From a virus: a stretch of 57,634 nt of DNA. Every line of letters starts with the position of its first letter. The first letter of the stretch is position 1. The notes under the pieces are model-generated. The model saw nothing but the letters and a program-made list of their open reading frames with translations, made no database searches and was not told where the DNA came from. Location: IMG/VR virus record IMGVR_UViG_3300045988_159412. One strand, written 5' to 3'. Positions 1 through 57,634 of the stretch are shown here, piece by piece. The translations under genes were made by a program, and so were the position numbers.

Positions 1-237
1 ACTGCAACCGCAGGAGAAATTGTGAGAGTTATCTCTACTTCCTCACTATCCCCCGCCGGTGCAATGATTTTTGACCCAGCGCAATATCTTGTCGATAATG
101 GTATCGAGATTGACGGGGAAGGGATTACCTACGAACGCCTGAAAGAGAAGTACAATATTGCTTGTATCGTCTCTAATACTGTGCCGGTCGCGGCCAATAA
201 ATCTCTCACCATTGTCATGGACCTAATCATCCCCTAA
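1..237 (+). CDS. 3' fragment of an ORF that begins upstream of the window (virion module), hypothetical protein
   Basis: Frame 1 is open from nt 1 with no stop until taa at 235-237. The track lists a GTG-started 71-aa piece. Structural-module context. Confidence 0.45.
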   Translation, partial: TATAGEIVRVISTSSLSPAGAMIFDPAQYLVDNGIEIDGEGITYERLKEKYNIACIVSNTVPVAANKSLTIVMDLIIP

Positions 238-249
238 TCTGAAAAAACA

Positions 250-906
250 ATGACTGACCTAGATATTGCTAATTATGCCTTGGGGTTGTTAGGCCAATAC
301 AAAATCCAAAGCTACCCGGAAACGGGGAAAAAGTCAGTAGAAGGTCAGGCATTAGAGGCATATCTTCCATTCGCTATTCAAGATGTCATGATTGATGGCG
401 AATGGAACTTCGCCCGGAAAAGGGTAATCATTGAGCCGTCACCCACAGAGGTGGCGGCCTTTGGTTATCACAATGCTTTCCCGAAGCCTGACGACTTGGT
501 GACAATCATATCCGTGAATGGAGAGCCTTGGAATATTCAGGCGCAGTTTGTGCAGATAGAGGGAGAGTTTATCTTGGCAAACGTTGACCAGTTGAGGCTG
601 GTTTACATTGCCGCCCCCACAGACGGGACAACGCTTCAAGGCATACCTGACCAGCTAAAACCGCTCATAGGAATCAGGTGGGCCTATCTTACGTGTGTAC
701 GCATCACGAACAACATTGAACTCTACAACATGATAGCGGACATGTACCAGAGGGAGTTGCACAGGATGCGGGACAACGACTTCATCAACAACACGGGAGG
801 CAGGTTTAACTACCGCAACAAGCTTATGAGTCAGTCCACTTGGGGCCGCTATCCGTTCGGGACGACAGCACCCTACCAAGGCTCTTATACCTACATTCCC
901 GATTAA
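250..906 (+). CDS. hypothetical protein, 218 aa (virion/structural module)
   Basis: Intact ATG ORF, tightly packed and co-oriented with the large structural genes. No motif recognised. Confidence 0.6.
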   Translation: MTDLDIANYALGLLGQYKIQSYPETGKKSVEGQALEAYLPFAIQDVMIDGEWNFARKRVIIEPSPTEVAAFGYHNAFPKPDDLVTIISVNGEPWNIQAQFVQIEGEFILANVDQLRLVYIAAPTDGTTLQGIPDQLKPLIGIRWAYLTCVRITNNIELYNMIADMYQRELHRMRDNDFINNTGGRFNYRNKLMSQSTWGRYPFGTTAPYQGSYTYIPD

Positions 907-926
907 ACTAAAAACCTTCCAGACAT

Positions 927-3900
927 ATGGCCTCAAATACCCGACAATTTCAAATGCAACTCAACTTCAACGGGGGGCAGGTTTCCGAGAACTTCACCCC
1001 ACGAGTTGACATGCAGAAATACCAGACGAGTTGTTCATTGATGAGGAACTTTATTCCTCGTCAGTTTGGTATGTTAAAGAGGCGACCGGGTTTTGGTGTG
1101 ATTGACGCATTCAAAAATCCTTTTCGGATATTGAAGTTCCCTTGCACCAACAACGAGGAATACATTGTTTGCGTCCACTCCGACAACAAGTATGAGAGCG
1201 GTGGTTGCATTCCCTTCGCAACCATTTACCAATGCGGGTATTTTGGAGACGAGACGAGGAAATGGGAGGTAAATCTTGAGATAGATTCTGTTTTTCAGGC
1301 TGGCATCAACGGATGGACGGCTGATGTTGGCAATGAGAGGCATGGGCGTTTTTGGGACACGGACTTGGAGAAAATCAAGTATGTCTCCCAAAACGACAAA
1401 ATGTGGATAGTGCATCCCGACTTCTTCCCGCTGGAATTAACAAGGACAGCCACACAGGCGAAAATGCCTGATATTTCTATGGCTGACAACCAGTACGTGG
1501 TGGAGTTTGACACGTCTTCGCACTTAAACATTTCCACAAAAAACTCTCTTTGCTTTGGCCTGTATGGTGTTGATAAGCTCAATGCTAAAACGAATCCTTT
1601 CCTTACCTTAAACTTCAAGGACAACAAATCTATCAGCTTTGGTTTTAGCGGTAGTGGAAACAACATGAAGTGGGCCATTACTGACTCATCCGGTGTGGAA
1701 CATCCCTTGGAGGATATAGAGATTGGCTCTGGACAGGTTGTTGCTTTCTCCGACTTCAATCAAAATATTCCTATCAACTATTATTGTTTCCTGACATGGC
1801 GGGGAGGTAAGCTGTATGCCAGCATTGGTTGCAACAATTCTTACGGCACGCTAGGTCTTTATGCTCACTCATCATCCGAGGTTGAGATTGACAGCTCTCT
1901 TGGGGCTGTCACCAGTTTTTGCGTTGGTGGGACTCCGGGAGGATTAAACGCCGCCCAAAGCTATGTTTCGTTCAAGGAGTCGTTTAAAGATGGAACCGGA
2001 TATAGTGGCATTGGTATTAAGGTGAATTATGGTCAGGGAGACGTTCCAACCCAAAGCTTCAACAACAATGACCACAGGAGTTCGTTGATAATGGCTCAAA
2101 TGTTTGGCGACACGTCGAAAGTGTTCGCTGGGAACGATTATAAAATTGAGCATTACAACAATGCCGTTTTCCCGATTAAACAGATATATCAGGGCAACGA
2201 AAAGATTTATCAGGAAAAAGCTGTTATCGGCTTCAAGTTGACAACAATGGACTTCCTGACTTATCCCAAGAGCGACGACTACTATATAAGGGATAAAAGC
2301 CAAGGAACTAATCCCGATAGTCCCATGTTTTGTAGGAACCATGAGACATACCCGGATATTCCCTATTACGTCTATGAGGACACCAGCGTCTCCTTAAACA
2401 CTGTCAACGCTGTTTTTGGGGACAGGTATTTCCTTTCTGATGGTTCCGTCTCGCAATTAACAGGCAACGACGGGACTCGAATTGCCGAGTGGTTAAAAGA
2501 ATATACTCCGGGGGATATTGTTATCGGCTCCTGCCTGATGAACAAAACGGACGGCGTATTGAATGGGAACATATACAACTTCGCTACTGGCGCCAACGTT
2601 GGAATTCCCATTAGCTTCTTTAGGATGGCAAACATCGTATGCCGCTACGTTCGAGGCGACTGGACTCTTAGCACAGACGCAGAAGTGGCGACAACCAAAG
2701 GGGTTCTTGTAAGTTATTTGGAGAATAGCAAGGTCTTTTCAGGCTATCCTTCTGGCGGCGGCTACACAGTCTTCCGAATCAACAATAACTGGTTCTCACA
2801 GCCGAGGAAGCTTAGCATGTCAGGAAGCAATACTCCGGGCGTATTTGTTGGGCTGGTTTATATTGGTGAGAACGGAAACGTGTCCACCGATACTGGTGAT
2901 GCTGGCCAGTCCATTGAGGTTGATAATGGAGGTGGTGTTTATCAGACAGACATTCCCTTTGCCGTGTGGCCTAATCAAAAGAGACTTACTTCAACAACGA
3001 CAGATGCGACGGTATTCCAAAACCTGACCATTATGCCAATGATGTATGCCCCTGTGCTGGATGGCATATTCAAAACATTTAGTTCCTTGTTTGGGAGGGG
3101 CAACTACCAGCTGACTCAAACCAATGTCAGTAGCACCAACTACTATTCGGCCAAGTTTAACGATTTAGTCAAGTGTGCTTTCTCTGTAGAAAAAGGCTAT
3201 CCTTCCTGCATAGCGTTGCGTAATGGGCGGCTGATATTAGCTTCAACTAAGGCCCAGCCCCAAACAATATGGGCTTCCCGTGTTGACAGGTATAATGAGT
3301 TCTCTGTGGACGACATGGCAGATTCCGGCTGGGATGTGACGATAGGCGCGAACCAGAGCCAAAAGATTCAATGGTTGTCTTCCTCTAAGGATTTGATAGT
3401 AGGAACAGACATTGGCGAATGGGTGCTGAACGACAGCGACTCAAGCAATCCTGTACCCATTATTAAAGAGCAATCCAGATGGGGTTCTTCTGTGGCGCAA
3501 GGGGAACTGATGACGGAGAGCCTGTTTTTCATCCCTAGAGACAAAAAGGGTGTTATCCAGTCAATCTACTCTTTCCAGATTGATGGCTACACATCGGAAG
3601 ATGTGACGATTATGGCATCCGATTTGTTTGATTATGGGATTACTTCTCATTCGATTCAGAAAGACCCTGACCCAATCTGGTGGGGTACTACTGGCGACGG
3701 AAGGCTTTTAGGGTTGCTGTATAACCGGGTTCAGGACATCAATGGCTGGTTCCAATGCGATATTCAAGGAGCCTTCATAAATCAGGTATGCTGTTACAAT
3801 AATCCGGTAAAAGGCGAAGAAGGATTGATTGTTTCCGTAAAAGGTAAAGGCGAGAACGATTTCGTAAACGCCAATCAATACTTCCTCTCTTATATGGAGG

Positions 3901-5252
3901 ACAGCAATCCTTGTGTTGACTTCTTCTCCATAGGCCAGAGCATCTGTGTAGCTCGTCTGCCCCGTGGAGAAGAAGTCAACACAGATGCTCTGGCCTATGG
4001 AGGCTTTGTAAACAATTCGTGGAACAACTTCTCCACGGGGCAGACGAGCTACACAGATGCTCTTAACACTCTAATTGTAAATGGCTACTTCAAGGAAAAC
4101 AAAAATAGTTCGCAACTCACAGTTCAGGCCAAAACCCCTACAACTCAAAGCTGGATATCAAGATTTTCTTTTTCCTTCGATGAGTCTGCTATTTTCAACA
4201 ATCCGGTCGCTAGTGGGAGTGATGTTGATATAGAGTCTTTCCTTTTTGAGAACCAGTACGACCCCTCTCAAGAGGTATTAACCAAAGGGCCGTTCTGGAT
4301 GTTTGTTTTCGACGCAGAGACGCAAGAATTCCTTACTTGCTCTATTAACTCGATATTGTTGCCTGACGACAAAAATCAGTTGCCAATCCTTGAGTTCTTT
4401 TTCTTAGGTTTGGTGTTGAAGGCAAACCAGAAGATAAGGTGTTACTTTTCTTCGGAATCGGTTCCCTCATGGGAAGGTGCAGAACAGATTTTGCAGTTAT
4501 CAGTCTTTGACGAGGCCGGCCATGATGTGCAATATGGATATTTCCCATACATGGATGTGAGAGTTAAAGCTACTACATCCAAGATAGAGTGGGACGAAAC
4601 CAAGCCTGTATATCTGGACATCATTTCAGCTAACGGGCAAACAACCACAGGCTATTGCTTTGGCGGCAATGAGGTAAATAATAATTATTCTTATTACCAG
4701 CAAGCGCCGGAGGGTGAAGGCTTGTTCTCCCAGAGCCAAATCGTATTTAATGTTAAGTCTGAAATTGAAAACGATATTGGCCAAGCCGGGAACAGCGGAT
4801 TTATTACTCCCCCGTCCAGCACCTCAGGGACTCTTCCAAACTTTGTTTTTGGGCTTCATATCTTCTCGGAGTTTATTTCAATGCCAATGGGGAATGCCAA
4901 CAATTATGTCATTCCTGCGACCACTACGAAGATTAGCCAACTTAGGTATCAAGTATCACGGGATGAGAGCAACGACGTAACTCCTTCATCTTCATTTCTT
5001 AGTGATGACGGTCTGGCTTATGGTGCGCCAAGGATTCAGGCCACAGTTCAGGCATTGGACTATGATGCCCCGATAGCTATGGAAAAGAGTAATTCCATGT
5101 CGGTATCAACAAACTTGTCTAACGGGAGAGACCATATTGTATTGAGTGGACAAAGCTCTACAGATACAAGACTGTACTTTTCCTTAGATGATGCTAAAAA
5201 GGTGAACGTATTAGCGGCGTATATTCTGTATGATTCCACTATCATTAGCTGA
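927..5252 (+). CDS. large virion protein, 1441 aa, N/S/T/G/Y-rich and probably beta-rich; putative tail, baseplate or receptor-binding protein
   Basis: 4.3-kb uninterrupted ORF. Composition is typical of phage tail or fibre proteins. Lies upstream of tape-measure-like and fibre genes. Confidence 0.7.
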   Translation: MASNTRQFQMQLNFNGGQVSENFTPRVDMQKYQTSCSLMRNFIPRQFGMLKRRPGFGVIDAFKNPFRILKFPCTNNEEYIVCVHSDNKYESGGCIPFATIYQCGYFGDETRKWEVNLEIDSVFQAGINGWTADVGNERHGRFWDTDLEKIKYVSQNDKMWIVHPDFFPLELTRTATQAKMPDISMADNQYVVEFDTSSHLNISTKNSLCFGLYGVDKLNAKTNPFLTLNFKDNKSISFGFSGSGNNMKWAITDSSGVEHPLEDIEIGSGQVVAFSDFNQNIPINYYCFLTWRGGKLYASIGCNNSYGTLGLYAHSSSEVEIDSSLGAVTSFCVGGTPGGLNAAQSYVSFKESFKDGTGYSGIGIKVNYGQGDVPTQSFNNNDHRSSLIMAQMFGDTSKVFAGNDYKIEHYNNAVFPIKQIYQGNEKIYQEKAVIGFKLTTMDFLTYPKSDDYYIRDKSQGTNPDSPMFCRNHETYPDIPYYVYEDTSVSLNTVNAVFGDRYFLSDGSVSQLTGNDGTRIAEWLKEYTPGDIVIGSCLMNKTDGVLNGNIYNFATGANVGIPISFFRMANIVCRYVRGDWTLSTDAEVATTKGVLVSYLENSKVFSGYPSGGGYTVFRINNNWFSQPRKLSMSGSNTPGVFVGLVYIGENGNVSTDTGDAGQSIEVDNGGGVYQTDIPFAVWPNQKRLTSTTTDATVFQNLTIMPMMYAPVLDGIFKTFSSLFGRGNYQLTQTNVSSTNYYSAKFNDLVKCAFSVEKGYPSCIALRNGRLILASTKAQPQTIWASRVDRYNEFSVDDMADSGWDVTIGANQSQKIQWLSSSKDLIVGTDIGEWVLNDSDSSNPVPIIKEQSRWGSSVAQGELMTESLFFIPRDKKGVIQSIYSFQIDGYTSEDVTIMASDLFDYGITSHSIQKDPDPIWWGTTGDGRLLGLLYNRVQDINGWFQCDIQGAFINQVCCYNNPVKGEEGLIVSVKGKGENDFVNANQYFLSYMEDSNPCVDFFSIGQSICVARLPRGEEVNTDALAYGGFVNNSWNNFSTGQTSYTDALNTLIVNGYFKENKNSSQLTVQAKTPTTQSWISRFSFSFDESAIFNNPVASGSDVDIESFLFENQYDPSQEVLTKGPFWMFVFDAETQEFLTCSINSILLPDDKNQLPILEFFFLGLVLKANQKIRCYFSSESVPSWEGAEQILQLSVFDEAGHDVQYGYFPYMDVRVKATTSKIEWDETKPVYLDIISANGQTTTGYCFGGNEVNNNYSYYQQAPEGEGLFSQSQIVFNVKSEIENDIGQAGNSGFITPPSSTSGTLPNFVFGLHIFSEFISMPMGNANNYVIPATTTKISQLRYQVSRDESNDVTPSSSFLSDDGLAYGAPRIQATVQALDYDAPIAMEKSNSMSVSTNLSNGRDHIVLSGQSSTDTRLYFSLDDAKKVNVLAAYILYDSTIIS

Positions 5253-6141
5253 CACAGGCGGCCTAACCGCAGATGGTTTGTTGCCATTGACAGGCTTCCC
5301 CTCATGGATGTGGGGAAGCGACATTCTTAATGGTCAACTCTGGGGTGGAACAGAAATAGCAGAGCCAGCTTACAACGAAATTTGGACAGACCCTACGACT
5401 GGTGTTACGAATGCGCTCCTACCTTCGTTGACTGGATTGGAGCCAATGAACGGCCTGTATGATATTGATTATCAGATAGGTTATCCTGAAATGCCCCAGC
5501 CGCCGACATATAACCCTAACACAAGTTATTTATCATCAACGGCTTCAATAGATACGTCAGCTGGGTTCGAGAAGTCTAGTCCCAACAAAATAGCATGGGA
5601 TGACACGTTTGACCCGTTCGGCTTCAACTCTGCGACGCTTAAAGGATTTGGTAGTGTTCTTTCGGATGTGTCGTCTTCCTTGAGCAAGAAGCGGTCATAT
5701 GCCAACTATGTCGCCAGTTATGAGAATCGGGCACAGGCGTTAAGGAATCAAGCCGAGTCGGCATACAGGATTGCCGGAATAAACATGTCTCGCCTTCGAG
5801 GGAATCAGGCGAAATACCTAGCCCAGCAAAGGGTGTCAGCAGTCAGGACAGGCTTCGCCCCGACTTCCGGTTCCATAGGCGCTGTACAACAGGCGACAAT
5901 GAGCCAGTTCGAGCAACAAATAGCTGATGCTTGGGTGGAAGCGGAACAAAAGAGGCAGAACACAATGTATCAAGCAAGCGTTGCTGATTGGCGGGCAAGC
6001 GAAGCCCGGAAGGCTAGCAAGCGCTCCTCCGGTGGATTCCTTGGCTCGCTACTTGGCTCTGGTGTGGGAGCTTATTTTGGAGGCCCCACTGGAATGGCGA
6101 TAGGTTCTAAGATAGGTTCATCCATAGGAGGGTTATTTTAA
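5230..6141 (+). CDS. hypothetical virion protein, 303 aa, C-terminal glycine-zipper-like segment (GSLLGSGVGAYFGGPTGMAIGSKIGSSIGG)
   Basis: ATG at 5230 overlaps the stop of the 1441-aa gene by 23 nt (translational coupling). Hydrophobic Gly-rich C-terminus. Confidence 0.6.
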   Translation: MIPLSLADTGGLTADGLLPLTGFPSWMWGSDILNGQLWGGTEIAEPAYNEIWTDPTTGVTNALLPSLTGLEPMNGLYDIDYQIGYPEMPQPPTYNPNTSYLSSTASIDTSAGFEKSSPNKIAWDDTFDPFGFNSATLKGFGSVLSDVSSSLSKKRSYANYVASYENRAQALRNQAESAYRIAGINMSRLRGNQAKYLAQQRVSAVRTGFAPTSGSIGAVQQATMSQFEQQIADAWVEAEQKRQNTMYQASVADWRASEARKASKRSSGGFLGSLLGSGVGAYFGGPTGMAIGSKIGSSIGGLF

Positions 6142-6143
6142 TC

Positions 6144-8096
6144 ATGGTGACCAACGATACTAGAGACATAAGAATGGGTGTCAGTAGTGCGAACAAGGAG
6201 GGGTTGTTGCCTTCTCCTTCAAACCGTTATTTGCGCTCCACTTATGATGCGGCCAGATATGTTCCTATTGGAAATGAGTTCGACAAAGAGAGCCGAGTAA
6301 AGGAGCTTGGCGACCTTGGAGAAGGACTCACAATGTGGTCGAAGGCGCAAGCGGAAGTCGAGACAACGAACGACAGTATTCAGTCACGGCGCATGCAGGC
6401 AGAGTACATGGAAGCTTCCACACAGGTTTTCAATCAGCTTCAAAAAGACCCCAGCACGATGAACAATCCTGCGGTTTGGCTGGACGCCTATACGGAGGAG
6501 ATGACATCAAGGGCGGCAGAGATTAACAACAAGTATGCCAAATCGTTTTATGTTGGGCGCAATCAGATGTTGTCCAATGAAAGGCTCAACCTGTTGCTGA
6601 AAGAGGAGAAGAACAAGGTGGGCCTGATGGCGGCAGACAGAATATCAAAGATGGCCGCAGACGAAACTAATGCGGCGTTCAAGATTGCTGTGGCCAACAG
6701 GGATTTCGGGTTGGCTAGGGAGATAAATAAAAGCCCCTACCTAACACCTGCGGAAAAGATGTTGAATGAGAATGGAGTTGTTCAAGCCCAGACACAGGAC
6801 ATCATCCAGCAGGAAACATTGAGGAACCCTTGGGGTGTGCTGGAAGAGGTGAATAGGGATGGCGCTGTACAGCGTCGTGAATTGACCTACGAGCAACAGC
6901 AGTACGCATTGAACCAAGCGCAGGGCCGGATAAGCATGATTCAAAAGCAATCGTATGACTCTCTCGTACAGAAGTTTTTGTTCAACCCGGAAGAGTTTGA
7001 GATGGATGTCGCCAAAAAGCTATTGGACACCAACCAGCTGACGACCCAGCAATATGTCAACCTCCTCAACATGAAGAAGACCATGAGCGCCAAGATTGAG
7101 CCGACTCCAATGCAGTTTGCGGCCATGTCTAATTGGGCGGTCAAGCTTTCAGAGGATTATCACAAAGAGTCGCCAGAGGGACAGGCCAACATCCTCTCCC
7201 AAGCTGAACGGCTTCTTGAGCGGATGAATTTCAGCACCAGCGACAAGAACTCATTGCTCAAGCTTGTAACACAAAAGATTTCCCCGGAAACGTTCAATCA
7301 GGCTGACAAGTTGGTAGAGAAGTTTTGGGATAACGGCCAACTACCTCTGACCAAGACAGCGGATTACACCGGAACTCAAGGAGGAACTACTCCGATTTAT
7401 TTGACGGAGGGAGAGTTTAATACGCAGTTCAAAGAGAGGAAGAACCAGTTTTTCTTAGACAAAAGCAGGACATACCTAGACCCGAAAACGGCAAAAGACA
7501 GGTATGCTGTGATGGAGTATGTGCCGGACTCGAACAATCTGTTCCTGCAAGAAAAGATAAAAAGCGAAGTTCGTTCCGTCCTTTCTGATAAGATTGCTGA
7601 ATATAGGGCAGAACACAATGGGAAATCTCCTACCGGACAAGAGCTTTATGAGCTTGTTTTTTTCGCACAAGAAGAGGCGTTCTCCCGGAATAATATCAGC
7701 AGTATTGACCCATTATCTTCTGCCTCTGTTTATCCTTCTGGACAGCAAGACAGAGACGAAAGAAAGGCGACATTTATTCCGAACAACGTTAGAGTGTCGG
7801 CTATATCGAATAAAGCTTCTATAGATATTCCGACTAATGGTGCTTTTATTGTTTGGGCCGGAAGTAACTCTTTCATTACAAACGAGAAAGACTACTTGAG
7901 CATATATAAACGGGCCGGGGCGCCCCCTCAAGGATTTATCGTAGCAGATGAATCTTTCCTCCAAGCTCCACACAAAGATTTAATGGATGTGCAAGCTATG
8001 ATTTCGGCCAAAGCGATAGCGGCGAAAGCTGGATTAGATGCACAAGGAGAGCAGGGAATTTATTGTGCATTGCTTTCCTATTGGAATAATTTATAA
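6144..8096 (+). CDS. hypothetical virion protein, 650 aa
   Basis: Long ORF in the structural operon. Start is 3 nt after the previous stop. No motif recognised. Confidence 0.65.
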   Translation: MVTNDTRDIRMGVSSANKEGLLPSPSNRYLRSTYDAARYVPIGNEFDKESRVKELGDLGEGLTMWSKAQAEVETTNDSIQSRRMQAEYMEASTQVFNQLQKDPSTMNNPAVWLDAYTEEMTSRAAEINNKYAKSFYVGRNQMLSNERLNLLLKEEKNKVGLMAADRISKMAADETNAAFKIAVANRDFGLAREINKSPYLTPAEKMLNENGVVQAQTQDIIQQETLRNPWGVLEEVNRDGAVQRRELTYEQQQYALNQAQGRISMIQKQSYDSLVQKFLFNPEEFEMDVAKKLLDTNQLTTQQYVNLLNMKKTMSAKIEPTPMQFAAMSNWAVKLSEDYHKESPEGQANILSQAERLLERMNFSTSDKNSLLKLVTQKISPETFNQADKLVEKFWDNGQLPLTKTADYTGTQGGTTPIYLTEGEFNTQFKERKNQFFLDKSRTYLDPKTAKDRYAVMEYVPDSNNLFLQEKIKSEVRSVLSDKIAEYRAEHNGKSPTGQELYELVFFAQEEAFSRNNISSIDPLSSASVYPSGQQDRDERKATFIPNNVRVSAISNKASIDIPTNGAFIVWAGSNSFITNEKDYLSIYKRAGAPPQGFIVADESFLQAPHKDLMDVQAMISAKAIAAKAGLDAQGEQGIYCALLSYWNNL

Positions 8097-8103
8097 ACAA
8101 ATC

Positions 8104-11100
8104 ATGGAAGAGCTTTCAGAACAACCCGAAGATTCTATCCTGTTGGATGAAATAAAGAAAATGAATTCGGGCCTCGCTTCTAATAAGGAGCAACCTGAAA
8201 TAACAGAAGAGGATTTAGAAGCAAATCCTCAAGCTTACTCTTCTGAACAAATTGAAGGGGTTTTAAGAAACAAGAGAAGTATTCGCACAAAGCTTGACGA
8301 TTATTTAAGGATGTCGTCTAGCTTGCTTCCTACTACTCCACGAGAAGCCTTAGATGCCGTAGGGACATTGCGTGAGGAACTGCAAGCAAATGGTATAGAC
8401 CCGGAGTATGAGAGGTATCGTGAGAAGATAAAAAGAAACGAAGATATAGTTTATTCGGTTACTAGGTATATCAATCCAACAACAGGCTTGTTTGGGGATG
8501 TTCCTGCACAAGATGTAACAAACAATAAGCTGGAAAAAATACTTAGTGCTGAGCAAATTAGGGATTTCAATAATGCCCCGCAGTTTATGCGAGACAAATA
8601 TGTTTTCAATCGCATTGTTGAAAACTTTTTCCCGGAAGGGGAGATGGATAAAGGGTATGCACTAGAACTCCTGAAAAAGCATTATCAAACCGACTCAATG
8701 CACGGAGTTGTCAGCAAATACGCTCAAGAGCTTCAAAGGAACAAGGATGAGGAGACAGCATACAATGAAGCCTCTACCAGATTTTTCGATTCCTTTATAG
8801 AAACAGGAGGCGATTACCAGAAAGCAATCGACAGCTTGGAAGGCAATCTAAACCTGTATGCGGAAAACATTTTCAACCAAGAACCTGCGCTTAAATACAT
8901 TTACCAGCGTGCGTATAACTCCGTCTCATGGATTAAAGATGAATACATAGAAAGCGGAGAGCTGGATTGGGACAAGATGGCAGACAGGTTGTTGAAGCTT
9001 GGGGAAGGAGAGACGTTCTCTCTAGCCATTCAGATGCTTCCCTACATGTTGCCCAAAGACGACAGGACTTGGCTAACCCAAGCCATAGACGACACCGCCT
9101 CTGATGTCTCCCGCTTTGCTAGGCTCATGGTTGACGGAGGAGGTGATAGCGCCCAAGCAGAACGCCTTGCGTTGGCTATCCAGCAGGAATATCGTCAGGG
9201 CCGAGACATGCCTACTTCGTGGCTAGGAATAGCGGCTAAGGTAGCAACAGACCAAGTTCCCAAGATAACGGCAGTAACAGGAAGTACTCTTTTAGCTAGT
9301 GGTGGAGGCCCTGTATCTATGGCCGCCACAGGTATGGCTGTCGGCTCAATGGTGTATGGTTCAACGGTAGGTCTTGAGGCATATAGGACGAATTCTTCTA
9401 GGGCAGGAGCATTGACATATGGTGTTACTGTTGGGGCCTTGGAAGGTCTCCTTGAAAACGTAACTCTTGGCGTTGGTGCTTTGGCCTCCAAAGGTATTAA
9501 GGTGGCAGAGGCAGGTAGGAAAATGGCCTCTGTTGCCGGAAGAGTTCCCGCTACCGTAAGAGGTGCGGCGGCTGGTGCTTTGTCTGAATATACCCAAGAA
9601 GTCATTGCTGACCCAATTTATGTTGGATTGGAGAATGTAATGCGCTCTGCGGGGTTTGAGCTTACCCAGCAAAACACCCTTAAAAACTGGTGGGAAACAT
9701 TGGACTTCACATCCCCTGAACTATTGGGGGCTACAGCCATTCTTGGCGGCTCCATTGGTGCTGTTGGGGGCTATCAAGCTAACCACCTCATCAACCGAGT
9801 AGGAAGAAGCGCTTCGGCTCTTCAAGCTTATGGTGTACCCGAATCGGAAGCTGTGGCTATTGCCGAAATGCCAGACGGCAAGGAGCGCACAAACAGGCTT
9901 ATATCGGCCCTTCGCAATAACCGGGTAAGCCCCGACGTGCAAATAACAAACCAGCAAGCGGGGATATTCCTGAACTTTTTAGCTAAGAATGCAGAGAGGT
10001 TTAAGGATGTTGAGCTGATGCCGGAGATATCCGACAACGGGGACGGAACCTTTAATATTGTTGAGAGAGACCCGGTAAGTGGAGCTGAAAAAGTAACCAC
10101 AGTAACAGACGAAATCGCAGGGACGTTCATGTCTCAAGCGTTGCAGTCAAATCCGGGATTTATCAGGGCATTAAATATTTTCGCCCAAGAAGAGATAGAG
10201 TCAGGGGTGGGCAAGGAGACGAAGATAAAGAGCTATACTCCTGACGAACTCCGAGCAAAAATCCAATCCACAGAAGACAACAATGCAACTATAGCACGAC
10301 TTAGGGCTTTGGCTGTAATTAACCAAGACCCGGAATTGTTGCAGAGTTTTCGTGATGGGAAAGTAAGTATTGAAGATGTAGCAAATGAGCTGGAAATTGT
10401 ATCTGCATATAGAGATGGCACGATTGCTGTTGCGAGGGGTGAAGCGAATCCTCTCAATATTCTGGAAGAAATAATTCACGCCCGTGCAATATCCGATTTG
10501 GAGAGCGGCGTTATTTCTCGAAGCGTCATTGAAACACAGGTAAGGAATTACTTGGAGTTCTTGGGACGTAGTGCGGAAGAGATAGGGGATTTGAGCAATG
10601 ACGTTGTGTTGCAGGAACATTTGGCGAATATGGGGAAGGCTTTGGCAACAACGCCGGAACTGTTTTCCGCAATGCCCGGCAATGTTCAAACAATCCTTGA
10701 GTGGCAGAAGGACGCTATAGCGGAAGTTGGGAATGTCTTTGCGGAAGGCGCTCTGATAAAAGAGGCCATTGAGCAGGGCATTGTCTCTCCCGATTTTGTC
10801 AAGTGGTCTAAATCTTTGGCGACTATGGCCGAACGTCGTGACGGTCAGGATATGGCAGAGCTTGTCAATGGTGCGACCGGAGAAAGCATTTTGCCAATGG
10901 GCCAGAGCCTTCCTTCCGTGAGGAGGCGTGGAACCATTGATGTAACTCCTTCTGTAAGAACCATTAATGAAGCCATATCAAACATAGTCAATGGCGCATC
11001 GGAAAGGTCTATAGGCCAGCTCCACAAATTGCAGAGGAGCATGATAAAGCTTTCGGAAAGGTTTTCTCAAGGGAAGCTGACCGAACGAGGACAACAGAAA

Positions 11101-14100
11101 GCGTTACTGAATTCTGTTCTCTCTATCGCTAATGCAATGGCTTCCGGTAGCCGGAAGTTTATCTCCAACCAGCTTGCCGAAAGGCTTGCGAATCCCAAGA
11201 GCAACGAAGCGTTTAATGCGGACATGAAGACTGCATTGGATGCCACAGTAGCGGCCTTGAACGAAAGAGCGGAGGCGGCGAGCCGGAAGCAGTTGGAGCG
11301 CATTATTCAGGACGAGATAAACAGGAGGGTTGAGCAAGCGGACGCTAAAGCCAAGAAGGATTTCAACAGGGAAATGAAATTCCTCCGGGGTTTAATCTCC
11401 AAGGAAATAAGGAAAGACATCAAGGAGGAAAGAGCGGAGGCGGCGGCAGAGAAGAAGCTTGCCAGTAAAAGCATACAGAGCTTGCGAAGGCTTGCCGAGA
11501 ATGCTTTTAAGGACACCAAGGGGCGCTCTCGTTCTTTGGACGCACAAGCCAGAGAGGAGACTATGGATGCCCTTGAGGTTATGGCTATGTCTCCTTCCGA
11601 AGTTGCAACCCAGCTTGAAGTCTTGGATAGCACCATAGATGAGCTTCAAAACCAGCCTGCCACAGAAGAACTTGCTCTGGAACTGGAAAATCTGGAAAAC
11701 CAAAAGAATCTCCTTGAGGTGTTTGGTAGTGCGTTGTATCGGGAGAAGATGCCTAACGGAAGGTATAAGTATGCTCTCAATGCACAGCAACTTGCGGAAG
11801 CAGTTAAGACATTGAAGGAGCTACAGCGTGAAGGGCGACTCCGCAGGAAAAAGGTTAATGAACGTATTGAGCGCTTCTATAATGATTTTAACGCTAAAAT
11901 CAATGAGCGAGTAGGAGGAGAGAAGAATCGTGATGCCCTTAGAAAAGCCGTAATGGAAAGGGACCAACGGGGAACGGGCTTTTTAGATAGAATCTTCACG
12001 CAATTCATGAGCCTTCAACAACTCCTCGAAGTGATGTCTTCCATGAAATCCTTTAAGGACATAGGGACATTCTTGCAGAACAACGTCCAATTCGCAGAGC
12101 AACAGCGAGGGGTAGAAAAAGAAAAGGCTACGTCCAATGCGATTCGCATCATGCGTGGAATGATGGAGATTGCAGGGCAGAACTCTCCAAGGTATTTTGA
12201 TGAGCTTTCTACAAAAACTATTCCCTTTATGGGGCATGAGCTAACCAAGTATGGCCTTGTAAAAGTCTATCAGACATTGAGAGAGAAGGATGGCTTGGCT
12301 GTATTGAGAGAAAACCTTGGAGACAAGGGGATGGATTTCGGCAACTATCGTAAGTACCAACAGGAGTTGGAGGGCTTAAACAAGAGCCTTGATGATGGCG
12401 CCATTACTTCCGAAGAGTTTGAGTCCAATCTGGAAGTCATTGAAGAAGAATACCTTGCGAGGAAGGAAAAAGATATTGCCAAGCTATTGGAATTGCTTGG
12501 GCCGGATGGGCTTTACCTTGCTGACGAGTTACAGAACCTGTATCGGGAAAAGGGCGAGAAGCTACGGGCGTTCATGGCAGAGAACTATGGCCAGACGGTT
12601 ATCCTTGATGACTACTATACGCCCCGCAATATTGCCGCCTATAATACAATGCAAGAAGGGGATATGGATGCTTACAGTAAGGGACACGTCACAAGGACGG
12701 GCTTGCCCTCTTACGCAAAGCACCGGAACACTCCCTCTTCGGCGGCGCTCTCTCTGGAAATAAACCCTCTTGGGGAATATCTTCGTTATAGCTCTATCAT
12801 GGAGGGGTGGATGACAGCTTCGGAACTGGTCAACTTCAACAACCGGGTATGGGCTAATCCCACAACGAATGCACAGTTGCAGAAATTATTAGGCCCAGCC
12901 AATTTCGAGGCGGCAAACAAAGCCCTGTATTACTTCATCAACGAGGGGCGTGTGTATGCCCAAAAGAGCATGTTGGCAGAGGTAATGGGGAAAGTGTTCC
13001 AAGTATTGGCTAAGACAAGGATTGCTTTCTCCTTGGCTTCTCTGGTGCGCTCTGGGGCGGCTTTGTTCAACCCTATCGTTGGTAGCAACTTCTCCATGAT
13101 GGAAATTATCAAAGGCGTGGCAGAGGTGACAAGCGGGAACTATAAAGGTTTTACCCTTGAAGAGCTTCGTGACTTGGAGGCAATGAAGGAACGTAAGTAC
13201 CGTGGATGGGAAGACCGTGTGCTTGCCGATAAGGCATTAAGCATTCCCCTAAAAAAACAAGCGCAATGGGGATATTGGCAGGAAGCGGGCATGAGCGGCC
13301 TTATGGCTTTTGACTGGTGGAGCATATCTTTTGTGAATCAGCTGACCTCCCACATGCTTGCTAATCGCGGTTTGTCGCATGAACAGATAAGATGGGAGCT
13401 TAACAAAAACATCTACCAGACGGCACAGCCTTTATCTACCTCCGCTAAGGCTATCCACTTGATAGGTGGAAGCTCATTTGAGCAAGCCCAGTTCCTTTTC
13501 TTGTCCGACGTGATGAACAAGTTCGGCCTAGTGATGATGCAAGGCAAAAAGGATGTTCCTTTCTGGGAGGCTTTTCAGGGAGCCTTTCGTGTTTATACTA
13601 TTGCCGCTCTTGCTAATGGTCTCTTCAACGGCTTGGCTACAGGTTTGTTTGGCGATAAAGACAAAGAGGACGACTTCATGAGCAACTTCTTATTGACTTC
13701 GGTATTGAGTCCGATTGTTTCTGTCCCTATGTTCGGCGGGTTTGCAGAGTGGTGCGCTTCCCTTATTAGCGGTGGTAAGCAATTCAGTCTGGGACGAGCC
13801 GATATGGCTGATTTATCCAAATCAATTCAAGGCTTAGTCAGAAGTATTGTGAAGACGTATGAGACTGTATCGGAAAAATGGGACAAGGAAGGTGCTTTGA
13901 CTACCAATGATTACATTGATATGGTTTCCTATGTAGGCAAAAATATTGGGAGTGTCGCATCGGCTACCACAATATTTGGTACTTCTGGGCAGAGTATGAC
14001 CAAAGCTCTAGAGATGGTAGGTGCATTATCAAATGCCCTTTCACAAGCTAAGACGACCACACAGAAATTCCTTCCAGAGTCAGTAAATCCCCTCTATACC

Positions 14101-14256
14101 GAAAAAGAAGCTATGAAGGAGAGGGCTAGGCAGATAAGAAGGGAGAAGAAGAAGGCCAAGCAGGAAAACGGCGAAAGGTCAGCAACCTACAGAAAACTTT
14201 CACGGGAATTAAGGCAAATAAACAAACAGTTGAAGATAAGGGGCTGGGAAGACTAG
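8104..14256 (+). CDS. tape-measure-like protein, ~2050 aa
   Basis: Gly/Ala-rich hydrophobic stretches in the N- and C-terminal thirds (e.g. VTGSTLLASGGGPVSMAATGMAVGSMVYG; LANGLFNGLATGLFG). Central charged coiled-coil (AEAASRKQLERIIQDEINRRVEQADAKAKKD...). This is the classic tape-measure architecture. First in-frame ATG (MEELSEQ) is at 8104; the track start at 8038 overlaps the upstream gene. Confidence 0.65.
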   Translation: MEELSEQPEDSILLDEIKKMNSGLASNKEQPEITEEDLEANPQAYSSEQIEGVLRNKRSIRTKLDDYLRMSSSLLPTTPREALDAVGTLREELQANGIDPEYERYREKIKRNEDIVYSVTRYINPTTGLFGDVPAQDVTNNKLEKILSAEQIRDFNNAPQFMRDKYVFNRIVENFFPEGEMDKGYALELLKKHYQTDSMHGVVSKYAQELQRNKDEETAYNEASTRFFDSFIETGGDYQKAIDSLEGNLNLYAENIFNQEPALKYIYQRAYNSVSWIKDEYIESGELDWDKMADRLLKLGEGETFSLAIQMLPYMLPKDDRTWLTQAIDDTASDVSRFARLMVDGGGDSAQAERLALAIQQEYRQGRDMPTSWLGIAAKVATDQVPKITAVTGSTLLASGGGPVSMAATGMAVGSMVYGSTVGLEAYRTNSSRAGALTYGVTVGALEGLLENVTLGVGALASKGIKVAEAGRKMASVAGRVPATVRGAAAGALSEYTQEVIADPIYVGLENVMRSAGFELTQQNTLKNWWETLDFTSPELLGATAILGGSIGAVGGYQANHLINRVGRSASALQAYGVPESEAVAIAEMPDGKERTNRLISALRNNRVSPDVQITNQQAGIFLNFLAKNAERFKDVELMPEISDNGDGTFNIVERDPVSGAEKVTTVTDEIAGTFMSQALQSNPGFIRALNIFAQEEIESGVGKETKIKSYTPDELRAKIQSTEDNNATIARLRALAVINQDPELLQSFRDGKVSIEDVANELEIVSAYRDGTIAVARGEANPLNILEEIIHARAISDLESGVISRSVIETQVRNYLEFLGRSAEEIGDLSNDVVLQEHLANMGKALATTPELFSAMPGNVQTILEWQKDAIAEVGNVFAEGALIKEAIEQGIVSPDFVKWSKSLATMAERRDGQDMAELVNGATGESILPMGQSLPSVRRRGTIDVTPSVRTINEAISNIVNGASERSIGQLHKLQRSMIKLSERFSQGKLTERGQQKALLNSVLSIANAMASGSRKFISNQLAERLANPKSNEAFNADMKTALDATVAALNERAEAASRKQLERIIQDEINRRVEQADAKAKKDFNREMKFLRGLISKEIRKDIKEERAEAAAEKKLASKSIQSLRRLAENAFKDTKGRSRSLDAQAREETMDALEVMAMSPSEVATQLEVLDSTIDELQNQPATEELALELENLENQKNLLEVFGSALYREKMPNGRYKYALNAQQLAEAVKTLKELQREGRLRRKKVNERIERFYNDFNAKINERVGGEKNRDALRKAVMERDQRGTGFLDRIFTQFMSLQQLLEVMSSMKSFKDIGTFLQNNVQFAEQQRGVEKEKATSNAIRIMRGMMEIAGQNSPRYFDELSTKTIPFMGHELTKYGLVKVYQTLREKDGLAVLRENLGDKGMDFGNYRKYQQELEGLNKSLDDGAITSEEFESNLEVIEEEYLARKEKDIAKLLELLGPDGLYLADELQNLYREKGEKLRAFMAENYGQTVILDDYYTPRNIAAYNTMQEGDMDAYSKGHVTRTGLPSYAKHRNTPSSAALSLEINPLGEYLRYSSIMEGWMTASELVNFNNRVWANPTTNAQLQKLLGPANFEAANKALYYFINEGRVYAQKSMLAEVMGKVFQVLAKTRIAFSLASLVRSGAALFNPIVGSNFSMMEIIKGVAEVTSGNYKGFTLEELRDLEAMKERKYRGWEDRVLADKALSIPLKKQAQWGYWQEAGMSGLMAFDWWSISFVNQLTSHMLANRGLSHEQIRWELNKNIYQTAQPLSTSAKAIHLIGGSSFEQAQFLFLSDVMNKFGLVMMQGKKDVPFWEAFQGAFRVYTIAALANGLFNGLATGLFGDKDKEDDFMSNFLLTSVLSPIVSVPMFGGFAEWCASLISGGKQFSLGRADMADLSKSIQGLVRSIVKTYETVSEKWDKEGALTTNDYIDMVSYVGKNIGSVASATTIFGTSGQSMTKALEMVGALSNALSQAKTTTQKFLPESVNPLYTEKEAMKERARQIRREKKKAKQENGERSATYRKLSRELRQINKQLKIRGWED

Positions 14257-14285
14257 TCCCCCCCTCAACCTAACCAACACTAACA

Positions 14286-15110
14286 ATGGCAATAAAAAAA
14301 AAGGTAAAAGCAGTAGAGCCGGAAGTGGTTTCCTCTGTTGAGCCAGAGGTGGCGGCAGTCCCCATGACAATGGCGGCGGCCACACCTCGCTCCAACGGAC
14401 AATCGTCCAACGGCTTTGCTAAGGTAGAACAGGGGAAATCCTATGTTCTATCCGTCAATGCCCCTTCTGGTTCGGCAGAAGTCGAACTATTGGCGGCAGA
14501 TAGTGATACACAAAGCGAACCTGACATGTTTTCTCTTCTTTACACGAAAGTGGAGAACTCTATGCAGATTCCCTTTGTGGCTGTTTCTTCTTGGGTATAT
14601 GTGCAAGCAGGTAATAGTAGCATTAACTGGCTTGTAACACCGGCAAATTTTAGTCTCGCCGTTCCCGGTGTGTCGTCCGGTGGCGGCGAAAGCTTTGACC
14701 CCGCTTCTGACTACAACATTTCAGGGAAATGGAAGTTTACACAGCCCCTTAAAATTGCAGAAGCAACGGTAGCGACAGAGGCTGTAACTCTAGGGTATGT
14801 TAAGGCACGATTCCAGCAGACTGTTGACATAATTTCAACACAAACCATAGGCGGCACTAAGACCTTCTCTGCGTCTCCTGTAGTTCCAATTCCTACTATG
14901 CAAAACCAAGCGGCTAACAAAAACTACGTTGACGCTAATATTATCCAAGTGAAGAGCCTGTTGGAAAAAACTATGGGCTATGTGGAAATGACGGAAGCGG
15001 AGTATAACGCTCTTAGCGAAAAAGCAAACAACTGTATTTACTATCTAACCGACAAATCTATGTGGGCTATCGGCGACAAGCAGCTTGTCACGTCTGATAT
15101 GCCTGCGTGA
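14286..15110 (+). CDS. tail fibre protein, 274 aa
   Basis: C-terminal motif IGGTKTFSASPVVPIPTMQNQAANKNYVDANI matches the conserved G-x-KTF...P...P...A-x-NK-x-YVD signature of phage tail fibres. Directly downstream of the tape-measure-like gene. Confidence 0.65.
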   Translation: MAIKKKVKAVEPEVVSSVEPEVAAVPMTMAAATPRSNGQSSNGFAKVEQGKSYVLSVNAPSGSAEVELLAADSDTQSEPDMFSLLYTKVENSMQIPFVAVSSWVYVQAGNSSINWLVTPANFSLAVPGVSSGGGESFDPASDYNISGKWKFTQPLKIAEATVATEAVTLGYVKARFQQTVDIISTQTIGGTKTFSASPVVPIPTMQNQAANKNYVDANIIQVKSLLEKTMGYVEMTEAEYNALSEKANNCIYYLTDKSMWAIGDKQLVTSDMPA

Positions 15111-15150
15111 TAGTCCCCTCTCCCGATTTCGGGGGGGGCATAACTCTTTT
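15111..15150 (+). terminator. putative rho-independent terminator after the tail-fibre gene
   Basis: GC-rich hairpin cccctctcccga-ttt-cgggggggg followed by ataactctttt, immediately after the stop at 15110. Confidence 0.4.
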
Positions 15151-15163
15151 ATAATCAATAGCA

Positions 15164-15527
15164 ATGTACTTATATAATACAACAATCCAATCAGCTGAAT
15201 TAGCCACAGGCAGTGCTGTTGCTGTGACACTCCCAGAAGATGCTCCAGAGGGCATGTATGAAATACGCTTCATTAGTGCAACACCAACAGGAACTTGCCT
15301 CATTAAAAGAGGATTGGATTGTCACGGAAGCTGTGCTTTTCCCGAGCGTTGATGACCCGTCAGAAACTGTAGAGATAGAAGTTTCTGCTAGACACACCTC
15401 AATAAAACTTTCTGACCCTCGCGTACCTATAAAATTTTTCACGTCATGCGAGATTCCTGCTCTAAAAAAGAAAGACAAGGATTTGATGGAGTTCTTAAAA
15501 TGGATAGCAGAAACAAGGTTAGAATAA
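15164..15527 (+). pseudogene. two overlapping small ORFs (62 aa at 15164..15352; 95 aa at 15240..15527) in different frames; possibly one frameshifted small gene
   Basis: Both translations look protein-like. The frames overlap around an A4 run (cattaaaagagg) where a 1-nt shift would fuse them into about 120 aa. Confidence 0.25.
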
Positions 15528-15793
15528 ATACTCGACATGAACAACACTTCATCCTAGTATACCAACAGTTGCTATTCCGGTAGCCACTGTATATAGGTGT
15601 TTCAATGTCATAAAGACAGGGCCTCCGTTAAAAGCGAGGGTCCTGTTTTTTATGCGTGTTCGAGCAACTTGTAAGCTTTCCTTACAAGTTCGATGAACTG
15701 TAAAGAAAAACTTTACAGTTGACCAAGGGAACAGGATTTGGTCTAATGCTCTTGGAAGAATTCATTTCTTCTTTCGTTGTGCATATTCGAGCG

Positions 15794-15847
15794 GAGCAGC
15801 TTCGGGGTTTTTTCTCATGTTTTACCCGAAGCTGCTCTTCTTTTTTG
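15794..15847 (+). terminator. strong hairpin (13-bp perfect stem gagcagcttcggg/cccgaagctgctc, 18-nt loop) followed by ttcttttttg; terminator-like or structured RNA element
   Basis: Stem arms at 15794-15806 and 15825-15837 are exact reverse complements. T-run at 15838-15847. Lies inside the 1.5-kb non-coding region. Confidence 0.5.
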
Positions 15848-16646
15848 TCTTGAAACAGGCCTGATGTAAAAAATATGTGTTGTATGACACAACTATAATT
15901 AACTAATAACCATATACTTATGTCACACAATGTTCCGTTTCGAGCGTTTTCGATGTCAAACTTTAGGCTTGACTTTTTGAGGGGTGTGTCGTTAAAATCT
16001 TGTTCAAGGAACAGGGCGGTTAAGTTGATTGTCTTCCTTTGGCCGCTCCAAGGCTCAATCTCCCTCGTGGTTAGCAACAACCAAGTGTTTAGCAAATAAC
16101 TTGGTTCTCTACAAGAAAAGAGTTCGGATATGGCAAGCATATCCTTCATGATTTTTCAAAAGTTTTGATTTACGCCTATCGGCTATGGAGCCAAACAAAG
16201 TTGTGGGCTTGGTTAGAGAAACAACGGGATTAGAAAAGAATTGGTTTAAAAACATTTCTAATTTGGAACACGTTGGTTAGAGAAAGTATGTAAGAATAAA
16301 CCATTTAATATTTAATTATCAGTTTTATTCCTTCGTTCGACTAACAGGTTGCATAGAGCGGCTAACAAGAGAGCCAAGTTCGAAGGTGTTAGCGAAACGA
16401 TAACATAGACCACTTCGAAGTTATTAACTACCGTCTCCAACCACAAAGGACGTTACACCGTATATACGCGCGCGCGAATTTATAAGAGAGGAAAACAAAA
16501 ACTTTTCTCTCTTTTGTATGACATTTTCAAAAAAAAAAAAAACATTGATTACTCTCTCGTTGCTTATTAGTATTGCTACATCGTTCAGGAAATACACCAT
16601 GTAGCTCCTAACGAAAAACAACCAATAACCAAAACTAATAAATAGT

Positions 16647-17180
16647 ATGGAACGAAAAAAAATAAACGGAGAGGAATTTCCGAAAAGCCTGTTGAGAGGA
16701 CTTATTGCCATGTTTGACGATAATCCTGTTAGGAGCGCCATGTTTATGACTGATTTTGAAGACTTGTGTAAGAAAGGTATTGATTTAAATCCTGATTGCA
16801 ACGTCTGGTATAGAATCAGTCCTGACGCTATCGACTTAGTTGACGAATTGGAGATTTCCGAAGAGGGTAAAACAACCATTAAGAAGAAAATCTCCAATCT
16901 TATCGGAGCGCCTGTTTTCCATGTTGGTGAAAACGCTAAGACTGATTCGCTTGTTGTGGCGGGTCTAGTCGAAGGCAAAATGATTGGCTTTGATAAAAAG
17001 TATTTCTATAAGATTAAATCCAAGCCTTACATGAAGAAGCTGAAAAAGGCGCTCTTCGTTTCCGCTTCTTGGGAAGAATTTATCAAACCTCTTATTTATA
17101 CCATCAGAGGATTTGGGCTTGATAAGTGCGCTAGCTTCCCTAGTATTGAGGCGAAGCGTTCCGATGAAGAAGAAGATTAA
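16647..17180 (+). CDS. hypothetical protein, 177 aa, acidic C-terminus
   Basis: ATG ORF with an A-rich leader. The competing 184-aa antisense ORF is low-complexity. Confidence 0.55.
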   Translation: MERKKINGEEFPKSLLRGLIAMFDDNPVRSAMFMTDFEDLCKKGIDLNPDCNVWYRISPDAIDLVDELEISEEGKTTIKKKISNLIGAPVFHVGENAKTDSLVVAGLVEGKMIGFDKKYFYKIKSKPYMKKLKKALFVSASWEEFIKPLIYTIRGFGLDKCASFPSIEAKRSDEEED

Positions 17181-17538
17181 CCTTGCAGTCTTGAATAACT
17201 TTTTAACGTTCCTGAACAATGTTCATGAGCTAACCGAGCGAGGTTGGGTTCATGAGGCAACAGGGACAATGTATAAAAAGTGTTCAAAGCTTTTCGACAC
17301 ATTCAAAGAGTCCTATTCAGGCAATTCCCTAAGCCCCGATAAAGACATCGTTATGGAGGAGGTTTCCTTAACAGAGACACCTAGTGATGACGAAGTACTT
17401 GAGGTGCTTAGGGAAGAATGTGACGAGATTTGCGAATACCTTTATGAGGTAGCCGGACAAGAATCATTTTTAGTTTCACAAGTAGATGAAATTAAAACTG
17501 TTTTGAGTCAGCAACTATTTGTTGCTAGGAAGGTGTAG
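17164..17538 (+). CDS. hypothetical protein, ~124 aa
   Basis: ATG (MKKKINLAV) overlaps the upstream stop by 17 nt. The track's longer start at 17113 would run deep into the preceding gene. Confidence 0.5.
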   Translation: MKKKINLAVLNNFLTFLNNVHELTERGWVHEATGTMYKKCSKLFDTFKESYSGNSLSPDKDIVMEEVSLTETPSDDEVLEVLREECDEICEYLYEVAGQESFLVSQVDEIKTVLSQQLFVARKV

Positions 17539-17662
17539 CAAAACCCTGCCATATGAGTTTATGAGCTAGGGTGAAAATCAATCCAAATCAAACAACTAAT
17601 CATATAAAAGTAGGAAGTGTGGTATATACCGTAGGTCAACCTTCCCGGCTCCCTCGTAAGAC

Positions 17663-17710
17663 CTCCGCACTACGGGCGTAAAATGCGTTAGTAGTGCGGA
17701 GTTTTTGTTT
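17663..17710 (+). terminator. rho-independent terminator or leader hairpin (11-bp stem ctccgcactac/gtagtgcggag plus tttttgttt)
   Basis: Perfect stem at 17663-17673 and 17691-17701 followed by a T-run. Ends only 14 nt before the next ATG at 17724. Confidence 0.55.
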
Positions 17711-17723
17711 GTATAGGAAAACA

Positions 17724-18116
17724 ATGAATGTTATTTGTCCATGTATGAAGACAACTTACACGTTCGAAGCGCTAGTAGAGGCTGTTGCTGTTCAGGCTGG
17801 GTTAGATACTAGTGTTCCCGAAGACCACACCAAGGCGTGTGAGCTTGCCACATGGATGCTTGACGAAGGATATTCTTCTATCGTCCTGACTCATGCGGCA
17901 GAGTTTGCAGAGGAAAAGGGTGTTCCTGCCAAATGGATTGCCCTTGTCAGCGCCATCATTGGTGCTGTTATTGCCTTTTTCTGTACTACTGGTTGTGCCA
18001 ACACATCCTTTACTTTGTCTGGTGAACAGGGCGGGCAGATTAGCTATAGCGTTGACGAAAACGGGAACCTCATTATCTCCGGCAAGCCTCCTGTCGTCCA
18101 AAAACTCAAGAAGTGA
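17724..18116 (+). CDS. membrane protein, ~130 aa, single C-proximal TM helix (WIALVSAIIGAVIAFFCTT); possible holin-like protein
   Basis: First ATG after the hairpin (MNVICPCMK). Hydrophobic helix followed by a polar tail. First of three co-oriented small genes. Confidence 0.5.
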   Translation: MNVICPCMKTTYTFEALVEAVAVQAGLDTSVPEDHTKACELATWMLDEGYSSIVLTHAAEFAEEKGVPAKWIALVSAIIGAVIAFFCTTGCANTSFTLSGEQGGQISYSVDENGNLIISGKPPVVQKLKK

Positions 18117-18121
18117 CGTTA

Positions 18122-18367
18122 ATGCCGACAACAAAAATTGCTTCTCTTCTTCAAGTTGTTAAGGATTATAAGGAGATTGTAATCCTGTTCGCTCCTTTGG
18201 TATGTTGCTTCTTTCTGTATCAGGACAACGTAAAAATGCGGCAGGACATGCTAAAGTTGCAACAAGACCAAGCTCATGCGACATTGAAGATTTCAGAAGC
18301 AATGGCTCAACAGGTAGAGCTTATTCGGCGCATTGATTATACTGTTACCTCTCTTCAAAACAAATGA
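18122..18367 (+). CDS. small membrane/coiled-coil protein, ~82 aa (TM IVILFAPLVCCFFLY, then heptad-like charged region); possible spanin- or holin-like protein
   Basis: Overlaps neighbouring genes by a few nt. TM plus coiled-coil layout. Confidence 0.45.
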   Translation: MPTTKIASLLQVVKDYKEIVILFAPLVCCFFLYQDNVKMRQDMLKLQQDQAHATLKISEAMAQQVELIRRIDYTVTSLQNK

Positions 18368-18870
18368 ATGTCATTATCGCTATCGACAAGCAAGATAAAG
18401 TTCTAACTAATATCGCATCAAACCTAGTAGAACTTCTGGATAAAGAGCTTCTAAAGCCATCTCTGGACATAGTTCCTCTCACAAGGGATGTGAACCTGTT
18501 TATGTCTAACAGGTGGGACAATATGAAGGTTGATTTTATCTTGCGGTTGCGGACATCATACGTCACTTCTAATCGCAGTACCTATCAGAAAATCGTCTCT
18601 TCAAATACTCAAGGGCCTTTTGGTTTCAGGCTTCTTCATACGTCGCATTCTTTGTTGGAAAAAGAGGGGTGGGGACAATACGGATTCAACCCCTGCACAG
18701 AGTTTAAGGGCCTCCCCGGCTGGATTGATTTCATGGATATTGAGCTTGCCAATATGGGCGACCCCAAAGATATTGCCGCTATCGGCGACGGAAAGGTTTT
18801 TGCTCAAAGCGCCGCTCAATGGATGAACAAGGCCGCAAACTGGTTACGGATTGGCAGGAAGAAAAAATAA
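18364..18870 (+). CDS. hypothetical protein, 168 aa (candidate lysis enzyme by position only)
   Basis: ATG overlaps the upstream stop (ATGA). Last + strand gene before the convergent junction at 18870/18874. No catalytic motif recognised. Confidence 0.5.
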   Translation: MNVIIAIDKQDKVLTNIASNLVELLDKELLKPSLDIVPLTRDVNLFMSNRWDNMKVDFILRLRTSYVTSNRSTYQKIVSSNTQGPFGFRLLHTSHSLLEKEGWGQYGFNPCTEFKGLPGWIDFMDIELANMGDPKDIAAIGDGKVFAQSAAQWMNKAANWLRIGRKKK

Positions 18871-18873
18871 CTG

Positions 18874-19227
18874 TCAGCCAAAAAAGAAATCATCTATTTT
18901 CTCCAACTCCATTTTAGACAAGGGAGCCTGTTTGTGGTAAGCGGAAATCCCCGCCCGTCTTGTCCTTCGGGGGTTTATCAGGTTAAGAGGAATACATCTC
19001 TTGGTTTTAAAGTCTTTTCTGTATAGCTCTGCCCGGCGTTGAAAGTGTTTGCTGGCCGCTAAACAAAAGTCCATAGCCTTGATTTTATTCCCCCTCAAAG
19101 TGTCCTTGATGAACATGTTAGGCGTATAATGGTATCTCTTGAGGAGCTTCCTTAGTCTCACTCCTTTAGCATAACCTCCGAGAACGTTATAAAACTGTTT
19201 ATCGGTAAGCTTGTTTATGTATAGCAT
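18874..19227 (-). CDS. hypothetical basic protein, 117 aa
   Basis: Last gene of the - strand operon. Its stop is 3 nt from the stop of the convergent + gene. Confidence 0.5.
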   Translation of the reverse strand: MLYINKLTDKQFYNVLGGYAKGVRLRKLLKRYHYTPNMFIKDTLRGNKIKAMDFCLAASKHFQRRAELYRKDFKTKRCIPLNLINPRRTRRAGISAYHKQAPLSKMELEKIDDFFFG

Positions 19228-19232
19228 GCCTA

Positions 19233-19799
19233 TTATGCCAGCTGGAATTTTTTAGACGCCTCACGCTGGAACTCTGTGTAAGTTTCAGGATAGCATAAAC
19301 AATGGCCTAAACGAGAGAGGACGTATGCATCCGCTTCGTTGTTGTTGGATGTATCTACATCCCAGCGTTTGTAAACATTGGTCATCACCAGCCCTTTCTC
19401 TGCAACACCTTTCCCTGTTGCGAATTTTTTCAGGGTAGTCGGAGGGTAAACCAGAATATTGGACAATCCTGCATCAAACAGGTTTTGTTTCACAACGCCG
19501 CCAAGTTCTCCTAGGTGGACGATTTTCCCAAACTGCGAGAAGGCATAATTCTCTATACACACCAGAACTTCGCTAGCGGGCCTGTAGGCCAATATTTGTT
19601 CTGCGGCGAGCTTTATATGGTTAGCGAACTCGGAGAGCCGCCTAGGCCCCTTGTGGGGGCTTGTGAGGGTATATCTGTAGCCGTCCAGCTTGATGTCTTG
19701 GTAAAGGACGGAAAGCCCTGTTGCTGTCAGGGATAAATCCAGCCCAACCCAACAACTGAAATCTCTAAAAACGTTGGCGATTACTTTGTCTTTTTCCAT
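19233..19799 (-). CDS. RuvC-like Holliday-junction resolvase, 188 aa
   Basis: Aligns by eye to E. coli RuvC. GLDLSLTATGLSV matches GIDPGSRVTGYGV. VCIENYAFS matches FAIEQVFMA (catalytic Glu). KKFATGKGVAEKGLV matches KQTVVGIGSAEKSQV. NEADAYVLS matches DAADALAIA. Confidence 0.85.
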   Translation of the reverse strand: MEKDKVIANVFRDFSCWVGLDLSLTATGLSVLYQDIKLDGYRYTLTSPHKGPRRLSEFANHIKLAAEQILAYRPASEVLVCIENYAFSQFGKIVHLGELGGVVKQNLFDAGLSNILVYPPTTLKKFATGKGVAEKGLVMTNVYKRWDVDTSNNNEADAYVLSRLGHCLCYPETYTEFQREASKKFQLA

Positions 19800-20041
19800 G
19801 ATTTTTTCTCTGATAATGGGAATCTGAAATCGACAAGCTCAAATCGGGAGTCCTTTTGAGTCATCACTATCCCTCCATTGCGGCTTCTTTTCAGCACCAC
19901 AACACCGAACACAGAGTTTTGTTCAAATTCTGTATCTGGATTTTTCTGAATTTCGCAAATTGCTTCCGCAGTTGTATGCAAAACCTCTGCTTCTGGCTCT
20001 TTTTTCCTAGGAGGGCGCCCCCTTTTAGTTGTCTTTTCCAT
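19781..20041 (-). CDS. small DNA-binding protein with AT-hook-like KRGRPPRK, 86 aa
   Basis: N-terminal GRP AT-hook motif. Overlaps its neighbours by short ATGA-type junctions. Confidence 0.5.
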   Translation of the reverse strand: MEKTTKRGRPPRKKEPEAEVLHTTAEAICEIQKNPDTEFEQNSVFGVVVLKRSRNGGIVMTQKDSRFELVDFRFPLSEKKSWKKTK

Positions 20042-20414
20042 ATTCTAGTTCTTGTTTTGCCAACCTATACGCCTCACGCCCGTCTAGTCCGGGTGTTCTC
20101 ATTTGGATTCCTACTGCTTTTTCAAGGCGGTTGAGGACAATCTTACCTTTTTTGTCTATGATAGCAAGAGGGTCTTTGTAGCCGCTAACGATAAGTATTC
20201 TCATGCAAAGGATGATAACGTCTGCACATTCAAACGCCATTTCCTTCTTGTTTTTGGCCGAAAGAAGTTCTTCTACCTCTTCCTTGAGATGTTTTTTGAG
20301 CTGTGGGACAGTCTCTTTAACACCTAAAAATTTACTGAAAACATTACATATTTGTTTGGCGATATTGTACACTCTAACCTTCCTTTCATATTGAAACAAA
20401 TCCATGCTACGCAT
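20025..20414 (-). CDS. MazG-like nucleoside-triphosphate pyrophosphohydrolase, ~129 aa
   Basis: Motif LKEEVEEL...EMAFECADVIILCMRIL fits the MazG/HisE EExxE...E-x-x-D signature. The likely start MRSMDLF at 20414 has an aaggag Shine-Dalgarno-like motif 5 nt upstream. Confidence 0.65.
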   Translation of the reverse strand: MRSMDLFQYERKVRVYNIAKQICNVFSKFLGVKETVPQLKKHLKEEVEELLSAKNKKEMAFECADVIILCMRILIVSGYKDPLAIIDKKGKIVLNRLEKAVGIQMRTPGLDGREAYRLAKQELEYGKDN

Positions 20415-20622
20415 TATCTCCTTTGTTTGTAATATTCCTGCACGCGGCACGCTTCTGCCATGCGTCACGGATGGCATCTTCAACGCCGTACATTATCCGG
20501 GGTTCTCCGTGGTAATCGCCGCATTCTTTGAAGCCTTCCGTGAAGCGCATGAGGCTTTTTCGCTCTTTCAGGATTCCAAGGGCTTCTCCGTACTTCAAAA
20601 AATCTTTTTGTTCAGCATTCAT
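20407..20622 (-). CDS. hypothetical protein, 71 aa
   Basis: Small ORF that fills the gap in the operon. Its stop overlaps the MazG-like start region. Confidence 0.4.
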   Translation of the reverse strand: MNAEQKDFLKYGEALGILKERKSLMRFTEGFKECGDYHGEPRIMYGVEDAIRDAWQKRAACRNITNKGDNA

Positions 20623-20729
20623 TTTCCTTTTATTTTGAATATAATATATTGTATAATTAAAATAATCCCCAACACGATTAAAAATGAGACCGTGAGAATA
20701 TCGAATAAATCAACAATTATCATAGATTT

Positions 20730-20942
20730 TCACCCTTTTCTGGTTCGTCGTCGTTGCATTCTAAAAAGAGTTTCTTCCTCCGAGGAACACGGGTCGAGTT
20801 GATACCCACAATTAGAACATTTAGGGATATATGCCTTCTTTCCAAAAGGATAGCCTTGTTTACCAAGGCCAGTAAACACGATATCCTTAACAATGAAATA
20901 CTCGTTATGACATATTGGACATTTTGGATTTTTTGCGCTCAT
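20730..20942 (-). CDS. zinc-ribbon protein, 70 aa (CPIC ...18 aa... CSNC)
   Basis: Two C-x2-C pairs. Start overlaps the stop of the upstream nuclease gene (ATGA). Confidence 0.5.
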   Translation of the reverse strand: MSAKNPKCPICHNEYFIVKDIVFTGLGKQGYPFGKKAYIPKCSNCGYQLDPCSSEEETLFRMQRRRTRKG

Positions 20943-22084
20943 TTTTTAACTATCCTTTCTTTCTGTTTTTTTTCGACGATATAGCTTCCAAAGATTTTAT
21001 TGAATTGTTCGTTCGATGCTTTTCTAGACTGCTTCCCGTTCACAATGTTTTGGTGTTTGTGAAAAGCCTCTTCCAGCTTAGAGACTGAAACACTAACGGC
21101 TTCCATCATGTCCCCTAGAGGAATGACTTGCTGAACCCTAGATAACCCTTCGTTTTTAAAGCTACGAACCGTATTTCCTTCTTTTAAACCAAGGCCGTCA
21201 ATCTCTTCGCCATTTTTCAGCAACTCATAACATGATTCTTCTATCTCTTTGGCCACCTTCGAGGCCAATTTAGCTGTAAAATATAGCTTAGAGCGTTCTT
21301 CTGGATTCATTTGTTTCAGCTTAGAAGAAAAAGCTGTAGCGGGGGTAGTGATTGTTTGCACCACCTCTAACGGCTTTTTGCATTCAGCAAAACCCTTGCA
21401 GTACCTGCAATAGCTGTTAGCTTGAGGTGGAAGGTCCTTTTTGGTGCGTTCGCATATCTCAATGACTTCTTTTTCTGCCTCTTTGATGTCCTCTTCGCTG
21501 TACCTCACAATAACAGGATAAGAAGTCACCAGAGGTTGAACAATGGCACAAGAGACTGATTTTATTTTGCAGTCCTGATAATTCCTTTCGATGTGTTGCT
21601 TGCAACATAGGGCCAACCCTCTAAGCTGGTGGTTTATTTGTGTTGACTCTGGCTCTAAAGGCCCTGTCTTGTAGTCGATAATCAATAAATGAAATCCCTC
21701 TTCGTCAGACTTACCTAAAACCACGTCGGGTTTCCCAGAAAAGAGTGCATTGTCCCCATCGAAAAAGAAACACCTTTCCTCCTTCATCAATTCCTCGAAC
21801 TTGTCTTCTCCCGCCCAAATCGACGCAACTTCGGTCACAATTCTTTTGCATGCAAGCATGAGCTTCGTCTCTTCTTCGGTGAGTAGTATGTTTTGGTATG
21901 CAAGGTATTGATGAATCCTGTTGCCTCTTTCAGCCATTTCAGAGGTTGTCTCTACTCCTTCAACGTCATATCTCAATGAGTGCGGACATAACGCAAGACG
22001 TGCTAGGCTGGAACATGAAGGCAATCCTTGTCTTTCCGTATCTTTTGTTTTCATTATTTCTCGTGTATTTTTTTTGTTATTCAT
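20939..22084 (-). CDS. Cas4/RecB-family PD-(D/E)XK nuclease with 4-Cys cluster, 381 aa
   Basis: GKPDVVLG...HLLIIDYKTG gives the D...D/E-x-K core. Cys at ALCPH plus C-terminal CRYCKGFAEC give the C...C-x2-C-x5-C arrangement of Cas4-type Fe-S nucleases. Confidence 0.7.
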   Translation of the reverse strand: MNNKKNTREIMKTKDTERQGLPSCSSLARLALCPHSLRYDVEGVETTSEMAERGNRIHQYLAYQNILLTEEETKLMLACKRIVTEVASIWAGEDKFEELMKEERCFFFDGDNALFSGKPDVVLGKSDEEGFHLLIIDYKTGPLEPESTQINHQLRGLALCCKQHIERNYQDCKIKSVSCAIVQPLVTSYPVIVRYSEEDIKEAEKEVIEICERTKKDLPPQANSYCRYCKGFAECKKPLEVVQTITTPATAFSSKLKQMNPEERSKLYFTAKLASKVAKEIEESCYELLKNGEEIDGLGLKEGNTVRSFKNEGLSRVQQVIPLGDMMEAVSVSVSKLEEAFHKHQNIVNGKQSRKASNEQFNKIFGSYIVEKKQKERIVKK

Positions 22085-22148
22085 CTTCTGGCTCCCAATC
22101 TACATACGCCTCAAACTCATAATCCATACAATGTTAGACAGTAGATGT

Positions 22149-23003
22149 TTAAGCGTTTTCATTGTTTTCTTTCTTTTTGAATATTGGCGATTCTGGCGAC
22201 TTGTCTTCTTCATTGGAGAAAGCTTCGTCTTTACTTATGGCCCCGGTTTTAATGGCGTTGAATAGACCAATAAGCATTACTATTTCAGATTCCTTACTAG
22301 TCTCAATTTTGTGTTTAAGGTAAGCCTCAAGCATTTCTTTGGAGACTCCGATTTTGGAAAAGGCTATTACACATCCATTTATTCTTTCAGCAATGGGTGT
22401 ATCTGTGGCTCTTAGCGTGTTTTGGCAAGCCTCTGCCGCCTCTTGCCTAATGAAGTCCGGCAATACCGCCCAAATGCACGCCCTGATGCGTCTAGAGGCC
22501 ATATTAGCGCAAAGTTCATAAATATCTCTATCGGACGTAAGAGGATATCCACCGTCTTTTGTGTCCCTGTGGTGCGGAACAGAAAAGGCTATCTCCCTTC
22601 TTATGTTGTTTTCTTTGTCCCAACAGAAAGCTATACAGTCGGAGCAAACCCTTCCTTTTTCATCTACATGTTCACCTATCTTTCTCCACCCAGCTTCTGC
22701 GTTCCCATAAGCGGTAAGGCACGCATTTGCTAAATGGATTGTCTCTCCTGAAATACTAGAACCTCCCCTTTTGTATTCGAAGAATGCGGTGTTAGCCAAA
22801 TGACGGAACGAGCAAAGCTGTCTAATTTTGGAGGAAACCTCCATCATGTTTCTCGGCATCTGCTTTGCTATATATATAGAGGCAAGCGCCTCTAGCGATT
22901 CTTTGTTGGAAAGTACGTTAGCAAGCGGATTCCCAGCAAGAGGTGCTATCATGGATAAGCCTTCTGCCGGGACTGTGGTCAATTGTTCTGGGTTGTCTGA
23001 CAT
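22149..23003 (-). CDS. putative single-strand annealing/recombination protein (RecT/Redbeta-like by synteny), ~285 aa
   Basis: Sits immediately upstream of the PD-(D/E)XK exonuclease in the same operon. No decisive motif seen. First ATG (MSDNPEQ) is taken as the start; the track's 306-aa version starts at a TTG. Confidence 0.5.
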   Translation of the reverse strand: MSDNPEQLTTVPAEGLSMIAPLAGNPLANVLSNKESLEALASIYIAKQMPRNMMEVSSKIRQLCSFRHLANTAFFEYKRGGSSISGETIHLANACLTAYGNAEAGWRKIGEHVDEKGRVCSDCIAFCWDKENNIRREIAFSVPHHRDTKDGGYPLTSDRDIYELCANMASRRIRACIWAVLPDFIRQEAAEACQNTLRATDTPIAERINGCVIAFSKIGVSKEMLEAYLKHKIETSKESEIVMLIGLFNAIKTGAISKDEAFSNEEDKSPESPIFKKKENNENA

Positions 23004-23072
23004 GCCCTCATTGTATCTTTTCTCCCACACATGGCAATCTTTTTTTATTTTTTTTCTTGTGCATGTCAAAAC

Positions 23073-23477
23073 ATGTGGTACAAAAACGACATGACGAAAG
23101 CACTACCAACAGAACAATTAGAAGCATTCTCCAAGTTCGCCAATACTAACGAAGCCCTTTGCAAGCTCATGATGCAACGGGCGGGGTTCAACATCACTCC
23201 AATGGTGTGGAATAAGGCTAAATGGATGCCTATACAACTTTCCGTAAAGAAGCTCACGAACCTTCGAGCTTTTTATCCAGAAGCATTTGGTTTAGAGGGT
23301 GAACCTAATAAAGATTTTTTGAAATCTCTTTATTACCTCCACATTTCAAATAGAACCTTCTCTGGGGAAATTACGCCACTAATTGAGGACAAGGATTTTA
23401 TTACCCATATGCCCTATGCTAACTTTGTTTTACCCATTGACGATTTCACAAAAAACGCCCTTTCCAAATTCATGTAA
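23073..23477 (+). CDS. hypothetical protein, ~134 aa
   Basis: + strand ORF divergent from the recombination operon. The track start at 23031 translates a T-rich promoter-like stretch, so an internal ATG at 23073 or 23091 is more plausible. Confidence 0.45.
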   Translation: MWYKNDMTKALPTEQLEAFSKFANTNEALCKLMMQRAGFNITPMVWNKAKWMPIQLSVKKLTNLRAFYPEAFGLEGEPNKDFLKSLYYLHISNRTFSGEITPLIEDKDFITHMPYANFVLPIDDFTKNALSKFM

Positions 23478-23486
23478 AATCAGGAT

Positions 23487-24119
23487 ATGAATCACTATTC
23501 CCATGACTATCCCTTAGAAGAAATTGAACGTATTTCTGAACCGAAACTAGCAAAAGACATCCTGAATTTAGAAGAACTATTGAAGAGATTAGATGAAATA
23601 CCGCTAACAACAGAACAGGAAACGAAAGAATGGCGGCGAAAAGAAAAAGAAAAAGAACGCATAGCATCATGGAAAAAACGTTTAAAGCAATCCGGCGTGC
23701 CTCAAGGGTTTTATGATGCTTGCGTGAATGGAAAGATCGACAAGAGCCGAATACTTCCAATTCTGAAAAACTTAAATAGCGGGTGCTTATTTGTCTGCAC
23801 CCCGGAAAAAGGTAAAACCTTTTCCTCTTGCGCTTTGATATCGCGGGAATTATGGAAAGGCAGGTCGGCTTTTTACATGAAAGCTCCTGAACTGGAAAGA
23901 GAAATGGCAAGCTATAAAAAGGATACGCGCCTGATAAATAGAGCGCAATCAACCCCGCTCTTAGTGCTGGACGATTTTGAGGGAGTGCGAATGAGTGTGA
24001 ATTCATCCTCCGATTTTATCGCCTTGCTGAAAAAAAGAAATGATTCTAATTTTTTAACAATTTTGAATTCAAAAAAACGAACCTTTTTTCTCGAACAGAT
24101 CGAAGAGGCAGTAAGTTAG
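23487..24119 (+). CDS. DnaC/IstB-like AAA+ ATPase (helicase-loader-like), 210 aa
   Basis: Walker A-like CTPEKGKTFSS and Walker B LLVLDDFEG about 55 residues apart, as in DnaC and IstB. The antisense 178-aa ORF is rejected. Confidence 0.6.
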   Translation: MNHYSHDYPLEEIERISEPKLAKDILNLEELLKRLDEIPLTTEQETKEWRRKEKEKERIASWKKRLKQSGVPQGFYDACVNGKIDKSRILPILKNLNSGCLFVCTPEKGKTFSSCALISRELWKGRSAFYMKAPELEREMASYKKDTRLINRAQSTPLLVLDDFEGVRMSVNSSSDFIALLKKRNDSNFLTILNSKKRTFFLEQIEEAVS

Positions 24120-24149
24120 CGTCCCCTTAACTACCAGAAAACAAAAGTG

Positions 24150-24191
24150 TAATAAAAAACCCCTGTAGCCTAAATAAAGACTACAGGGGTT
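24150..24191 (-). terminator. rho-independent terminator of the AT-rich - strand operon
   Basis: Stem aacccctgtag/ctacaggggtt at 24158-24168 and 24181-24191. On the - strand it is followed by ttttttatta. Lies between convergent genes. Confidence 0.55.
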
Positions 24192-24216
24192 GAATTTGGT
24201 GTATTTTTATGACAAA

Positions 24217-24903
24217 CTATTGAACTCTTTTTTCGGGTATTAGTTTGCTATTAAATGAGTAGTATTTTTTTGAGTAATTGTAGGTCTTGGAATATTTAGA
24301 ATATCCGGTTTTGTTGTTCCAATAAACTTCATCCCCATAAAAAGAGCAGTAACTATATTCTTTCTTTTTATAAGAGGAATTTGAGAAATAAGCGAATTTG
24401 TTTTTGTCTGGTCTTTCAAAATTACCGTAAAACAACATCTTTCCGTTTTTCCAAAAAACAAATTTGCTTTGGCCAATGATAGAGTTAACCATATCATCAA
24501 TGCCCTCATTTGTTTCCTTGATACCTGTTTCGCCAAAGGCTGGCAAAAACAGGTATCGGAAGAAGGTTTCACTATCGGTTAAATCTCCTTTATTTTTTAT
24601 GGAAAGAACGCCGTTGTGGCAAAAATACCAGCCGCTACCGCTCCAACCGTGAACGTTTTTTTCAGAAATAGAGCCATGAGTTTTGATTCTAGCGTGAAGA
24701 AGGACTACGTAATCATTAGGAATTTTTTCCCATGTGGCCACAACTTCCTTTTTTAGAAGAGTTCTAATTAGAAATTCCGGGTTATCGTCTTTGCTTCCTC
24801 TCTTAAAACCTAGCAGGAAAAATCCGTCTGGATTATTTGTTAGGCAATTTTGAAAACGTTGAGTGCCGATATCTTTCTTGAATCCGTAAGCAATGATACA
24901 CAT
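24217..24903 (-). CDS. class-II glutamine amidotransferase (Ntn-hydrolase) domain protein, 228 aa
   Basis: Met-Cys start (MCIIAY) supplies the N-terminal nucleophile. NPDG, LLHARIKTHGSISEKNVHGW (compare H-x-R-x-A-T-x-G...N-x-HP) and FCHNGVLSIKN (compare HNGxIxN) match the GAT-II core. C-terminal Y/K/S-rich tail. Confidence 0.75.
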   Translation of the reverse strand: MCIIAYGFKKDIGTQRFQNCLTNNPDGFFLLGFKRGSKDDNPEFLIRTLLKKEVVATWEKIPNDYVVLLHARIKTHGSISEKNVHGWSGSGWYFCHNGVLSIKNKGDLTDSETFFRYLFLPAFGETGIKETNEGIDDMVNSIIGQSKFVFWKNGKMLFYGNFERPDKNKFAYFSNSSYKKKEYSYCSFYGDEVYWNNKTGYSKYSKTYNYSKKYYSFNSKLIPEKRVQ

Positions 24904-24916
24904 GTTTTTTGTTTTG

Positions 24917-25324
24917 TTATTGTTTTTTTTCTGCGTTTTTTGTGATGATATTTTTGATACCTTCCATTAGGGAAAAAGCTTTATTTTCTTCTTCCGGCGT
25001 CTCGTAAAAGATTTTTACGAAAGTATATTGCTGATATGTAGGGTATGTCATTTTAACTCCGTTTCTAAGCAAATAATTGATAGTTTCCAGCCTTATTTTT
25101 TGAAATAGATCTTGAGATAAAGGCCTATGGAAAACATTTGAGAATTCTAAGTTAAGGCTACCTATCAAGCTCGAAATATAGCATTCTAGGTTTGTTTGTC
25201 GTCGCAAAAAAGAGGATTGCTCTTTCTTCTGCTCTTTCTTCTGCTCTTTCATTTGCTCTTTCTTCTGCTCTTTCATTTGCTCTTTCTTCTGCTCTTTCAT
25301 TTGCTCTTTCTTCTGCTCTTTCAA
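24917..25324 (-). CDS. KEQK/KEQM tandem-repeat protein, 135 aa
   Basis: N-terminus is MKEQKKEQMKEQKKEQM..., encoded by a 12-bp by 9 tandem repeat. The remainder is non-repetitive. Confidence 0.55.
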   Translation of the reverse strand: MKEQKKEQMKEQKKEQMKEQKKEQMKEQKKEQKKEQSSFLRRQTNLECYISSLIGSLNLEFSNVFHRPLSQDLFQKIRLETINYLLRNGVKMTYPTYQQYTFVKIFYETPEEENKAFSLMEGIKNIITKNAEKKQ

Positions 25325-25326
25325 AA
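25219..25326. repeat. 12-bp tandem repeat (tgctctttcttc / tgctctttcatt), about 9 copies, coding
   Basis: Read directly from the sequence. Confidence 0.9.
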
Positions 25327-25405
25327 GCCTAATGCGAACATCAGGCTAAAGTATATCAATAGTCCAAAAATGATTATAATTGTTTCGATAATTGTTTTTT
25401 GTATT

Positions 25406-26725
25406 TTATTTTTTATATTCTTCATATTTTTTTATAAGTTTTTTTAGACGTTCGGTTTTAGCGTTCTCCATTAAGTAATTCTGCAAAAACAATCTAATAC
25501 TTAACAAATCGCTTTTATATAGATCTTGCGCTTCAATGGAATATTTGTAAATATGATAACAAAAATCTAAAATGGATTTTATCATAATCGTATCAACAGT
25601 CCCTTTGCCGCGTCGAAATTCTATTGTTTGACTATTGGTGAAATTTAATTCTAGGTATCTGGAGTCGCAATAAGGCTGAAATATTTTTTCCAGTCCTAAT
25701 TCTGATGCCGCGCTTGGATGTATTCCAAATTCCATTAGCTTTTGAATTTGCGGTTCAGCTCTACAATATCCTGTATTATTCCTTCCAAAAAGTTCTGTAA
25801 TAAATGCATAAGGGAAACAGTAAAAAGCCTTTTTCAGCATAATACAAACCTTTGTGCAGAAATTGACTTTTGATAAATGTATGTGGAATCCTGTATCTGA
25901 TGTTTTTTGCGAAAAACAAAAAAATTTAGGCATGAATTCTTTTGTTAATATATCAATACCTCCTTCATCTTTGATTAGATCATCAAAAGACATGGGAAGT
26001 GTTGTTATTTCTACGCCTCCTTCTTCGGGGGAAATACTACTATCTCTTTGCAAGTAGAAGAAATTTGAGGTATTATCAAAAATACATCTTTTTTTTGAAT
26101 AAACTTCTAGTTCTAAGCCTAGAAGCGGCTCTTTTAATTTTCTGTTGTCAGGCTTACACCATACATCAGGGAAATAGTGATAACTTCTTAGTCTGGTATC
26201 AACAAATAATTTTGGACAATTAGGGTGCTCATAAGTTGTTTTATTATCCCCTAGATGCGGAATTATGTATTCTGTTAGATATTCGACGTTGCTTTCATTT
26301 AGATTTCCCCATAAAACATTTTCAACAAAAAATCTTAGGATTTTCACATATTCCGGGGAATATTTTTTATATAAAATTTTATCAGGCGTTAGATTTATTC
26401 TATTTGTCAATCTTTTATTTAGTTTAATCATATCGGAATTTTTTATTAGTCTGATTTTGTTTTTGCCATAAACACGACCGCGGAAGTCTCTTTCTCCGAT
26501 ATATTTCAAAAATGCCGTAATTTTTCTTCTGGATTTTGACAAGAAAGACACATCAAGATTTTTGTATGTATTGTCAAGATATTCTTCTTTAAGAATTTCT
26601 TTGTAGTTTTTTCTCACAAAATTGAATAAGATCTCTAAAGCTTTTGTTTCTTTTGCGTTCATTTTTTTTAAAAAATAATACGGTTGTTGTTGTTTTTGTT
26701 GTTGATTTCTGAATAAGCTTCCCAC
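25406..26725 (-). CDS. hypothetical protein, 439 aa; possible glutamine-synthetase-like amidoligase (weak)
   Basis: Conserved-looking LGLELEVYS (E-x-E strand), GFHIHLSKV (H-x-H) and EFRRGKG (Arg) resemble the metal and ATP ligand pattern of GS/GCS2-type amidoligases. Shares an operon with a GAT-II domain protein, a described association. The low-complexity N-terminus suggests the true start may be MNAKETK. Confidence 0.45.
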   Translation of the reverse strand: MGSLFRNQQQKQQQPYYFLKKMNAKETKALEILFNFVRKNYKEILKEEYLDNTYKNLDVSFLSKSRRKITAFLKYIGERDFRGRVYGKNKIRLIKNSDMIKLNKRLTNRINLTPDKILYKKYSPEYVKILRFFVENVLWGNLNESNVEYLTEYIIPHLGDNKTTYEHPNCPKLFVDTRLRSYHYFPDVWCKPDNRKLKEPLLGLELEVYSKKRCIFDNTSNFFYLQRDSSISPEEGGVEITTLPMSFDDLIKDEGGIDILTKEFMPKFFCFSQKTSDTGFHIHLSKVNFCTKVCIMLKKAFYCFPYAFITELFGRNNTGYCRAEPQIQKLMEFGIHPSAASELGLEKIFQPYCDSRYLELNFTNSQTIEFRRGKGTVDTIMIKSILDFCYHIYKYSIEAQDLYKSDLLSIRLFLQNYLMENAKTERLKKLIKKYEEYKK

Positions 26726-27243
26726 AATTCTTCCACATGTTGCCTTGTGTCATGCAGTTTTAAGAAAAGCTCTTGTGATAAATTTACGAGTATTCCTTTT
26801 TTGTTAAGCTTTATTGCACAATGTTTATAATACTTTAGTGCTAATGCTTTATTTGATGTGAAGCAACGTGTGTGCGGATATATAGATTTTAGATTAGATT
26901 CTCCGTATTCCGGAAAATGACCTAAAACTTGCTTAGTCTTATATTCGTACCAGTTTACAGGCTTCACCCCGACAAATAAGAATCCTACATTGGCTCCGCC
27001 GCCAGTTTTACGCATGATAGGTAGATAACCGATTGTGTTTCCTTTTATTGTGTATGGTGTTATATATTTTTTTATAATTTCGCCTGTTCTAGTATTTTCT
27101 AGTTCTAGAAAATATTTAATACTGATTGATTTTTTTAAAAATTCAATCATCTTTTCGTTGTTTTCACTTTCTAACATTGTAGATACTAAAGGTGTTTTGT
27201 TTCTACAAGTTAGATACATTTTAATTATATACATTGTATTCAT
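26668..27243 (-). CDS. hypothetical protein, 191 aa
   Basis: AT-rich ORF in the axis-proximal operon. No motif. Confidence 0.5.
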   Translation of the reverse strand: MNTMYIIKMYLTCRNKTPLVSTMLESENNEKMIEFLKKSISIKYFLELENTRTGEIIKKYITPYTIKGNTIGYLPIMRKTGGGANVGFLFVGVKPVNWYEYKTKQVLGHFPEYGESNLKSIYPHTRCFTSNKALALKYYKHCAIKLNKKGILVNLSQELFLKLHDTRQHVEELWEAYSEINNKNNNNRIIF

Positions 27244-27677
27244 TTTTTTTGTTTTTCTTTTTCTTCTCCTGTTTCGAGAAAAATCTTTAAATCAAGCTCA
27301 ATGTTGTTTTTAAGTAAACTAAATTTTAGGTTTTCATCAACAAGGGTATAAGCTAATAAAAGAGCATCTTTTTTATTAAAAACTTCTTTCTTAAATTCTG
27401 GAATGGTGTAAATTGTGAGTTCGTTTTTTATTAGTTTTGCTAATGAGCCGTAAATTAGCAATCCTTTAAAACTCAATCCTTCAAACTCGTCACTGAGAGT
27501 AAAGCGATTCCCGTGCCTAACAAAAATCAAAGAATCTTGTTTTTTAGCTTTTAGTCGCAGTGCGGTTTCGATGAATCCGAAATTTCTTCTTTCCTTTTTA
27601 GGGACTAGGTATAAAAAGTTTCCCCCTTTTATTACCTTTGCGACCTTAGATAAAAGGTGATCAATATCTTTTTTCAT
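27240..27677 (-). CDS. hypothetical protein, 145 aa
   Basis: AT-rich ORF. Its stop overlaps the downstream start (ATGA). Confidence 0.5.
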   Translation of the reverse strand: MKKDIDHLLSKVAKVIKGGNFLYLVPKKERRNFGFIETALRLKAKKQDSLIFVRHGNRFTLSDEFEGLSFKGLLIYGSLAKLIKNELTIYTIPEFKKEVFNKKDALLLAYTLVDENLKFSLLKNNIELDLKIFLETGEEKEKQKK

Positions 27678-27960
27678 TTAATTCTAACGTTTTAAAGTTA
27701 AACCTATATTCTCGATTTTCCTTTAGCGGGCATTTCCGGAAATCGCTAATCAAATCGCCTTCCGGACGGCTCTCTATTCTGAAAATCAATCTCCTAGGGT
27801 GTTTGTTTGCGATAAAAACTTCTATGATTGAGCCTATTCTCCAATCATCTTTTATCGCCGAAAAAAAACACCTAAGACCGTGATTGAAATTTAGATAGGA
27901 GACAGGGAACATCCGCCTTTCTTCTTGTGGGTTTTCAAACTCAAATTGATAAACTTTCAT
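27661..27960 (-). CDS. hypothetical protein, 99 aa
   Basis: AT-rich ORF in the operon. Confidence 0.45.
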   Translation of the reverse strand: MKVYQFEFENPQEERRMFPVSYLNFNHGLRCFFSAIKDDWRIGSIIEVFIANKHPRRLIFRIESRPEGDLISDFRKCPLKENREYRFNFKTLELNEKRY

Positions 27961-27963
27961 TTC

Positions 27964-28293
27964 TTAAAATGATGAATAATTGATAAGCGCTTCTTGAGGT
28001 AAAATGACTTTGGATTGAAAGCATATTCCAATAATAGGCAACATTGTTTTTTCTTCTTTATCAACTCTAATAAGTTTTTTGTTCATGCGACAAATATATG
28101 AAAACTCTTCAAATCCAGCATCGATCAACATGCATTTAAGTATTTCTCTTTCAAAAAAGCCACACATTGGCTTTTTTAGCTCATAAATAATTTCATATTT
28201 CCTTGTTTCTCCTAGTTTTCTTTTTATATTTATTTTTGTTTTTTGCTTCAAAAAACAACTTAAACACCCATATGTATCTTTGATTATTTTCAT
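27964..28293 (-). CDS. hypothetical protein, 109 aa
   Basis: AT-rich ORF in the operon. Confidence 0.45.
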   Translation of the reverse strand: MKIIKDTYGCLSCFLKQKTKINIKRKLGETRKYEIIYELKKPMCGFFEREILKCMLIDAGFEEFSYICRMNKKLIRVDKEEKTMLPIIGICFQSKVILPQEALINYSSF

Positions 28294-28589
28294 TTTATGA
28301 ATATTAGTTTTTCAGTTTTTTTGTAACAAGGAAAACGTCTTATCATTTCTGCTAAAGAGTTTCTATATGAAAAAATAAAGCTTACTGGCTTTCTTTCTCT
28401 TTTTAATCTTTCAATATTAGAGTATTCCTTGAATACGAATATATTAAAAATTTCTTTTCTTATCATCTCTTTTTCAGTTTTTTTAAAAATTCCCACAAAA
28501 AAAGTTTTTTTGTTTTTCAGGGTAACAATGAGAAAAAAATCATTATTGTTGATAATATCGTAACACTCTACTAAATATTTGGTTTTCAT
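28290..28589 (-). CDS. hypothetical protein, 99 aa (probably the first real gene of the axis-proximal operon)
   Basis: ATG start MKTKYLVECYDIINN. Overlaps the downstream gene by ATGA. Confidence 0.45.
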   Translation of the reverse strand: MKTKYLVECYDIINNNDFFLIVTLKNKKTFFVGIFKKTEKEMIRKEIFNIFVFKEYSNIERLKRERKPVSFIFSYRNSLAEMIRRFPCYKKTEKLIFIK

Positions 28590-28758
28590 GTTTTTTTATT
28601 TTTAAGTGAGACTTAACGACATAACTAGCCGCACACAATGCCCTTCCCTGCAGGGCAATCCAACTCATGCCTCTATACGGAGGCAATTCTCCATATTTTT
28701 TCTTTTTGAATTTTGAGGGGGTGCAAAGTCTTTTCGCTATTTCGTAATTACTAATCAA
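28543..28758 (-). CDS. doubtful 71-aa ORF next to the palindrome axis
   Basis: The track's Met is a TTG codon. The first in-frame ATG would leave only 41 aa. Overlaps the 99-aa gene. Confidence 0.2.
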   Translation of the reverse strand: MISNYEIAKRLCTPSKFKKKKYGELPPYRGMSWIALQGRALCAASYVVKSHLKIKKHENQIFSRVLRYYQQ

Positions 28759-28876
28759 GGAGCACCCGCCTTCCGAATATTTACACCAGTCACACGCTCC
28801 GTTTAGTAACTCATTTGCAAATGAGTTACTAAACGGAGCGTGTGACTGGTGTAAATATTCGGAAGGCGGGTGCTCC

Positions 28877-29092
28877 TTGATTAGTAATTACGAAATAGCG
28901 AAAAGACTTTGCACCCCCTCAAAATTCAAAAAGAAAAAATATGGAGAATTGCCTCCGTATAGAGGCATGAGTTGGATTGCCCTGCAGGGAAGGGCATTGT
29001 GTGCGGCTAGTTATGTCGTTAAGTCTCACTTAAAAATAAAAAAACATGAAAACCAAATATTTAGTAGAGTGTTACGATATTATCAACAATAA
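28877..29092 (+). CDS. doubtful 71-aa ORF (mirror of 28543..28758)
   Basis: Exact reverse-complement copy. Same caveats. Confidence 0.2.
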   Translation: MISNYEIAKRLCTPSKFKKKKYGELPPYRGMSWIALQGRALCAASYVVKSHLKIKKHENQIFSRVLRYYQQ

Positions 29093-29345
29093 TGATTTTT
29101 TTCTCATTGTTACCCTGAAAAACAAAAAAACTTTTTTTGTGGGAATTTTTAAAAAAACTGAAAAAGAGATGATAAGAAAAGAAATTTTTAATATATTCGT
29201 ATTCAAGGAATACTCTAATATTGAAAGATTAAAAAGAGAAAGAAAGCCAGTAAGCTTTATTTTTTCATATAGAAACTCTTTAGCAGAAATGATAAGACGT
29301 TTTCCTTGTTACAAAAAAACTGAAAAACTAATATTCATAAAATGA
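29046..29345 (+). CDS. hypothetical protein, 99 aa (mirror of 28290..28589)
   Basis: Exact reverse-complement copy. Confidence 0.45.
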   Translation: MKTKYLVECYDIINNNDFFLIVTLKNKKTFFVGIFKKTEKEMIRKEIFNIFVFKEYSNIERLKRERKPVSFIFSYRNSLAEMIRRFPCYKKTEKLIFIK

Positions 29346-29671
29346 AAATAATCAAAGATACATATGGGTGTTTAAGTTGTTTTTTGAAGCAAAAAACAAA
29401 AATAAATATAAAAAGAAAACTAGGAGAAACAAGGAAATATGAAATTATTTATGAGCTAAAAAAGCCAATGTGTGGCTTTTTTGAAAGAGAAATACTTAAA
29501 TGCATGTTGATCGATGCTGGATTTGAAGAGTTTTCATATATTTGTCGCATGAACAAAAAACTTATTAGAGTTGATAAAGAAGAAAAAACAATGTTGCCTA
29601 TTATTGGAATATGCTTTCAATCCAAAGTCATTTTACCTCAAGAAGCGCTTATCAATTATTCATCATTTTAA
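29342..29671 (+). CDS. hypothetical protein, 109 aa (mirror of 27964..28293)
   Basis: Exact reverse-complement copy. Confidence 0.45.
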   Translation: MKIIKDTYGCLSCFLKQKTKINIKRKLGETRKYEIIYELKKPMCGFFEREILKCMLIDAGFEEFSYICRMNKKLIRVDKEEKTMLPIIGICFQSKVILPQEALINYSSF

Positions 29672-29674
29672 GAA

Positions 29675-29974
29675 ATGAAAGTTTATCAATTTGAGTTTGA
29701 AAACCCACAAGAAGAAAGGCGGATGTTCCCTGTCTCCTATCTAAATTTCAATCACGGTCTTAGGTGTTTTTTTTCGGCGATAAAAGATGATTGGAGAATA
29801 GGCTCAATCATAGAAGTTTTTATCGCAAACAAACACCCTAGGAGATTGATTTTCAGAATAGAGAGCCGTCCGGAAGGCGATTTGATTAGCGATTTCCGGA
29901 AATGCCCGCTAAAGGAAAATCGAGAATATAGGTTTAACTTTAAAACGTTAGAATTAAATGAAAAAAGATATTGA
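29675..29974 (+). CDS. hypothetical protein, 99 aa (mirror of 27661..27960)
   Basis: Exact reverse-complement copy. Confidence 0.45.
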   Translation: MKVYQFEFENPQEERRMFPVSYLNFNHGLRCFFSAIKDDWRIGSIIEVFIANKHPRRLIFRIESRPEGDLISDFRKCPLKENREYRFNFKTLELNEKRY

Positions 29975-30395
29975 TCACCTTTTATCTAAGGTCGCAAAGG
30001 TAATAAAAGGGGGAAACTTTTTATACCTAGTCCCTAAAAAGGAAAGAAGAAATTTCGGATTCATCGAAACCGCACTGCGACTAAAAGCTAAAAAACAAGA
30101 TTCTTTGATTTTTGTTAGGCACGGGAATCGCTTTACTCTCAGTGACGAGTTTGAAGGATTGAGTTTTAAAGGATTGCTAATTTACGGCTCATTAGCAAAA
30201 CTAATAAAAAACGAACTCACAATTTACACCATTCCAGAATTTAAGAAAGAAGTTTTTAATAAAAAAGATGCTCTTTTATTAGCTTATACCCTTGTTGATG
30301 AAAACCTAAAATTTAGTTTACTTAAAAACAACATTGAGCTTGATTTAAAGATTTTTCTCGAAACAGGAGAAGAAAAAGAAAAACAAAAAAAATGA
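29958..30395 (+). CDS. hypothetical protein, 145 aa (mirror of 27240..27677)
   Basis: Exact reverse-complement copy. Confidence 0.5.
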   Translation: MKKDIDHLLSKVAKVIKGGNFLYLVPKKERRNFGFIETALRLKAKKQDSLIFVRHGNRFTLSDEFEGLSFKGLLIYGSLAKLIKNELTIYTIPEFKKEVFNKKDALLLAYTLVDENLKFSLLKNNIELDLKIFLETGEEKEKQKK

Positions 30396-30967
30396 ATACA
30401 ATGTATATAATTAAAATGTATCTAACTTGTAGAAACAAAACACCTTTAGTATCTACAATGTTAGAAAGTGAAAACAACGAAAAGATGATTGAATTTTTAA
30501 AAAAATCAATCAGTATTAAATATTTTCTAGAACTAGAAAATACTAGAACAGGCGAAATTATAAAAAAATATATAACACCATACACAATAAAAGGAAACAC
30601 AATCGGTTATCTACCTATCATGCGTAAAACTGGCGGCGGAGCCAATGTAGGATTCTTATTTGTCGGGGTGAAGCCTGTAAACTGGTACGAATATAAGACT
30701 AAGCAAGTTTTAGGTCATTTTCCGGAATACGGAGAATCTAATCTAAAATCTATATATCCGCACACACGTTGCTTCACATCAAATAAAGCATTAGCACTAA
30801 AGTATTATAAACATTGTGCAATAAAGCTTAACAAAAAAGGAATACTCGTAAATTTATCACAAGAGCTTTTCTTAAAACTGCATGACACAAGGCAACATGT
30901 GGAAGAATTGTGGGAAGCTTATTCAGAAATCAACAACAAAAACAACAACAACCGTATTATTTTTTAA
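30392..30967 (+). CDS. hypothetical protein, 191 aa (mirror of 26668..27243)
   Basis: Exact reverse-complement copy. Confidence 0.5.
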   Translation: MNTMYIIKMYLTCRNKTPLVSTMLESENNEKMIEFLKKSISIKYFLELENTRTGEIIKKYITPYTIKGNTIGYLPIMRKTGGGANVGFLFVGVKPVNWYEYKTKQVLGHFPEYGESNLKSIYPHTRCFTSNKALALKYYKHCAIKLNKKGILVNLSQELFLKLHDTRQHVEELWEAYSEINNKNNNNRIIF

Positions 30968-32229
30968 AAAAAATGAACGCAAAAGAAACAAAAGCTTTAG
31001 AGATCTTATTCAATTTTGTGAGAAAAAACTACAAAGAAATTCTTAAAGAAGAATATCTTGACAATACATACAAAAATCTTGATGTGTCTTTCTTGTCAAA
31101 ATCCAGAAGAAAAATTACGGCATTTTTGAAATATATCGGAGAAAGAGACTTCCGCGGTCGTGTTTATGGCAAAAACAAAATCAGACTAATAAAAAATTCC
31201 GATATGATTAAACTAAATAAAAGATTGACAAATAGAATAAATCTAACGCCTGATAAAATTTTATATAAAAAATATTCCCCGGAATATGTGAAAATCCTAA
31301 GATTTTTTGTTGAAAATGTTTTATGGGGAAATCTAAATGAAAGCAACGTCGAATATCTAACAGAATACATAATTCCGCATCTAGGGGATAATAAAACAAC
31401 TTATGAGCACCCTAATTGTCCAAAATTATTTGTTGATACCAGACTAAGAAGTTATCACTATTTCCCTGATGTATGGTGTAAGCCTGACAACAGAAAATTA
31501 AAAGAGCCGCTTCTAGGCTTAGAACTAGAAGTTTATTCAAAAAAAAGATGTATTTTTGATAATACCTCAAATTTCTTCTACTTGCAAAGAGATAGTAGTA
31601 TTTCCCCCGAAGAAGGAGGCGTAGAAATAACAACACTTCCCATGTCTTTTGATGATCTAATCAAAGATGAAGGAGGTATTGATATATTAACAAAAGAATT
31701 CATGCCTAAATTTTTTTGTTTTTCGCAAAAAACATCAGATACAGGATTCCACATACATTTATCAAAAGTCAATTTCTGCACAAAGGTTTGTATTATGCTG
31801 AAAAAGGCTTTTTACTGTTTCCCTTATGCATTTATTACAGAACTTTTTGGAAGGAATAATACAGGATATTGTAGAGCTGAACCGCAAATTCAAAAGCTAA
31901 TGGAATTTGGAATACATCCAAGCGCGGCATCAGAATTAGGACTGGAAAAAATATTTCAGCCTTATTGCGACTCCAGATACCTAGAATTAAATTTCACCAA
32001 TAGTCAAACAATAGAATTTCGACGCGGCAAAGGGACTGTTGATACGATTATGATAAAATCCATTTTAGATTTTTGTTATCATATTTACAAATATTCCATT
32101 GAAGCGCAAGATCTATATAAAAGCGATTTGTTAAGTATTAGATTGTTTTTGCAGAATTACTTAATGGAGAACGCTAAAACCGAACGTCTAAAAAAACTTA
32201 TAAAAAAATATGAAGAATATAAAAAATAA
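30910..32229 (+). CDS. hypothetical protein, 439 aa; possible GS-like amidoligase (mirror of 25406..26725)
   Basis: Exact reverse-complement copy. Same weak motif evidence. Confidence 0.45.
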   Translation: MGSLFRNQQQKQQQPYYFLKKMNAKETKALEILFNFVRKNYKEILKEEYLDNTYKNLDVSFLSKSRRKITAFLKYIGERDFRGRVYGKNKIRLIKNSDMIKLNKRLTNRINLTPDKILYKKYSPEYVKILRFFVENVLWGNLNESNVEYLTEYIIPHLGDNKTTYEHPNCPKLFVDTRLRSYHYFPDVWCKPDNRKLKEPLLGLELEVYSKKRCIFDNTSNFFYLQRDSSISPEEGGVEITTLPMSFDDLIKDEGGIDILTKEFMPKFFCFSQKTSDTGFHIHLSKVNFCTKVCIMLKKAFYCFPYAFITELFGRNNTGYCRAEPQIQKLMEFGIHPSAASELGLEKIFQPYCDSRYLELNFTNSQTIEFRRGKGTVDTIMIKSILDFCYHIYKYSIEAQDLYKSDLLSIRLFLQNYLMENAKTERLKKLIKKYEEYKK

Positions 32230-32308
32230 AATACAAAAAACAATTATCGAAACAATTATAATCATTTTTGGACTATTGATATACTTTAGCCTGATGTTCG
32301 CATTAGGC

Positions 32309-32416
32309 TTTTGAAAGAGCAGAAGAAAGAGCAAATGAAAGAGCAGAAGAAAGAGCAAATGAAAGAGCAGAAGAAAGAGCAAATGAAAGAGCAGAAGAAA
32401 GAGCAGAAGAAAGAGC
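32309..32416. repeat. 12-bp by 9 coding tandem repeat (mirror of 25219..25326)
   Basis: gaaagagcagaa / gaaagagcaaat units read directly. Confidence 0.9.
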
Positions 32417-32718
32417 AATCCTCTTTTTTGCGACGACAAACAAACCTAGAATGCTATATTTCGAGCTTGATAGGTAGCCTTAACTTAGAATTCTCAAATG
32501 TTTTCCATAGGCCTTTATCTCAAGATCTATTTCAAAAAATAAGGCTGGAAACTATCAATTATTTGCTTAGAAACGGAGTTAAAATGACATACCCTACATA
32601 TCAGCAATATACTTTCGTAAAAATCTTTTACGAGACGCCGGAAGAAGAAAATAAAGCTTTTTCCCTAATGGAAGGTATCAAAAATATCATCACAAAAAAC
32701 GCAGAAAAAAAACAATAA
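32311..32718 (+). CDS. KEQK/KEQM tandem-repeat protein, 135 aa (mirror of 24917..25324)
   Basis: Exact reverse-complement copy. Confidence 0.55.
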   Translation: MKEQKKEQMKEQKKEQMKEQKKEQMKEQKKEQKKEQSSFLRRQTNLECYISSLIGSLNLEFSNVFHRPLSQDLFQKIRLETINYLLRNGVKMTYPTYQQYTFVKIFYETPEEENKAFSLMEGIKNIITKNAEKKQ

Positions 32719-32731
32719 CAAAACAAAAAAC

Positions 32732-33418
32732 ATGTGTATCATTGCTTACGGATTCAAGAAAGATATCGGCACTCAACGTTTTCAAAATTGCCTAACAAAT
32801 AATCCAGACGGATTTTTCCTGCTAGGTTTTAAGAGAGGAAGCAAAGACGATAACCCGGAATTTCTAATTAGAACTCTTCTAAAAAAGGAAGTTGTGGCCA
32901 CATGGGAAAAAATTCCTAATGATTACGTAGTCCTTCTTCACGCTAGAATCAAAACTCATGGCTCTATTTCTGAAAAAAACGTTCACGGTTGGAGCGGTAG
33001 CGGCTGGTATTTTTGCCACAACGGCGTTCTTTCCATAAAAAATAAAGGAGATTTAACCGATAGTGAAACCTTCTTCCGATACCTGTTTTTGCCAGCCTTT
33101 GGCGAAACAGGTATCAAGGAAACAAATGAGGGCATTGATGATATGGTTAACTCTATCATTGGCCAAAGCAAATTTGTTTTTTGGAAAAACGGAAAGATGT
33201 TGTTTTACGGTAATTTTGAAAGACCAGACAAAAACAAATTCGCTTATTTCTCAAATTCCTCTTATAAAAAGAAAGAATATAGTTACTGCTCTTTTTATGG
33301 GGATGAAGTTTATTGGAACAACAAAACCGGATATTCTAAATATTCCAAGACCTACAATTACTCAAAAAAATACTACTCATTTAATAGCAAACTAATACCC
33401 GAAAAAAGAGTTCAATAG
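32732..33418 (+). CDS. class-II glutamine amidotransferase (Ntn) domain protein, 228 aa (mirror of 24217..24903)
   Basis: Exact reverse-complement copy with the same MC..., NPDG, HARIKTHG...NVHGW and HNGVLSIKN motifs. Confidence 0.75.
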   Translation: MCIIAYGFKKDIGTQRFQNCLTNNPDGFFLLGFKRGSKDDNPEFLIRTLLKKEVVATWEKIPNDYVVLLHARIKTHGSISEKNVHGWSGSGWYFCHNGVLSIKNKGDLTDSETFFRYLFLPAFGETGIKETNEGIDDMVNSIIGQSKFVFWKNGKMLFYGNFERPDKNKFAYFSNSSYKKKEYSYCSFYGDEVYWNNKTGYSKYSKTYNYSKKYYSFNSKLIPEKRVQ

Positions 33419-33443
33419 TTTGTCATAAAAATACACCAAATTC

Positions 33444-33485
33444 AACCCCTGTAGTCTTTATTTAGGCTACAGGGGTTTTTTATTA
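33444..33485 (+). terminator. rho-independent terminator (mirror of 24150..24191)
   Basis: cccctgtag-loop-ctacagggg followed by ttttttatta on the + strand. Confidence 0.55.
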
Positions 33486-33515
33486 CACTTTTGTTTTCTG
33501 GTAGTTAAGGGGACG

Positions 33516-34148
33516 CTAACTTACTGCCTCTTCGATCTGTTCGAGAAAAAAGGTTCGTTTTTTTGAATTCAAAATTGTTAAAAAATTAGAATCATTTCTT
33601 TTTTTCAGCAAGGCGATAAAATCGGAGGATGAATTCACACTCATTCGCACTCCCTCAAAATCGTCCAGCACTAAGAGCGGGGTTGATTGCGCTCTATTTA
33701 TCAGGCGCGTATCCTTTTTATAGCTTGCCATTTCTCTTTCCAGTTCAGGAGCTTTCATGTAAAAAGCCGACCTGCCTTTCCATAATTCCCGCGATATCAA
33801 AGCGCAAGAGGAAAAGGTTTTACCTTTTTCCGGGGTGCAGACAAATAAGCACCCGCTATTTAAGTTTTTCAGAATTGGAAGTATTCGGCTCTTGTCGATC
33901 TTTCCATTCACGCAAGCATCATAAAACCCTTGAGGCACGCCGGATTGCTTTAAACGTTTTTTCCATGATGCTATGCGTTCTTTTTCTTTTTCTTTTCGCC
34001 GCCATTCTTTCGTTTCCTGTTCTGTTGTTAGCGGTATTTCATCTAATCTCTTCAATAGTTCTTCTAAATTCAGGATGTCTTTTGCTAGTTTCGGTTCAGA
34101 AATACGTTCAATTTCTTCTAAGGGATAGTCATGGGAATAGTGATTCAT
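33516..34148 (-). CDS. DnaC/IstB-like AAA+ ATPase, 210 aa (mirror of 23487..24119)
   Basis: Exact reverse-complement copy. Confidence 0.6.
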   Translation of the reverse strand: MNHYSHDYPLEEIERISEPKLAKDILNLEELLKRLDEIPLTTEQETKEWRRKEKEKERIASWKKRLKQSGVPQGFYDACVNGKIDKSRILPILKNLNSGCLFVCTPEKGKTFSSCALISRELWKGRSAFYMKAPELEREMASYKKDTRLINRAQSTPLLVLDDFEGVRMSVNSSSDFIALLKKRNDSNFLTILNSKKRTFFLEQIEEAVS

Positions 34149-34157
34149 ATCCTGATT

Positions 34158-34562
34158 TTACATGAATTTGGAAAGGGCGTTTTTTGTGAAATCGTCAATG
34201 GGTAAAACAAAGTTAGCATAGGGCATATGGGTAATAAAATCCTTGTCCTCAATTAGTGGCGTAATTTCCCCAGAGAAGGTTCTATTTGAAATGTGGAGGT
34301 AATAAAGAGATTTCAAAAAATCTTTATTAGGTTCACCCTCTAAACCAAATGCTTCTGGATAAAAAGCTCGAAGGTTCGTGAGCTTCTTTACGGAAAGTTG
34401 TATAGGCATCCATTTAGCCTTATTCCACACCATTGGAGTGATGTTGAACCCCGCCCGTTGCATCATGAGCTTGCAAAGGGCTTCGTTAGTATTGGCGAAC
34501 TTGGAGAATGCTTCTAATTGTTCTGTTGGTAGTGCTTTCGTCATGTCGTTTTTGTACCACAT
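34158..34562 (-). CDS. hypothetical protein, ~134 aa (mirror of 23073..23477)
   Basis: Exact reverse-complement copy. Start uncertain. Confidence 0.45.
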   Translation of the reverse strand: MWYKNDMTKALPTEQLEAFSKFANTNEALCKLMMQRAGFNITPMVWNKAKWMPIQLSVKKLTNLRAFYPEAFGLEGEPNKDFLKSLYYLHISNRTFSGEITPLIEDKDFITHMPYANFVLPIDDFTKNALSKFM

Positions 34563-34631
34563 GTTTTGACATGCACAAGAAAAAAAATAAAAAAAGATTG
34601 CCATGTGTGGGAGAAAAGATACAATGAGGGC

Positions 34632-35486
34632 ATGTCAGACAACCCAGAACAATTGACCACAGTCCCGGCAGAAGGCTTATCCATGATAGCACCTCTTGCT
34701 GGGAATCCGCTTGCTAACGTACTTTCCAACAAAGAATCGCTAGAGGCGCTTGCCTCTATATATATAGCAAAGCAGATGCCGAGAAACATGATGGAGGTTT
34801 CCTCCAAAATTAGACAGCTTTGCTCGTTCCGTCATTTGGCTAACACCGCATTCTTCGAATACAAAAGGGGAGGTTCTAGTATTTCAGGAGAGACAATCCA
34901 TTTAGCAAATGCGTGCCTTACCGCTTATGGGAACGCAGAAGCTGGGTGGAGAAAGATAGGTGAACATGTAGATGAAAAAGGAAGGGTTTGCTCCGACTGT
35001 ATAGCTTTCTGTTGGGACAAAGAAAACAACATAAGAAGGGAGATAGCCTTTTCTGTTCCGCACCACAGGGACACAAAAGACGGTGGATATCCTCTTACGT
35101 CCGATAGAGATATTTATGAACTTTGCGCTAATATGGCCTCTAGACGCATCAGGGCGTGCATTTGGGCGGTATTGCCGGACTTCATTAGGCAAGAGGCGGC
35201 AGAGGCTTGCCAAAACACGCTAAGAGCCACAGATACACCCATTGCTGAAAGAATAAATGGATGTGTAATAGCCTTTTCCAAAATCGGAGTCTCCAAAGAA
35301 ATGCTTGAGGCTTACCTTAAACACAAAATTGAGACTAGTAAGGAATCTGAAATAGTAATGCTTATTGGTCTATTCAACGCCATTAAAACCGGGGCCATAA
35401 GTAAAGACGAAGCTTTCTCCAATGAAGAAGACAAGTCGCCAGAATCGCCAATATTCAAAAAGAAAGAAAACAATGAAAACGCTTAA
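34632..35486 (+). CDS. putative single-strand annealing/recombination protein, ~285 aa (mirror of 22149..23003)
   Basis: Exact reverse-complement copy. ATG MSDNPEQ at 34632; the track's 34566 start is a TTG. Confidence 0.5.
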   Translation: MSDNPEQLTTVPAEGLSMIAPLAGNPLANVLSNKESLEALASIYIAKQMPRNMMEVSSKIRQLCSFRHLANTAFFEYKRGGSSISGETIHLANACLTAYGNAEAGWRKIGEHVDEKGRVCSDCIAFCWDKENNIRREIAFSVPHHRDTKDGGYPLTSDRDIYELCANMASRRIRACIWAVLPDFIRQEAAEACQNTLRATDTPIAERINGCVIAFSKIGVSKEMLEAYLKHKIETSKESEIVMLIGLFNAIKTGAISKDEAFSNEEDKSPESPIFKKKENNENA

Positions 35487-35550
35487 ACATCTACTGTCTA
35501 ACATTGTATGGATTATGAGTTTGAGGCGTATGTAGATTGGGAGCCAGAAG

Positions 35551-36696
35551 ATGAATAACAAAAAAAATACACGAGAAATAATGAAAACAAAAGATACGGA
35601 AAGACAAGGATTGCCTTCATGTTCCAGCCTAGCACGTCTTGCGTTATGTCCGCACTCATTGAGATATGACGTTGAAGGAGTAGAGACAACCTCTGAAATG
35701 GCTGAAAGAGGCAACAGGATTCATCAATACCTTGCATACCAAAACATACTACTCACCGAAGAAGAGACGAAGCTCATGCTTGCATGCAAAAGAATTGTGA
35801 CCGAAGTTGCGTCGATTTGGGCGGGAGAAGACAAGTTCGAGGAATTGATGAAGGAGGAAAGGTGTTTCTTTTTCGATGGGGACAATGCACTCTTTTCTGG
35901 GAAACCCGACGTGGTTTTAGGTAAGTCTGACGAAGAGGGATTTCATTTATTGATTATCGACTACAAGACAGGGCCTTTAGAGCCAGAGTCAACACAAATA
36001 AACCACCAGCTTAGAGGGTTGGCCCTATGTTGCAAGCAACACATCGAAAGGAATTATCAGGACTGCAAAATAAAATCAGTCTCTTGTGCCATTGTTCAAC
36101 CTCTGGTGACTTCTTATCCTGTTATTGTGAGGTACAGCGAAGAGGACATCAAAGAGGCAGAAAAAGAAGTCATTGAGATATGCGAACGCACCAAAAAGGA
36201 CCTTCCACCTCAAGCTAACAGCTATTGCAGGTACTGCAAGGGTTTTGCTGAATGCAAAAAGCCGTTAGAGGTGGTGCAAACAATCACTACCCCCGCTACA
36301 GCTTTTTCTTCTAAGCTGAAACAAATGAATCCAGAAGAACGCTCTAAGCTATATTTTACAGCTAAATTGGCCTCGAAGGTGGCCAAAGAGATAGAAGAAT
36401 CATGTTATGAGTTGCTGAAAAATGGCGAAGAGATTGACGGCCTTGGTTTAAAAGAAGGAAATACGGTTCGTAGCTTTAAAAACGAAGGGTTATCTAGGGT
36501 TCAGCAAGTCATTCCTCTAGGGGACATGATGGAAGCCGTTAGTGTTTCAGTCTCTAAGCTGGAAGAGGCTTTTCACAAACACCAAAACATTGTGAACGGG
36601 AAGCAGTCTAGAAAAGCATCGAACGAACAATTCAATAAAATCTTTGGAAGCTATATCGTCGAAAAAAAACAGAAAGAAAGGATAGTTAAAAAATGA
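35551..36696 (+). CDS. Cas4/RecB-family PD-(D/E)XK nuclease with 4-Cys cluster, 381 aa (mirror of 20939..22084)
   Basis: Exact reverse-complement copy. Confidence 0.7.
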   Translation: MNNKKNTREIMKTKDTERQGLPSCSSLARLALCPHSLRYDVEGVETTSEMAERGNRIHQYLAYQNILLTEEETKLMLACKRIVTEVASIWAGEDKFEELMKEERCFFFDGDNALFSGKPDVVLGKSDEEGFHLLIIDYKTGPLEPESTQINHQLRGLALCCKQHIERNYQDCKIKSVSCAIVQPLVTSYPVIVRYSEEDIKEAEKEVIEICERTKKDLPPQANSYCRYCKGFAECKKPLEVVQTITTPATAFSSKLKQMNPEERSKLYFTAKLASKVAKEIEESCYELLKNGEEIDGLGLKEGNTVRSFKNEGLSRVQQVIPLGDMMEAVSVSVSKLEEAFHKHQNIVNGKQSRKASNEQFNKIFGSYIVEKKQKERIVKK

Positions 36697-36905
36697 GCGC
36701 AAAAAATCCAAAATGTCCAATATGTCATAACGAGTATTTCATTGTTAAGGATATCGTGTTTACTGGCCTTGGTAAACAAGGCTATCCTTTTGGAAAGAAG
36801 GCATATATCCCTAAATGTTCTAATTGTGGGTATCAACTCGACCCGTGTTCCTCGGAGGAAGAAACTCTTTTTAGAATGCAACGACGACGAACCAGAAAAG
36901 GGTGA
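36693..36905 (+). CDS. zinc-ribbon protein, 70 aa (mirror of 20730..20942)
   Basis: Exact reverse-complement copy. Confidence 0.5.
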   Translation: MSAKNPKCPICHNEYFIVKDIVFTGLGKQGYPFGKKAYIPKCSNCGYQLDPCSSEEETLFRMQRRRTRKG

Positions 36906-37012
36906 AAATCTATGATAATTGTTGATTTATTCGATATTCTCACGGTCTCATTTTTAATCGTGTTGGGGATTATTTTAATTATACAATATATTATATTCAA
37001 AATAAAAGGAAA

Positions 37013-37228
37013 ATGAATGCTGAACAAAAAGATTTTTTGAAGTACGGAGAAGCCCTTGGAATCCTGAAAGAGCGAAAAAGCCTCATGCGCTTCACGGAAG
37101 GCTTCAAAGAATGCGGCGATTACCACGGAGAACCCCGGATAATGTACGGCGTTGAAGATGCCATCCGTGACGCATGGCAGAAGCGTGCCGCGTGCAGGAA
37201 TATTACAAACAAAGGAGATAATGCGTAG
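37013..37228 (+). CDS. hypothetical protein, 71 aa (mirror of 20407..20622)
   Basis: Exact reverse-complement copy. Confidence 0.4.
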   Translation: MNAEQKDFLKYGEALGILKERKSLMRFTEGFKECGDYHGEPRIMYGVEDAIRDAWQKRAACRNITNKGDNA

Positions 37229-37610
37229 CATGGATTTGTTTCAATATGAAAGGAAGGTTAGAGTGTACAATATCGCCAAACAAATATGTAATGTTTTCAG
37301 TAAATTTTTAGGTGTTAAAGAGACTGTCCCACAGCTCAAAAAACATCTCAAGGAAGAGGTAGAAGAACTTCTTTCGGCCAAAAACAAGAAGGAAATGGCG
37401 TTTGAATGTGCAGACGTTATCATCCTTTGCATGAGAATACTTATCGTTAGCGGCTACAAAGACCCTCTTGCTATCATAGACAAAAAAGGTAAGATTGTCC
37501 TCAACCGCCTTGAAAAAGCAGTAGGAATCCAAATGAGAACACCCGGACTAGACGGGCGTGAGGCGTATAGGTTGGCAAAACAAGAACTAGAATATGGAAA
37601 AGACAACTAA
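37221..37610 (+). CDS. MazG-like NTP pyrophosphohydrolase, ~129 aa (mirror of 20025..20414)
   Basis: Exact reverse-complement copy. aaaggagataATG at 37211-37223. Confidence 0.65.
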   Translation: MRSMDLFQYERKVRVYNIAKQICNVFSKFLGVKETVPQLKKHLKEEVEELLSAKNKKEMAFECADVIILCMRILIVSGYKDPLAIIDKKGKIVLNRLEKAVGIQMRTPGLDGREAYRLAKQELEYGKDN

Positions 37611-37854
37611 AAGGGGGCGCCCTCCTAGGAAAAAAGAGCCAGAAGCAGAGGTTTTGCATACAACTGCGGAAGCAATTTGCGAAATTCAGAAAAATCCAGA
37701 TACAGAATTTGAACAAAACTCTGTGTTCGGTGTTGTGGTGCTGAAAAGAAGCCGCAATGGAGGGATAGTGATGACTCAAAAGGACTCCCGATTTGAGCTT
37801 GTCGATTTCAGATTCCCATTATCAGAGAAAAAATCATGGAAAAAGACAAAGTAA
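37594..37854 (+). CDS. AT-hook-like small DNA-binding protein, 86 aa (mirror of 19781..20041)
   Basis: Exact reverse-complement copy. Confidence 0.5.
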   Translation: MEKTTKRGRPPRKKEPEAEVLHTTAEAICEIQKNPDTEFEQNSVFGVVVLKRSRNGGIVMTQKDSRFELVDFRFPLSEKKSWKKTK

Positions 37855-38402
37855 TCGCCAACGTTTTTAGAGATTTCAGTTGTTGGGTTGGGCTGGATTT
37901 ATCCCTGACAGCAACAGGGCTTTCCGTCCTTTACCAAGACATCAAGCTGGACGGCTACAGATATACCCTCACAAGCCCCCACAAGGGGCCTAGGCGGCTC
38001 TCCGAGTTCGCTAACCATATAAAGCTCGCCGCAGAACAAATATTGGCCTACAGGCCCGCTAGCGAAGTTCTGGTGTGTATAGAGAATTATGCCTTCTCGC
38101 AGTTTGGGAAAATCGTCCACCTAGGAGAACTTGGCGGCGTTGTGAAACAAAACCTGTTTGATGCAGGATTGTCCAATATTCTGGTTTACCCTCCGACTAC
38201 CCTGAAAAAATTCGCAACAGGGAAAGGTGTTGCAGAGAAAGGGCTGGTGATGACCAATGTTTACAAACGCTGGGATGTAGATACATCCAACAACAACGAA
38301 GCGGATGCATACGTCCTCTCTCGTTTAGGCCATTGTTTATGCTATCCTGAAACTTACACAGAGTTCCAGCGTGAGGCGTCTAAAAAATTCCAGCTGGCAT
38401 AA
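37836..38402 (+). CDS. RuvC-like Holliday-junction resolvase, 188 aa (mirror of 19233..19799)
   Basis: Exact reverse-complement copy with the same RuvC motifs. Confidence 0.85.
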   Translation: MEKDKVIANVFRDFSCWVGLDLSLTATGLSVLYQDIKLDGYRYTLTSPHKGPRRLSEFANHIKLAAEQILAYRPASEVLVCIENYAFSQFGKIVHLGELGGVVKQNLFDAGLSNILVYPPTTLKKFATGKGVAEKGLVMTNVYKRWDVDTSNNNEADAYVLSRLGHCLCYPETYTEFQREASKKFQLA

Positions 38403-38407
38403 TAGGC

Positions 38408-38761
38408 ATGCTATACATAAACAAGCTTACCGATAAACAGTTTTATAACGTTCTCGGAGGTTATGCTAAAGGAGTGAGACTAAGGAAGCTCCTCAAGAGA
38501 TACCATTATACGCCTAACATGTTCATCAAGGACACTTTGAGGGGGAATAAAATCAAGGCTATGGACTTTTGTTTAGCGGCCAGCAAACACTTTCAACGCC
38601 GGGCAGAGCTATACAGAAAAGACTTTAAAACCAAGAGATGTATTCCTCTTAACCTGATAAACCCCCGAAGGACAAGACGGGCGGGGATTTCCGCTTACCA
38701 CAAACAGGCTCCCTTGTCTAAAATGGAGTTGGAGAAAATAGATGATTTCTTTTTTGGCTGA
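38408..38761 (+). CDS. hypothetical basic protein, 117 aa (mirror of 18874..19227)
   Basis: Exact reverse-complement copy. Confidence 0.5.
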   Translation: MLYINKLTDKQFYNVLGGYAKGVRLRKLLKRYHYTPNMFIKDTLRGNKIKAMDFCLAASKHFQRRAELYRKDFKTKRCIPLNLINPRRTRRAGISAYHKQAPLSKMELEKIDDFFFG

Positions 38762-38764
38762 CAG

Positions 38765-39271
38765 TTATTTTTTCTTCCTGCCAATCCGTAACCAGTTTGC
38801 GGCCTTGTTCATCCATTGAGCGGCGCTTTGAGCAAAAACCTTTCCGTCGCCGATAGCGGCAATATCTTTGGGGTCGCCCATATTGGCAAGCTCAATATCC
38901 ATGAAATCAATCCAGCCGGGGAGGCCCTTAAACTCTGTGCAGGGGTTGAATCCGTATTGTCCCCACCCCTCTTTTTCCAACAAAGAATGCGACGTATGAA
39001 GAAGCCTGAAACCAAAAGGCCCTTGAGTATTTGAAGAGACGATTTTCTGATAGGTACTGCGATTAGAAGTGACGTATGATGTCCGCAACCGCAAGATAAA
39101 ATCAACCTTCATATTGTCCCACCTGTTAGACATAAACAGGTTCACATCCCTTGTGAGAGGAACTATGTCCAGAGATGGCTTTAGAAGCTCTTTATCCAGA
39201 AGTTCTACTAGGTTTGATGCGATATTAGTTAGAACTTTATCTTGCTTGTCGATAGCGATAATGACATTCAT
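38765..39271 (-). CDS. hypothetical protein, 168 aa (mirror of 18364..18870)
   Basis: Exact reverse-complement copy. Confidence 0.5.
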   Translation of the reverse strand: MNVIIAIDKQDKVLTNIASNLVELLDKELLKPSLDIVPLTRDVNLFMSNRWDNMKVDFILRLRTSYVTSNRSTYQKIVSSNTQGPFGFRLLHTSHSLLEKEGWGQYGFNPCTEFKGLPGWIDFMDIELANMGDPKDIAAIGDGKVFAQSAAQWMNKAANWLRIGRKKK

Positions 39272-39513
39272 TTGTTTTGAAGAGAGGTAACAGTATAATC
39301 AATGCGCCGAATAAGCTCTACCTGTTGAGCCATTGCTTCTGAAATCTTCAATGTCGCATGAGCTTGGTCTTGTTGCAACTTTAGCATGTCCTGCCGCATT
39401 TTTACGTTGTCCTGATACAGAAAGAAGCAACATACCAAAGGAGCGAACAGGATTACAATCTCCTTATAATCCTTAACAACTTGAAGAAGAGAAGCAATTT
39501 TTGTTGTCGGCAT
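39268..39513 (-). CDS. small membrane/coiled-coil protein, ~82 aa (mirror of 18122..18367)
   Basis: Exact reverse-complement copy. Confidence 0.45.
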   Translation of the reverse strand: MPTTKIASLLQVVKDYKEIVILFAPLVCCFFLYQDNVKMRQDMLKLQQDQAHATLKISEAMAQQVELIRRIDYTVTSLQNK

Positions 39514-39518
39514 TAACG

Positions 39519-39911
39519 TCACTTCTTGAGTTTTTGGACGACAGGAGGCTTGCCGGAGATAATGAGGTTCCCGTTTTCGTCAACGCTATAGCTAATCTGC
39601 CCGCCCTGTTCACCAGACAAAGTAAAGGATGTGTTGGCACAACCAGTAGTACAGAAAAAGGCAATAACAGCACCAATGATGGCGCTGACAAGGGCAATCC
39701 ATTTGGCAGGAACACCCTTTTCCTCTGCAAACTCTGCCGCATGAGTCAGGACGATAGAAGAATATCCTTCGTCAAGCATCCATGTGGCAAGCTCACACGC
39801 CTTGGTGTGGTCTTCGGGAACACTAGTATCTAACCCAGCCTGAACAGCAACAGCCTCTACTAGCGCTTCGAACGTGTAAGTTGTCTTCATACATGGACAA
39901 ATAACATTCAT
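39519..39911 (-). CDS. membrane protein, ~130 aa, holin-like candidate (mirror of 17724..18116)
   Basis: Exact reverse-complement copy. Confidence 0.5.
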   Translation of the reverse strand: MNVICPCMKTTYTFEALVEAVAVQAGLDTSVPEDHTKACELATWMLDEGYSSIVLTHAAEFAEEKGVPAKWIALVSAIIGAVIAFFCTTGCANTSFTLSGEQGGQISYSVDENGNLIISGKPPVVQKLKK

Positions 39912-39924
39912 TGTTTTCCTATAC

Positions 39925-39972
39925 AAACAAAAACTCCGCACTACTAACGCATTTTACGCCCGTAGTGCGGAG
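39925..39972 (-). terminator. terminator or leader hairpin (mirror of 17663..17710)
   Basis: Exact reverse-complement copy. Confidence 0.55.
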
Positions 39973-40096
39973 GTCTTACGAGGGAGCCGGGAAGGTTGAC
40001 CTACGGTATATACCACACTTCCTACTTTTATATGATTAGTTGTTTGATTTGGATTGATTTTCACCCTAGCTCATAAACTCATATGGCAGGGTTTTG

Positions 40097-40471
40097 CTAC
40101 ACCTTCCTAGCAACAAATAGTTGCTGACTCAAAACAGTTTTAATTTCATCTACTTGTGAAACTAAAAATGATTCTTGTCCGGCTACCTCATAAAGGTATT
40201 CGCAAATCTCGTCACATTCTTCCCTAAGCACCTCAAGTACTTCGTCATCACTAGGTGTCTCTGTTAAGGAAACCTCCTCCATAACGATGTCTTTATCGGG
40301 GCTTAGGGAATTGCCTGAATAGGACTCTTTGAATGTGTCGAAAAGCTTTGAACACTTTTTATACATTGTCCCTGTTGCCTCATGAACCCAACCTCGCTCG
40401 GTTAGCTCATGAACATTGTTCAGGAACGTTAAAAAGTTATTCAAGACTGCAAGGTTAATCTTCTTCTTCAT
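40097..40471 (-). CDS. hypothetical protein, ~124 aa (mirror of 17164..17538)
   Basis: Exact reverse-complement copy. Confidence 0.5.
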   Translation of the reverse strand: MKKKINLAVLNNFLTFLNNVHELTERGWVHEATGTMYKKCSKLFDTFKESYSGNSLSPDKDIVMEEVSLTETPSDDEVLEVLREECDEICEYLYEVAGQESFLVSQVDEIKTVLSQQLFVARKV

Positions 40472-40988
40472 CGGAACGCTTCGCCTCAATACTAGGGAAG
40501 CTAGCGCACTTATCAAGCCCAAATCCTCTGATGGTATAAATAAGAGGTTTGATAAATTCTTCCCAAGAAGCGGAAACGAAGAGCGCCTTTTTCAGCTTCT
40601 TCATGTAAGGCTTGGATTTAATCTTATAGAAATACTTTTTATCAAAGCCAATCATTTTGCCTTCGACTAGACCCGCCACAACAAGCGAATCAGTCTTAGC
40701 GTTTTCACCAACATGGAAAACAGGCGCTCCGATAAGATTGGAGATTTTCTTCTTAATGGTTGTTTTACCCTCTTCGGAAATCTCCAATTCGTCAACTAAG
40801 TCGATAGCGTCAGGACTGATTCTATACCAGACGTTGCAATCAGGATTTAAATCAATACCTTTCTTACACAAGTCTTCAAAATCAGTCATAAACATGGCGC
40901 TCCTAACAGGATTATCGTCAAACATGGCAATAAGTCCTCTCAACAGGCTTTTCGGAAATTCCTCTCCGTTTATTTTTTTTCGTTCCAT
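40455..40988 (-). CDS. hypothetical acidic protein, 177 aa (mirror of 16647..17180)
   Basis: Exact reverse-complement copy. Confidence 0.55.
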   Translation of the reverse strand: MERKKINGEEFPKSLLRGLIAMFDDNPVRSAMFMTDFEDLCKKGIDLNPDCNVWYRISPDAIDLVDELEISEEGKTTIKKKISNLIGAPVFHVGENAKTDSLVVAGLVEGKMIGFDKKYFYKIKSKPYMKKLKKALFVSASWEEFIKPLIYTIRGFGLDKCASFPSIEAKRSDEEED

Positions 40989-41787
40989 ACTATTTATTAG
41001 TTTTGGTTATTGGTTGTTTTTCGTTAGGAGCTACATGGTGTATTTCCTGAACGATGTAGCAATACTAATAAGCAACGAGAGAGTAATCAATGTTTTTTTT
41101 TTTTTTGAAAATGTCATACAAAAGAGAGAAAAGTTTTTGTTTTCCTCTCTTATAAATTCGCGCGCGCGTATATACGGTGTAACGTCCTTTGTGGTTGGAG
41201 ACGGTAGTTAATAACTTCGAAGTGGTCTATGTTATCGTTTCGCTAACACCTTCGAACTTGGCTCTCTTGTTAGCCGCTCTATGCAACCTGTTAGTCGAAC
41301 GAAGGAATAAAACTGATAATTAAATATTAAATGGTTTATTCTTACATACTTTCTCTAACCAACGTGTTCCAAATTAGAAATGTTTTTAAACCAATTCTTT
41401 TCTAATCCCGTTGTTTCTCTAACCAAGCCCACAACTTTGTTTGGCTCCATAGCCGATAGGCGTAAATCAAAACTTTTGAAAAATCATGAAGGATATGCTT
41501 GCCATATCCGAACTCTTTTCTTGTAGAGAACCAAGTTATTTGCTAAACACTTGGTTGTTGCTAACCACGAGGGAGATTGAGCCTTGGAGCGGCCAAAGGA
41601 AGACAATCAACTTAACCGCCCTGTTCCTTGAACAAGATTTTAACGACACACCCCTCAAAAAGTCAAGCCTAAAGTTTGACATCGAAAACGCTCGAAACGG
41701 AACATTGTGTGACATAAGTATATGGTTATTAGTTAATTATAGTTGTGTCATACAACACATATTTTTTACATCAGGCCTGTTTCAAGA

Positions 41788-41841
41788 CAAAAAAGAAGAG
41801 CAGCTTCGGGTAAAACATGAGAAAAAACCCCGAAGCTGCTC
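41788..41841 (-). terminator. 13-bp-stem hairpin plus T-run (mirror of 15794..15847)
   Basis: Exact reverse-complement copy. Confidence 0.5.
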
Positions 41842-42107
41842 CGCTCGAATATGCACAACGAAAGAAGAAATGAATTCTTCCAAGAGCATTAGACCAAATC
41901 CTGTTCCCTTGGTCAACTGTAAAGTTTTTCTTTACAGTTCATCGAACTTGTAAGGAAAGCTTACAAGTTGCTCGAACACGCATAAAAAACAGGACCCTCG
42001 CTTTTAACGGAGGCCCTGTCTTTATGACATTGAAACACCTATATACAGTGGCTACCGGAATAGCAACTGTTGGTATACTAGGATGAAGTGTTGTTCATGT
42101 CGAGTAT

Positions 42108-42471
42108 TTATTCTAACCTTGTTTCTGCTATCCATTTTAAGAACTCCATCAAATCCTTGTCTTTCTTTTTTAGAGCAGGAATCTCGCATGACGTGAAAAA
42201 TTTTATAGGTACGCGAGGGTCAGAAAGTTTTATTGAGGTGTGTCTAGCAGAAACTTCTATCTCTACAGTTTCTGACGGGTCATCAACGCTCGGGAAAAGC
42301 ACAGCTTCCGTGACAATCCAATCCTCTTTTAATGAGGCAAGTTCCTGTTGGTGTTGCACTAATGAAGCGTATTTCATACATGCCCTCTGGAGCATCTTCT
42401 GGGAGTGTCACAGCAACAGCACTGCCTGTGGCTAATTCAGCTGATTGGATTGTTGTATTATATAAGTACAT
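42108..42471 (-). pseudogene. two overlapping small ORFs, possibly a frameshifted gene (mirror of 15164..15527)
   Basis: Exact reverse-complement copy. Confidence 0.25.
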
Positions 42472-42484
42472 TGCTATTGATTAT

Positions 42485-42524
42485 AAAAGAGTTATGCCCC
42501 CCCCGAAATCGGGAGAGGGGACTA
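42485..42524 (-). terminator. putative terminator after the tail-fibre gene (mirror of 15111..15150)
   Basis: Exact reverse-complement copy. Confidence 0.4.
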
Positions 42525-43349
42525 TCACGCAGGCATATCAGACGTGACAAGCTGCTTGTCGCCGATAGCCCACATAGATTTGTCGGTTAGATAGTAAATA
42601 CAGTTGTTTGCTTTTTCGCTAAGAGCGTTATACTCCGCTTCCGTCATTTCCACATAGCCCATAGTTTTTTCCAACAGGCTCTTCACTTGGATAATATTAG
42701 CGTCAACGTAGTTTTTGTTAGCCGCTTGGTTTTGCATAGTAGGAATTGGAACTACAGGAGACGCAGAGAAGGTCTTAGTGCCGCCTATGGTTTGTGTTGA
42801 AATTATGTCAACAGTCTGCTGGAATCGTGCCTTAACATACCCTAGAGTTACAGCCTCTGTCGCTACCGTTGCTTCTGCAATTTTAAGGGGCTGTGTAAAC
42901 TTCCATTTCCCTGAAATGTTGTAGTCAGAAGCGGGGTCAAAGCTTTCGCCGCCACCGGACGACACACCGGGAACGGCGAGACTAAAATTTGCCGGTGTTA
43001 CAAGCCAGTTAATGCTACTATTACCTGCTTGCACATATACCCAAGAAGAAACAGCCACAAAGGGAATCTGCATAGAGTTCTCCACTTTCGTGTAAAGAAG
43101 AGAAAACATGTCAGGTTCGCTTTGTGTATCACTATCTGCCGCCAATAGTTCGACTTCTGCCGAACCAGAAGGGGCATTGACGGATAGAACATAGGATTTC
43201 CCCTGTTCTACCTTAGCAAAGCCGTTGGACGATTGTCCGTTGGAGCGAGGTGTGGCCGCCGCCATTGTCATGGGGACTGCCGCCACCTCTGGCTCAACAG
43301 AGGAAACCACTTCCGGCTCTACTGCTTTTACCTTTTTTTTTATTGCCAT
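42525..43349 (-). CDS. tail fibre protein, 274 aa (mirror of 14286..15110)
   Basis: Exact reverse-complement copy with the same fibre motif. Confidence 0.65.
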   Translation of the reverse strand: MAIKKKVKAVEPEVVSSVEPEVAAVPMTMAAATPRSNGQSSNGFAKVEQGKSYVLSVNAPSGSAEVELLAADSDTQSEPDMFSLLYTKVENSMQIPFVAVSSWVYVQAGNSSINWLVTPANFSLAVPGVSSGGGESFDPASDYNISGKWKFTQPLKIAEATVATEAVTLGYVKARFQQTVDIISTQTIGGTKTFSASPVVPIPTMQNQAANKNYVDANIIQVKSLLEKTMGYVEMTEAEYNALSEKANNCIYYLTDKSMWAIGDKQLVTSDMPA

Positions 43350-43378
43350 TGTTAGTGTTGGTTAGGTTGAGGGGGGGA

Positions 43379-46300
43379 CTAGTCTTCCCAGCCCCTTATC
43401 TTCAACTGTTTGTTTATTTGCCTTAATTCCCGTGAAAGTTTTCTGTAGGTTGCTGACCTTTCGCCGTTTTCCTGCTTGGCCTTCTTCTTCTCCCTTCTTA
43501 TCTGCCTAGCCCTCTCCTTCATAGCTTCTTTTTCGGTATAGAGGGGATTTACTGACTCTGGAAGGAATTTCTGTGTGGTCGTCTTAGCTTGTGAAAGGGC
43601 ATTTGATAATGCACCTACCATCTCTAGAGCTTTGGTCATACTCTGCCCAGAAGTACCAAATATTGTGGTAGCCGATGCGACACTCCCAATATTTTTGCCT
43701 ACATAGGAAACCATATCAATGTAATCATTGGTAGTCAAAGCACCTTCCTTGTCCCATTTTTCCGATACAGTCTCATACGTCTTCACAATACTTCTGACTA
43801 AGCCTTGAATTGATTTGGATAAATCAGCCATATCGGCTCGTCCCAGACTGAATTGCTTACCACCGCTAATAAGGGAAGCGCACCACTCTGCAAACCCGCC
43901 GAACATAGGGACAGAAACAATCGGACTCAATACCGAAGTCAATAAGAAGTTGCTCATGAAGTCGTCCTCTTTGTCTTTATCGCCAAACAAACCTGTAGCC
44001 AAGCCGTTGAAGAGACCATTAGCAAGAGCGGCAATAGTATAAACACGAAAGGCTCCCTGAAAAGCCTCCCAGAAAGGAACATCCTTTTTGCCTTGCATCA
44101 TCACTAGGCCGAACTTGTTCATCACGTCGGACAAGAAAAGGAACTGGGCTTGCTCAAATGAGCTTCCACCTATCAAGTGGATAGCCTTAGCGGAGGTAGA
44201 TAAAGGCTGTGCCGTCTGGTAGATGTTTTTGTTAAGCTCCCATCTTATCTGTTCATGCGACAAACCGCGATTAGCAAGCATGTGGGAGGTCAGCTGATTC
44301 ACAAAAGATATGCTCCACCAGTCAAAAGCCATAAGGCCGCTCATGCCCGCTTCCTGCCAATATCCCCATTGCGCTTGTTTTTTTAGGGGAATGCTTAATG
44401 CCTTATCGGCAAGCACACGGTCTTCCCATCCACGGTACTTACGTTCCTTCATTGCCTCCAAGTCACGAAGCTCTTCAAGGGTAAAACCTTTATAGTTCCC
44501 GCTTGTCACCTCTGCCACGCCTTTGATAATTTCCATCATGGAGAAGTTGCTACCAACGATAGGGTTGAACAAAGCCGCCCCAGAGCGCACCAGAGAAGCC
44601 AAGGAGAAAGCAATCCTTGTCTTAGCCAATACTTGGAACACTTTCCCCATTACCTCTGCCAACATGCTCTTTTGGGCATACACACGCCCCTCGTTGATGA
44701 AGTAATACAGGGCTTTGTTTGCCGCCTCGAAATTGGCTGGGCCTAATAATTTCTGCAACTGTGCATTCGTTGTGGGATTAGCCCATACCCGGTTGTTGAA
44801 GTTGACCAGTTCCGAAGCTGTCATCCACCCCTCCATGATAGAGCTATAACGAAGATATTCCCCAAGAGGGTTTATTTCCAGAGAGAGCGCCGCCGAAGAG
44901 GGAGTGTTCCGGTGCTTTGCGTAAGAGGGCAAGCCCGTCCTTGTGACGTGTCCCTTACTGTAAGCATCCATATCCCCTTCTTGCATTGTATTATAGGCGG
45001 CAATATTGCGGGGCGTATAGTAGTCATCAAGGATAACCGTCTGGCCATAGTTCTCTGCCATGAACGCCCGTAGCTTCTCGCCCTTTTCCCGATACAGGTT
45101 CTGTAACTCGTCAGCAAGGTAAAGCCCATCCGGCCCAAGCAATTCCAATAGCTTGGCAATATCTTTTTCCTTCCTCGCAAGGTATTCTTCTTCAATGACT
45201 TCCAGATTGGACTCAAACTCTTCGGAAGTAATGGCGCCATCATCAAGGCTCTTGTTTAAGCCCTCCAACTCCTGTTGGTACTTACGATAGTTGCCGAAAT
45301 CCATCCCCTTGTCTCCAAGGTTTTCTCTCAATACAGCCAAGCCATCCTTCTCTCTCAATGTCTGATAGACTTTTACAAGGCCATACTTGGTTAGCTCATG
45401 CCCCATAAAGGGAATAGTTTTTGTAGAAAGCTCATCAAAATACCTTGGAGAGTTCTGCCCTGCAATCTCCATCATTCCACGCATGATGCGAATCGCATTG
45501 GACGTAGCCTTTTCTTTTTCTACCCCTCGCTGTTGCTCTGCGAATTGGACGTTGTTCTGCAAGAATGTCCCTATGTCCTTAAAGGATTTCATGGAAGACA
45601 TCACTTCGAGGAGTTGTTGAAGGCTCATGAATTGCGTGAAGATTCTATCTAAAAAGCCCGTTCCCCGTTGGTCCCTTTCCATTACGGCTTTTCTAAGGGC
45701 ATCACGATTCTTCTCTCCTCCTACTCGCTCATTGATTTTAGCGTTAAAATCATTATAGAAGCGCTCAATACGTTCATTAACCTTTTTCCTGCGGAGTCGC
45801 CCTTCACGCTGTAGCTCCTTCAATGTCTTAACTGCTTCCGCAAGTTGCTGTGCATTGAGAGCATACTTATACCTTCCGTTAGGCATCTTCTCCCGATACA
45901 ACGCACTACCAAACACCTCAAGGAGATTCTTTTGGTTTTCCAGATTTTCCAGTTCCAGAGCAAGTTCTTCTGTGGCAGGCTGGTTTTGAAGCTCATCTAT
46001 GGTGCTATCCAAGACTTCAAGCTGGGTTGCAACTTCGGAAGGAGACATAGCCATAACCTCAAGGGCATCCATAGTCTCCTCTCTGGCTTGTGCGTCCAAA
46101 GAACGAGAGCGCCCCTTGGTGTCCTTAAAAGCATTCTCGGCAAGCCTTCGCAAGCTCTGTATGCTTTTACTGGCAAGCTTCTTCTCTGCCGCCGCCTCCG
46201 CTCTTTCCTCCTTGATGTCTTTCCTTATTTCCTTGGAGATTAAACCCCGGAGGAATTTCATTTCCCTGTTGAAATCCTTCTTGGCTTTAGCGTCCGCTTG

Positions 46301-49300
46301 CTCAACCCTCCTGTTTATCTCGTCCTGAATAATGCGCTCCAACTGCTTCCGGCTCGCCGCCTCCGCTCTTTCGTTCAAGGCCGCTACTGTGGCATCCAAT
46401 GCAGTCTTCATGTCCGCATTAAACGCTTCGTTGCTCTTGGGATTCGCAAGCCTTTCGGCAAGCTGGTTGGAGATAAACTTCCGGCTACCGGAAGCCATTG
46501 CATTAGCGATAGAGAGAACAGAATTCAGTAACGCTTTCTGTTGTCCTCGTTCGGTCAGCTTCCCTTGAGAAAACCTTTCCGAAAGCTTTATCATGCTCCT
46601 CTGCAATTTGTGGAGCTGGCCTATAGACCTTTCCGATGCGCCATTGACTATGTTTGATATGGCTTCATTAATGGTTCTTACAGAAGGAGTTACATCAATG
46701 GTTCCACGCCTCCTCACGGAAGGAAGGCTCTGGCCCATTGGCAAAATGCTTTCTCCGGTCGCACCATTGACAAGCTCTGCCATATCCTGACCGTCACGAC
46801 GTTCGGCCATAGTCGCCAAAGATTTAGACCACTTGACAAAATCGGGAGAGACAATGCCCTGCTCAATGGCCTCTTTTATCAGAGCGCCTTCCGCAAAGAC
46901 ATTCCCAACTTCCGCTATAGCGTCCTTCTGCCACTCAAGGATTGTTTGAACATTGCCGGGCATTGCGGAAAACAGTTCCGGCGTTGTTGCCAAAGCCTTC
47001 CCCATATTCGCCAAATGTTCCTGCAACACAACGTCATTGCTCAAATCCCCTATCTCTTCCGCACTACGTCCCAAGAACTCCAAGTAATTCCTTACCTGTG
47101 TTTCAATGACGCTTCGAGAAATAACGCCGCTCTCCAAATCGGATATTGCACGGGCGTGAATTATTTCTTCCAGAATATTGAGAGGATTCGCTTCACCCCT
47201 CGCAACAGCAATCGTGCCATCTCTATATGCAGATACAATTTCCAGCTCATTTGCTACATCTTCAATACTTACTTTCCCATCACGAAAACTCTGCAACAAT
47301 TCCGGGTCTTGGTTAATTACAGCCAAAGCCCTAAGTCGTGCTATAGTTGCATTGTTGTCTTCTGTGGATTGGATTTTTGCTCGGAGTTCGTCAGGAGTAT
47401 AGCTCTTTATCTTCGTCTCCTTGCCCACCCCTGACTCTATCTCTTCTTGGGCGAAAATATTTAATGCCCTGATAAATCCCGGATTTGACTGCAACGCTTG
47501 AGACATGAACGTCCCTGCGATTTCGTCTGTTACTGTGGTTACTTTTTCAGCTCCACTTACCGGGTCTCTCTCAACAATATTAAAGGTTCCGTCCCCGTTG
47601 TCGGATATCTCCGGCATCAGCTCAACATCCTTAAACCTCTCTGCATTCTTAGCTAAAAAGTTCAGGAATATCCCCGCTTGCTGGTTTGTTATTTGCACGT
47701 CGGGGCTTACCCGGTTATTGCGAAGGGCCGATATAAGCCTGTTTGTGCGCTCCTTGCCGTCTGGCATTTCGGCAATAGCCACAGCTTCCGATTCGGGTAC
47801 ACCATAAGCTTGAAGAGCCGAAGCGCTTCTTCCTACTCGGTTGATGAGGTGGTTAGCTTGATAGCCCCCAACAGCACCAATGGAGCCGCCAAGAATGGCT
47901 GTAGCCCCCAATAGTTCAGGGGATGTGAAGTCCAATGTTTCCCACCAGTTTTTAAGGGTGTTTTGCTGGGTAAGCTCAAACCCCGCAGAGCGCATTACAT
48001 TCTCCAATCCAACATAAATTGGGTCAGCAATGACTTCTTGGGTATATTCAGACAAAGCACCAGCCGCCGCACCTCTTACGGTAGCGGGAACTCTTCCGGC
48101 AACAGAGGCCATTTTCCTACCTGCCTCTGCCACCTTAATACCTTTGGAGGCCAAAGCACCAACGCCAAGAGTTACGTTTTCAAGGAGACCTTCCAAGGCC
48201 CCAACAGTAACACCATATGTCAATGCTCCTGCCCTAGAAGAATTCGTCCTATATGCCTCAAGACCTACCGTTGAACCATACACCATTGAGCCGACAGCCA
48301 TACCTGTGGCGGCCATAGATACAGGGCCTCCACCACTAGCTAAAAGAGTACTTCCTGTTACTGCCGTTATCTTGGGAACTTGGTCTGTTGCTACCTTAGC
48401 CGCTATTCCTAGCCACGAAGTAGGCATGTCTCGGCCCTGACGATATTCCTGCTGGATAGCCAACGCAAGGCGTTCTGCTTGGGCGCTATCACCTCCTCCG
48501 TCAACCATGAGCCTAGCAAAGCGGGAGACATCAGAGGCGGTGTCGTCTATGGCTTGGGTTAGCCAAGTCCTGTCGTCTTTGGGCAACATGTAGGGAAGCA
48601 TCTGAATGGCTAGAGAGAACGTCTCTCCTTCCCCAAGCTTCAACAACCTGTCTGCCATCTTGTCCCAATCCAGCTCTCCGCTTTCTATGTATTCATCTTT
48701 AATCCATGAGACGGAGTTATACGCACGCTGGTAAATGTATTTAAGCGCAGGTTCTTGGTTGAAAATGTTTTCCGCATACAGGTTTAGATTGCCTTCCAAG
48801 CTGTCGATTGCTTTCTGGTAATCGCCTCCTGTTTCTATAAAGGAATCGAAAAATCTGGTAGAGGCTTCATTGTATGCTGTCTCCTCATCCTTGTTCCTTT
48901 GAAGCTCTTGAGCGTATTTGCTGACAACTCCGTGCATTGAGTCGGTTTGATAATGCTTTTTCAGGAGTTCTAGTGCATACCCTTTATCCATCTCCCCTTC
49001 CGGGAAAAAGTTTTCAACAATGCGATTGAAAACATATTTGTCTCGCATAAACTGCGGGGCATTATTGAAATCCCTAATTTGCTCAGCACTAAGTATTTTT
49101 TCCAGCTTATTGTTTGTTACATCTTGTGCAGGAACATCCCCAAACAAGCCTGTTGTTGGATTGATATACCTAGTAACCGAATAAACTATATCTTCGTTTC
49201 TTTTTATCTTCTCACGATACCTCTCATACTCCGGGTCTATACCATTTGCTTGCAGTTCCTCACGCAATGTCCCTACGGCATCTAAGGCTTCTCGTGGAGT

Positions 49301-49531
49301 AGTAGGAAGCAAGCTAGACGACATCCTTAAATAATCGTCAAGCTTTGTGCGAATACTTCTCTTGTTTCTTAAAACCCCTTCAATTTGTTCAGAAGAGTAA
49401 GCTTGAGGATTTGCTTCTAAATCCTCTTCTGTTATTTCAGGTTGCTCCTTATTAGAAGCGAGGCCCGAATTCATTTTCTTTATTTCATCCAACAGGATAG
49501 AATCTTCGGGTTGTTCTGAAAGCTCTTCCAT
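43379..49531 (-). CDS. tape-measure-like protein, ~2050 aa (mirror of 8104..14256)
   Basis: Exact reverse-complement copy. Confidence 0.65.
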   Translation of the reverse strand: MEELSEQPEDSILLDEIKKMNSGLASNKEQPEITEEDLEANPQAYSSEQIEGVLRNKRSIRTKLDDYLRMSSSLLPTTPREALDAVGTLREELQANGIDPEYERYREKIKRNEDIVYSVTRYINPTTGLFGDVPAQDVTNNKLEKILSAEQIRDFNNAPQFMRDKYVFNRIVENFFPEGEMDKGYALELLKKHYQTDSMHGVVSKYAQELQRNKDEETAYNEASTRFFDSFIETGGDYQKAIDSLEGNLNLYAENIFNQEPALKYIYQRAYNSVSWIKDEYIESGELDWDKMADRLLKLGEGETFSLAIQMLPYMLPKDDRTWLTQAIDDTASDVSRFARLMVDGGGDSAQAERLALAIQQEYRQGRDMPTSWLGIAAKVATDQVPKITAVTGSTLLASGGGPVSMAATGMAVGSMVYGSTVGLEAYRTNSSRAGALTYGVTVGALEGLLENVTLGVGALASKGIKVAEAGRKMASVAGRVPATVRGAAAGALSEYTQEVIADPIYVGLENVMRSAGFELTQQNTLKNWWETLDFTSPELLGATAILGGSIGAVGGYQANHLINRVGRSASALQAYGVPESEAVAIAEMPDGKERTNRLISALRNNRVSPDVQITNQQAGIFLNFLAKNAERFKDVELMPEISDNGDGTFNIVERDPVSGAEKVTTVTDEIAGTFMSQALQSNPGFIRALNIFAQEEIESGVGKETKIKSYTPDELRAKIQSTEDNNATIARLRALAVINQDPELLQSFRDGKVSIEDVANELEIVSAYRDGTIAVARGEANPLNILEEIIHARAISDLESGVISRSVIETQVRNYLEFLGRSAEEIGDLSNDVVLQEHLANMGKALATTPELFSAMPGNVQTILEWQKDAIAEVGNVFAEGALIKEAIEQGIVSPDFVKWSKSLATMAERRDGQDMAELVNGATGESILPMGQSLPSVRRRGTIDVTPSVRTINEAISNIVNGASERSIGQLHKLQRSMIKLSERFSQGKLTERGQQKALLNSVLSIANAMASGSRKFISNQLAERLANPKSNEAFNADMKTALDATVAALNERAEAASRKQLERIIQDEINRRVEQADAKAKKDFNREMKFLRGLISKEIRKDIKEERAEAAAEKKLASKSIQSLRRLAENAFKDTKGRSRSLDAQAREETMDALEVMAMSPSEVATQLEVLDSTIDELQNQPATEELALELENLENQKNLLEVFGSALYREKMPNGRYKYALNAQQLAEAVKTLKELQREGRLRRKKVNERIERFYNDFNAKINERVGGEKNRDALRKAVMERDQRGTGFLDRIFTQFMSLQQLLEVMSSMKSFKDIGTFLQNNVQFAEQQRGVEKEKATSNAIRIMRGMMEIAGQNSPRYFDELSTKTIPFMGHELTKYGLVKVYQTLREKDGLAVLRENLGDKGMDFGNYRKYQQELEGLNKSLDDGAITSEEFESNLEVIEEEYLARKEKDIAKLLELLGPDGLYLADELQNLYREKGEKLRAFMAENYGQTVILDDYYTPRNIAAYNTMQEGDMDAYSKGHVTRTGLPSYAKHRNTPSSAALSLEINPLGEYLRYSSIMEGWMTASELVNFNNRVWANPTTNAQLQKLLGPANFEAANKALYYFINEGRVYAQKSMLAEVMGKVFQVLAKTRIAFSLASLVRSGAALFNPIVGSNFSMMEIIKGVAEVTSGNYKGFTLEELRDLEAMKERKYRGWEDRVLADKALSIPLKKQAQWGYWQEAGMSGLMAFDWWSISFVNQLTSHMLANRGLSHEQIRWELNKNIYQTAQPLSTSAKAIHLIGGSSFEQAQFLFLSDVMNKFGLVMMQGKKDVPFWEAFQGAFRVYTIAALANGLFNGLATGLFGDKDKEDDFMSNFLLTSVLSPIVSVPMFGGFAEWCASLISGGKQFSLGRADMADLSKSIQGLVRSIVKTYETVSEKWDKEGALTTNDYIDMVSYVGKNIGSVASATTIFGTSGQSMTKALEMVGALSNALSQAKTTTQKFLPESVNPLYTEKEAMKERARQIRREKKKAKQENGERSATYRKLSRELRQINKQLKIRGWED

Positions 49532-49538
49532 GATTTGT

Positions 49539-51491
49539 TTATAAATTATTCCAATAGGAAAGCAATGCACAATAAATTCCCTGCTCTCCTTGTGCATCTA
49601 ATCCAGCTTTCGCCGCTATCGCTTTGGCCGAAATCATAGCTTGCACATCCATTAAATCTTTGTGTGGAGCTTGGAGGAAAGATTCATCTGCTACGATAAA
49701 TCCTTGAGGGGGCGCCCCGGCCCGTTTATATATGCTCAAGTAGTCTTTCTCGTTTGTAATGAAAGAGTTACTTCCGGCCCAAACAATAAAAGCACCATTA
49801 GTCGGAATATCTATAGAAGCTTTATTCGATATAGCCGACACTCTAACGTTGTTCGGAATAAATGTCGCCTTTCTTTCGTCTCTGTCTTGCTGTCCAGAAG
49901 GATAAACAGAGGCAGAAGATAATGGGTCAATACTGCTGATATTATTCCGGGAGAACGCCTCTTCTTGTGCGAAAAAAACAAGCTCATAAAGCTCTTGTCC
50001 GGTAGGAGATTTCCCATTGTGTTCTGCCCTATATTCAGCAATCTTATCAGAAAGGACGGAACGAACTTCGCTTTTTATCTTTTCTTGCAGGAACAGATTG
50101 TTCGAGTCCGGCACATACTCCATCACAGCATACCTGTCTTTTGCCGTTTTCGGGTCTAGGTATGTCCTGCTTTTGTCTAAGAAAAACTGGTTCTTCCTCT
50201 CTTTGAACTGCGTATTAAACTCTCCCTCCGTCAAATAAATCGGAGTAGTTCCTCCTTGAGTTCCGGTGTAATCCGCTGTCTTGGTCAGAGGTAGTTGGCC
50301 GTTATCCCAAAACTTCTCTACCAACTTGTCAGCCTGATTGAACGTTTCCGGGGAAATCTTTTGTGTTACAAGCTTGAGCAATGAGTTCTTGTCGCTGGTG
50401 CTGAAATTCATCCGCTCAAGAAGCCGTTCAGCTTGGGAGAGGATGTTGGCCTGTCCCTCTGGCGACTCTTTGTGATAATCCTCTGAAAGCTTGACCGCCC
50501 AATTAGACATGGCCGCAAACTGCATTGGAGTCGGCTCAATCTTGGCGCTCATGGTCTTCTTCATGTTGAGGAGGTTGACATATTGCTGGGTCGTCAGCTG
50601 GTTGGTGTCCAATAGCTTTTTGGCGACATCCATCTCAAACTCTTCCGGGTTGAACAAAAACTTCTGTACGAGAGAGTCATACGATTGCTTTTGAATCATG
50701 CTTATCCGGCCCTGCGCTTGGTTCAATGCGTACTGCTGTTGCTCGTAGGTCAATTCACGACGCTGTACAGCGCCATCCCTATTCACCTCTTCCAGCACAC
50801 CCCAAGGGTTCCTCAATGTTTCCTGCTGGATGATGTCCTGTGTCTGGGCTTGAACAACTCCATTCTCATTCAACATCTTTTCCGCAGGTGTTAGGTAGGG
50901 GCTTTTATTTATCTCCCTAGCCAACCCGAAATCCCTGTTGGCCACAGCAATCTTGAACGCCGCATTAGTTTCGTCTGCGGCCATCTTTGATATTCTGTCT
51001 GCCGCCATCAGGCCCACCTTGTTCTTCTCCTCTTTCAGCAACAGGTTGAGCCTTTCATTGGACAACATCTGATTGCGCCCAACATAAAACGATTTGGCAT
51101 ACTTGTTGTTAATCTCTGCCGCCCTTGATGTCATCTCCTCCGTATAGGCGTCCAGCCAAACCGCAGGATTGTTCATCGTGCTGGGGTCTTTTTGAAGCTG
51201 ATTGAAAACCTGTGTGGAAGCTTCCATGTACTCTGCCTGCATGCGCCGTGACTGAATACTGTCGTTCGTTGTCTCGACTTCCGCTTGCGCCTTCGACCAC
51301 ATTGTGAGTCCTTCTCCAAGGTCGCCAAGCTCCTTTACTCGGCTCTCTTTGTCGAACTCATTTCCAATAGGAACATATCTGGCCGCATCATAAGTGGAGC
51401 GCAAATAACGGTTTGAAGGAGAAGGCAACAACCCCTCCTTGTTCGCACTACTGACACCCATTCTTATGTCTCTAGTATCGTTGGTCACCAT
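49539..51491 (-). CDS. hypothetical virion protein, 650 aa (mirror of 6144..8096)
   Basis: Exact reverse-complement copy. Confidence 0.65.
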   Translation of the reverse strand: MVTNDTRDIRMGVSSANKEGLLPSPSNRYLRSTYDAARYVPIGNEFDKESRVKELGDLGEGLTMWSKAQAEVETTNDSIQSRRMQAEYMEASTQVFNQLQKDPSTMNNPAVWLDAYTEEMTSRAAEINNKYAKSFYVGRNQMLSNERLNLLLKEEKNKVGLMAADRISKMAADETNAAFKIAVANRDFGLAREINKSPYLTPAEKMLNENGVVQAQTQDIIQQETLRNPWGVLEEVNRDGAVQRRELTYEQQQYALNQAQGRISMIQKQSYDSLVQKFLFNPEEFEMDVAKKLLDTNQLTTQQYVNLLNMKKTMSAKIEPTPMQFAAMSNWAVKLSEDYHKESPEGQANILSQAERLLERMNFSTSDKNSLLKLVTQKISPETFNQADKLVEKFWDNGQLPLTKTADYTGTQGGTTPIYLTEGEFNTQFKERKNQFFLDKSRTYLDPKTAKDRYAVMEYVPDSNNLFLQEKIKSEVRSVLSDKIAEYRAEHNGKSPTGQELYELVFFAQEEAFSRNNISSIDPLSSASVYPSGQQDRDERKATFIPNNVRVSAISNKASIDIPTNGAFIVWAGSNSFITNEKDYLSIYKRAGAPPQGFIVADESFLQAPHKDLMDVQAMISAKAIAAKAGLDAQGEQGIYCALLSYWNNL

Positions 51492-51493
51492 GA

Positions 51494-52405
51494 TTAAAAT
51501 AACCCTCCTATGGATGAACCTATCTTAGAACCTATCGCCATTCCAGTGGGGCCTCCAAAATAAGCTCCCACACCAGAGCCAAGTAGCGAGCCAAGGAATC
51601 CACCGGAGGAGCGCTTGCTAGCCTTCCGGGCTTCGCTTGCCCGCCAATCAGCAACGCTTGCTTGATACATTGTGTTCTGCCTCTTTTGTTCCGCTTCCAC
51701 CCAAGCATCAGCTATTTGTTGCTCGAACTGGCTCATTGTCGCCTGTTGTACAGCGCCTATGGAACCGGAAGTCGGGGCGAAGCCTGTCCTGACTGCTGAC
51801 ACCCTTTGCTGGGCTAGGTATTTCGCCTGATTCCCTCGAAGGCGAGACATGTTTATTCCGGCAATCCTGTATGCCGACTCGGCTTGATTCCTTAACGCCT
51901 GTGCCCGATTCTCATAACTGGCGACATAGTTGGCATATGACCGCTTCTTGCTCAAGGAAGACGACACATCCGAAAGAACACTACCAAATCCTTTAAGCGT
52001 CGCAGAGTTGAAGCCGAACGGGTCAAACGTGTCATCCCATGCTATTTTGTTGGGACTAGACTTCTCGAACCCAGCTGACGTATCTATTGAAGCCGTTGAT
52101 GATAAATAACTTGTGTTAGGGTTATATGTCGGCGGCTGGGGCATTTCAGGATAACCTATCTGATAATCAATATCATACAGGCCGTTCATTGGCTCCAATC
52201 CAGTCAACGAAGGTAGGAGCGCATTCGTAACACCAGTCGTAGGGTCTGTCCAAATTTCGTTGTAAGCTGGCTCTGCTATTTCTGTTCCACCCCAGAGTTG
52301 ACCATTAAGAATGTCGCTTCCCCACATCCATGAGGGGAAGCCTGTCAATGGCAACAAACCATCTGCGGTTAGGCCGCCTGTGTCAGCTAATGATAGTGGA
52401 ATCAT
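51494..52405 (-). CDS. hypothetical virion protein, 303 aa (mirror of 5230..6141)
   Basis: Exact reverse-complement copy. Confidence 0.6.
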   Translation of the reverse strand: MIPLSLADTGGLTADGLLPLTGFPSWMWGSDILNGQLWGGTEIAEPAYNEIWTDPTTGVTNALLPSLTGLEPMNGLYDIDYQIGYPEMPQPPTYNPNTSYLSSTASIDTSAGFEKSSPNKIAWDDTFDPFGFNSATLKGFGSVLSDVSSSLSKKRSYANYVASYENRAQALRNQAESAYRIAGINMSRLRGNQAKYLAQQRVSAVRTGFAPTSGSIGAVQQATMSQFEQQIADAWVEAEQKRQNTMYQASVADWRASEARKASKRSSGGFLGSLLGSGVGAYFGGPTGMAIGSKIGSSIGGLF

Positions 52406-55400
52406 ACAGAATATACGCCGCTAATACGTTCACCTTTTTAGCATCATCTAAGGAAAAGTACAGTCTTGTATCTGTAGAGCTTTGTCCACTCAATACAATA
52501 TGGTCTCTCCCGTTAGACAAGTTTGTTGATACCGACATGGAATTACTCTTTTCCATAGCTATCGGGGCATCATAGTCCAATGCCTGAACTGTGGCCTGAA
52601 TCCTTGGCGCACCATAAGCCAGACCGTCATCACTAAGAAATGAAGATGAAGGAGTTACGTCGTTGCTCTCATCCCGTGATACTTGATACCTAAGTTGGCT
52701 AATCTTCGTAGTGGTCGCAGGAATGACATAATTGTTGGCATTCCCCATTGGCATTGAAATAAACTCCGAGAAGATATGAAGCCCAAAAACAAAGTTTGGA
52801 AGAGTCCCTGAGGTGCTGGACGGGGGAGTAATAAATCCGCTGTTCCCGGCTTGGCCAATATCGTTTTCAATTTCAGACTTAACATTAAATACGATTTGGC
52901 TCTGGGAGAACAAGCCTTCACCCTCCGGCGCTTGCTGGTAATAAGAATAATTATTATTTACCTCATTGCCGCCAAAGCAATAGCCTGTGGTTGTTTGCCC
53001 GTTAGCTGAAATGATGTCCAGATATACAGGCTTGGTTTCGTCCCACTCTATCTTGGATGTAGTAGCTTTAACTCTCACATCCATGTATGGGAAATATCCA
53101 TATTGCACATCATGGCCGGCCTCGTCAAAGACTGATAACTGCAAAATCTGTTCTGCACCTTCCCATGAGGGAACCGATTCCGAAGAAAAGTAACACCTTA
53201 TCTTCTGGTTTGCCTTCAACACCAAACCTAAGAAAAAGAACTCAAGGATTGGCAACTGATTTTTGTCGTCAGGCAACAATATCGAGTTAATAGAGCAAGT
53301 AAGGAATTCTTGCGTCTCTGCGTCGAAAACAAACATCCAGAACGGCCCTTTGGTTAATACCTCTTGAGAGGGGTCGTACTGGTTCTCAAAAAGGAAAGAC
53401 TCTATATCAACATCACTCCCACTAGCGACCGGATTGTTGAAAATAGCAGACTCATCGAAGGAAAAAGAAAATCTTGATATCCAGCTTTGAGTTGTAGGGG
53501 TTTTGGCCTGAACTGTGAGTTGCGAACTATTTTTGTTTTCCTTGAAGTAGCCATTTACAATTAGAGTGTTAAGAGCATCTGTGTAGCTCGTCTGCCCCGT
53601 GGAGAAGTTGTTCCACGAATTGTTTACAAAGCCTCCATAGGCCAGAGCATCTGTGTTGACTTCTTCTCCACGGGGCAGACGAGCTACACAGATGCTCTGG
53701 CCTATGGAGAAGAAGTCAACACAAGGATTGCTGTCCTCCATATAAGAGAGGAAGTATTGATTGGCGTTTACGAAATCGTTCTCGCCTTTACCTTTTACGG
53801 AAACAATCAATCCTTCTTCGCCTTTTACCGGATTATTGTAACAGCATACCTGATTTATGAAGGCTCCTTGAATATCGCATTGGAACCAGCCATTGATGTC
53901 CTGAACCCGGTTATACAGCAACCCTAAAAGCCTTCCGTCGCCAGTAGTACCCCACCAGATTGGGTCAGGGTCTTTCTGAATCGAATGAGAAGTAATCCCA
54001 TAATCAAACAAATCGGATGCCATAATCGTCACATCTTCCGATGTGTAGCCATCAATCTGGAAAGAGTAGATTGACTGGATAACACCCTTTTTGTCTCTAG
54101 GGATGAAAAACAGGCTCTCCGTCATCAGTTCCCCTTGCGCCACAGAAGAACCCCATCTGGATTGCTCTTTAATAATGGGTACAGGATTGCTTGAGTCGCT
54201 GTCGTTCAGCACCCATTCGCCAATGTCTGTTCCTACTATCAAATCCTTAGAGGAAGACAACCATTGAATCTTTTGGCTCTGGTTCGCGCCTATCGTCACA
54301 TCCCAGCCGGAATCTGCCATGTCGTCCACAGAGAACTCATTATACCTGTCAACACGGGAAGCCCATATTGTTTGGGGCTGGGCCTTAGTTGAAGCTAATA
54401 TCAGCCGCCCATTACGCAACGCTATGCAGGAAGGATAGCCTTTTTCTACAGAGAAAGCACACTTGACTAAATCGTTAAACTTGGCCGAATAGTAGTTGGT
54501 GCTACTGACATTGGTTTGAGTCAGCTGGTAGTTGCCCCTCCCAAACAAGGAACTAAATGTTTTGAATATGCCATCCAGCACAGGGGCATACATCATTGGC
54601 ATAATGGTCAGGTTTTGGAATACCGTCGCATCTGTCGTTGTTGAAGTAAGTCTCTTTTGATTAGGCCACACGGCAAAGGGAATGTCTGTCTGATAAACAC
54701 CACCTCCATTATCAACCTCAATGGACTGGCCAGCATCACCAGTATCGGTGGACACGTTTCCGTTCTCACCAATATAAACCAGCCCAACAAATACGCCCGG
54801 AGTATTGCTTCCTGACATGCTAAGCTTCCTCGGCTGTGAGAACCAGTTATTGTTGATTCGGAAGACTGTGTAGCCGCCGCCAGAAGGATAGCCTGAAAAG
54901 ACCTTGCTATTCTCCAAATAACTTACAAGAACCCCTTTGGTTGTCGCCACTTCTGCGTCTGTGCTAAGAGTCCAGTCGCCTCGAACGTAGCGGCATACGA
55001 TGTTTGCCATCCTAAAGAAGCTAATGGGAATTCCAACGTTGGCGCCAGTAGCGAAGTTGTATATGTTCCCATTCAATACGCCGTCCGTTTTGTTCATCAG
55101 GCAGGAGCCGATAACAATATCCCCCGGAGTATATTCTTTTAACCACTCGGCAATTCGAGTCCCGTCGTTGCCTGTTAATTGCGAGACGGAACCATCAGAA
55201 AGGAAATACCTGTCCCCAAAAACAGCGTTGACAGTGTTTAAGGAGACGCTGGTGTCCTCATAGACGTAATAGGGAATATCCGGGTATGTCTCATGGTTCC
55301 TACAAAACATGGGACTATCGGGATTAGTTCCTTGGCTTTTATCCCTTATATAGTAGTCGTCGCTCTTGGGATAAGTCAGGAAGTCCATTGTTGTCAACTT

Positions 55401-56708
55401 GAAGCCGATAACAGCTTTTTCCTGATAAATCTTTTCGTTGCCCTGATATATCTGTTTAATCGGGAAAACGGCATTGTTGTAATGCTCAATTTTATAATCG
55501 TTCCCAGCGAACACTTTCGACGTGTCGCCAAACATTTGAGCCATTATCAACGAACTCCTGTGGTCATTGTTGTTGAAGCTTTGGGTTGGAACGTCTCCCT
55601 GACCATAATTCACCTTAATACCAATGCCACTATATCCGGTTCCATCTTTAAACGACTCCTTGAACGAAACATAGCTTTGGGCGGCGTTTAATCCTCCCGG
55701 AGTCCCACCAACGCAAAAACTGGTGACAGCCCCAAGAGAGCTGTCAATCTCAACCTCGGATGATGAGTGAGCATAAAGACCTAGCGTGCCGTAAGAATTG
55801 TTGCAACCAATGCTGGCATACAGCTTACCTCCCCGCCATGTCAGGAAACAATAATAGTTGATAGGAATATTTTGATTGAAGTCGGAGAAAGCAACAACCT
55901 GTCCAGAGCCAATCTCTATATCCTCCAAGGGATGTTCCACACCGGATGAGTCAGTAATGGCCCACTTCATGTTGTTTCCACTACCGCTAAAACCAAAGCT
56001 GATAGATTTGTTGTCCTTGAAGTTTAAGGTAAGGAAAGGATTCGTTTTAGCATTGAGCTTATCAACACCATACAGGCCAAAGCAAAGAGAGTTTTTTGTG
56101 GAAATGTTTAAGTGCGAAGACGTGTCAAACTCCACCACGTACTGGTTGTCAGCCATAGAAATATCAGGCATTTTCGCCTGTGTGGCTGTCCTTGTTAATT
56201 CCAGCGGGAAGAAGTCGGGATGCACTATCCACATTTTGTCGTTTTGGGAGACATACTTGATTTTCTCCAAGTCCGTGTCCCAAAAACGCCCATGCCTCTC
56301 ATTGCCAACATCAGCCGTCCATCCGTTGATGCCAGCCTGAAAAACAGAATCTATCTCAAGATTTACCTCCCATTTCCTCGTCTCGTCTCCAAAATACCCG
56401 CATTGGTAAATGGTTGCGAAGGGAATGCAACCACCGCTCTCATACTTGTTGTCGGAGTGGACGCAAACAATGTATTCCTCGTTGTTGGTGCAAGGGAACT
56501 TCAATATCCGAAAAGGATTTTTGAATGCGTCAATCACACCAAAACCCGGTCGCCTCTTTAACATACCAAACTGACGAGGAATAAAGTTCCTCATCAATGA
56601 ACAACTCGTCTGGTATTTCTGCATGTCAACTCGTGGGGTGAAGTTCTCGGAAACCTGCCCCCCGTTGAAGTTGAGTTGCATTTGAAATTGTCGGGTATTT
56701 GAGGCCAT
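52383..56708 (-). CDS. large beta-rich virion protein, 1441 aa (mirror of 927..5252)
   Basis: Exact reverse-complement copy. Confidence 0.7.
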   Translation of the reverse strand: MASNTRQFQMQLNFNGGQVSENFTPRVDMQKYQTSCSLMRNFIPRQFGMLKRRPGFGVIDAFKNPFRILKFPCTNNEEYIVCVHSDNKYESGGCIPFATIYQCGYFGDETRKWEVNLEIDSVFQAGINGWTADVGNERHGRFWDTDLEKIKYVSQNDKMWIVHPDFFPLELTRTATQAKMPDISMADNQYVVEFDTSSHLNISTKNSLCFGLYGVDKLNAKTNPFLTLNFKDNKSISFGFSGSGNNMKWAITDSSGVEHPLEDIEIGSGQVVAFSDFNQNIPINYYCFLTWRGGKLYASIGCNNSYGTLGLYAHSSSEVEIDSSLGAVTSFCVGGTPGGLNAAQSYVSFKESFKDGTGYSGIGIKVNYGQGDVPTQSFNNNDHRSSLIMAQMFGDTSKVFAGNDYKIEHYNNAVFPIKQIYQGNEKIYQEKAVIGFKLTTMDFLTYPKSDDYYIRDKSQGTNPDSPMFCRNHETYPDIPYYVYEDTSVSLNTVNAVFGDRYFLSDGSVSQLTGNDGTRIAEWLKEYTPGDIVIGSCLMNKTDGVLNGNIYNFATGANVGIPISFFRMANIVCRYVRGDWTLSTDAEVATTKGVLVSYLENSKVFSGYPSGGGYTVFRINNNWFSQPRKLSMSGSNTPGVFVGLVYIGENGNVSTDTGDAGQSIEVDNGGGVYQTDIPFAVWPNQKRLTSTTTDATVFQNLTIMPMMYAPVLDGIFKTFSSLFGRGNYQLTQTNVSSTNYYSAKFNDLVKCAFSVEKGYPSCIALRNGRLILASTKAQPQTIWASRVDRYNEFSVDDMADSGWDVTIGANQSQKIQWLSSSKDLIVGTDIGEWVLNDSDSSNPVPIIKEQSRWGSSVAQGELMTESLFFIPRDKKGVIQSIYSFQIDGYTSEDVTIMASDLFDYGITSHSIQKDPDPIWWGTTGDGRLLGLLYNRVQDINGWFQCDIQGAFINQVCCYNNPVKGEEGLIVSVKGKGENDFVNANQYFLSYMEDSNPCVDFFSIGQSICVARLPRGEEVNTDALAYGGFVNNSWNNFSTGQTSYTDALNTLIVNGYFKENKNSSQLTVQAKTPTTQSWISRFSFSFDESAIFNNPVASGSDVDIESFLFENQYDPSQEVLTKGPFWMFVFDAETQEFLTCSINSILLPDDKNQLPILEFFFLGLVLKANQKIRCYFSSESVPSWEGAEQILQLSVFDEAGHDVQYGYFPYMDVRVKATTSKIEWDETKPVYLDIISANGQTTTGYCFGGNEVNNNYSYYQQAPEGEGLFSQSQIVFNVKSEIENDIGQAGNSGFITPPSSTSGTLPNFVFGLHIFSEFISMPMGNANNYVIPATTTKISQLRYQVSRDESNDVTPSSSFLSDDGLAYGAPRIQATVQALDYDAPIAMEKSNSMSVSTNLSNGRDHIVLSGQSSTDTRLYFSLDDAKKVNVLAAYILYDSTIIS

Positions 56709-56728
56709 ATGTCTGGAAGGTTTTTAGT

Positions 56729-57385
56729 TTAATCGGGAATGTAGGTATAAGAGCCTTGGTAGGGTGCTGTCGTCCCGAACGGATAGCGGCCCCAAGTGGA
56801 CTGACTCATAAGCTTGTTGCGGTAGTTAAACCTGCCTCCCGTGTTGTTGATGAAGTCGTTGTCCCGCATCCTGTGCAACTCCCTCTGGTACATGTCCGCT
56901 ATCATGTTGTAGAGTTCAATGTTGTTCGTGATGCGTACACACGTAAGATAGGCCCACCTGATTCCTATGAGCGGTTTTAGCTGGTCAGGTATGCCTTGAA
57001 GCGTTGTCCCGTCTGTGGGGGCGGCAATGTAAACCAGCCTCAACTGGTCAACGTTTGCCAAGATAAACTCTCCCTCTATCTGCACAAACTGCGCCTGAAT
57101 ATTCCAAGGCTCTCCATTCACGGATATGATTGTCACCAAGTCGTCAGGCTTCGGGAAAGCATTGTGATAACCAAAGGCCGCCACCTCTGTGGGTGACGGC
57201 TCAATGATTACCCTTTTCCGGGCGAAGTTCCATTCGCCATCAATCATGACATCTTGAATAGCGAATGGAAGATATGCCTCTAATGCCTGACCTTCTACTG
57301 ACTTTTTCCCCGTTTCCGGGTAGCTTTGGATTTTGTATTGGCCTAACAACCCCAAGGCATAATTAGCAATATCTAGGTCAGTCAT
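56729..57385 (-). CDS. hypothetical protein, 218 aa (mirror of 250..906)
   Basis: Exact reverse-complement copy. Confidence 0.6.
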   Translation of the reverse strand: MTDLDIANYALGLLGQYKIQSYPETGKKSVEGQALEAYLPFAIQDVMIDGEWNFARKRVIIEPSPTEVAAFGYHNAFPKPDDLVTIISVNGEPWNIQAQFVQIEGEFILANVDQLRLVYIAAPTDGTTLQGIPDQLKPLIGIRWAYLTCVRITNNIELYNMIADMYQRELHRMRDNDFINNTGGRFNYRNKLMSQSTWGRYPFGTTAPYQGSYTYIPD

Positions 57386-57397
57386 TGTTTTTTCAGA

Positions 57398-57634
57398 TTA
57401 GGGGATGATTAGGTCCATGACAATGGTGAGAGATTTATTGGCCGCGACCGGCACAGTATTAGAGACGATACAAGCAATATTGTACTTCTCTTTCAGGCGT
57501 TCGTAGGTAATCCCTTCCCCGTCAATCTCGATACCATTATCGACAAGATATTGCGCTGGGTCAAAAATCATTGCACCGGCGGGGGATAGTGAGGAAGTAG
57601 AGATAACTCTCACAATTTCTCCTGCGGTTGCAGT
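57398..57634 (-). CDS. 3' fragment of an ORF whose start lies beyond the window edge (mirror of 1..237)
   Basis: Exact reverse-complement copy. Open to the window edge. Confidence 0.45.
   Translation of the reverse strand, partial: TATAGEIVRVISTSSLSPAGAMIFDPAQYLVDNGIEIDGEGITYERLKEKYNIACIVSNTVPVAANKSLTIVMDLIIP

Follow-up and report, generated by a model that had tools for sequence, protein, structure and literature searches.

The 57,634-nt viral stretch analysed here (IMG/VR record IMGVR_UViG_3300045988_159412, hereafter the window) is a single exact palindrome, and this palindrome is best read as a fold-back artefact of assembly or library preparation, not as a genome structure. We infer the artefact rather than observe it, and put its probability at roughly 0.88. 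This reading is preferred because contigs from other samples continue naturally beyond the axis of symmetry, a conserved gene is interrupted at the axis, the dyad found there is not conserved, no protelomerase was found, and an assembly graph built at k=21 branches at this point. What the contig really contains is 28.8 kb of sequence, ~70% of a single genome, in two copies. It derives from a T7-like podovirus of the gut whose genome is ~40 kb long and assembles as a circle.

Mirror symmetry and the content of the arms

Comparison of the window with its own reverse complement gives 0 mismatches across 57,634 bases, and the base counts are equal in pairs (A=T=16,527; C=G=12,290). The axis lies at 28817/28818, within ...CATTTG/CAAATG... 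(TTGCAA), and there is no spacer. The perfect palindrome reported in the preliminary description is thus borne out at base level, and a palindrome of this length cannot have originated by chance. The features on which the analysis turns are as follows.

1..28817, - strand: left arm, matching the right arm exactly as its reverse complement and mirroring real phage sequence
28818..57634, + strand: right arm, 28.8 kb of the natural ~40-kb genome in natural gene order
28807..28828, no strand: natural 22-bp perfect palindrome, TAACTCATTTG followed by CAAATGAGTTA, its centre being the axis of the whole window
28818..29092, + strand: conserved 139-aa first early gene, truncated to its C-terminal ~91 codons (mirror 28543-28817, - strand)
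1..237, + strand: outer arm end, a C-terminal fragment of a hypervariable 178-180-aa gene upstream of tubA (mirror 57398-57634)

The left arm holds no information beyond that of the right arm. Read in the natural direction, the right arm runs from early genes through a recombination module to convergent late structural genes, and ends in the gene upstream of tubA. In the mirrored orientation of the left arm, the genes for tail tubular proteins A and B, the internal virion proteins and the tail fibre lie on the + strand, while the - strand carries the RuvC-like, PD-(D/E)XK exonuclease, RecT-like and AT-rich early genes.

Both edges of the window cut the same gene, as had been noted before: the open reading frame at 22-237 encodes the C-terminal portion of the 178-180-aa product whose gene lies upstream of tail tubular protein A. 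UMFZ01007394.1, an independent NCBI contig of this strain, matches window positions 1-15252 at 100% identity, and its final base is window base 1. The assembly to which it belongs, GCA_900526845.1, probably derives from the same sample as the window. Just upstream of that base, the sequence differs strongly among strains. Because UMFZ01007394.1 stops at the identical base, the window edges look like contig ends, probably produced by a break in the assembly graph, and not like biological termini. The symmetry had been expected to continue past the edges; given where this second contig ends, it probably does not.

The axis in other assemblies and in its natural gene

The gene index that was searched (ENA, JGI, NCBI and Logan) does not contain the window's own contig. 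Twenty site-spanning contigs, drawn from other samples and built by several assemblers (MEGAHIT, SPAdes, Logan), were checked for their flanks. All 20 run through the axis into different DNA and none folds back. To the left of the palindrome, every one of them reads ...gagtttaaggatat, and the mirror of the right flank occurs in none. Ten contigs compared with the window (L001-L010) are 97.0-99.97% identical to it, with homology beginning at window position 28804. Three further contigs (L040, L051 and L057) carry the gene at the axis intact and at full length.

None of the 45 collection blocks that contain the axis-proximal 99-aa protein holds a contig longer than 50 kb. Exact 30-40-mers adjoining the axis had no match in IMG/VR, where this variant of the early gene is represented by one contig only. 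The axis-truncated 71-aa open reading frame, a marker for other fold-back contigs, is not on record.

The axis had been placed in a promoter-like spacer. It falls instead, in the natural genome, inside a conserved coding sequence of 125-139 aa (L002 9628-10047), in the Ala codon of ...I-N-S-F-A-N-E-L-L.... The N-terminal 48 codons of this gene are missing from the window, where the mirror arm stands in their place, and the natural left-flank sequence is likewise absent. Consistent with this, a tblastn search of the 139-aa protein against the window recovers residues 46-139 only, residues 46-48 matching through the palindrome. Homologues occur in unrelated phages, namely Parabacteroides phages PF672P1/P2 and Eggerthella phage EL753P1 (E 3e-16 to 4e-23), and these span the axis residue. 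Frameshifts at the 3' end of the 139-aa gene differ between strains and confounded a count of synonymous and non-synonymous changes, and the evidence from homologues was used in its place.

The 22-bp palindrome and the possible origins of the mirror

Of the whole symmetry, the real genome contains the 22-bp palindrome alone. It is the longest spacer-free palindrome in the monomer and the only one of at least 22 bp, the next being 14 bp long; its length was reached in 4 of 200 shuffles. The dyad is perfect in 4 of the 21 tabulated alleles, or 5 of 22 when L010 is included. In the other 17, pairing holds at 8-10 of the 11 positions, and the mismatches include central bases. Since the dyad is perfect in a minority of alleles and incompletely paired in the rest, its symmetry is not under selection.

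In a toy de Bruijn graph, the perfect allele branches from R' to R, its own reverse strand, at k=21 only. There is no reverse-strand branch at k of 23 or more, nor with an imperfect allele. Four contigs with the perfect allele (L002, L003, L006 and L044) were nevertheless assembled correctly, and the palindrome alone is therefore insufficient for fold-back. What it does is permit the strand switch in this strain.

These observations suggest how a fold-back contig may have been built. The path would start at the strain-variation break upstream of tubA and follow the genome to the 22-bp palindrome in the first early gene. There it would switch to the reverse strand and return to the same break, giving two identical 28,817-bp arms. 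In the likeliest mechanism, the perfect palindrome would act as a self-reverse-complementary (k+1)-mer at k=21, so that the graph could legally join R' to R. The value k=21 is the default first k of both metaSPAdes and MEGAHIT. The true left branch enters a strain-variable region and might be pruned as weak or short, and the mirrored walk would then persist into the final contigs. The final k of an assembler is well above 22, and a pure graph artefact therefore requires that a mis-join made at small k be carried forward.

The same explanation could be reached by another route, through real chimeric reads from multiple displacement amplification (MDA) or library preparation. A single strand ending at the palindrome, or displaced across it, could snap back on its 11-nt self-complement and be extended, and the resulting R'-to-R reads would be followed by the assembler. 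Of the assembler-graph and chimeric-read routes, the former may be the likelier. Either way, the window shows the marks of such an artefact: exact self-complementarity, a non-mirrored continuation elsewhere, a turning point at a natural palindrome, and arms that probably end at a graph break.

One point that stands against an artefact is that a real inverted dimer inside the cell would yield an identical contig. Such a head-to-head dimer, or a defective rearranged genome, might be seeded at the 22-bp palindrome, either through a break or stalled fork followed by snap-back priming from the 3' end, or through SbcCD-type processing of a hairpin followed by fold-back replication. Palindrome-seeded inverted duplication is an established process in vivo, in bacteria and eukaryotes, which lends the idea some support. 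So do the coincidence of the axis with the midpoint of the longest natural palindrome and the phage's own RecT-like, exonuclease and RuvC-like recombination proteins. An inverted rearrangement in tubB of the same strain, which resembles a genuine template-switch mutation, points the same way. However, the packaged genome is ~40 kb, whereas this molecule would be 57.6 kb or longer and so could not be the virion genome. It would also destroy a conserved early gene, an intermediate of this kind is expected to be rare relative to normal genomes in a stool metagenome, and none was found in the other samples examined. On balance, this origin seems very improbable.

A more specific version holds that the mirrored junction is real and that two point changes completed the 22-bp palindrome, triggering snap-back replication and giant inverted dimers of the early arm in infected cells. 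We consider this very improbable. If true, a highly prevalent gut phage would offer a natural instance, tied to one allele, of inverted duplication seeded by a palindrome, and the nearby in-frame template switch in tubB would record the same error-prone replication a second time.

A further possibility is a hairpin-telomere replicon of the N15, PY54 and phiKO2 kind: a protelomerase would resolve a linear plasmid-prophage, and the axis would mark a telomere of that replicon, either as its covalently closed tip or as the junction formed on replication. A hairpin end that had been opened and sequenced would give exactly such a mirror contig. Moreover, the virion form of a telomere phage also reads through an intact palindromic site, as the contigs from other samples do (as known from N15-type phages; PMC10612081). 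The gene content speaks against this reading. A telomere phage encodes a protelomerase of the TelN/TelK/ResT type, as a rule directly beside the tel site. Profile searches with Pfam and PHROGs, covering the main window open reading frames of at least ~95 aa and, from L002, most genes of the missing ~11 kb, found no telomere resolvase or other tyrosine recombinase, in agreement with the earlier observation that no protelomerase is recognisable in the window. In the same genes of the ~40-kb genome, no families for temperate linear-plasmid functions (repA, partition genes or other plasmid-replication genes, an immunity region) were detected. The structural module is that of a T7-like podovirus. 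A search of 185,579 species-representative genomes (GTDB) for a prophage, a host or a relative found none. A relative carries a classical integrase instead.

The site itself is no closer to a telomere. The telRL of telomere phages is a large palindromic sequence (PMC10612081), and a resolution site of this type would be large, conserved and non-coding, and would lie between the arms. Here the site spans just 22 bp of protein-coding sequence, and most alleles carry mismatches in it, some of them at the central bases. A hairpin-telomere replicon was rejected on these grounds of gene content and site properties, and is extremely unlikely. The earlier preference for an artefact over a hairpin-telomere dimer is thus supported, both by the absence of a protelomerase from the genes searched and by the non-mirrored course of all 20 flank-checked contigs beyond the axis.

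Comparable contigs, viral catalogues and the phage behind the arm

Whole-contig palindromes have been met before, in SPAdes assemblies of isolates (PMC9455707) and in single-cell assemblies (10.1101/2023.06.06.543983), and in both cases were judged to be assembly errors and removed by the authors. The window resembles these contigs in that the whole contig is one exact mirror, with every gene duplicated as an identical reverse complement. In those studies the turning point was not identified, whereas here it is a natural 22-bp palindrome that forms a self-reverse-complementary edge at k=21. Unlike in those cases, the true continuation is given here by contigs of other samples.

Chimeras formed in the laboratory offer a second parallel. 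Inverted joins make up more than 85% of MDA chimeras, with priming on 2-21 nt of complementary sequence (Lasken & Stockwell 2007, PMC1855051); whole-genome amplification produces artificial palindromes (Pacasus, PMC6218980); and library-preparation chimeras arise at inverted repeats and palindromes (PMC10908179). The window shares with such fold-back chimeras an inverted join, an artificial palindrome and a short self-complementary seed, which at 11 nt is within the reported range. MDA chimeras, however, usually have an intervening deletion and are individually rare, whereas the join in the window is spacer-free and coincides exactly with the dyad.

The likeness to telomere phages (N15, PY54, phiKO2, VP882) consists of a palindromic site between two genome arms and of the mirror contig that an opened hairpin would give. 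Unlike them, the phage behind the window has no protelomerase gene or adjacent telN that could be found, its site is short and intragenic with a dyad that is not conserved, and, being a podovirus, it shows a T7-like structural module; plasmid-maintenance genes were not detected in it.

For viral catalogues, the relevant likeness is to complete genomes called from inverted terminal repeats (ITRs). CheckV makes this call where the two ends of a contig are reverse complements over at least 20 bp (PMC8116208), as the ends of the window are. Unlike in a genuine case, the 'ITR' here spans the entire contig; instead of a complete linear genome bounded by terminal repeats, the sequence contains two copies of ~70% of one genome. 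Taken at face value, the contig would count as a phage genome of 57.6 kb that bears 'inverted terminal repeats' and satisfies the closed-genome rule (PMC8116208). Such a reading would double every gene, inflate the genome size and suggest an exotic hairpin replicon, when the actual contig is ~70% of a ~40-kb genome with one gene truncated. A checkable rule follows: any spacer-free perfect palindrome of at least k_min+1 bases is a possible turn-back point for de Bruijn assembly. Viral catalogues should screen out exact whole-contig self-complementarity.

The arm comes from an uncultivated podovirus that is very common in the human gut and has a structural module like that of T7. In other assemblies, the same phage appears as contigs of ~39.6-41 kb, whose gene order matches that of the right arm. 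Neither half of the arm has a nucleotide match among 50,697 phage records. The replication and recombination genes detected encode a DnaC-like loader, a RecT-like protein, a PD-(D/E)XK exonuclease and a RuvC-like resolvase. A 526-aa protein is the large terminase and a 541-aa protein the portal. A possible pyrophosphohydrolase domain (PRA-PH) scores below Pfam's cut-off, and a 439-aa protein is weakly amidoligase-like (PF12224, E 0.003; phrog_2443), with no PDB sequence match at E<=1.

Three large contigs of this phage, of 81.5, 82 and 111.8 kb, had been suspected of being further palindromes. With tubA at 55.9 kb in forward orientation and RuvC at 34.5 kb reversed, the 82-kb scaffold fits a head-to-tail dimer, not a mirror. 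The inverted rearrangement in tubB, the second in this strain, is small; it has 5-nt microhomologies at its junctions and keeps the reading frame.

Natural sequence at the axis

Comparison of the window with its own reverse complement gave 0 mismatches over 57,634 bases, with equal counts of A and T and of C and G. The base-level palindrome of the preliminary description is therefore correct, and its axis lies between 28817 and 28818 (...CATTTG|CAAATG...). Symmetry on this scale cannot have arisen by chance. The unique sequence amounts to no more than 28,817 bp, approximately 70% of the genome.

Alignment to ten contigs from other samples showed that right-arm homology begins at window 28804 and ends there. 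To the left of this position, all ten carry ...gacgggaaagagtttaaggatat, which differs from the mirror of the right flank. This natural left flank is absent from the window; it is present in all of ten further contigs recovered from the metagenome collection using a 31-mer of the right flank as a probe, none of which is a fold-back. The symmetry of the real genome is limited to a 22-bp palindrome, TAACTCATTTG|CAAATGAGTTA (window 28807-28828), the centre of which is the window axis.

The palindrome is not in a promoter-like spacer, as had been proposed, but within a conserved 125-139-aa ORF (9628-10047 in contig L002), at ...I-N-S-F-A-N-E-L-L.... This ORF is retained in all strains examined (79-100% protein identity). 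Its homologues in Parabacteroides phages PF672P1/P2, Eggerthella phage EL753P1, and uncultured faecal phages (36-44% identity) span the axis residue. The window holds only the C-terminal part of the ORF. The mirror is most likely an artefact, and the natural phage genome lacks such a feature. The earlier preference for an artefact is supported, with three corrections concerning the axis gene, the natural palindrome, and the window edges.

Pairing of the 22-bp palindrome in 21 natural alleles
11/11 positions (perfect): 4 alleles
10/11 positions: 2 alleles
9/11 positions: 13 alleles
8/11 positions: 2 alleles

The contig L010 adds a fifth perfect allele (5/22). Most alleles are imperfect, and the codon changes that distinguish them are ordinary ones (TTC/TTT, ATT/AAT/AAA). 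The dyad is therefore not conserved; two point changes lead from the common to the perfect form. The palindrome is the longest without a spacer in the reconstructed monomer (the runner-up has 14 bp), and one of such length occurred in 4 of 200 composition-preserving shuffles. It is unusual, yet compatible with chance plus drift.

The underlying phage

The underlying phage is an uncultivated podovirus of about 40 kb with a T7-like structural module, and is very common in the human gut, as indicated by exact-protein look-ups, in which 5,017 collection blocks list an identical tail tubular protein A (tubA) and 4,560 list the RuvC-like protein. PHROGs and Pfam scans placed the structural module on the + strand of the left arm, and the recombination and replication module plus early genes on the - strand, directed away from the axis.

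Features of the left arm
250-906, +, tail tubular protein A (PHROGs/Pfam)
927-5252, +, tail tubular protein B, tubB (PHROGs/Pfam)
5230-6141, +, internal-virion-protein-like gene (PHROGs/Pfam)
6144-8096 and 8038-14256, +, two large ORFs without assignment, in the position of internal virion proteins
14286-15110, +, tail fibre (PHROGs/Pfam)
19233-19799, -, RuvC-like
20939-22084, -, PD-(D/E)XK/DUF2800 exonuclease
22149-23069, -, RecT-like (phrog_3657)
23487-24119, +, DnaC/IstB-like loader, within the recombination/replication module

The small early genes form an AT-rich block (GC about 31%, against 41-52% in structural genes). Two neighbouring early genes, 24217-24903 and 25406-26725 (- strand), have weak matches to class-II glutamine amidotransferase (PF13230, E 0.002) and amidoligase (PF12224, E 0.003; phrog_2443, E 1.9e-5), both Pfam matches being under the cut-off. 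Such gene pairs are known from phages and mobile elements.

Long contigs of the phage are mostly about 39.6-41 kb and contain about 11 kb absent from the window. This stretch holds small genes together with those for an Amidase_3 lysin, the large terminase (526 aa), a portal of the T7 type (PF12236), a scaffold/protease-like protein, and the capsid. The early and the late genes point away from each other on either side of a variable region of about 1.5 kb. Contig end positions differ from sample to sample, as expected of a circularly assembling genome. Some assemblies are over-length (about 2x or 2.75x the genome): L020/L052 (ERZ28635227 scaffold_137, 81,972 bp), L014 (81,523 bp), and L011 (111,781 bp). 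Scaffold_137 was considered as a possible mirror, but its tubA and RuvC positions and orientations fit a head-to-tail dimer instead.

Neither an RNA polymerase nor a DNA polymerase was detected in the phage, and 50,697 phage records included no near cultured phage at the nucleotide level. One relative, situated at one end of a 142-kb contig (L058; ENA ERZ825716 NODE_58_length_142256), has a 356-aa Phage_integrase (1838-2908; PF00589, E 4.5e-11) where the AT-rich early genes would otherwise lie. This is probably a temperate lineage member in its integrated form, from which the host could be identified.

Telomere phages combine a large palindromic telRL with an adjoining protelomerase gene, and their temperate genome is kept as a linear plasmid (PMC10612081). 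In contrast, the site here is 22 bp long, falls within a coding region and is imperfect in most alleles, and resolution at it would cut a conserved gene in two. No protelomerase or tyrosine recombinase was found among the searched genes of the roughly 40-kb genome, where, apart from the terminase and the portal, only a 439-aa weakly amidoligase-like protein without a PDB relative has a suitable size. No plasmid-maintenance genes were detected, GTDB species-representative bacterial genomes yielded no relative of the phage, and the L058 relative has a classical integrase. As far as sequence alone can do so, these points refute a hairpin-telomere replicon resolved by protelomerase.

Origin of the mirror

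The probable artefact route runs through the assembly graph. Each of the two 21-mers that make up the palindrome is the reverse complement of the other. In a toy two-strand de Bruijn graph made from the natural monomer, the perfect allele at k=21 lets the first 21-mer be entered from either the true left flank or the mirrored right flank, and lets its successor lead either to the right flank or to the mirrored left flank. No branch appears at k>=23, nor does one appear for the common imperfect allele. Both metaSPAdes and MEGAHIT start at k=21 by default and pass small-k contigs on. The true left branch enters a strain-variable region within a few hundred bases; if it were pruned, the sole surviving walk would run from the mirrored right arm into the right arm.

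Alternatively, chimeric reads could have arisen through an 11-nt snap-back at the palindrome, which would fit published descriptions. In MDA, inverted joins primed by 2-21 nt of complementarity account for more than 85% of chimeras (PMC1855051), artificial palindromes result from whole-genome amplification (PMC6218980), and inverted repeats and palindromes also give rise to chimeras in ordinary library preparation (PMC10908179). Assembly errors in the form of whole-contig palindromes have been reported from plain isolate libraries assembled with SPAdes (PMC9455707) as well as from single-cell assemblies (10.1101/2023.06.06.543983). The perfect allele was assembled correctly in four samples (L002, L003, L006, L044), so the palindrome is necessary, not sufficient. 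The MEGAHIT contig L010 (ENA ERZ919637 k127_16175, 39,583 bp), with the perfect allele, begins exactly 21 nt left of the palindrome, and two more places are similar; this may be coincidence, or it may again reflect interference of the perfect allele with assembly.

The outer ends are also consistent with fold-back during assembly. Window base 1 lies at the start of a hypervariable gene segment, and is the final base of UMFZ01007394.1, an independent NCBI deposit of the same strain (25,227 bp, identical over 15,252 bases). Symmetry had been expected to continue outwards; the edges are instead probably contig ends. They coincide with the variable/conserved boundary of a 178-180-aa gene that is flanked by the capsid gene and tubA; the N-terminal and central parts of its product vary strongly among strains, the C-terminus less so (window 1-237; loci L011-L024 around locus position 9752). 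The far end of UMFZ01007394.1, assuming collinearity with the window, falls in a 12/24-nt tandem repeat (25218-25323; mirror 32312-32417) within a 135-aa ORF (24917-25324). The repeat encodes KEQKKEQM units, differs in length among strains (products of 111-127 aa) and is an assembly breakpoint, where many Logan contigs, and apparently the NCBI contig, stop.

An inverted dimer truly formed inside cells, with the palindrome as its seed, would yield an identical contig. However, it would measure at least 57.6 kb, more than the packaged genome of about 40 kb, and would destroy a conserved gene, and no other examined sample shows one; this origin is very improbable.

A smaller inversion occurs in tubB, where a 58-nt segment (3926-3983; mirror 53652-53709) is inverted with forward copies on both sides. 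Relative to the natural order X-Y-Z, the sequence here reads X-rc(XYZ)-Z; its junctions show microhomologies of 5 nt (CTCCA, ACACA), and the net increase in length is 33 nt. The reading frame is uninterrupted (1441 aa; other strains have 1402-1454 aa, most commonly 1430 aa), and UMFZ01007394.1 has the same rearrangement. It has the appearance of a true double template-switch mutation, although it could be a chimera.

An ITR of at least 20 bp is a criterion for calling closed genomes (PMC8116208), by which this contig would qualify despite holding about 70% of a genome. The palindromic window, otherwise of little value, is a clean worked example for the screening of viral catalogues.

Follow-up and report, generated by a model that had tools for sequence, protein, structure and literature searches.

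In phage T7, ~1.3 kb of non-coding DNA, comprising the terminal repeat and the early promoters, lies between the last late gene and the first early gene on the circular map. Intrinsic terminators usually have loops of 3-8 nt, iteron-type replication origins carry at least three direct repeats, each about 17-22 bp long and set at regular intervals, and tyrosine-recombinase-type core sites consist of 9-10-bp inverted arms around a 5-7-bp spacer.

The interval analyzed here spans positions 15111-16646 of IMGVR_UViG_3300045988_159412, a sequence of 57,634 nt that is referred to in its entirety as the window. The window is an exact 57,634-nt reverse-complement palindrome with a unit of 28.8 kb, and the mirror copy of the interval at 40989-42524 does not constitute independent evidence. 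The source phage belongs to an uncultivated podovirus lineage without a close cultured relative. The interval follows a plus-strand structural operon, which runs from terminase to fibre, and precedes a second operon of the same strand with five small genes at 16647-18870; none of the genes neighboring the interval has a recognizable family. We estimate a probability of roughly 60% that this 1.5-kb interval is an operon boundary; neither an origin of replication nor one large structured RNA is supported. It is probably composite, in that the boundary of the two plus-strand operons would be made of four parts: decayed genes, tandem terminators, a possible ~93-nt RNA unit and spacer.

The original prediction saw no convincing long open reading frame in the interval, and ORF checks in relatives and under alternative genetic codes bear this out. 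No ORF in the interval stays open in relatives as an intact protein-coding gene would: a 155-aa minus-strand ORF is shortened to 81 or 47 aa in six of them, and the start codon of a 48-aa ORF is missing in most. Stop-codon reassignment hiding a gene was considered and rejected, as no long ORF appears under codes 4 and 15; all three stop codons are used by confident genes of the phage. A tRNA and tmRNA search returned none. The original prediction described the interval as non-coding; 15880-16646 holds no conserved ORF under any genetic code, but some 420 nt at the 5' end are decayed coding DNA. At 15111-15528, relatives have one or two genes in intact form, the finding that the original prediction had itself named as a sign of a degraded gene. 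The window retains the following remnants of them:

15164-15295, plus strand: 5' remnant of gene A, its first 44 codons, the ORF continuing out of frame to 15352
15286-15295, plus strand: deletion junction, at which the 10-nt direct repeat AACAGGAACT survives as a single copy
15296-15527, plus strand: 3' remnant of gene B, its last ~79 codons and stop, the first 46 codons being deleted

In relatives, genes A and B are small, hypervariable and located directly after the fibre gene. Intact gene A encodes 149 aa, with start MYLYNTTIQSAELATGS, in L013, L004 and L010, while alleles of 141-161 aa are found in other relatives; it has no Pfam or PHROG family. Intact gene B encodes 125 aa (MMVKI... or MILRA...) in L013, L004, L010, L011 and L014. 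L013 carries the 10-mer twice, at gap positions 182 and 659, and the intervening 477 nt are absent from the window. This comparison shows that a deletion between the direct repeats fused genes A and B out of frame and wrecked both accessory genes. The 95-aa ORF of the window at 15240-15527 opens at an unrelated ATG and then runs in the gene B frame.

Each of the hairpins and repeats listed by the original prediction was recovered, in place or a few bases away. Its picture of a region packed with hairpins holds for 15560-15880, to which exceptional folding is confined (z -3 to -7.6 in sliding 120-nt windows; z -5.2 to -6.7 for single elements), but not for 15880-16646, where z-scores of ~0 to -2.7 are ordinary and comparable to those of coding DNA elsewhere in the unit. 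The structured block contains two terminator-like hairpins (T1 and T2) and two palindromes (H2 and H3), together with a candidate promoter (P1):

15612-15651, plus strand: T1, intrinsic-terminator-like hairpin with imperfect stem at 15617-15645 and T6 at 15646-15651
15666-15690, no strand: H2, perfect 25-bp palindrome, AACTTGTAAG-ctttc-CTTACAAGTT
15696-15720, no strand: H3, perfect 25-bp palindrome, AACTGTAAAG-aaaaa-CTTTACAGTT, abutting the TTGACC box
15719-15747, plus strand: P1, candidate promoter, TTGACC - 17 nt - TCTAAT
15755-15848, plus strand: predicted P1-to-T2 transcript of ~93 nt (92-95 nt in all haplotypes), small RNA or leader
15793-15846, plus strand: T2, terminator hairpin with a 13-bp perfect stem (arms 15794-15806 and 15825-15837)

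The confinement of structure to this block bears on the possibility that 15529-16646 produces one large structured non-coding RNA of ~0.7-1.1 kb, as might be suggested by the 94-99% identity of the block among relatives while the neighboring fibre and 177-aa genes show 55-70% amino-acid identity. All relatives, however, belong to one species-level population, mosaic and mostly 98-100% identical, so phylogenetic footprinting is shallow; the 98-99% identity of relatives in the interval equals the genome-wide background, while the flanks that diverge represent recombination cassettes. We accordingly rejected conservation as an argument for function, identity profiles reaching 98-100% across most of the genome. 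In the search for more distant relatives that could show covariation, a homologue search with the C-terminus of a 2072-aa protein returned near-identical proteins only, and a profile scan of viral contigs added one further lineage. Moreover, the part of the block with ordinary fold z-scores tolerates 30-53-nt indels, small inversions and hairpin-loop flips among relatives, and the covariance-model scan proposed by the original prediction gave no match at gathering or permissive thresholds: Rfam 15 yielded 0 gathering-score matches in the window, and the best permissive hits (E ~1) were to eukaryotic snoRNA and miRNA models. A single large RNA is thus extremely improbable. More generally, metagenomic relatives can be nearly identical simply because they form a mosaic population at the species level, and not through constraint.

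The proposal that a terminator cluster separates late and early operons fared well, T1 and T2 being canonical and lying directly 3' of the structural operon. T1 (dG -21.2 kcal/mol, z -5.2), with a loop in the usual short range (about 3-8 nt), is present in all window-type haplotypes, mostly with a stronger stem, and is missing from the divergent haplotype represented by L006, L011 and L014. T2 (dG -29.7 kcal/mol, z -6.7) is followed directly 3' of its stem by the T-run TTCTTTTTT at 15838-15846. Between the window and the divergent haplotype, 8 of its 13 pairs are changed on both sides and 0 are broken, with 100% of cells paired against 38-50% in slid controls, although this compares two lineages and is effectively one comparison; the pairing kept through these eight double-sided changes further backs the terminator proposal. 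Simple terminator and promoter scans gave no enrichment over shuffles, and a consensus terminator scan misses T2 because its loop, GTTTTTTCTCATGTTTTA, measures 18 nt, too long for the short-loop criterion (about 3-8 nt). We consider T1 and T2 probable intrinsic terminators, predicted from sequence, at the end of the structural operon, where their observed structure and conservation are consistent with a tandem arrangement that would end late transcription.

A loop of 18 nt is atypically large for an intrinsic terminator, which is a point against reading T2 as one. The loop sequence is found in this phage lineage only, and the two haplotypes, only ~50% identical elsewhere, share both the loop and the T-run. 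The conservation of the loop suggests a second role beyond termination, and T2, with its conserved loop and co-varying stem, is a promising candidate dual-function RNA element.

P1 provides a possible source for such an RNA. Its TTGACC box is paired with T[CA][TG][AC]AT at exactly 17 nt in every haplotype, in surroundings only ~50% identical, and the distance from P1 to T2 is likewise constant in every haplotype. In the window haplotype the -10 element reads TCTAAT, without the important A in second place, and across the genome sigma-70-like hexamer pairs are no more frequent than expected by chance. Both P1 and P2, a second match discussed below, have their hexamers at the sigma-70-type spacing of 17 +/- 1 nt. 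Shine-Dalgarno sites are absent from the phage genes, and the host may therefore use a different promoter grammar. Two alternatives were considered and rejected: the -7 box of Bacteroidota-type promoters, TAnnTTTG, is missing from the plus strand in the gap and reaches only chance frequency over the genome as a whole, and the 2072-aa protein, considered as a virion RNA polymerase that would read early promoters, has no DxDxD motif and no solved-structure match.

From P1, transcription would yield a ~93-nt RNA ending at T2, with a predicted dG of -35.1 kcal/mol (z -6.3) and a predicted two-hairpin layout and length that are the same for the transcripts of both haplotypes. This RNA could be either a small regulatory RNA or a leader with regulated T2 read-through; in the former case, the conserved U-rich loop, with CUCAUG at its center, would be the recognition surface. 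Searched for targets, the unit (~70% of the genome) holds no outstanding translation-initiation region: the best duplexes of the loop with such a region, at -10 to -12 kcal/mol, are unexceptional and differ between haplotypes. That P1 is a promoter and that a ~93-nt P1-T2 RNA is made are hence both possible on the sequence evidence, and the earlier suggestion of one or more small RNAs narrows to this unit (~15755-15848), for which the conserved -35/-10 pair, the constant spacing and the conserved two-hairpin layout speak.

Between T1 and P1, palindromes H2 and H3, each with 10-bp arms and a 5-nt spacer, stand 30 bp apart, have related half-sites, are unique in the unit and adjoin P1. L094 keeps both H3 arms but has the spacer inverted, so that it reads TTTTT; the orientation of the spacer being irrelevant there, a DNA site fits better than an RNA loop. 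Analogous adjoining AACTG...CAGTT 25-mers occur in L133 and L223, and the divergent L006/L011/L014 haplotype is without H2 and H3. Counting exact H2 arms only, with the 5-nt spacer left free, the H2 arrangement turned up in no fewer than 17 independent families of viral contigs, for the most part between genes. A degenerate palindrome pattern was discarded, as it mixed H2-type sites with the unrelated coding motif TGKxSLxV. A literature search by sequence returned PCR primers only, and the contexts of the palindrome in cultured phages were uninformative. We infer that H2 and H3 may be sites for a dimeric DNA-binding protein positioned on the -35 box of P1.

The geometry of arms and spacer would also fit tyrosine-recombinase-type core sites that exchange the adjacent fibre and accessory cassettes and thereby explain the mosaic breakpoints. 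The arms are kept across unrelated phages while the spacer is free, H2 and H3 border hypervariable genes A and B with a haplotype breakpoint at 15529, and spacer flips are observed. Such flips are, however, a known spontaneous mutation of palindromes, the haplotype without H2 and H3 is equally mosaic, no recombinase was recognized among the 27 ORFs of the unit, and none recurs at other palindrome-bearing loci, which makes recombination sites very unlikely.

Beyond T2, the remaining ~770 nt would be an ordinary spacer or 5' leader supplying transcription of the downstream operon, and would carry a conserved 19-nt element, the weak promoter candidate P2 and mutable hairpins. The elements mapped in this part are:

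15880-15898, plus strand: 19-nt element TTGTATGACACAACTATAA; a degenerate copy in inverted orientation lies at 15912-15930
15969-15998, plus strand: P2, best sigma-70-like match of the region, TTGACT - 18 nt - TAAAAT
16058-16110, no strand: dispensable 53-nt segment with hairpin AACCAAGT...ACTTGGTT
16070-16397, plus strand: four copies of GTTAG[AC][AG]A[AC]A on the same strand, at 16070, 16212, 16276 and 16388, the 13-mer repeat of the next line being included among them
16209-16221 and 16273-16285, plus strand: exact 13-mer repeat TTGGTTAGAGAAA, 64 nt apart
16362-16394: GCTAACA/TGTTAGC inverted pair, present
16467-16476 and 16529-16542, no strand: length-variable simple tracts (CG)5 and A14
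16581-16614, plus strand: H5, hairpin TCGTTcAGGA-loop-TCCTAACGA, 33 nt 5' of the start codon of the next gene

P2 matches 10 of 12 hexamer positions but is weak evidence, belonging to a class found at chance frequency genome-wide; its -35 element is TTGATT in most relatives, and the P2 block is without informative divergence. Variation among relatives is extensive here: the 53-nt segment is absent from L004, L094 and L032, the simple tracts vary in length, with (CG)4 in L002 and A12-A14 among relatives, and at H5 (z -4.5) the loop is flipped in most relatives, a 24-28-nt segment (16583-16606) being inverted in L005-L011, L014 and L026.

The original prediction also offered a replication origin or iteron region; on such a reading the GTTAG-type words (16070-16397) would be iterons for a phage initiator, the AT-rich stretch at ~16285-16330 the unwinding element and the palindromes auxiliary sites. 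The exact repetition of the 13-mer, the occurrence of GTTAGMRAMA four times on one strand and, within the 28.8-kb unit, in this interval only, and a fall in GC to 0.38-0.41 are consistent with this proposal. There are, however, only two true 13-mer copies, in place of three or more repeats of 17-22 bp, and in most relatives the second copy carries mutations; no tandem array is present, and the GTTAGMRAMA word was defined post hoc, after the data had been seen. Its copies are irregularly spaced (142, 64 and 113 nt), copy 1 lies within the dispensable segment missing from three relatives, and many relatives have mutations in copies 3 and 4. The GC-skew check likewise revealed no origin signal, with cumulative skew flat across 15-16.6 kb and reaching its maximum at ~19 kb, at the coding-strand switch, and the recognizable replication genes are 3-12 kb off on the other strand. 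An origin at this position is quite unlikely.

The 19-nt element, unique in the unit, is kept in both divergent haplotypes. It also occurs (TTGTATGACACAAYYATAA), in either orientation, beside early promoters in a family of unrelated ~70-kb phages, with which no shared proteins were found in the fragments compared. A genome scan with the motif was rejected as a guide to the host, its 19 hits in unrelated phyla being at chance level. In the ~70-kb family the element adjoins tandem repeat arrays, often 50-500 nt from contig ends, which, together with the similar position and size of the interval, raises the possibility of a T7-like concatemer junction or packaging region. Yet no terminal repeat is visible, contig ends of relatives cluster instead, from strain variation, 5' of tail tube A at a hypervariable gene, and the sole contig ending in the gap stops in sequencing-adapter sequence; we regard this explanation as unlikely. 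An apparent 735-nt overlap at contig ends was dismissed as a terminal repeat, since it represents two alleles of a hypervariable gene.

Taken jointly, the proposals that the H2 palindrome, AACTTGTAAG-N5-CTTACAAGTT, and the 19-nt element are sites of widespread phage or host DNA-binding proteins, and that P1-T2 encodes a new loop-acting small RNA, form a tentative reading that we consider rather doubtful. If true, the H2 and 19-nt signals would belong to undescribed regulatory systems common to unrelated phages; as two short words recurring in unrelated phages, the H2 arms and the 19-nt element may mark new regulators. On the operon-boundary reading, the interval would be a boundary of the ordinary kind that carries a few signals of modest interest. 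For annotation, the lesson is that decayed cassette genes, terminators and a promoter region can together account for a phage interval that looks gene-poor and hairpin-rich, and a transcription map for an uncultivated podovirus lineage is now open to testing.

The interval resembles the T7 concatemer junction and left-end control region in having ~1.1-1.3 kb of gene-free DNA with promoters and repeats between the last late gene and the next block. It differs in that a terminal repeat is not demonstrated and that the gene order is not collinear with that of T7, the replication genes being on the opposite strand. Like T7 TE and lambda tR', the predicted terminators follow the last gene of a long operon with a GC-rich stem and T-run, and T1 and T2 stand in tandem; T2 departs from these models in its 18-nt loop of conserved sequence, and its activity is predicted only. 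The loop inversions between intact arms at H3 (L094) and 16583-16606 recall the flip-flop inversions of chloroplast non-coding DNA, although here they occur in a phage population, and they reveal the mutational behavior of palindromes, not function. H2 and H3 parallel the OR/OL operators of lambda, P22 and 434 as a pair of related palindromes separated by about three turns of the helix, with H3 touching the -35 box; unlike those operators, they are perfect 25-bp palindromes with 10-bp arms, are missing from the alternative haplotype and have arms that, for H2, recur in many unrelated phages, and no repressor gene was identified here. The P1-T2 unit differs from lambda OOP, P22 sar and lambda 6S (PR' to tR') in that it lies 3' of the late genes and not upstream, is predicted only, and comes with no identified target or overlapping sense gene and no recognized Q-like antiterminator. 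It would share with these RNAs a promoter-like pair ~95 nt 5' of a strong terminator, a two-hairpin layout and a loop bearing a YUNR-type CUCA motif, as found in antisense-RNA recognition loops.

The interval at 15111-16646, between the fibre gene and a 177-aa gene, belongs to a phage lineage that has been little sampled and represents an ordinary operon boundary. The window is identical to its own reverse complement (0 mismatches, axis between 28817 and 28818), and therefore just one 28,817-nt unit is real sequence; the palindromic arrangement, in which the interval is mirrored at 40989-42524, probably reflects a fold-back artefact of assembly or library preparation. The unit comes from an uncultivated podovirus with no close cultured relative (the best match covers 15% of tail tube B at ~35% identity) and no DNA match. 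In one relative, four large ORFs (526, 541, 295 and 330 aa) lie upstream of tail tube A, arranged as would be expected for terminase, portal, scaffold and capsid genes, their putative identities. Contig sizes indicate a genome of ~40 kb. Because a Shine-Dalgarno sequence is missing from almost all genes, the promoter grammar of the host is uncertain.

Features of the 28,817-nt unit
250-15110: tail tube A and B, internal virion proteins, a 2072-aa protein and the 274-aa fibre
15612-15651: T1, canonical hairpin followed by T6, 85 nt past the gene B stop codon
15666-15690: H2, perfect 25-bp palindrome
15696-15720: H3, perfect 25-bp palindrome
15719-15747: P1, candidate promoter
15793-15846: T2, hairpin with 13-bp stem, 18-nt loop and T-run
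15880-15898: 19-nt element TTGTATGACACAAyTATAA, once per unit
15969-15998: P2, candidate promoter
16647-18870, plus strand: five small genes of unknown function
18874-28589, minus strand: recombination and replication genes

The structural genes have a GC content of ~0.47, against ~0.30 for the small genes of the minus strand (24000-28817), a drop that suggests a module of different origin. The clearest consensus terminator of the unit, a terminator-like hairpin with a 14-bp stem and T-run, lies on the minus strand at 24158-24191, after gene 24217-24903, and a strongly structured segment (17321-17440; dG -38.5 kcal/mol, z -5.0 to -7.2) falls within the 141-aa gene at 17113-17538.

The same arrangement of fibre, gap and 177-aa gene was found in ~18 IMG/VR contigs, with gaps of 1260-2023 nt. 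Among these relatives the block at 15529-16646 retains 94-99% identity; for the fibre and 177-aa proteins on either side of it, identity drops to 55-70%. Identity profiles, however, stand at 98-100% over most of the genome, interrupted by divergent patches that represent recombination cassettes. The identity of the block was therefore rejected as a sign of constraint, and only those sites at which relatives have a divergent version of it were treated as informative. A packaging junction in the gap is unlikely. One contig (L032, contig 173975) stops in the gap, at ~16290; its last ~37 nt are CTGTCTCTTATACACATCTCCGAGCCCACGAGAC, which we take to be a Nextera adapter, and this end is adapter contamination. 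Just upstream of tail tube A lies a hypervariable 179-aa gene (L095 9449-9988; L101/L112), of which window positions 1-210 hold another allele; contigs of several relatives stop at this gene, and contig 029711_000015 carries two alleles, one per end, resembling a terminal repeat.

At the position of 15111-15528, three relatives (L013, L004, L010) carry an intact 149-aa gene A and 125-aa gene B; others carry gene A alone, as a 141-161-aa allele, and L009 has neither. A 477-nt stretch bounded on each side by a copy of AACAGGAACT is missing from the window, whose gene A shifts frame after 44 codons and whose gene B is missing 46 codons. These comparisons show that 15111-15528 is decayed coding sequence. 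It had originally been stated that a relative encoding a conserved protein in the interval would point to a degraded gene, and for this segment that is the case. Pfam and PHROGs searches returned no match for either gene. A C-rich/G-rich hairpin immediately after the fibre stop (15113-15140; G8 in the window, G9-G11 in relatives) does not fold significantly (z -1.6).

The hairpins and repeats originally listed for the interval were all recovered to within a few bases. Their reported density is borne out in 15560-15880 (z -3 to -7.6 in 120-nt windows; T1 -5.2, H2 plus H3 -5.3, T2 -6.7), the only exceptional part of the interval, and not in 15880-16646, where z ranges from 0 to -2.7, like coding DNA elsewhere. 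A large structured RNA is most improbable, given this ordinary fold, the absence of Rfam matches and the rearrangements tolerated there, as sequence comparison among relatives shows: 16058-16110 is absent from L004, L094 and L032, ~30 nt near 16172-16201 are absent from L026, the (CG)n and A-run tracts are of variable length, and the loop of a hairpin at 16581-16614 is inverted in most relatives. Since its upstream arm sits in this flipped loop, a 15-nt imperfect complementarity (13/15) between 16598-16612 and 16728-16742, around the 177-aa gene start codon, can pair in one orientation only. Within 15880-16646 no ORF is conserved: six relatives have the 155-aa minus-strand ORF shortened to 81 or 47 aa, most relatives lack the start codon of a 48-aa ORF, substitutions have no third-position bias and alternative genetic codes open no ORF.

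A replication origin with iterons had also been proposed. The 13-mer repeat does belong to a looser word, defined post hoc from data already seen, with four same-strand copies, all in this interval. These copies are irregularly spaced and lost or mutated in relatives, and cumulative GC skew peaks at ~19 kb, at the coding-strand switch, with no signal at the gap; the origin reading is unsupported and quite unlikely.

Simple terminator and promoter scans yielded no enrichment over shuffles. A second haplotype (L006, L011, L014), with ~50-70% identity over 15529-15945, lacks T1, H2 and H3 and keeps three islands: TTGACC, the T2 loop with its T-run, and AAAAAATA followed by the 19-nt element. Around the T2 loop, found in this phage lineage only, its stem is wholly different in sequence yet perfectly paired. 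On alignment, eight of 13 pairs differ at both positions and all 13 remain paired (against 38-50% pairing in slid controls), a fully compensated co-variation at the sequence level, though effectively one comparison of two lineages. T1 and T2 would terminate the structural operon. The hexamer pair of P1 is conserved in sequence: every haplotype has TTGACC and, after a 17-nt spacer, T[CA][TG][AC]AT, at a constant distance from T2. In all predicted P1-T2 transcripts (92-95 nt), a 5' hairpin and a linker precede the terminator hairpin. P1, possibly under H2/H3 control, may yield an RNA of ~93 nt with its 3' end at T2, which would act via the conserved loop or constitute a regulated leader; no T2-loop target stands out among the unit's translation-initiation regions. 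Another promoter, located farther on and close to either the 19-nt element or P2, would drive 16647-18870 via a long leader.

H2 and H3 have related half-sites, lie 30 bp apart and have no other copies in the unit. That they are recombination sites is very unlikely. A degenerate scan of viral contigs revealed at least 116 H2-type sites in at least 58 flank clusters. The exact arms, AACTTGTAAG-N5-CTTACAAGTT, occur in at least 17 independent clusters (GC 0.30-0.63), against a chance expectation for 20 fixed bases of ~0.1 or fewer if the viral collection is at most ~10^11 nt. These sites are mostly intergenic, with a free spacer and no T-run, and those of L133 and L223 have another 25-bp AACTG...CAGTT unit next to them, like H3 beside H2 (background 0.03 per kb). 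No recurrent protein family was detected at exact-arm loci, and no explanation of the element was found in the literature or annotated phages. Variants of the form AACTGGTAAG...CTTACCAGTT were rejected as kin, since they are located inside long ORFs, where they encode (P/A)TGK(D/E/Q)SL(P/Q)V in linker regions. Long phage proteins of up to ~2500 aa (L140, L143, L145, L202, L208, L218, L231, L232, L240 and others) carry that peptide in linkers rich in Pro, Ala and Glu, and the DNA encoding it is a near-perfect 25-bp palindrome giving the same peptide from both strands.

The 19-nt element is followed 13 nt downstream by a degenerate inverted copy. It occurs exactly in 17 other viral contigs, 14 of them from one ~70-kb phage family, counted as one independent event; in 596 Gb of genomes scanned, 19 scattered matches turned up, the chance level. 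In this family it lies upstream of an early gene block, after which come genes for ligase, thymidylate synthase and kinase. Among 15 members identified by protein, independently of the motif, it is exact in nine, has 1-2 mismatches in two and is absent from three. In L118 and L126 it is inverted, 13 nt from the early-promoter -35 box; apparent function in either orientation suggests a putative protein-binding site. Apart from the element, no DNA and no protein is common to this phage and the contig fragments of the family that were compared. Members of the family (L044-L060, L113-L127) carry short tandem-repeat arrays (GGGGGAACC, GGAATCATGGATACC) upstream of the element, with contig ends often 50-500 nt away, and four (L049, L050, L116, L125) have 27-nt units with GAGTATGACGCAACC, similar to the element. 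The points of moderate interest at this boundary are the conserved T2 loop, the candidate small RNA and two recurrent cis-elements.

Follow-up and report, generated by a model that had tools for sequence, protein, structure and literature searches.

A predicted amidoligase and Ntn amidohydrolase gene pair in an uncultured podovirus-like phage: a divergent copy of a known two-gene cassette

Enzyme pairs in which one member ligates and the other cleaves include EgtA/EgtC, PuuA/PuuD and PafA/Dop. For phages, the pairing of Amidoligase_2 (PF12224) with a class-II glutamine amidotransferase (GATase) was reportedly predicted by Iyer, Abhiman, Burroughs and Aravind in 2009. The Pfam note on PF12224 is said to give either a GAT-II protein or AIG2/GGCT (gamma-glutamyl cyclotransferase) as the partner of the amidoligase. 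The pair is annotated in phiEco32, in LUZ24-like phages (UFV-P2, tf, PaP3) and in the OM43 phages MEP401 and MEP402. In MEP402, gp06 ("hypothetical") matches the ligase profile of the present study at 4.7e-26 and lies directly upstream of gp07, a "putative glutamine amidotransferase". No published assay or solved structure was found for Amidoligase_2, and the consulted papers on the phage pair give annotation or prediction.

The locus described here belongs to a window of 57,634 nucleotides, the whole stretch of DNA that was analysed. The window is identical to its own reverse complement (0 mismatches), i.e., it is a perfect palindrome, and the locus therefore has a second copy at 30910..33418 on the plus strand. 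The palindrome is most likely a fold-back artefact. A real hairpin genome is an unlikely source, since relatives run into different sequence beyond a short natural central palindrome. The locus comprises the following features.

24158..24191, minus strand: intrinsic-terminator-like hairpin, 14 pairs and a T run, 26 nt past the hydrolase (GAT) stop codon
24217..24903, minus strand: predicted class-II (Ntn) glutamine-amidotransferase-type amidohydrolase, GATase_4/EgtC/YafJ-like, 228 aa (the hydrolase, or GAT)
24898..24900, minus strand: Cys2 codon, predicted N-terminal nucleophile after removal of the initiator Met
24917..25324, minus strand: clade-specific ORF, up to 135 aa, with a TTG start in the ORF call (the KEQK ORF)
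25218..25323, no strand assigned: tandem repeat coding KEQK, 12/24-bp period, 4.4 copies of the 24-bp unit
25406..26662, minus strand: predicted amidoligase, 418 aa, start ATG 26662, from the ORF and homologue lengths (the ligase)
25406..26725, minus strand: longer version of the same ORF, 439 aa, GTG start at 26725
25409..26215, minus strand: predicted glutamine-synthetase-fold catalytic domain, Amidoligase_2 family, residues about 150-418
26216..26662, minus strand: helical N-terminal region, residues 1-149, clade-specific, low model confidence
30973..33477, plus strand: exact mirror copy of the whole locus, from the palindromic assembly
30973..32229, 32311..32718, 32732..33418 and 33444..33477, plus strand: mirror copies of the ligase, KEQK ORF, GAT and terminator, respectively

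The phage origin of the window is confirmed: it encodes tail tubular A/B-type proteins and an internal virion protein, and its relatives carry a T7-type portal and are listed as IMG/VR viral contigs. The source is an uncultured gut or oral phage of a podovirus-like lineage with a genome of roughly 41 kb. Public metagenomes contain this lineage very often: a single ligase sequence appears in 197 indexed blocks of the assembly collection, and 1283 member sequences make up one hydrolase cluster. A Veillonella host, given by one source label, is doubtful because Shine-Dalgarno sequences are missing from the genes, whose leaders are A-rich, and because MAG relatives are mostly Bacteroidales or Akkermansia. 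The cassette occupies the 3' end of a low-GC, leftward early operon, which is closed by the hairpin; the latter faces a convergent DnaC-like gene. Replication and recombination genes (DnaC-like loader, exonuclease, RuvC-like resolvase) lie just beyond. A scan for sigma-70-type promoters gave no more sites than in shuffled sequence, and no tRNAs were found.

The window pair agrees with the annotated phage pairs in both families, in the order and strand of the genes and in its place in the early region, whereas its proteins are very divergent from the members found in isolate phages. The hydrolase is of a minimal 228-aa GATase_4 type, while LUZ24-like phages have a 486-aa GATase_6 protein. ATP-grasp and COOH-NH2_lig genes, which accompany the pair in those phages, were not found here. 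Unlike the annotated pairs, the two genes are separated here by a repeat gene specific to this clade.

The three ORFs of the original prediction (228, 135 and 439 aa) are present. The smaller of the two enzymes had been read as a GAT-II protein with Cys2 as the mature N-terminus, and this reading holds. MC opens 115 of 120 homologues, the domain begins at residue 1 throughout, and M1-C2 of the window protein is encoded from the sole possible start codon, with no in-frame start further upstream. The motifs picked out earlier (MC..., TNNPDGFF, HARIKTHG...NVHGW, HNGVLSIKN) all occur in the translation, and their invariance among homologues argues against chance. An alignment of the window protein with 27 homologues (28 sequences) shows no variation at N24, G27, H70, R72, T75, H76, G77, N83, H85, H96, N97, G98, D110, S111 and E112, and almost none at C2. 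R72 aligns with GlmS R73, and N97-G98 with GlmS N98-G99. From work on GlmS/PurF we take R72 to hold the alpha-carboxylate, D110 the alpha-amino group, and N97-G98 to form the oxyanion hole. The glutamine-pocket and oxyanion residues (Arg, Asn-Gly, Asp) are complete. The Ntn domain, with its four-layer fold, spans residues 1 to about 180, and residues 181-228 form a Tyr/Ser/Lys-rich tail of low model confidence. The Cys1, Arg, Asn-Gly, Asp constellation and the Ntn fold are common to this protein and the glutaminase domains of GlmS/PurF, which are fused to a synthase domain; the window hydrolase is a 228-aa stand-alone protein.

Comparison with Pfam, proposed for both proteins, fails for the single window sequences and succeeds through their homologues. 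The window hydrolase scores 17.5 bits against GATase_4 (PF13230), under the gathering cut-off of 23, whereas 18 of the 28 hydrolase homologues match this family at E <= 0.001. The family profile (A1) matches PDB 3mdn at 1e-6; no EgtC chain is among the 15 PDB chains listed for it. Its tblastn matches to isolate phages reach at most 31% identity. Judged through its homologues, the window hydrolase is a divergent member of GATase_4.

The gene predicted as a 439-aa protein is real; its start is probably not. ATG 26662, which sits 5 nt past the stop codon of the upstream gene, is likelier than GTG 26725 because nearly all ligase homologues are 418 aa long. Distant homologues fail to align to residues 1-149. 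The motifs GLELEVYS, GFHIHLSKV and EFRRGKG are all in the translation. Chance is an unsuitable explanation for them as well, given the invariant residues in an alignment of 50 sequences (the window protein and 49 homologues; 418-aa numbering): E184, E186, D207, S209, E218, H260, H262, T346, E348 and R350. The barrel-strand residues of the ExE, E, HxH and ExR motifs (E184, E186, E218, H260, H262, E348, R350) are all kept and, by motif and fold, would correspond to the metal and ATP ligands of glutamine synthetase (GS).

Assignment to the amidoligase family, previously regarded as the weak link, is now well founded. The window ligase scores 17.9 bits against PF12224, under the gathering cut-off of 22, and matches PHROG 2443 ("amidoligase enzyme") at 1.9e-5; PF12224 is matched by 43 of 50 ligase homologues, at best with 3.2e-13. 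The protein has the glutamine-synthetase/GCS2 catalytic fold. It matches 51 viral structures at E <= 0.001, and among the best 50 of these most of the named ones are called amidoligase. The ligase family profile (A2) had 0 matches among PDB sequences, even at E 10, which makes a residue-level alignment to GS or YbdK impossible. There was no tblastn match to the ligase in 50,697 phage records, isolate phages included. A scan of species-representative bacterial genomes yielded no relative of the ligase, whose alignment is too divergent for pattern scanning, and NCBIfam gave no match for either protein. Taken together, the enzyme-class identity of the pair is highly probable. The sources call the homologues "hypothetical" because each window protein alone scores below the Pfam cut-off.

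Recurrence of the pair in phages, also part of the original prediction, extends across unrelated lineages. Both genes, ligase then hydrolase, occur in the same order and on the same strand in 40 of 47 independent loci, and five of the seven loci without the full pair are cut by a contig end. Among the 40 IMG/VR loci collected by the hydrolase profile, the ligase is found in 34, directly upstream and on the same strand in 33 of them; five of the six exceptions are cut by a contig end. The MAG loci keep the pair in 6/7 cases. Intergenic gaps within the pair are mostly <50 bp, the genes overlap at times, and two pairs stand in tandem at one locus (L020). A third gene family common to the cassette across lineages was not found, nor was any ligase-hydrolase fusion among the 389 retrieved proteins. 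The ligase and hydrolase form a tight, self-contained two-gene cassette spread over unrelated phage lineages. Purifying selection acts on both genes, with dN/dS of 0.17-0.19 for the ligase and 0.08-0.10 for the hydrolase (three comparisons with the diverged gene each); a fourth comparison (L016; dS 0.04, ratio 0.29) is too close to judge.

The favoured reading, with a probability of roughly 45%, is that the pair makes and cleaves a gamma-glutamyl-type amide. The ligase would be an ATP-dependent carboxylate-amine ligase of the glutamine-synthetase/YbdK fold. By analogy, it could activate a carboxylate as acyl-phosphate, with the invariant Glu and His residues as ligands of Mg/Mn, and then couple it to an amine. 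Candidate acceptors are small molecules, cell-wall precursors and protein lysines. The N-terminal Cys of the hydrolase would attack the gamma-amide of glutamine or of a gamma-glutamyl-X compound, and the enzyme could cleave or process the same type of bond that the ligase makes. We infer both the gamma-glutamyl chemistry and the ligate-then-cleave logic. The GAT-II and GGCT partners both cleave gamma-glutamyl amides, and a cyclotransferase is unable to supply ammonia. In Clostridium prophages the amidoligase (PHROG 2443) lies two genes from a gamma-glutamyl cyclotransferase, and this alternative partner is counted in favour of gamma-glutamyl ligation and cleavage.

With EgtA, a gamma-glutamylcysteine ligase of the GCS2 type, and EgtC, an Ntn amidohydrolase, the window pair shares similarity at the level of fold only; the other ergothioneine genes are absent here and the substrates surely differ. 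Dop of the PafA/Dop pair has a GS fold, whereas the partner in the window is Ntn, and a Pup-like tag is not conserved beside the phage pairs. A ligase and a hydrolase acting on the same bond with no intervening enzyme look futile, unless they serve tagging and untagging or precursor processing. The position of each window protein alone under the Pfam gathering cut-offs is a further point to be set against ligation and cleavage by this pair.

The main rival is a split glutamine-dependent amidotransferase, in which the Ntn glutaminase passes NH3 to the GS-fold ligase for conversion of R-COOH to R-CONH2. This is possible, though less probable. The two genes alone are conserved and are often translationally coupled, and therefore should form a complete reaction; strict two-gene self-sufficiency suits a split amidotransferase as well as it suits ligation and cleavage. 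The hydrolase also keeps every residue that GlmS uses for binding of free glutamine. By functional analogy with MurT/GatD or AsnB/LtsA-type amidation of the cell wall, a carboxylate of the peptidoglycan stem peptide could be modified, which would agree with a published proposal that the cell wall is altered and superinfection excluded. For phiEco32 a role in cell-wall modification has been suggested, according to papers citing Iyer et al. 2009. Against an ammonia transfer, the ligase of Firmicutes prophages is partnered by gamma-glutamyl cyclotransferase, which is no NH3 source, and the two domains are fused in 0/389 retrieved proteins. Where the function of a stand-alone GATase_4 protein is known (EgtC), the enzyme is a hydrolase. 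No GS-fold enzyme known to us takes NH3 from a GATase partner; such enzymes bind their ammonia or amine directly.

It is improbable that the pair takes part in DNA or nucleotide hypermodification, adding or trimming an amino-acid-derived group on a modified base as an anti-restriction measure. Lee et al. 2021 report that thymidine-hypermodification clusters of viral contigs (5-HMUDK/aGPT-Pplase) are accompanied by Pfam amidoligase and amidotransferase genes, and such a role is consistent with the position of the cassette just upstream of DnaC-like, exonuclease and RuvC-like genes. Many family members end in an acidic stretch closed by an aromatic residue, which resembles the SSB tip; the window protein lacks it. 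In another phage lineage the pair is located between portal and head genes, which argues against this role. No dUMP hydroxymethylase, 5-HMUDK, aGPT-Pplase, TET/JBP or other base-modifying gene was detected in the window and 21 kb of relatives, in a Pfam/PHROG search that relied, for about 12 kb of the roughly 41-kb genome, at most on precomputed Pfam labels.

The KEQK-repeat gene does lie between the two enzyme genes, as predicted; its inclusion in a general module is unsupported because the gene is clade-specific. It encodes an N-terminal (M/K)KEQ repeat and a conserved C-terminal domain of about 95 aa with Gln as the last residue. Its start is uncertain because several in-frame ATGs lie within the repeat, the copy number of which differs in frame among relatives. 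A protein-tagging system analogous to pupylation could be imagined for this clade, with the KEQK protein as tag or acceptor. Deamidation of its C-terminal Gln by the Ntn hydrolase would yield Glu, whose carboxylate the GS-fold ligase would couple to a lysine amine; alternatively, the ligase would gamma-glutamylate the repeat lysines. The C-terminal Gln is present in every relative examined. A neighbouring ORF ending in Gln is confined to this clade, and no Pup-like tag with C-terminal Gln or Glu beside the ligase was seen across 36 other loci. Such a system is very improbable even here. As a general third component or Pup-like tag the KEQK protein was rejected; it is absent outside the clade, and an unrelated ORF occupies its slot in locus L018.

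That the two genes are unrelated accessory neighbours or decaying remnants is scarcely credible: both fall below Pfam cut-offs as single sequences and a third, unrelated gene separates them in this clade, but co-occurrence (40/47 loci with the same order and strand) and selection (catalytic residues all invariant, dN/dS 0.08-0.19 in diverged comparisons) already contradict this view.

Many phages are already known to carry this two-gene cassette, and the locus is a divergent copy of it; the result is a sound annotation and not a new kind of system. Two proteins labelled "hypothetical" by the sources gain a defensible annotation, and the counts add quantitative support for ligase-then-hydrolase as a self-contained unit across unrelated phages. 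A small, abundant phage with a minimal version of the cassette (no ATP-grasp, no second ligase) would be a clean system for finding the substrate.

The hydrolase and ligase genes close a same-strand run, which begins near 28800 and encodes proteins of 99, 109, 99, 145 and 191 aa, followed by the ligase, KEQK-repeat protein and hydrolase. Three minus-strand ORFs, together with every motif quoted for them in the original prediction, were found in the translated window at these coordinates:

24217..24903, minus strand: hydrolase ORF, 228 aa
24917..25324, minus strand: KEQK repeat ORF, 135 aa, TTG start
25406..26725, minus strand: ligase ORF as originally delimited, 439 aa, GTG start
26 nt past the hydrolase stop codon: terminator-like hairpin (14 pairs and a T run), facing a convergent DnaC-like gene

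The ligase probably starts at the ATG at 26662, 5 nt past the stop of the upstream gene, since nearly all homologues are 418 aa long; residues are numbered on this 418-aa version. G+C content is ~31% in the early region with the cassette (23900-33700, around the palindrome centre) compared with ~46% in the structural genes. The five small early proteins gave no significant match to Pfam (stray sub-threshold hits only, E limit 1) or PHROGs (E limit 0.01), and the two tested against NCBIfam (145 and 191 aa) gave none there.

The amidoligase assignment, initially considered the weak link, stands because of the family matches and invariant residues of the ligase relatives. Amidoligase_2 (PF12224) matches the window ligase at E 0.003 (17.9 bits, below the cut-off of 22) and is matched by 43 of 50 aligned ligase sequences; the PHROG matches are 16683 (unknown function, 1.8e-7) and 2443 ('amidoligase enzyme', 1.9e-5). 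Exhaustive HMMER searching yielded 280 representatives at E <= 0.001, the distant ones aligning only over residues ~155-415. Residues E184, E186, D207, S209, E218, P223, G258, H260, H262, T346, E348 and R350 are invariant and include the ExE, HxH and EFR motifs noted originally. A PDB sequence search returned no entry matching the ligase.

The single window hydrolase matches GATase_4 (PF13230) at E 0.0021 (17.5 bits, below the cut-off of 23). GATase_4 is also hit by 18 of 28 aligned sequences, and many of the hydrolase's 226 homologues carry the PF13230 label. In the PDB, the profile of the aligned sequences finds 3mdn (1e-6), 1te5 and the glutaminase domain of GlmS (4e-4). Invariant residues are N24, G27, H70, R72, T75, H76, G77, N83, H85, H96, N97, G98, D110, S111 and E112; C2 is near-invariant. 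A Met-Cys start is found in 115/120 homologues, with the domain starting at residue 1 in all cases, and the window ORF has no in-frame start codon upstream; Cys2 is thus retained as the proposed mature N-terminus. By HMMER alignment, R72 corresponds to GlmS R73, and N97-G98 to N98-G99. In GlmS and PurF, Arg binds the alpha-carboxylate and Asp the alpha-amino group of glutamine. By analogy with this glutamine-binding Arg and Asp, the hydrolase is expected to act on glutamine or on gamma-glutamyl amides whose alpha groups are free, rather than on internal peptide bonds.

Tails past the Ntn domain are Tyr/Trp-rich in hydrolase homologues (P0210, P0220, P0232, P0205), with Y at 11.4% versus 4.0% in the core. 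The last residue is Phe in 36/120 homologues (15 ending in 'PF'), and in 34/120 the last residue is aromatic and two or more of the final ten are acidic (...DFLDDDKYPF). The C-terminal tip of SSB is acidic, and such an SSB-tip-like tail might serve to dock a partner. It is absent from the window hydrolase (...LIPEKRVQ).

Pairing was surveyed with HMMs from both alignments by scanning ORFs in loci retrieved by the hydrolase alone. The ligase was present in 34/40 IMG/VR loci, directly upstream on the same strand in 33; in five of the six loci without it, the hydrolase lies within ~500 bp of a contig end. Intergenic gaps are mostly <50 bp, and some genes overlap. The same pairing occurs in 6/7 MAG loci, and MEP402 gp06 ('hypothetical') is a ligase immediately 5' of gp07, 'putative glutamine amidotransferase'. 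The families, the invariant residues and this pairing support the original prediction of an amidoligase and GAT-II pair in a phage. In the three diverged comparisons dN/dS was 0.17-0.19 (ligase) and 0.08-0.10 (hydrolase), so that both genes are under purifying selection. Neighbour clustering across lineages revealed no third common family. In one phage lineage (L022, L023, L025, L027, L033; e.g. L022 1989-9296) the pair lies within the head-morphogenesis module, not among early genes: it follows the terminase and SPP1-type portal and precedes the head genes. A PAPS-reductase-domain gene is often nearby in this lineage. IMG/VR contig L020 (6805-10658) carries two tandem pairs (397+213 aa, then 418+236 aa), a duplicated cassette.

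The KEQK gene is conserved inside the clade, including a C-terminal domain of ~95 aa; all relatives examined have Gln as the last residue of the protein. Its 12/24-bp tandem repeat (25218-25323) encodes (M/K)KEQ/P and varies from 1 to ~10 units, always in frame, among the window and the otherwise close relatives L001-L017. An unrelated ~96-101-aa ORF occupies the slot in the more distant L018, and nothing comparable was found in the loci of other lineages; the gene is therefore an insert rather than a part of the cassette. Relative to L016 (3274-5631), the hydrolase gene shows almost no divergence (dS 0.04) and the neighbouring ligase a strong one (dS 0.97), which implies a recombination breakpoint between them (24903-25406), at or close to the gene with the repeat.

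Gene content and relatives identify the element as a phage. Among the products of the window are tail tubular A/B-type, internal virion and tail-fibre-like proteins, a RuvC-like resolvase and a PD-(D/E)XK exonuclease; relatives of ~40.8 kb also encode an Amidase_3 lysin and a portal of the T7 type, and many relatives are IMG/VR viral contigs. Two ORFs without a Pfam match at E <= 0.001 are, by position, presumably internal virion or ejection proteins:

6144-8096, plus strand: virion-module ORF, 650 aa
8038-14256, plus strand: virion-module ORF, 2072 aa

One source labels a homologue 'Veillonella sp.'. The host is probably another organism, because most window genes have A-rich leaders without a Shine-Dalgarno sequence (starts e.g. 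24903, 26662, 27243, 28589), a typical Bacteroidota pattern, and most MAG relatives of the hydrolase belong to Bacteroidales or Akkermansia.

The 57,634-bp window is identical to its own reverse complement (0 mismatches), so that its unique sequence amounts to 28,817 bp and a second copy of the locus lies at 30910..33418(+). The axis of symmetry falls between 28817 and 28818, on a short natural palindrome (AACTCATTTG to the left, CAAATGAGTT to the right). Relatives of ~41 kb carry an imperfect form of it (L017 4009-4028) and then run on into different, unrelated sequence, which disfavours a hairpin genome. Most likely the window palindrome is a fold-back artefact of assembly or library, the simplest reading, and it leaves the genes unaffected.

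As to mechanism, the ligase would make a gamma-glutamyl-type amide, which the Ntn enzyme would then cleave or process. This reading, tentative at a probability of about 0.45, is the best supported: the hydrolase retains a complete glutamine pocket, the nearest structures include EgtC and YbdK/GCL, and both known partner types, GAT-II and gamma-glutamyl cyclotransferase (GGCT; two genes away from the amidoligase in Clostridium prophages), break gamma-glutamyl amides. The main rival, a split glutamine-dependent amidotransferase, would neatly explain the sufficiency of two genes and is possible but less likely: it leaves the GGCT partner unexplained, and we know of no precedent among GS-fold enzymes. 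Lee et al. (2021) described amidoligase and amidotransferase genes close to thymidine-hypermodification genes; DNA hypermodification is improbable here, as no supporting gene was found among the window ORFs and the relatives' genes.

The pair has been annotated in LUZ24-like phages (alongside ATP-grasp and COOH-NH2_lig genes), phage tf and OM43 phages, and a cell-wall or superinfection role was suggested for phiEco32 by Iyer et al. (2009), as relayed in citing papers. The papers behind these annotations, together with those on the hypermodification and Clostridium prophage cases, describe no experiment on the pair. The window pair is a divergent member of this known phage cassette of predicted function, with the gamma-glutamyl ligation and cleavage as its favoured candidate activity.

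Follow-up and report, generated by a model that had tools for sequence, protein, structure and literature searches.

The AT-rich block at positions 24217-28758 of the 57,634-nucleotide stretch of DNA analyzed here (the window) appears to be the conserved body of an early operon, with an amidoligase and a class II glutamine amidotransferase (GATase) at its core that carry out amidation. We consider this reading as a whole reasonably probable; within it, we infer the early timing, the formation of a complex, the amidation chemistry and the target. As judged by sequence comparison, the only recognizable content of the block seems to be the widespread phage amidoligase-GATase pair, and the block amounts to this known cassette with a small repeat-protein gene set between its two enzymes. 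The source is a human-gut-associated podovirus-like phage that has a genome of ~40 kb and no close cultured relative.

The window is identical to its own reverse complement (0 mismatches), and real contigs, e.g., L002, are 100% identical to the half-window from a natural 22-nt palindrome, TAACTCATTTGCAAATGAGTTA, onwards but carry other sequence upstream. The apparent axis of the window is therefore an assembly foldback artefact at this palindrome. The preliminary description was framed around a mirror axis; its mirror block (28877-33418) is not a second copy but the AT-rich block itself. The actual genome runs on beyond the axis, so that the last ORF of the block, which had been listed with 71 aa, is truncated by the foldback; the intact 139-aa form is encoded in L002 (9628-10047), with the palindrome inside the ORF. 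The 139-aa gene belongs to a strain-variable cargo slot of normal GC content that precedes orf99a at the operon's 5' end; the sets of ORFs in this slot differ between strains, and in the window the slot is truncated by the foldback. No DNA polymerase is detectable in the ~40-kb genome by Pfam and PHROG scans or by the Pfam marks on called genes.

Features of the AT-rich block and its surroundings (window coordinates)
Feature	Position	Strand	Basis
Intrinsic terminator closing the operon	24148..24191	-	14-bp stem 24158-24191, then TTTTTT
Class II (N-terminal nucleophile) GATase, standalone, YafJ/EgtC-like	24217..24903	-	conserved residues, profile
Small repeat protein between the enzyme genes, 127 aa from ATG	24917..25300	-	comparison with relatives
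Tandem repeat, 12-nt units (24-nt period also scored)	25218..25323	-	Tandem Repeats Finder, 8.8 copies
9-bp hairpin with UUCG loop, directly upstream of the repeat-protein gene	25326..25347	-	fold -11.4 kcal/mol
Amidoligase, 418 aa from ATG (alternative GTG start at 26725)	25406..26662	-	Pfam, PHROG, AF2/Foldseek
orf191, lineage-restricted, directly upstream of the amidoligase	26668..27243	-	cluster search
orf145, small basic protein	27240..27677	-	comparison with relatives
orf99b, best-conserved small ORF of the block	27661..27960	-	comparison with relatives
orf109, small basic protein, six cysteines	27964..28293	-	comparison with relatives
orf99a, small basic protein, fastest-evolving gene of the block	28290..28589	-	comparison with L021
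ORF 9 (71 aa, TTG start), C-terminal half of the 139-aa first gene	28543..28758	-	L002 comparison
Perfect 22-nt palindrome, foldback point	28807..28828	.	contig comparison

The block stands out in composition, as had been estimated by eye (~30 versus ~45 percent GC). The computed GC content is 0.315 compared to 0.447 for the rest of the unit (1-24216), and none of the 4.5-kb windows outside the block falls below 0.413 (mean 0.450, sd 0.022). The shift involves all three codon positions (GC1/GC2/GC3 of 0.36/0.28/0.30 in the block and 0.49/0.39/0.49 elsewhere), and both sliding-window GC and codon usage set the block apart. In agreement with the AAA-, AAT- and TTT-heavy codon usage reported previously, AAA reaches 103 per 1000 codons (35 elsewhere), and TTT, AAT and TAT are among the top codons of the block. 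FYMINK residues make up 42.7% of the block proteins versus 29.4% elsewhere; these proteins are all basic (pI 9.1-10.1), and no transmembrane-like segments were found in them.

All nine ORFs indeed lie on one strand and are tightly packed: neighbors share an ATGA at 28290-28293 and at 27240-27243, elsewhere overlap by 17 and 47 nt, or are 3-13 nt apart; the single larger intergenic gap, of ~100 nt, precedes the repeat-protein gene. The clean terminator noticed at the end of the operon has a fold energy of -24.5 kcal/mol, and a DnaC-like gene converges on it from the opposite strand. In the true genome, the operon begins just downstream of a long divergent non-coding control region that contains, outside the window, a near-consensus sigma-70-type promoter match (TTGACA-16-TATTAT), an arrangement that fits an early or host-interaction operon. 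The operon, which is rightward, would extend from the divergent control region through the strain-variable cargo slot to the terminator by the DnaC-like and recombination genes and, judging from its position and the one promoter-like match, is probably transcribed early.

The catalytic domain of the amidoligase (residues ~150-418) has the glutamine synthetase/GCS2 carboxylate-amine ligase fold. Direct matches are weak (Pfam Amidoligase_2, E 0.003, with a score alone below the gathering cut-off, 17.9 vs 22 bits; PHROG 'amidoligase', 1.9e-5), but PF12224 is matched by 33 of the 40 aligned sequences, i.e., the query and 39 homologs. In this alignment, E184, E186, D207, E218, H260, H262, R294, E348 and R350 are invariant, including E-x-E, H-x-H, R and E-x-R patterns; in our interpretation, this set of acidic, His and Arg residues is what metal and ATP binding would call for in the glutamine synthetase fold. 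The AF2 model (pLDDT 81) yields YbdK and glutamine synthetases as the top Foldseek matches, and the fold also matches GmaS and PafA/Dop; for YbdK, GCS2 and glutamine synthetase, the probability is 1.0 and E 3e-5 to 1e-3, but the TM-scores are low (0.25-0.36). Sequence and profile searches of PDB gave no match for this protein, and its divergence explains why there was none in a tblastn search of 50,697 phage records either.

The GATase begins with Met-Cys, and C2, R72, N97-G98 and D110 are conserved across 30 homologs. Its profile matches PDB 3mdn (7e-7) and the GlmS glutaminase domain (PDB 1xff; 4e-4), and the HxR..HG and HNG motifs align to R73 and N98-G99 of GlmS. The Pfam score alone is under the gathering cut-off (17.5 vs 23 bits); PF13230 is present in many of the homologs. 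Standalone class II GATases can serve as gamma-glutamyl-amide hydrolases, e.g., EgtC.

For the amidoligase and the repeat protein, initially delineated as ORFs of 439 and 135 aa, an ATG start giving 418 and 127 aa, respectively, is likelier and matches the calls in independent contigs. In the repeat protein, a K/E/Q repeat tract at the N-terminus is accompanied by a conserved C-terminal domain of ~90 aa; the protein is confined to this lineage, with 43% identity in L024 and a dN/dS of 0.13. The tandem repeat encodes (M/K)KE(Q/P) tetrapeptides, and its copy number is strain-variable (~5 to 14 units, counted from repeat tracts). The repeat contains a recombination breakpoint, as the identity between L034 and the window changes from 98% to 78% at ~25240-25300. 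The sequence of the UUCG hairpin is conserved in L021 and L033 and, partly, in L024. The repeat protein might act as an adaptor or serve as a substrate.

Searches of Pfam, PHROGs, NCBIfam and PADLOC yielded nothing significant for the six ORFs described previously as lacking a motif. Compared to L021, orf99a shows 57.6% amino-acid identity and a dN/dS of 1.08; the values for orf145 and orf109 are 0.72 and 0.50. A weak (30%) match to orf109 was found in L025, and tblastn (E <= 0.001) detected no match to orf145 in L024 and L025. The dN/dS is 0.13 both for orf99b, which is 92%, 55% and 72% identical in L021, L024 and L025, respectively, and gave no match in a profile search against PDB, and for orf191. 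The latter is missing from L034 and has homologs in 21 clusters, 19 of which span most of its length at >=47% identity (two are partial); its AF2 model (pLDDT 55) showed no fold match. These small basic ORFs around the enzymes would encode fast-evolving, lineage-specific early proteins.

All relatives found (L021/L022, L024, L025 and L031-L035) carry the block, with synteny and AT-richness preserved, down to 38-46% amidoligase identity. In L110 (31% amidoligase identity), the order amidoligase-small ORF-GATase is kept, with a 94-aa ORF in the position of the repeat protein and a GC drop of only ~0.05. The block had been described as an accessory or early module with a history of its own, where a different cargo might be found in related phages. 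The single-strand operon and the distinct history hold, but the accessory status does not: the relatives carry the same genes at this site, and the cargo varies upstream of orf99a. Nor did any anti-CRISPR, Ocr/ArdA-like or superinfection-exclusion protein match the block, which had been proposed as a site for such functions. With respect to L021, dS ranges from 0.13 to 0.67 among block genes, whereas the six recombination genes measured in the flank show 0.00-0.07, and the adjacent DnaC-like gene is intermediate at 0.26. Relative to the most divergent backbone gene, synonymous divergence in the block is 2 to 14 times as high. Both enzymes are subject to purifying selection (dN/dS 0.12-0.21). 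In L034, the amidoligase is 77% identical, the GATase 98% and the backbone 99.5%. The elevated dS and the reassorted alleles of L034 indicate that the history of the block is distinct from that of the backbone. The module is retained vertically in content and yet is a recombination-prone, highly divergent 'allelic' region, and its low GC is a long-maintained property in this lineage and does not signal recent import.

A comparative-genomic study described the amidoligase-GATase pair (Iyer, Abhiman, Burroughs and Aravind 2009, as cited in PMC10580990), and its function is still given as unknown in the literature (PMC10580990; PMC8989533). Annotations of the pair exist for phiEco32, for LUZ24-like Pseudomonas phages, where it is on the early-gene strand (PMC3890496), for OM43 phages MEP401/402 and for mycobacteriophage Marvin. 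The two genes are adjacent in MEP402 (gp06-gp07) and in three large contigs, and the GATase is directly downstream on the same strand in 73 of the 80 IMG/VR loci with an amidoligase relative; five of the seven exceptions are contig ends. The GC of the cassette in other phages is close to that of the flanks (median difference +0.005), so that AT-richness is a property of this lineage and not of the cassette.

The likeliest chemistry of the pair is ATP- and glutamine-dependent amide formation. The amidoligase would use ATP to activate a carboxylate to an acyl-phosphate, and the GATase would free ammonia from glutamine with which the amidoligase would form the amide; as candidate targets, we consider carboxylates of the cell envelope or of peptidoglycan, as well as proteins or peptides. 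By analogy, this would most likely be a two-subunit glutamine-dependent amidation, with a logic like that of MurT/GatD or asparagine synthetase. In L034, a diverged amidoligase allele is combined with essentially the same GATase allele, and this swap argues against tight co-adaptation of the two. A modest chance should be given to a cycle in which, in place of amidation, gamma-glutamyl or other peptide groups are ligated and removed: glutamate or a peptide would be coupled by the amidoligase to an amine or protein, and the Ntn enzyme, as a hydrolase, would remove or process it, with a logic like that of EgtA/EgtC, PuuA/PuuD or PafA/Dop. Such a cycle is consistent with the fold matches of the amidoligase to YbdK/GCS2, gamma-glutamylmethylamide synthetase and the Pup ligase/depupylase PafA/Dop, as well as with the retention, in the GATase, of the residues that bind the glutamyl alpha-amino and alpha-carboxyl groups. 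The extended version in LUZ24-like phages, with a second COOH-NH2 ligase, an ATP-grasp enzyme and a gamma-glutamyl-cyclotransferase (GGCT)-like protein (PMC3890496), also points to gamma-glutamyl peptide chemistry, but the block has none of these three, and the strict order of abutting genes suits a synthase-glutaminase pair equally well. Participation of the cassette in a DNA base hypermodification pathway that shields phage DNA from restriction appears extremely improbable: Pfam and PHROG scans and precomputed Pfam marks for all called genes of the ~40-kb genome revealed no dUMP hydroxymethylase/thymidylate-synthase-like protein, 5-hmdU DNA kinase, aGPT-Pplase, radical-SAM or PLP enzyme, and no third partner is common to most cassette-bearing contigs, even though the block adjoins replication/recombination genes and some viral metagenome contigs have genes for thymidine hypermodification together with those for amidoligase and amidotransferase (PMC8989533).

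Two further explanations concern the origin of the low GC. If it were a functionally meaningless by-product of weak constraint and AT-biased mutation in fast-evolving early genes, which we find rather unlikely, this would account for the substitution load above that of the backbone, the dN/dS of 0.5-1.1 in three small ORFs, and a shift that spans all codon positions and the amino-acid make-up. However, the enzymes, orf99b and orf191 are clearly under purifying selection (dN/dS 0.12-0.21) and yet equally AT-rich (GC3 0.26-0.37), and the GC of the block is steady at 0.30-0.35 while that of the backbone in relatives spans 0.40 to 0.50, so that the low GC looks maintained, unlike drift. A recent accessory island or 'moron' from a low-GC donor, with anti-defence or superinfection-exclusion cargo varying among phages, is very unlikely and already largely refuted, because the relatives conserve the block: all those examined have the same gene content, gene order and low GC, even at 71-82% backbone-protein identity, and the order amidoligase-small ORF-GATase persists in L110, where the backbone proteins are 27-55% identical, although the GC drop there is just ~0.05. 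Block genes outpace the backbone in divergence and their alleles reassort, as an island might, but block divergence tracks that of the backbone. The GC contrast of 13 points at every codon position would fit a foreign donor as well, but the variable cargo sits upstream of the block at normal GC, and integrase, transposase and flanking repeats were looked for and none found. The scatter of the cassette across many unrelated phage lineages, also compatible with an island, indicates that it moves on long time scales.

The block shares with the known phage Amidoligase_2 (PF12224)-GATase pair the enzyme families, with the catalytic residues conserved, and the order of genes, amidoligase first and both in the same orientation; its setting, too, is of the same kind, with small early-side ORFs around it and replication genes adjoining. 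Unlike in the known pair, a conserved small gene splits the two enzymes, an arrangement found, among the 80 loci, only in this lineage and in L052, where the insert is unrelated; in addition, the N-terminal ~150 residues of the amidoligase are lineage-specific, the GC of the module is 9-12 points under that of the flanks whereas the cassette elsewhere matches them, and, unlike in the LUZ24-type extended system, there is no additional ligase, ATP-grasp or GGCT gene. The best structural matches to the predicted catalytic domain are YbdK/GCS2 ligases and glutamine synthetase (PDB 1r8g, 1tt4, 8fbp), at just 10-13% sequence identity. With the standalone class II GATases (3mdn; YafJ/EgtC-like) and the GlmS domain, the block GATase shares the N-terminal Cys and the aligned motifs; it differs from these known GATases in that there is no fused synthase domain, the partner being encoded separately, and its C-terminal tail is Tyr/Lys-rich and variable. 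The families of MurT/GatD are different, MurT being Mur-ligase-like and GatD a class I GATase, and the block is not a member of this system; the likeness lies only in the proposed logic, in which ammonia comes from a glutaminase subunit of its own and is passed to an ATP-dependent ligase-type subunit that amidates a carboxylate (PMC3267633).

The window is identical to its own reverse complement (0 mismatches; axis at 28817/28818), so that its unit of information is 28,817 bases, and the mirror block perceived at 28.9-33.4 kb in the preliminary description is the same DNA read backwards, present in a single copy. Exact-sequence lookup of two block proteins retrieved more than 20 independent human-metagenome contigs, many of which are 39.6-41 kb long. 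The contig L002 (ERZ919677; 39,734 bp) is 100% identical to the half-window from the axis onward; upstream of the axis point, it differs from the window and contains the N-terminal half of a 139-aa ORF, then about 850 non-coding bases and, beyond these, the lysis (Amidase_3), terminase, portal and capsid genes on the opposite strand. The join coincides with a natural perfect palindrome of 22 nt within the 139-aa ORF; a de Bruijn assembler whose k starts at 21 could, we infer, turn back on itself there. The window contig is read as an assembler foldback at this palindrome, and the true genome as one of about 40 kb; a biological hairpin or telomere is rejected because more than 20 independent contigs run straight through the site. 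It follows from the foldback that ORF 9 at the axis (71 aa, TTG start) represents only the C-terminal half of the 139-aa gene, which is truncated there, and that the promoter region of the operon lies outside the window. In L002, a putative promoter, recognized by its consensus match (near-consensus TTGACA-16-TATTAT), is located 150 bases upstream of the first operon gene. Features that appear mirrored or axis-adjacent in the window are to be re-read as single-copy features of the approximately 40-kb genome.

Elsewhere in the unit, there are genes for T7-like tail tubular proteins, internal virion proteins and a tail fibre, together with ones for a PD-(D/E)XK/DUF2800 exonuclease, a PHROG-3657 protein, a RuvC-like resolvase and a DnaC-like loader. 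Terminase identity to the nearest cultured phages is only about 30%, and none of 50,697 phage records matched when 25 kb of the unit was queried by megablast. Two virion-module proteins of 650 and 2072 aa have no Pfam or PHROG match; their genes follow that of the internal virion protein, where T7 gp15/gp16-like proteins would be expected. The divergent control region of L002 contains long polypyrimidine/polypurine tracts and GGAGG-like repeats, with a GC skew of -0.65 to -0.82 over L002 7001-8500, followed by a GC-rich stretch without credible ORFs; a 127-aa 'gene' called in this region looks spurious. Nothing credible was found in an Rfam scan of the control region and the block, and a tRNA scan found none. 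Shine-Dalgarno-like motifs precede none of the 8 block genes and 2 of the 17 backbone genes, the leaders being A-rich (25 start-codon contexts). A 40.7-kb relative (JAHAAI010000009.1) is labelled 'Veillonella sp.' by its NCBI MAG bin; this label is the only basis for Veillonella as the host, an assignment that was rejected as a poor fit with the near absence of Shine-Dalgarno motifs. A portal-protein search of genome contigs, seeking the host, found no relative.

Coordinates of features in the window and in related or unrelated contigs
Feature	Sequence	Coordinates	Strand	Remark
650-aa virion-module protein	window	6144-8096	+	
2072-aa virion-module protein	window	8038-14256	+	
Terminator	window	24158-24191		14-bp hairpin and T-tract; ends the block
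AT-rich operon (block)	window	24217-28758	-	
Tandem 12-nt repeat tract	window	25218-25323	-	N-terminal part of the repeat protein
9-bp hairpin, UUCG tetraloop	window	25326-25347	-	-11.4 kcal/mol; directly before the repeat-protein gene
orf191 segment	window	26679-27184		missing from L034
First gene/orf99a overlap	window	28543-28589		47 nt
Perfect palindrome at the join	window	28807-28828		22 nt
Divergent control region	L002	7000-9627		
Strongly skewed part of the control region	L002	7001-8500		
Variable first operon gene(s)	L002	9628-10047		equivalents in L004, L005, L008, L009, L021
ORFs with weak or faint Lar matches	L027	421-678, 3781-4020		unrelated 85-kb contig

The block is distinct from the rest of the unit in both GC content and codon usage. 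The contrast of roughly 30 versus 45 percent GC that had been estimated by eye becomes, when computed, 31.5% in the block versus 44.7% at 1-24216, and the lowest value among 4.5-kb windows outside the block is 41.3%. All codon positions are shifted (GC1/2/3 of 0.36/0.28/0.30 in the block versus 0.49/0.39/0.49 elsewhere), with Lys at 12.5% versus 6.6%, FYMINK residues at 42.7% versus 29.4%, and 103 versus 35 AAA per 1000 codons. An assembly chimera as the source of the GC jump is rejected, given the recurrence of the same junctions across many samples and several assemblers. The layout is as originally perceived: nine ORFs on one (minus) strand, joined by short gaps or by overlaps (two of the ATGA type and two longer), and ending at a clean terminator. 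The overlap of the first gene with orf99a is unusually long for this otherwise tightly coupled operon, and the true start of orf99a may differ from the called one.

The same block recurs in every relative found, which, by the preliminary description's own standard, refutes the proposal that it is an accessory module. The relatives L021 and L022 (amidoligase identity approximately 77%) contain the same eight genes in the same order, at a GC of 0.26-0.37. At 46% amidoligase identity, L024 retains the cassette of amidoligase and class II glutamine amidotransferase (GATase) along with orf191 and orf99b (block 27-34% GC, backbone 36-51%) and, at 38%, L025 encodes orf99b, orf191 and the amidoligase, at which the contig ends (block 27-38%, backbone 44-53%). 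In L110 (amidoligase 31%, GATase 51%), the order amidoligase-small ORF-GATase is kept, with a GC contrast of only about 0.05. Thus, all the relatives found carry the block in syntenic position, and it lacks the patchy distribution of a recently acquired island or moron; it does show the atypical composition of such elements (0.315 versus 0.447), yet distant relatives display this contrast as well. The cassette GC minus the flank GC has a median of +0.005 in other phages, so that the AT-richness belongs to the module of this lineage and has been long maintained. The low GC of the block is not a signature of recent import, and a strong GC contrast need not imply recent acquisition.

Different cargo at this position in relatives, for which the preliminary description had suggested looking, is not observed for the block itself, only for the 5' end of the operon. 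The first operon genes, from the control region to orf99a, differ between otherwise near-identical strains, the alternative sets encoding proteins of 139 aa; 114, 89 and 125 aa; 189 and 129 aa; 191 aa; or 118, 120, 89 and 209 aa. In L021, these genes have a backbone-like GC of 0.42-0.44, and a Pfam scan of ten such ORFs from the strains gave no match. The true strain-variable cargo slot is this 5' end, just past the artefactual axis.

Gene-by-gene comparison of the window with L021 gave dS of 0.13-0.67 for the block genes versus 0.00-0.07 for the six recombination-side genes measured, with the DnaC-like gene intermediate at 0.26. The dN/dS ratio is 0.12-0.21 for both enzymes, the C-terminal domain of the repeat protein, orf99b and orf191, all of which, judging from these ratios, are functional and under constraint; the values are 0.50 for orf109, 0.72 for orf145 and 1.08 for orf99a. 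The contig L034 (IMGVR_UViG_3300045988_158356) is a mosaic in which the amidoligase is 77%, the GATase 98% and the backbone 99.5% identical to those of the window, the identity switch (recombination breakpoint) falling within the 12-nt repeat array. In the same contig, orf191 is missing and orf145 abuts the amidoligase gene; hence orf191 is dispensable, despite its dN/dS of 0.13 elsewhere. The dS contrast and the L034 mosaic together indicate that the module is kept in content, yet is recombination-prone and deeply divergent. Of the suggestion of an accessory or early-expressed module with its own history, what stands is these separate dynamics and the place of the operon on the early side.

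The 418-aa protein has weak direct matches to Amidoligase_2 of Pfam (17.9 bits versus a cut-off of 22; E 0.003) and to PHROG 2443, 'amidoligase' (1.9e-5), and tblastn against the 50,697 phage records gave no match. An exhaustive HMMER search collected 280 relatives; PF12224 is matched by 33 of the 40 aligned sequences (the query and 39 homologues), and hhalign probabilities to the GATase-adjoining amidoligases of the unrelated contig L027 and OM43 phage MEP402 are 99.9% and 99.0%. By transitivity, these profile matches make a strong case for Amidoligase_2 homology. E184, E186, D207, S209, E218, H260, H262, R294, E348 and R350 are invariant in the 40 sequences, and the N-terminal approximately 150 residues are seen in this phage lineage only. 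An AF2 model (mean pLDDT 81, above 90 over residues 140-418) has Foldseek matches to YbdK/GCS2, GS, GmaS, PafA/Dop and GCL, with probabilities of 0.9-1.0 and TM-scores of only about 0.3; the model points to a glutamine-synthetase-like catalytic fold.

The 228-aa protein begins with MCIIA, placing a Cys nucleophile (C2, shared by 29 of 30 homologues) right after the initiator Met. R72, N97-G98 and D110, corresponding to the glutamine-binding Arg and Asp and the oxyanion-hole Asn-Gly, are invariant in the homologue alignment; the profile aligns R72 to GlmS R73 and N97-G98 to GlmS N98-G99, and D110 presumably corresponds to GlmS D123. The direct Pfam score (17.5 bits) is below the cut-off of 23; PF13230 (GATase_4) is detected on many homologues, and the family profile matches the standalone class II GATase of PDB 3mdn (E 7e-7) and also the glutaminase domain of GlmS. 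On these sequence grounds, the protein is a class II N-terminal-nucleophile (Ntn) glutamine amidotransferase. Searching the 50,697 phage records with it retrieved OM43 phages and one gut contig only, at about 31% identity.

Between the two enzymes, the block encodes a 127-aa repeat protein with N-terminal tandem (M/K)KE(Q/P) tetrapeptides. The number of 12-nt units varies from about 5 to about 14 between strains, by a hand count of the printed tracts of L001, L003, L021, L033 and L035; each Met-containing unit brings an extra in-frame ATG preceded by AAAGAG. The hairpin preceding this gene lies within an intergenic stretch of about 100 nt that is kept in L021 and L033 and partly in L024; the hairpin may serve in attenuation, processing or stabilisation. 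The small ORFs are, as had been said of six of them, motif-free: scans of six small ORFs and the 139-aa first gene against NCBIfam, PADLOC, Pfam and PHROG gave nothing significant, leaving the ORFs of 99, 109, 99, 145 and 191 aa and the first gene without a match in these libraries. Profile searches of PDB were negative for orf191 and orf99b, and the AF2 model of orf191 (pLDDT 55) gave meaningless Foldseek matches.

The block had also been viewed as a natural place for anti-defence or superinfection-exclusion genes, with profile searches for anti-CRISPR, anti-restriction and Ocr-like families proposed as a check. These find no support for that view: within the coverage of PHROGs and Pfam, no known anti-CRISPR or anti-defence family gave a profile match, and for Ocr/ArdA-type proteins there is neither a PHROG or Pfam match nor a strongly acidic block protein. 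All block proteins are basic (pI 9.1-10.1), which excludes DNA mimics of the Ocr kind; in a crude hydrophobicity scan for transmembrane segments, no 19-residue window in any of them had more than 14 hydrophobic or small residues, which speaks against typical membrane exclusion proteins.

Amidoligase-amidotransferase pairs have reportedly been annotated in phages since 2009. Among 80 IMG/VR loci encoding a relative of the amidoligase, a GATase homologue is immediately downstream on the same strand in 73; of the 7 exceptions, 5 are contig ends. The pair is also adjacent in cultured OM43 phage MEP402 (gp06-gp07) and in three large unrelated contigs, and no third partner gene is common to the cassette across the 80 loci. 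In the window, the genes are likewise on the same strand with the amidoligase first, but the 127-aa gene separates them; nearly all of the 73 loci have the two directly abutting. The repeat protein is found at this place in this lineage only, and the contig L052 carries an unrelated insert there. The block is a three-gene variant of a known phage cassette. In L027, two ORFs with weak or faint matches to Lar restriction-alleviation proteins lie a few genes upstream of the pair, which hints slightly at an association of the cassette with anti-restriction genes.

The two enzymes have intact catalytic residues, are almost always encoded together in a fixed order and evolve under purifying selection. 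They probably act together: in the predicted chemistry, the GS-fold ligase would activate a carboxylate with ATP and the Ntn enzyme would supply ammonia from glutamine, yielding a carboxamide. An alternative chemistry, in which gamma-glutamyl groups or peptides are ligated and the Ntn enzyme is a hydrolase, appears rather unlikely. The pair has been recorded in phiEco32, LUZ24-like phages, Marvin and OM43 phages, with suggested roles in cell-wall modification or superinfection exclusion and in secondary metabolism, and with a co-association with thymidine hypermodification (PMC10580990, PMC3890496, PMC8989533); no tested function was found in the literature. Participation in DNA hypermodification is unlikely here because the other genes of such a pathway are absent from the genome: no dUMP hydroxymethylase, 5-hmdU DNA kinase or aGPT-Pplase was detected by Pfam or PHROG in the window or the rest of the approximately 40-kb genome.

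It is also conceivable, albeit highly improbable, that the amidoligase, repeat protein and Ntn amidotransferase form a protein-modification system with the K/E/Q-repeat protein as the substrate or carrier. Models for such a system are PafA/Dop, which act on Pup, and the ACD toxin, which cross-links Glu to Lys in actin. In this case, the GS-fold ligase would amidate, deamidate, glutamylate or cross-link Glu, Gln or Lys side chains of the repeat protein; the product would be a tag or polymer acting on a host target, and the variable repeat number would tune the process.

Altogether, glutamine-dependent carboxamide formation by the two enzymes appears the preferred reading of the cassette, and this lineage, present on more than 1000 human-metagenome contigs, offers a compact, strongly conserved three-gene version of it under purifying selection. 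The cassette is embedded in rapid divergence and allele exchange, the pattern expected for genes that meet the host directly. In LUZ24-like phages, the system is larger and also includes a second ligase, an ATP-grasp enzyme and a GGCT-like protein (PMC3890496); searches of the block for COOH-NH2_lig (PF14395), ATP-grasp and GGCT/AIG2 found none at E <= 1. Compared with the LUZ24-type system, the block is a minimal cassette with a lineage-specific insert, and the extended partners are not universal to the pair.
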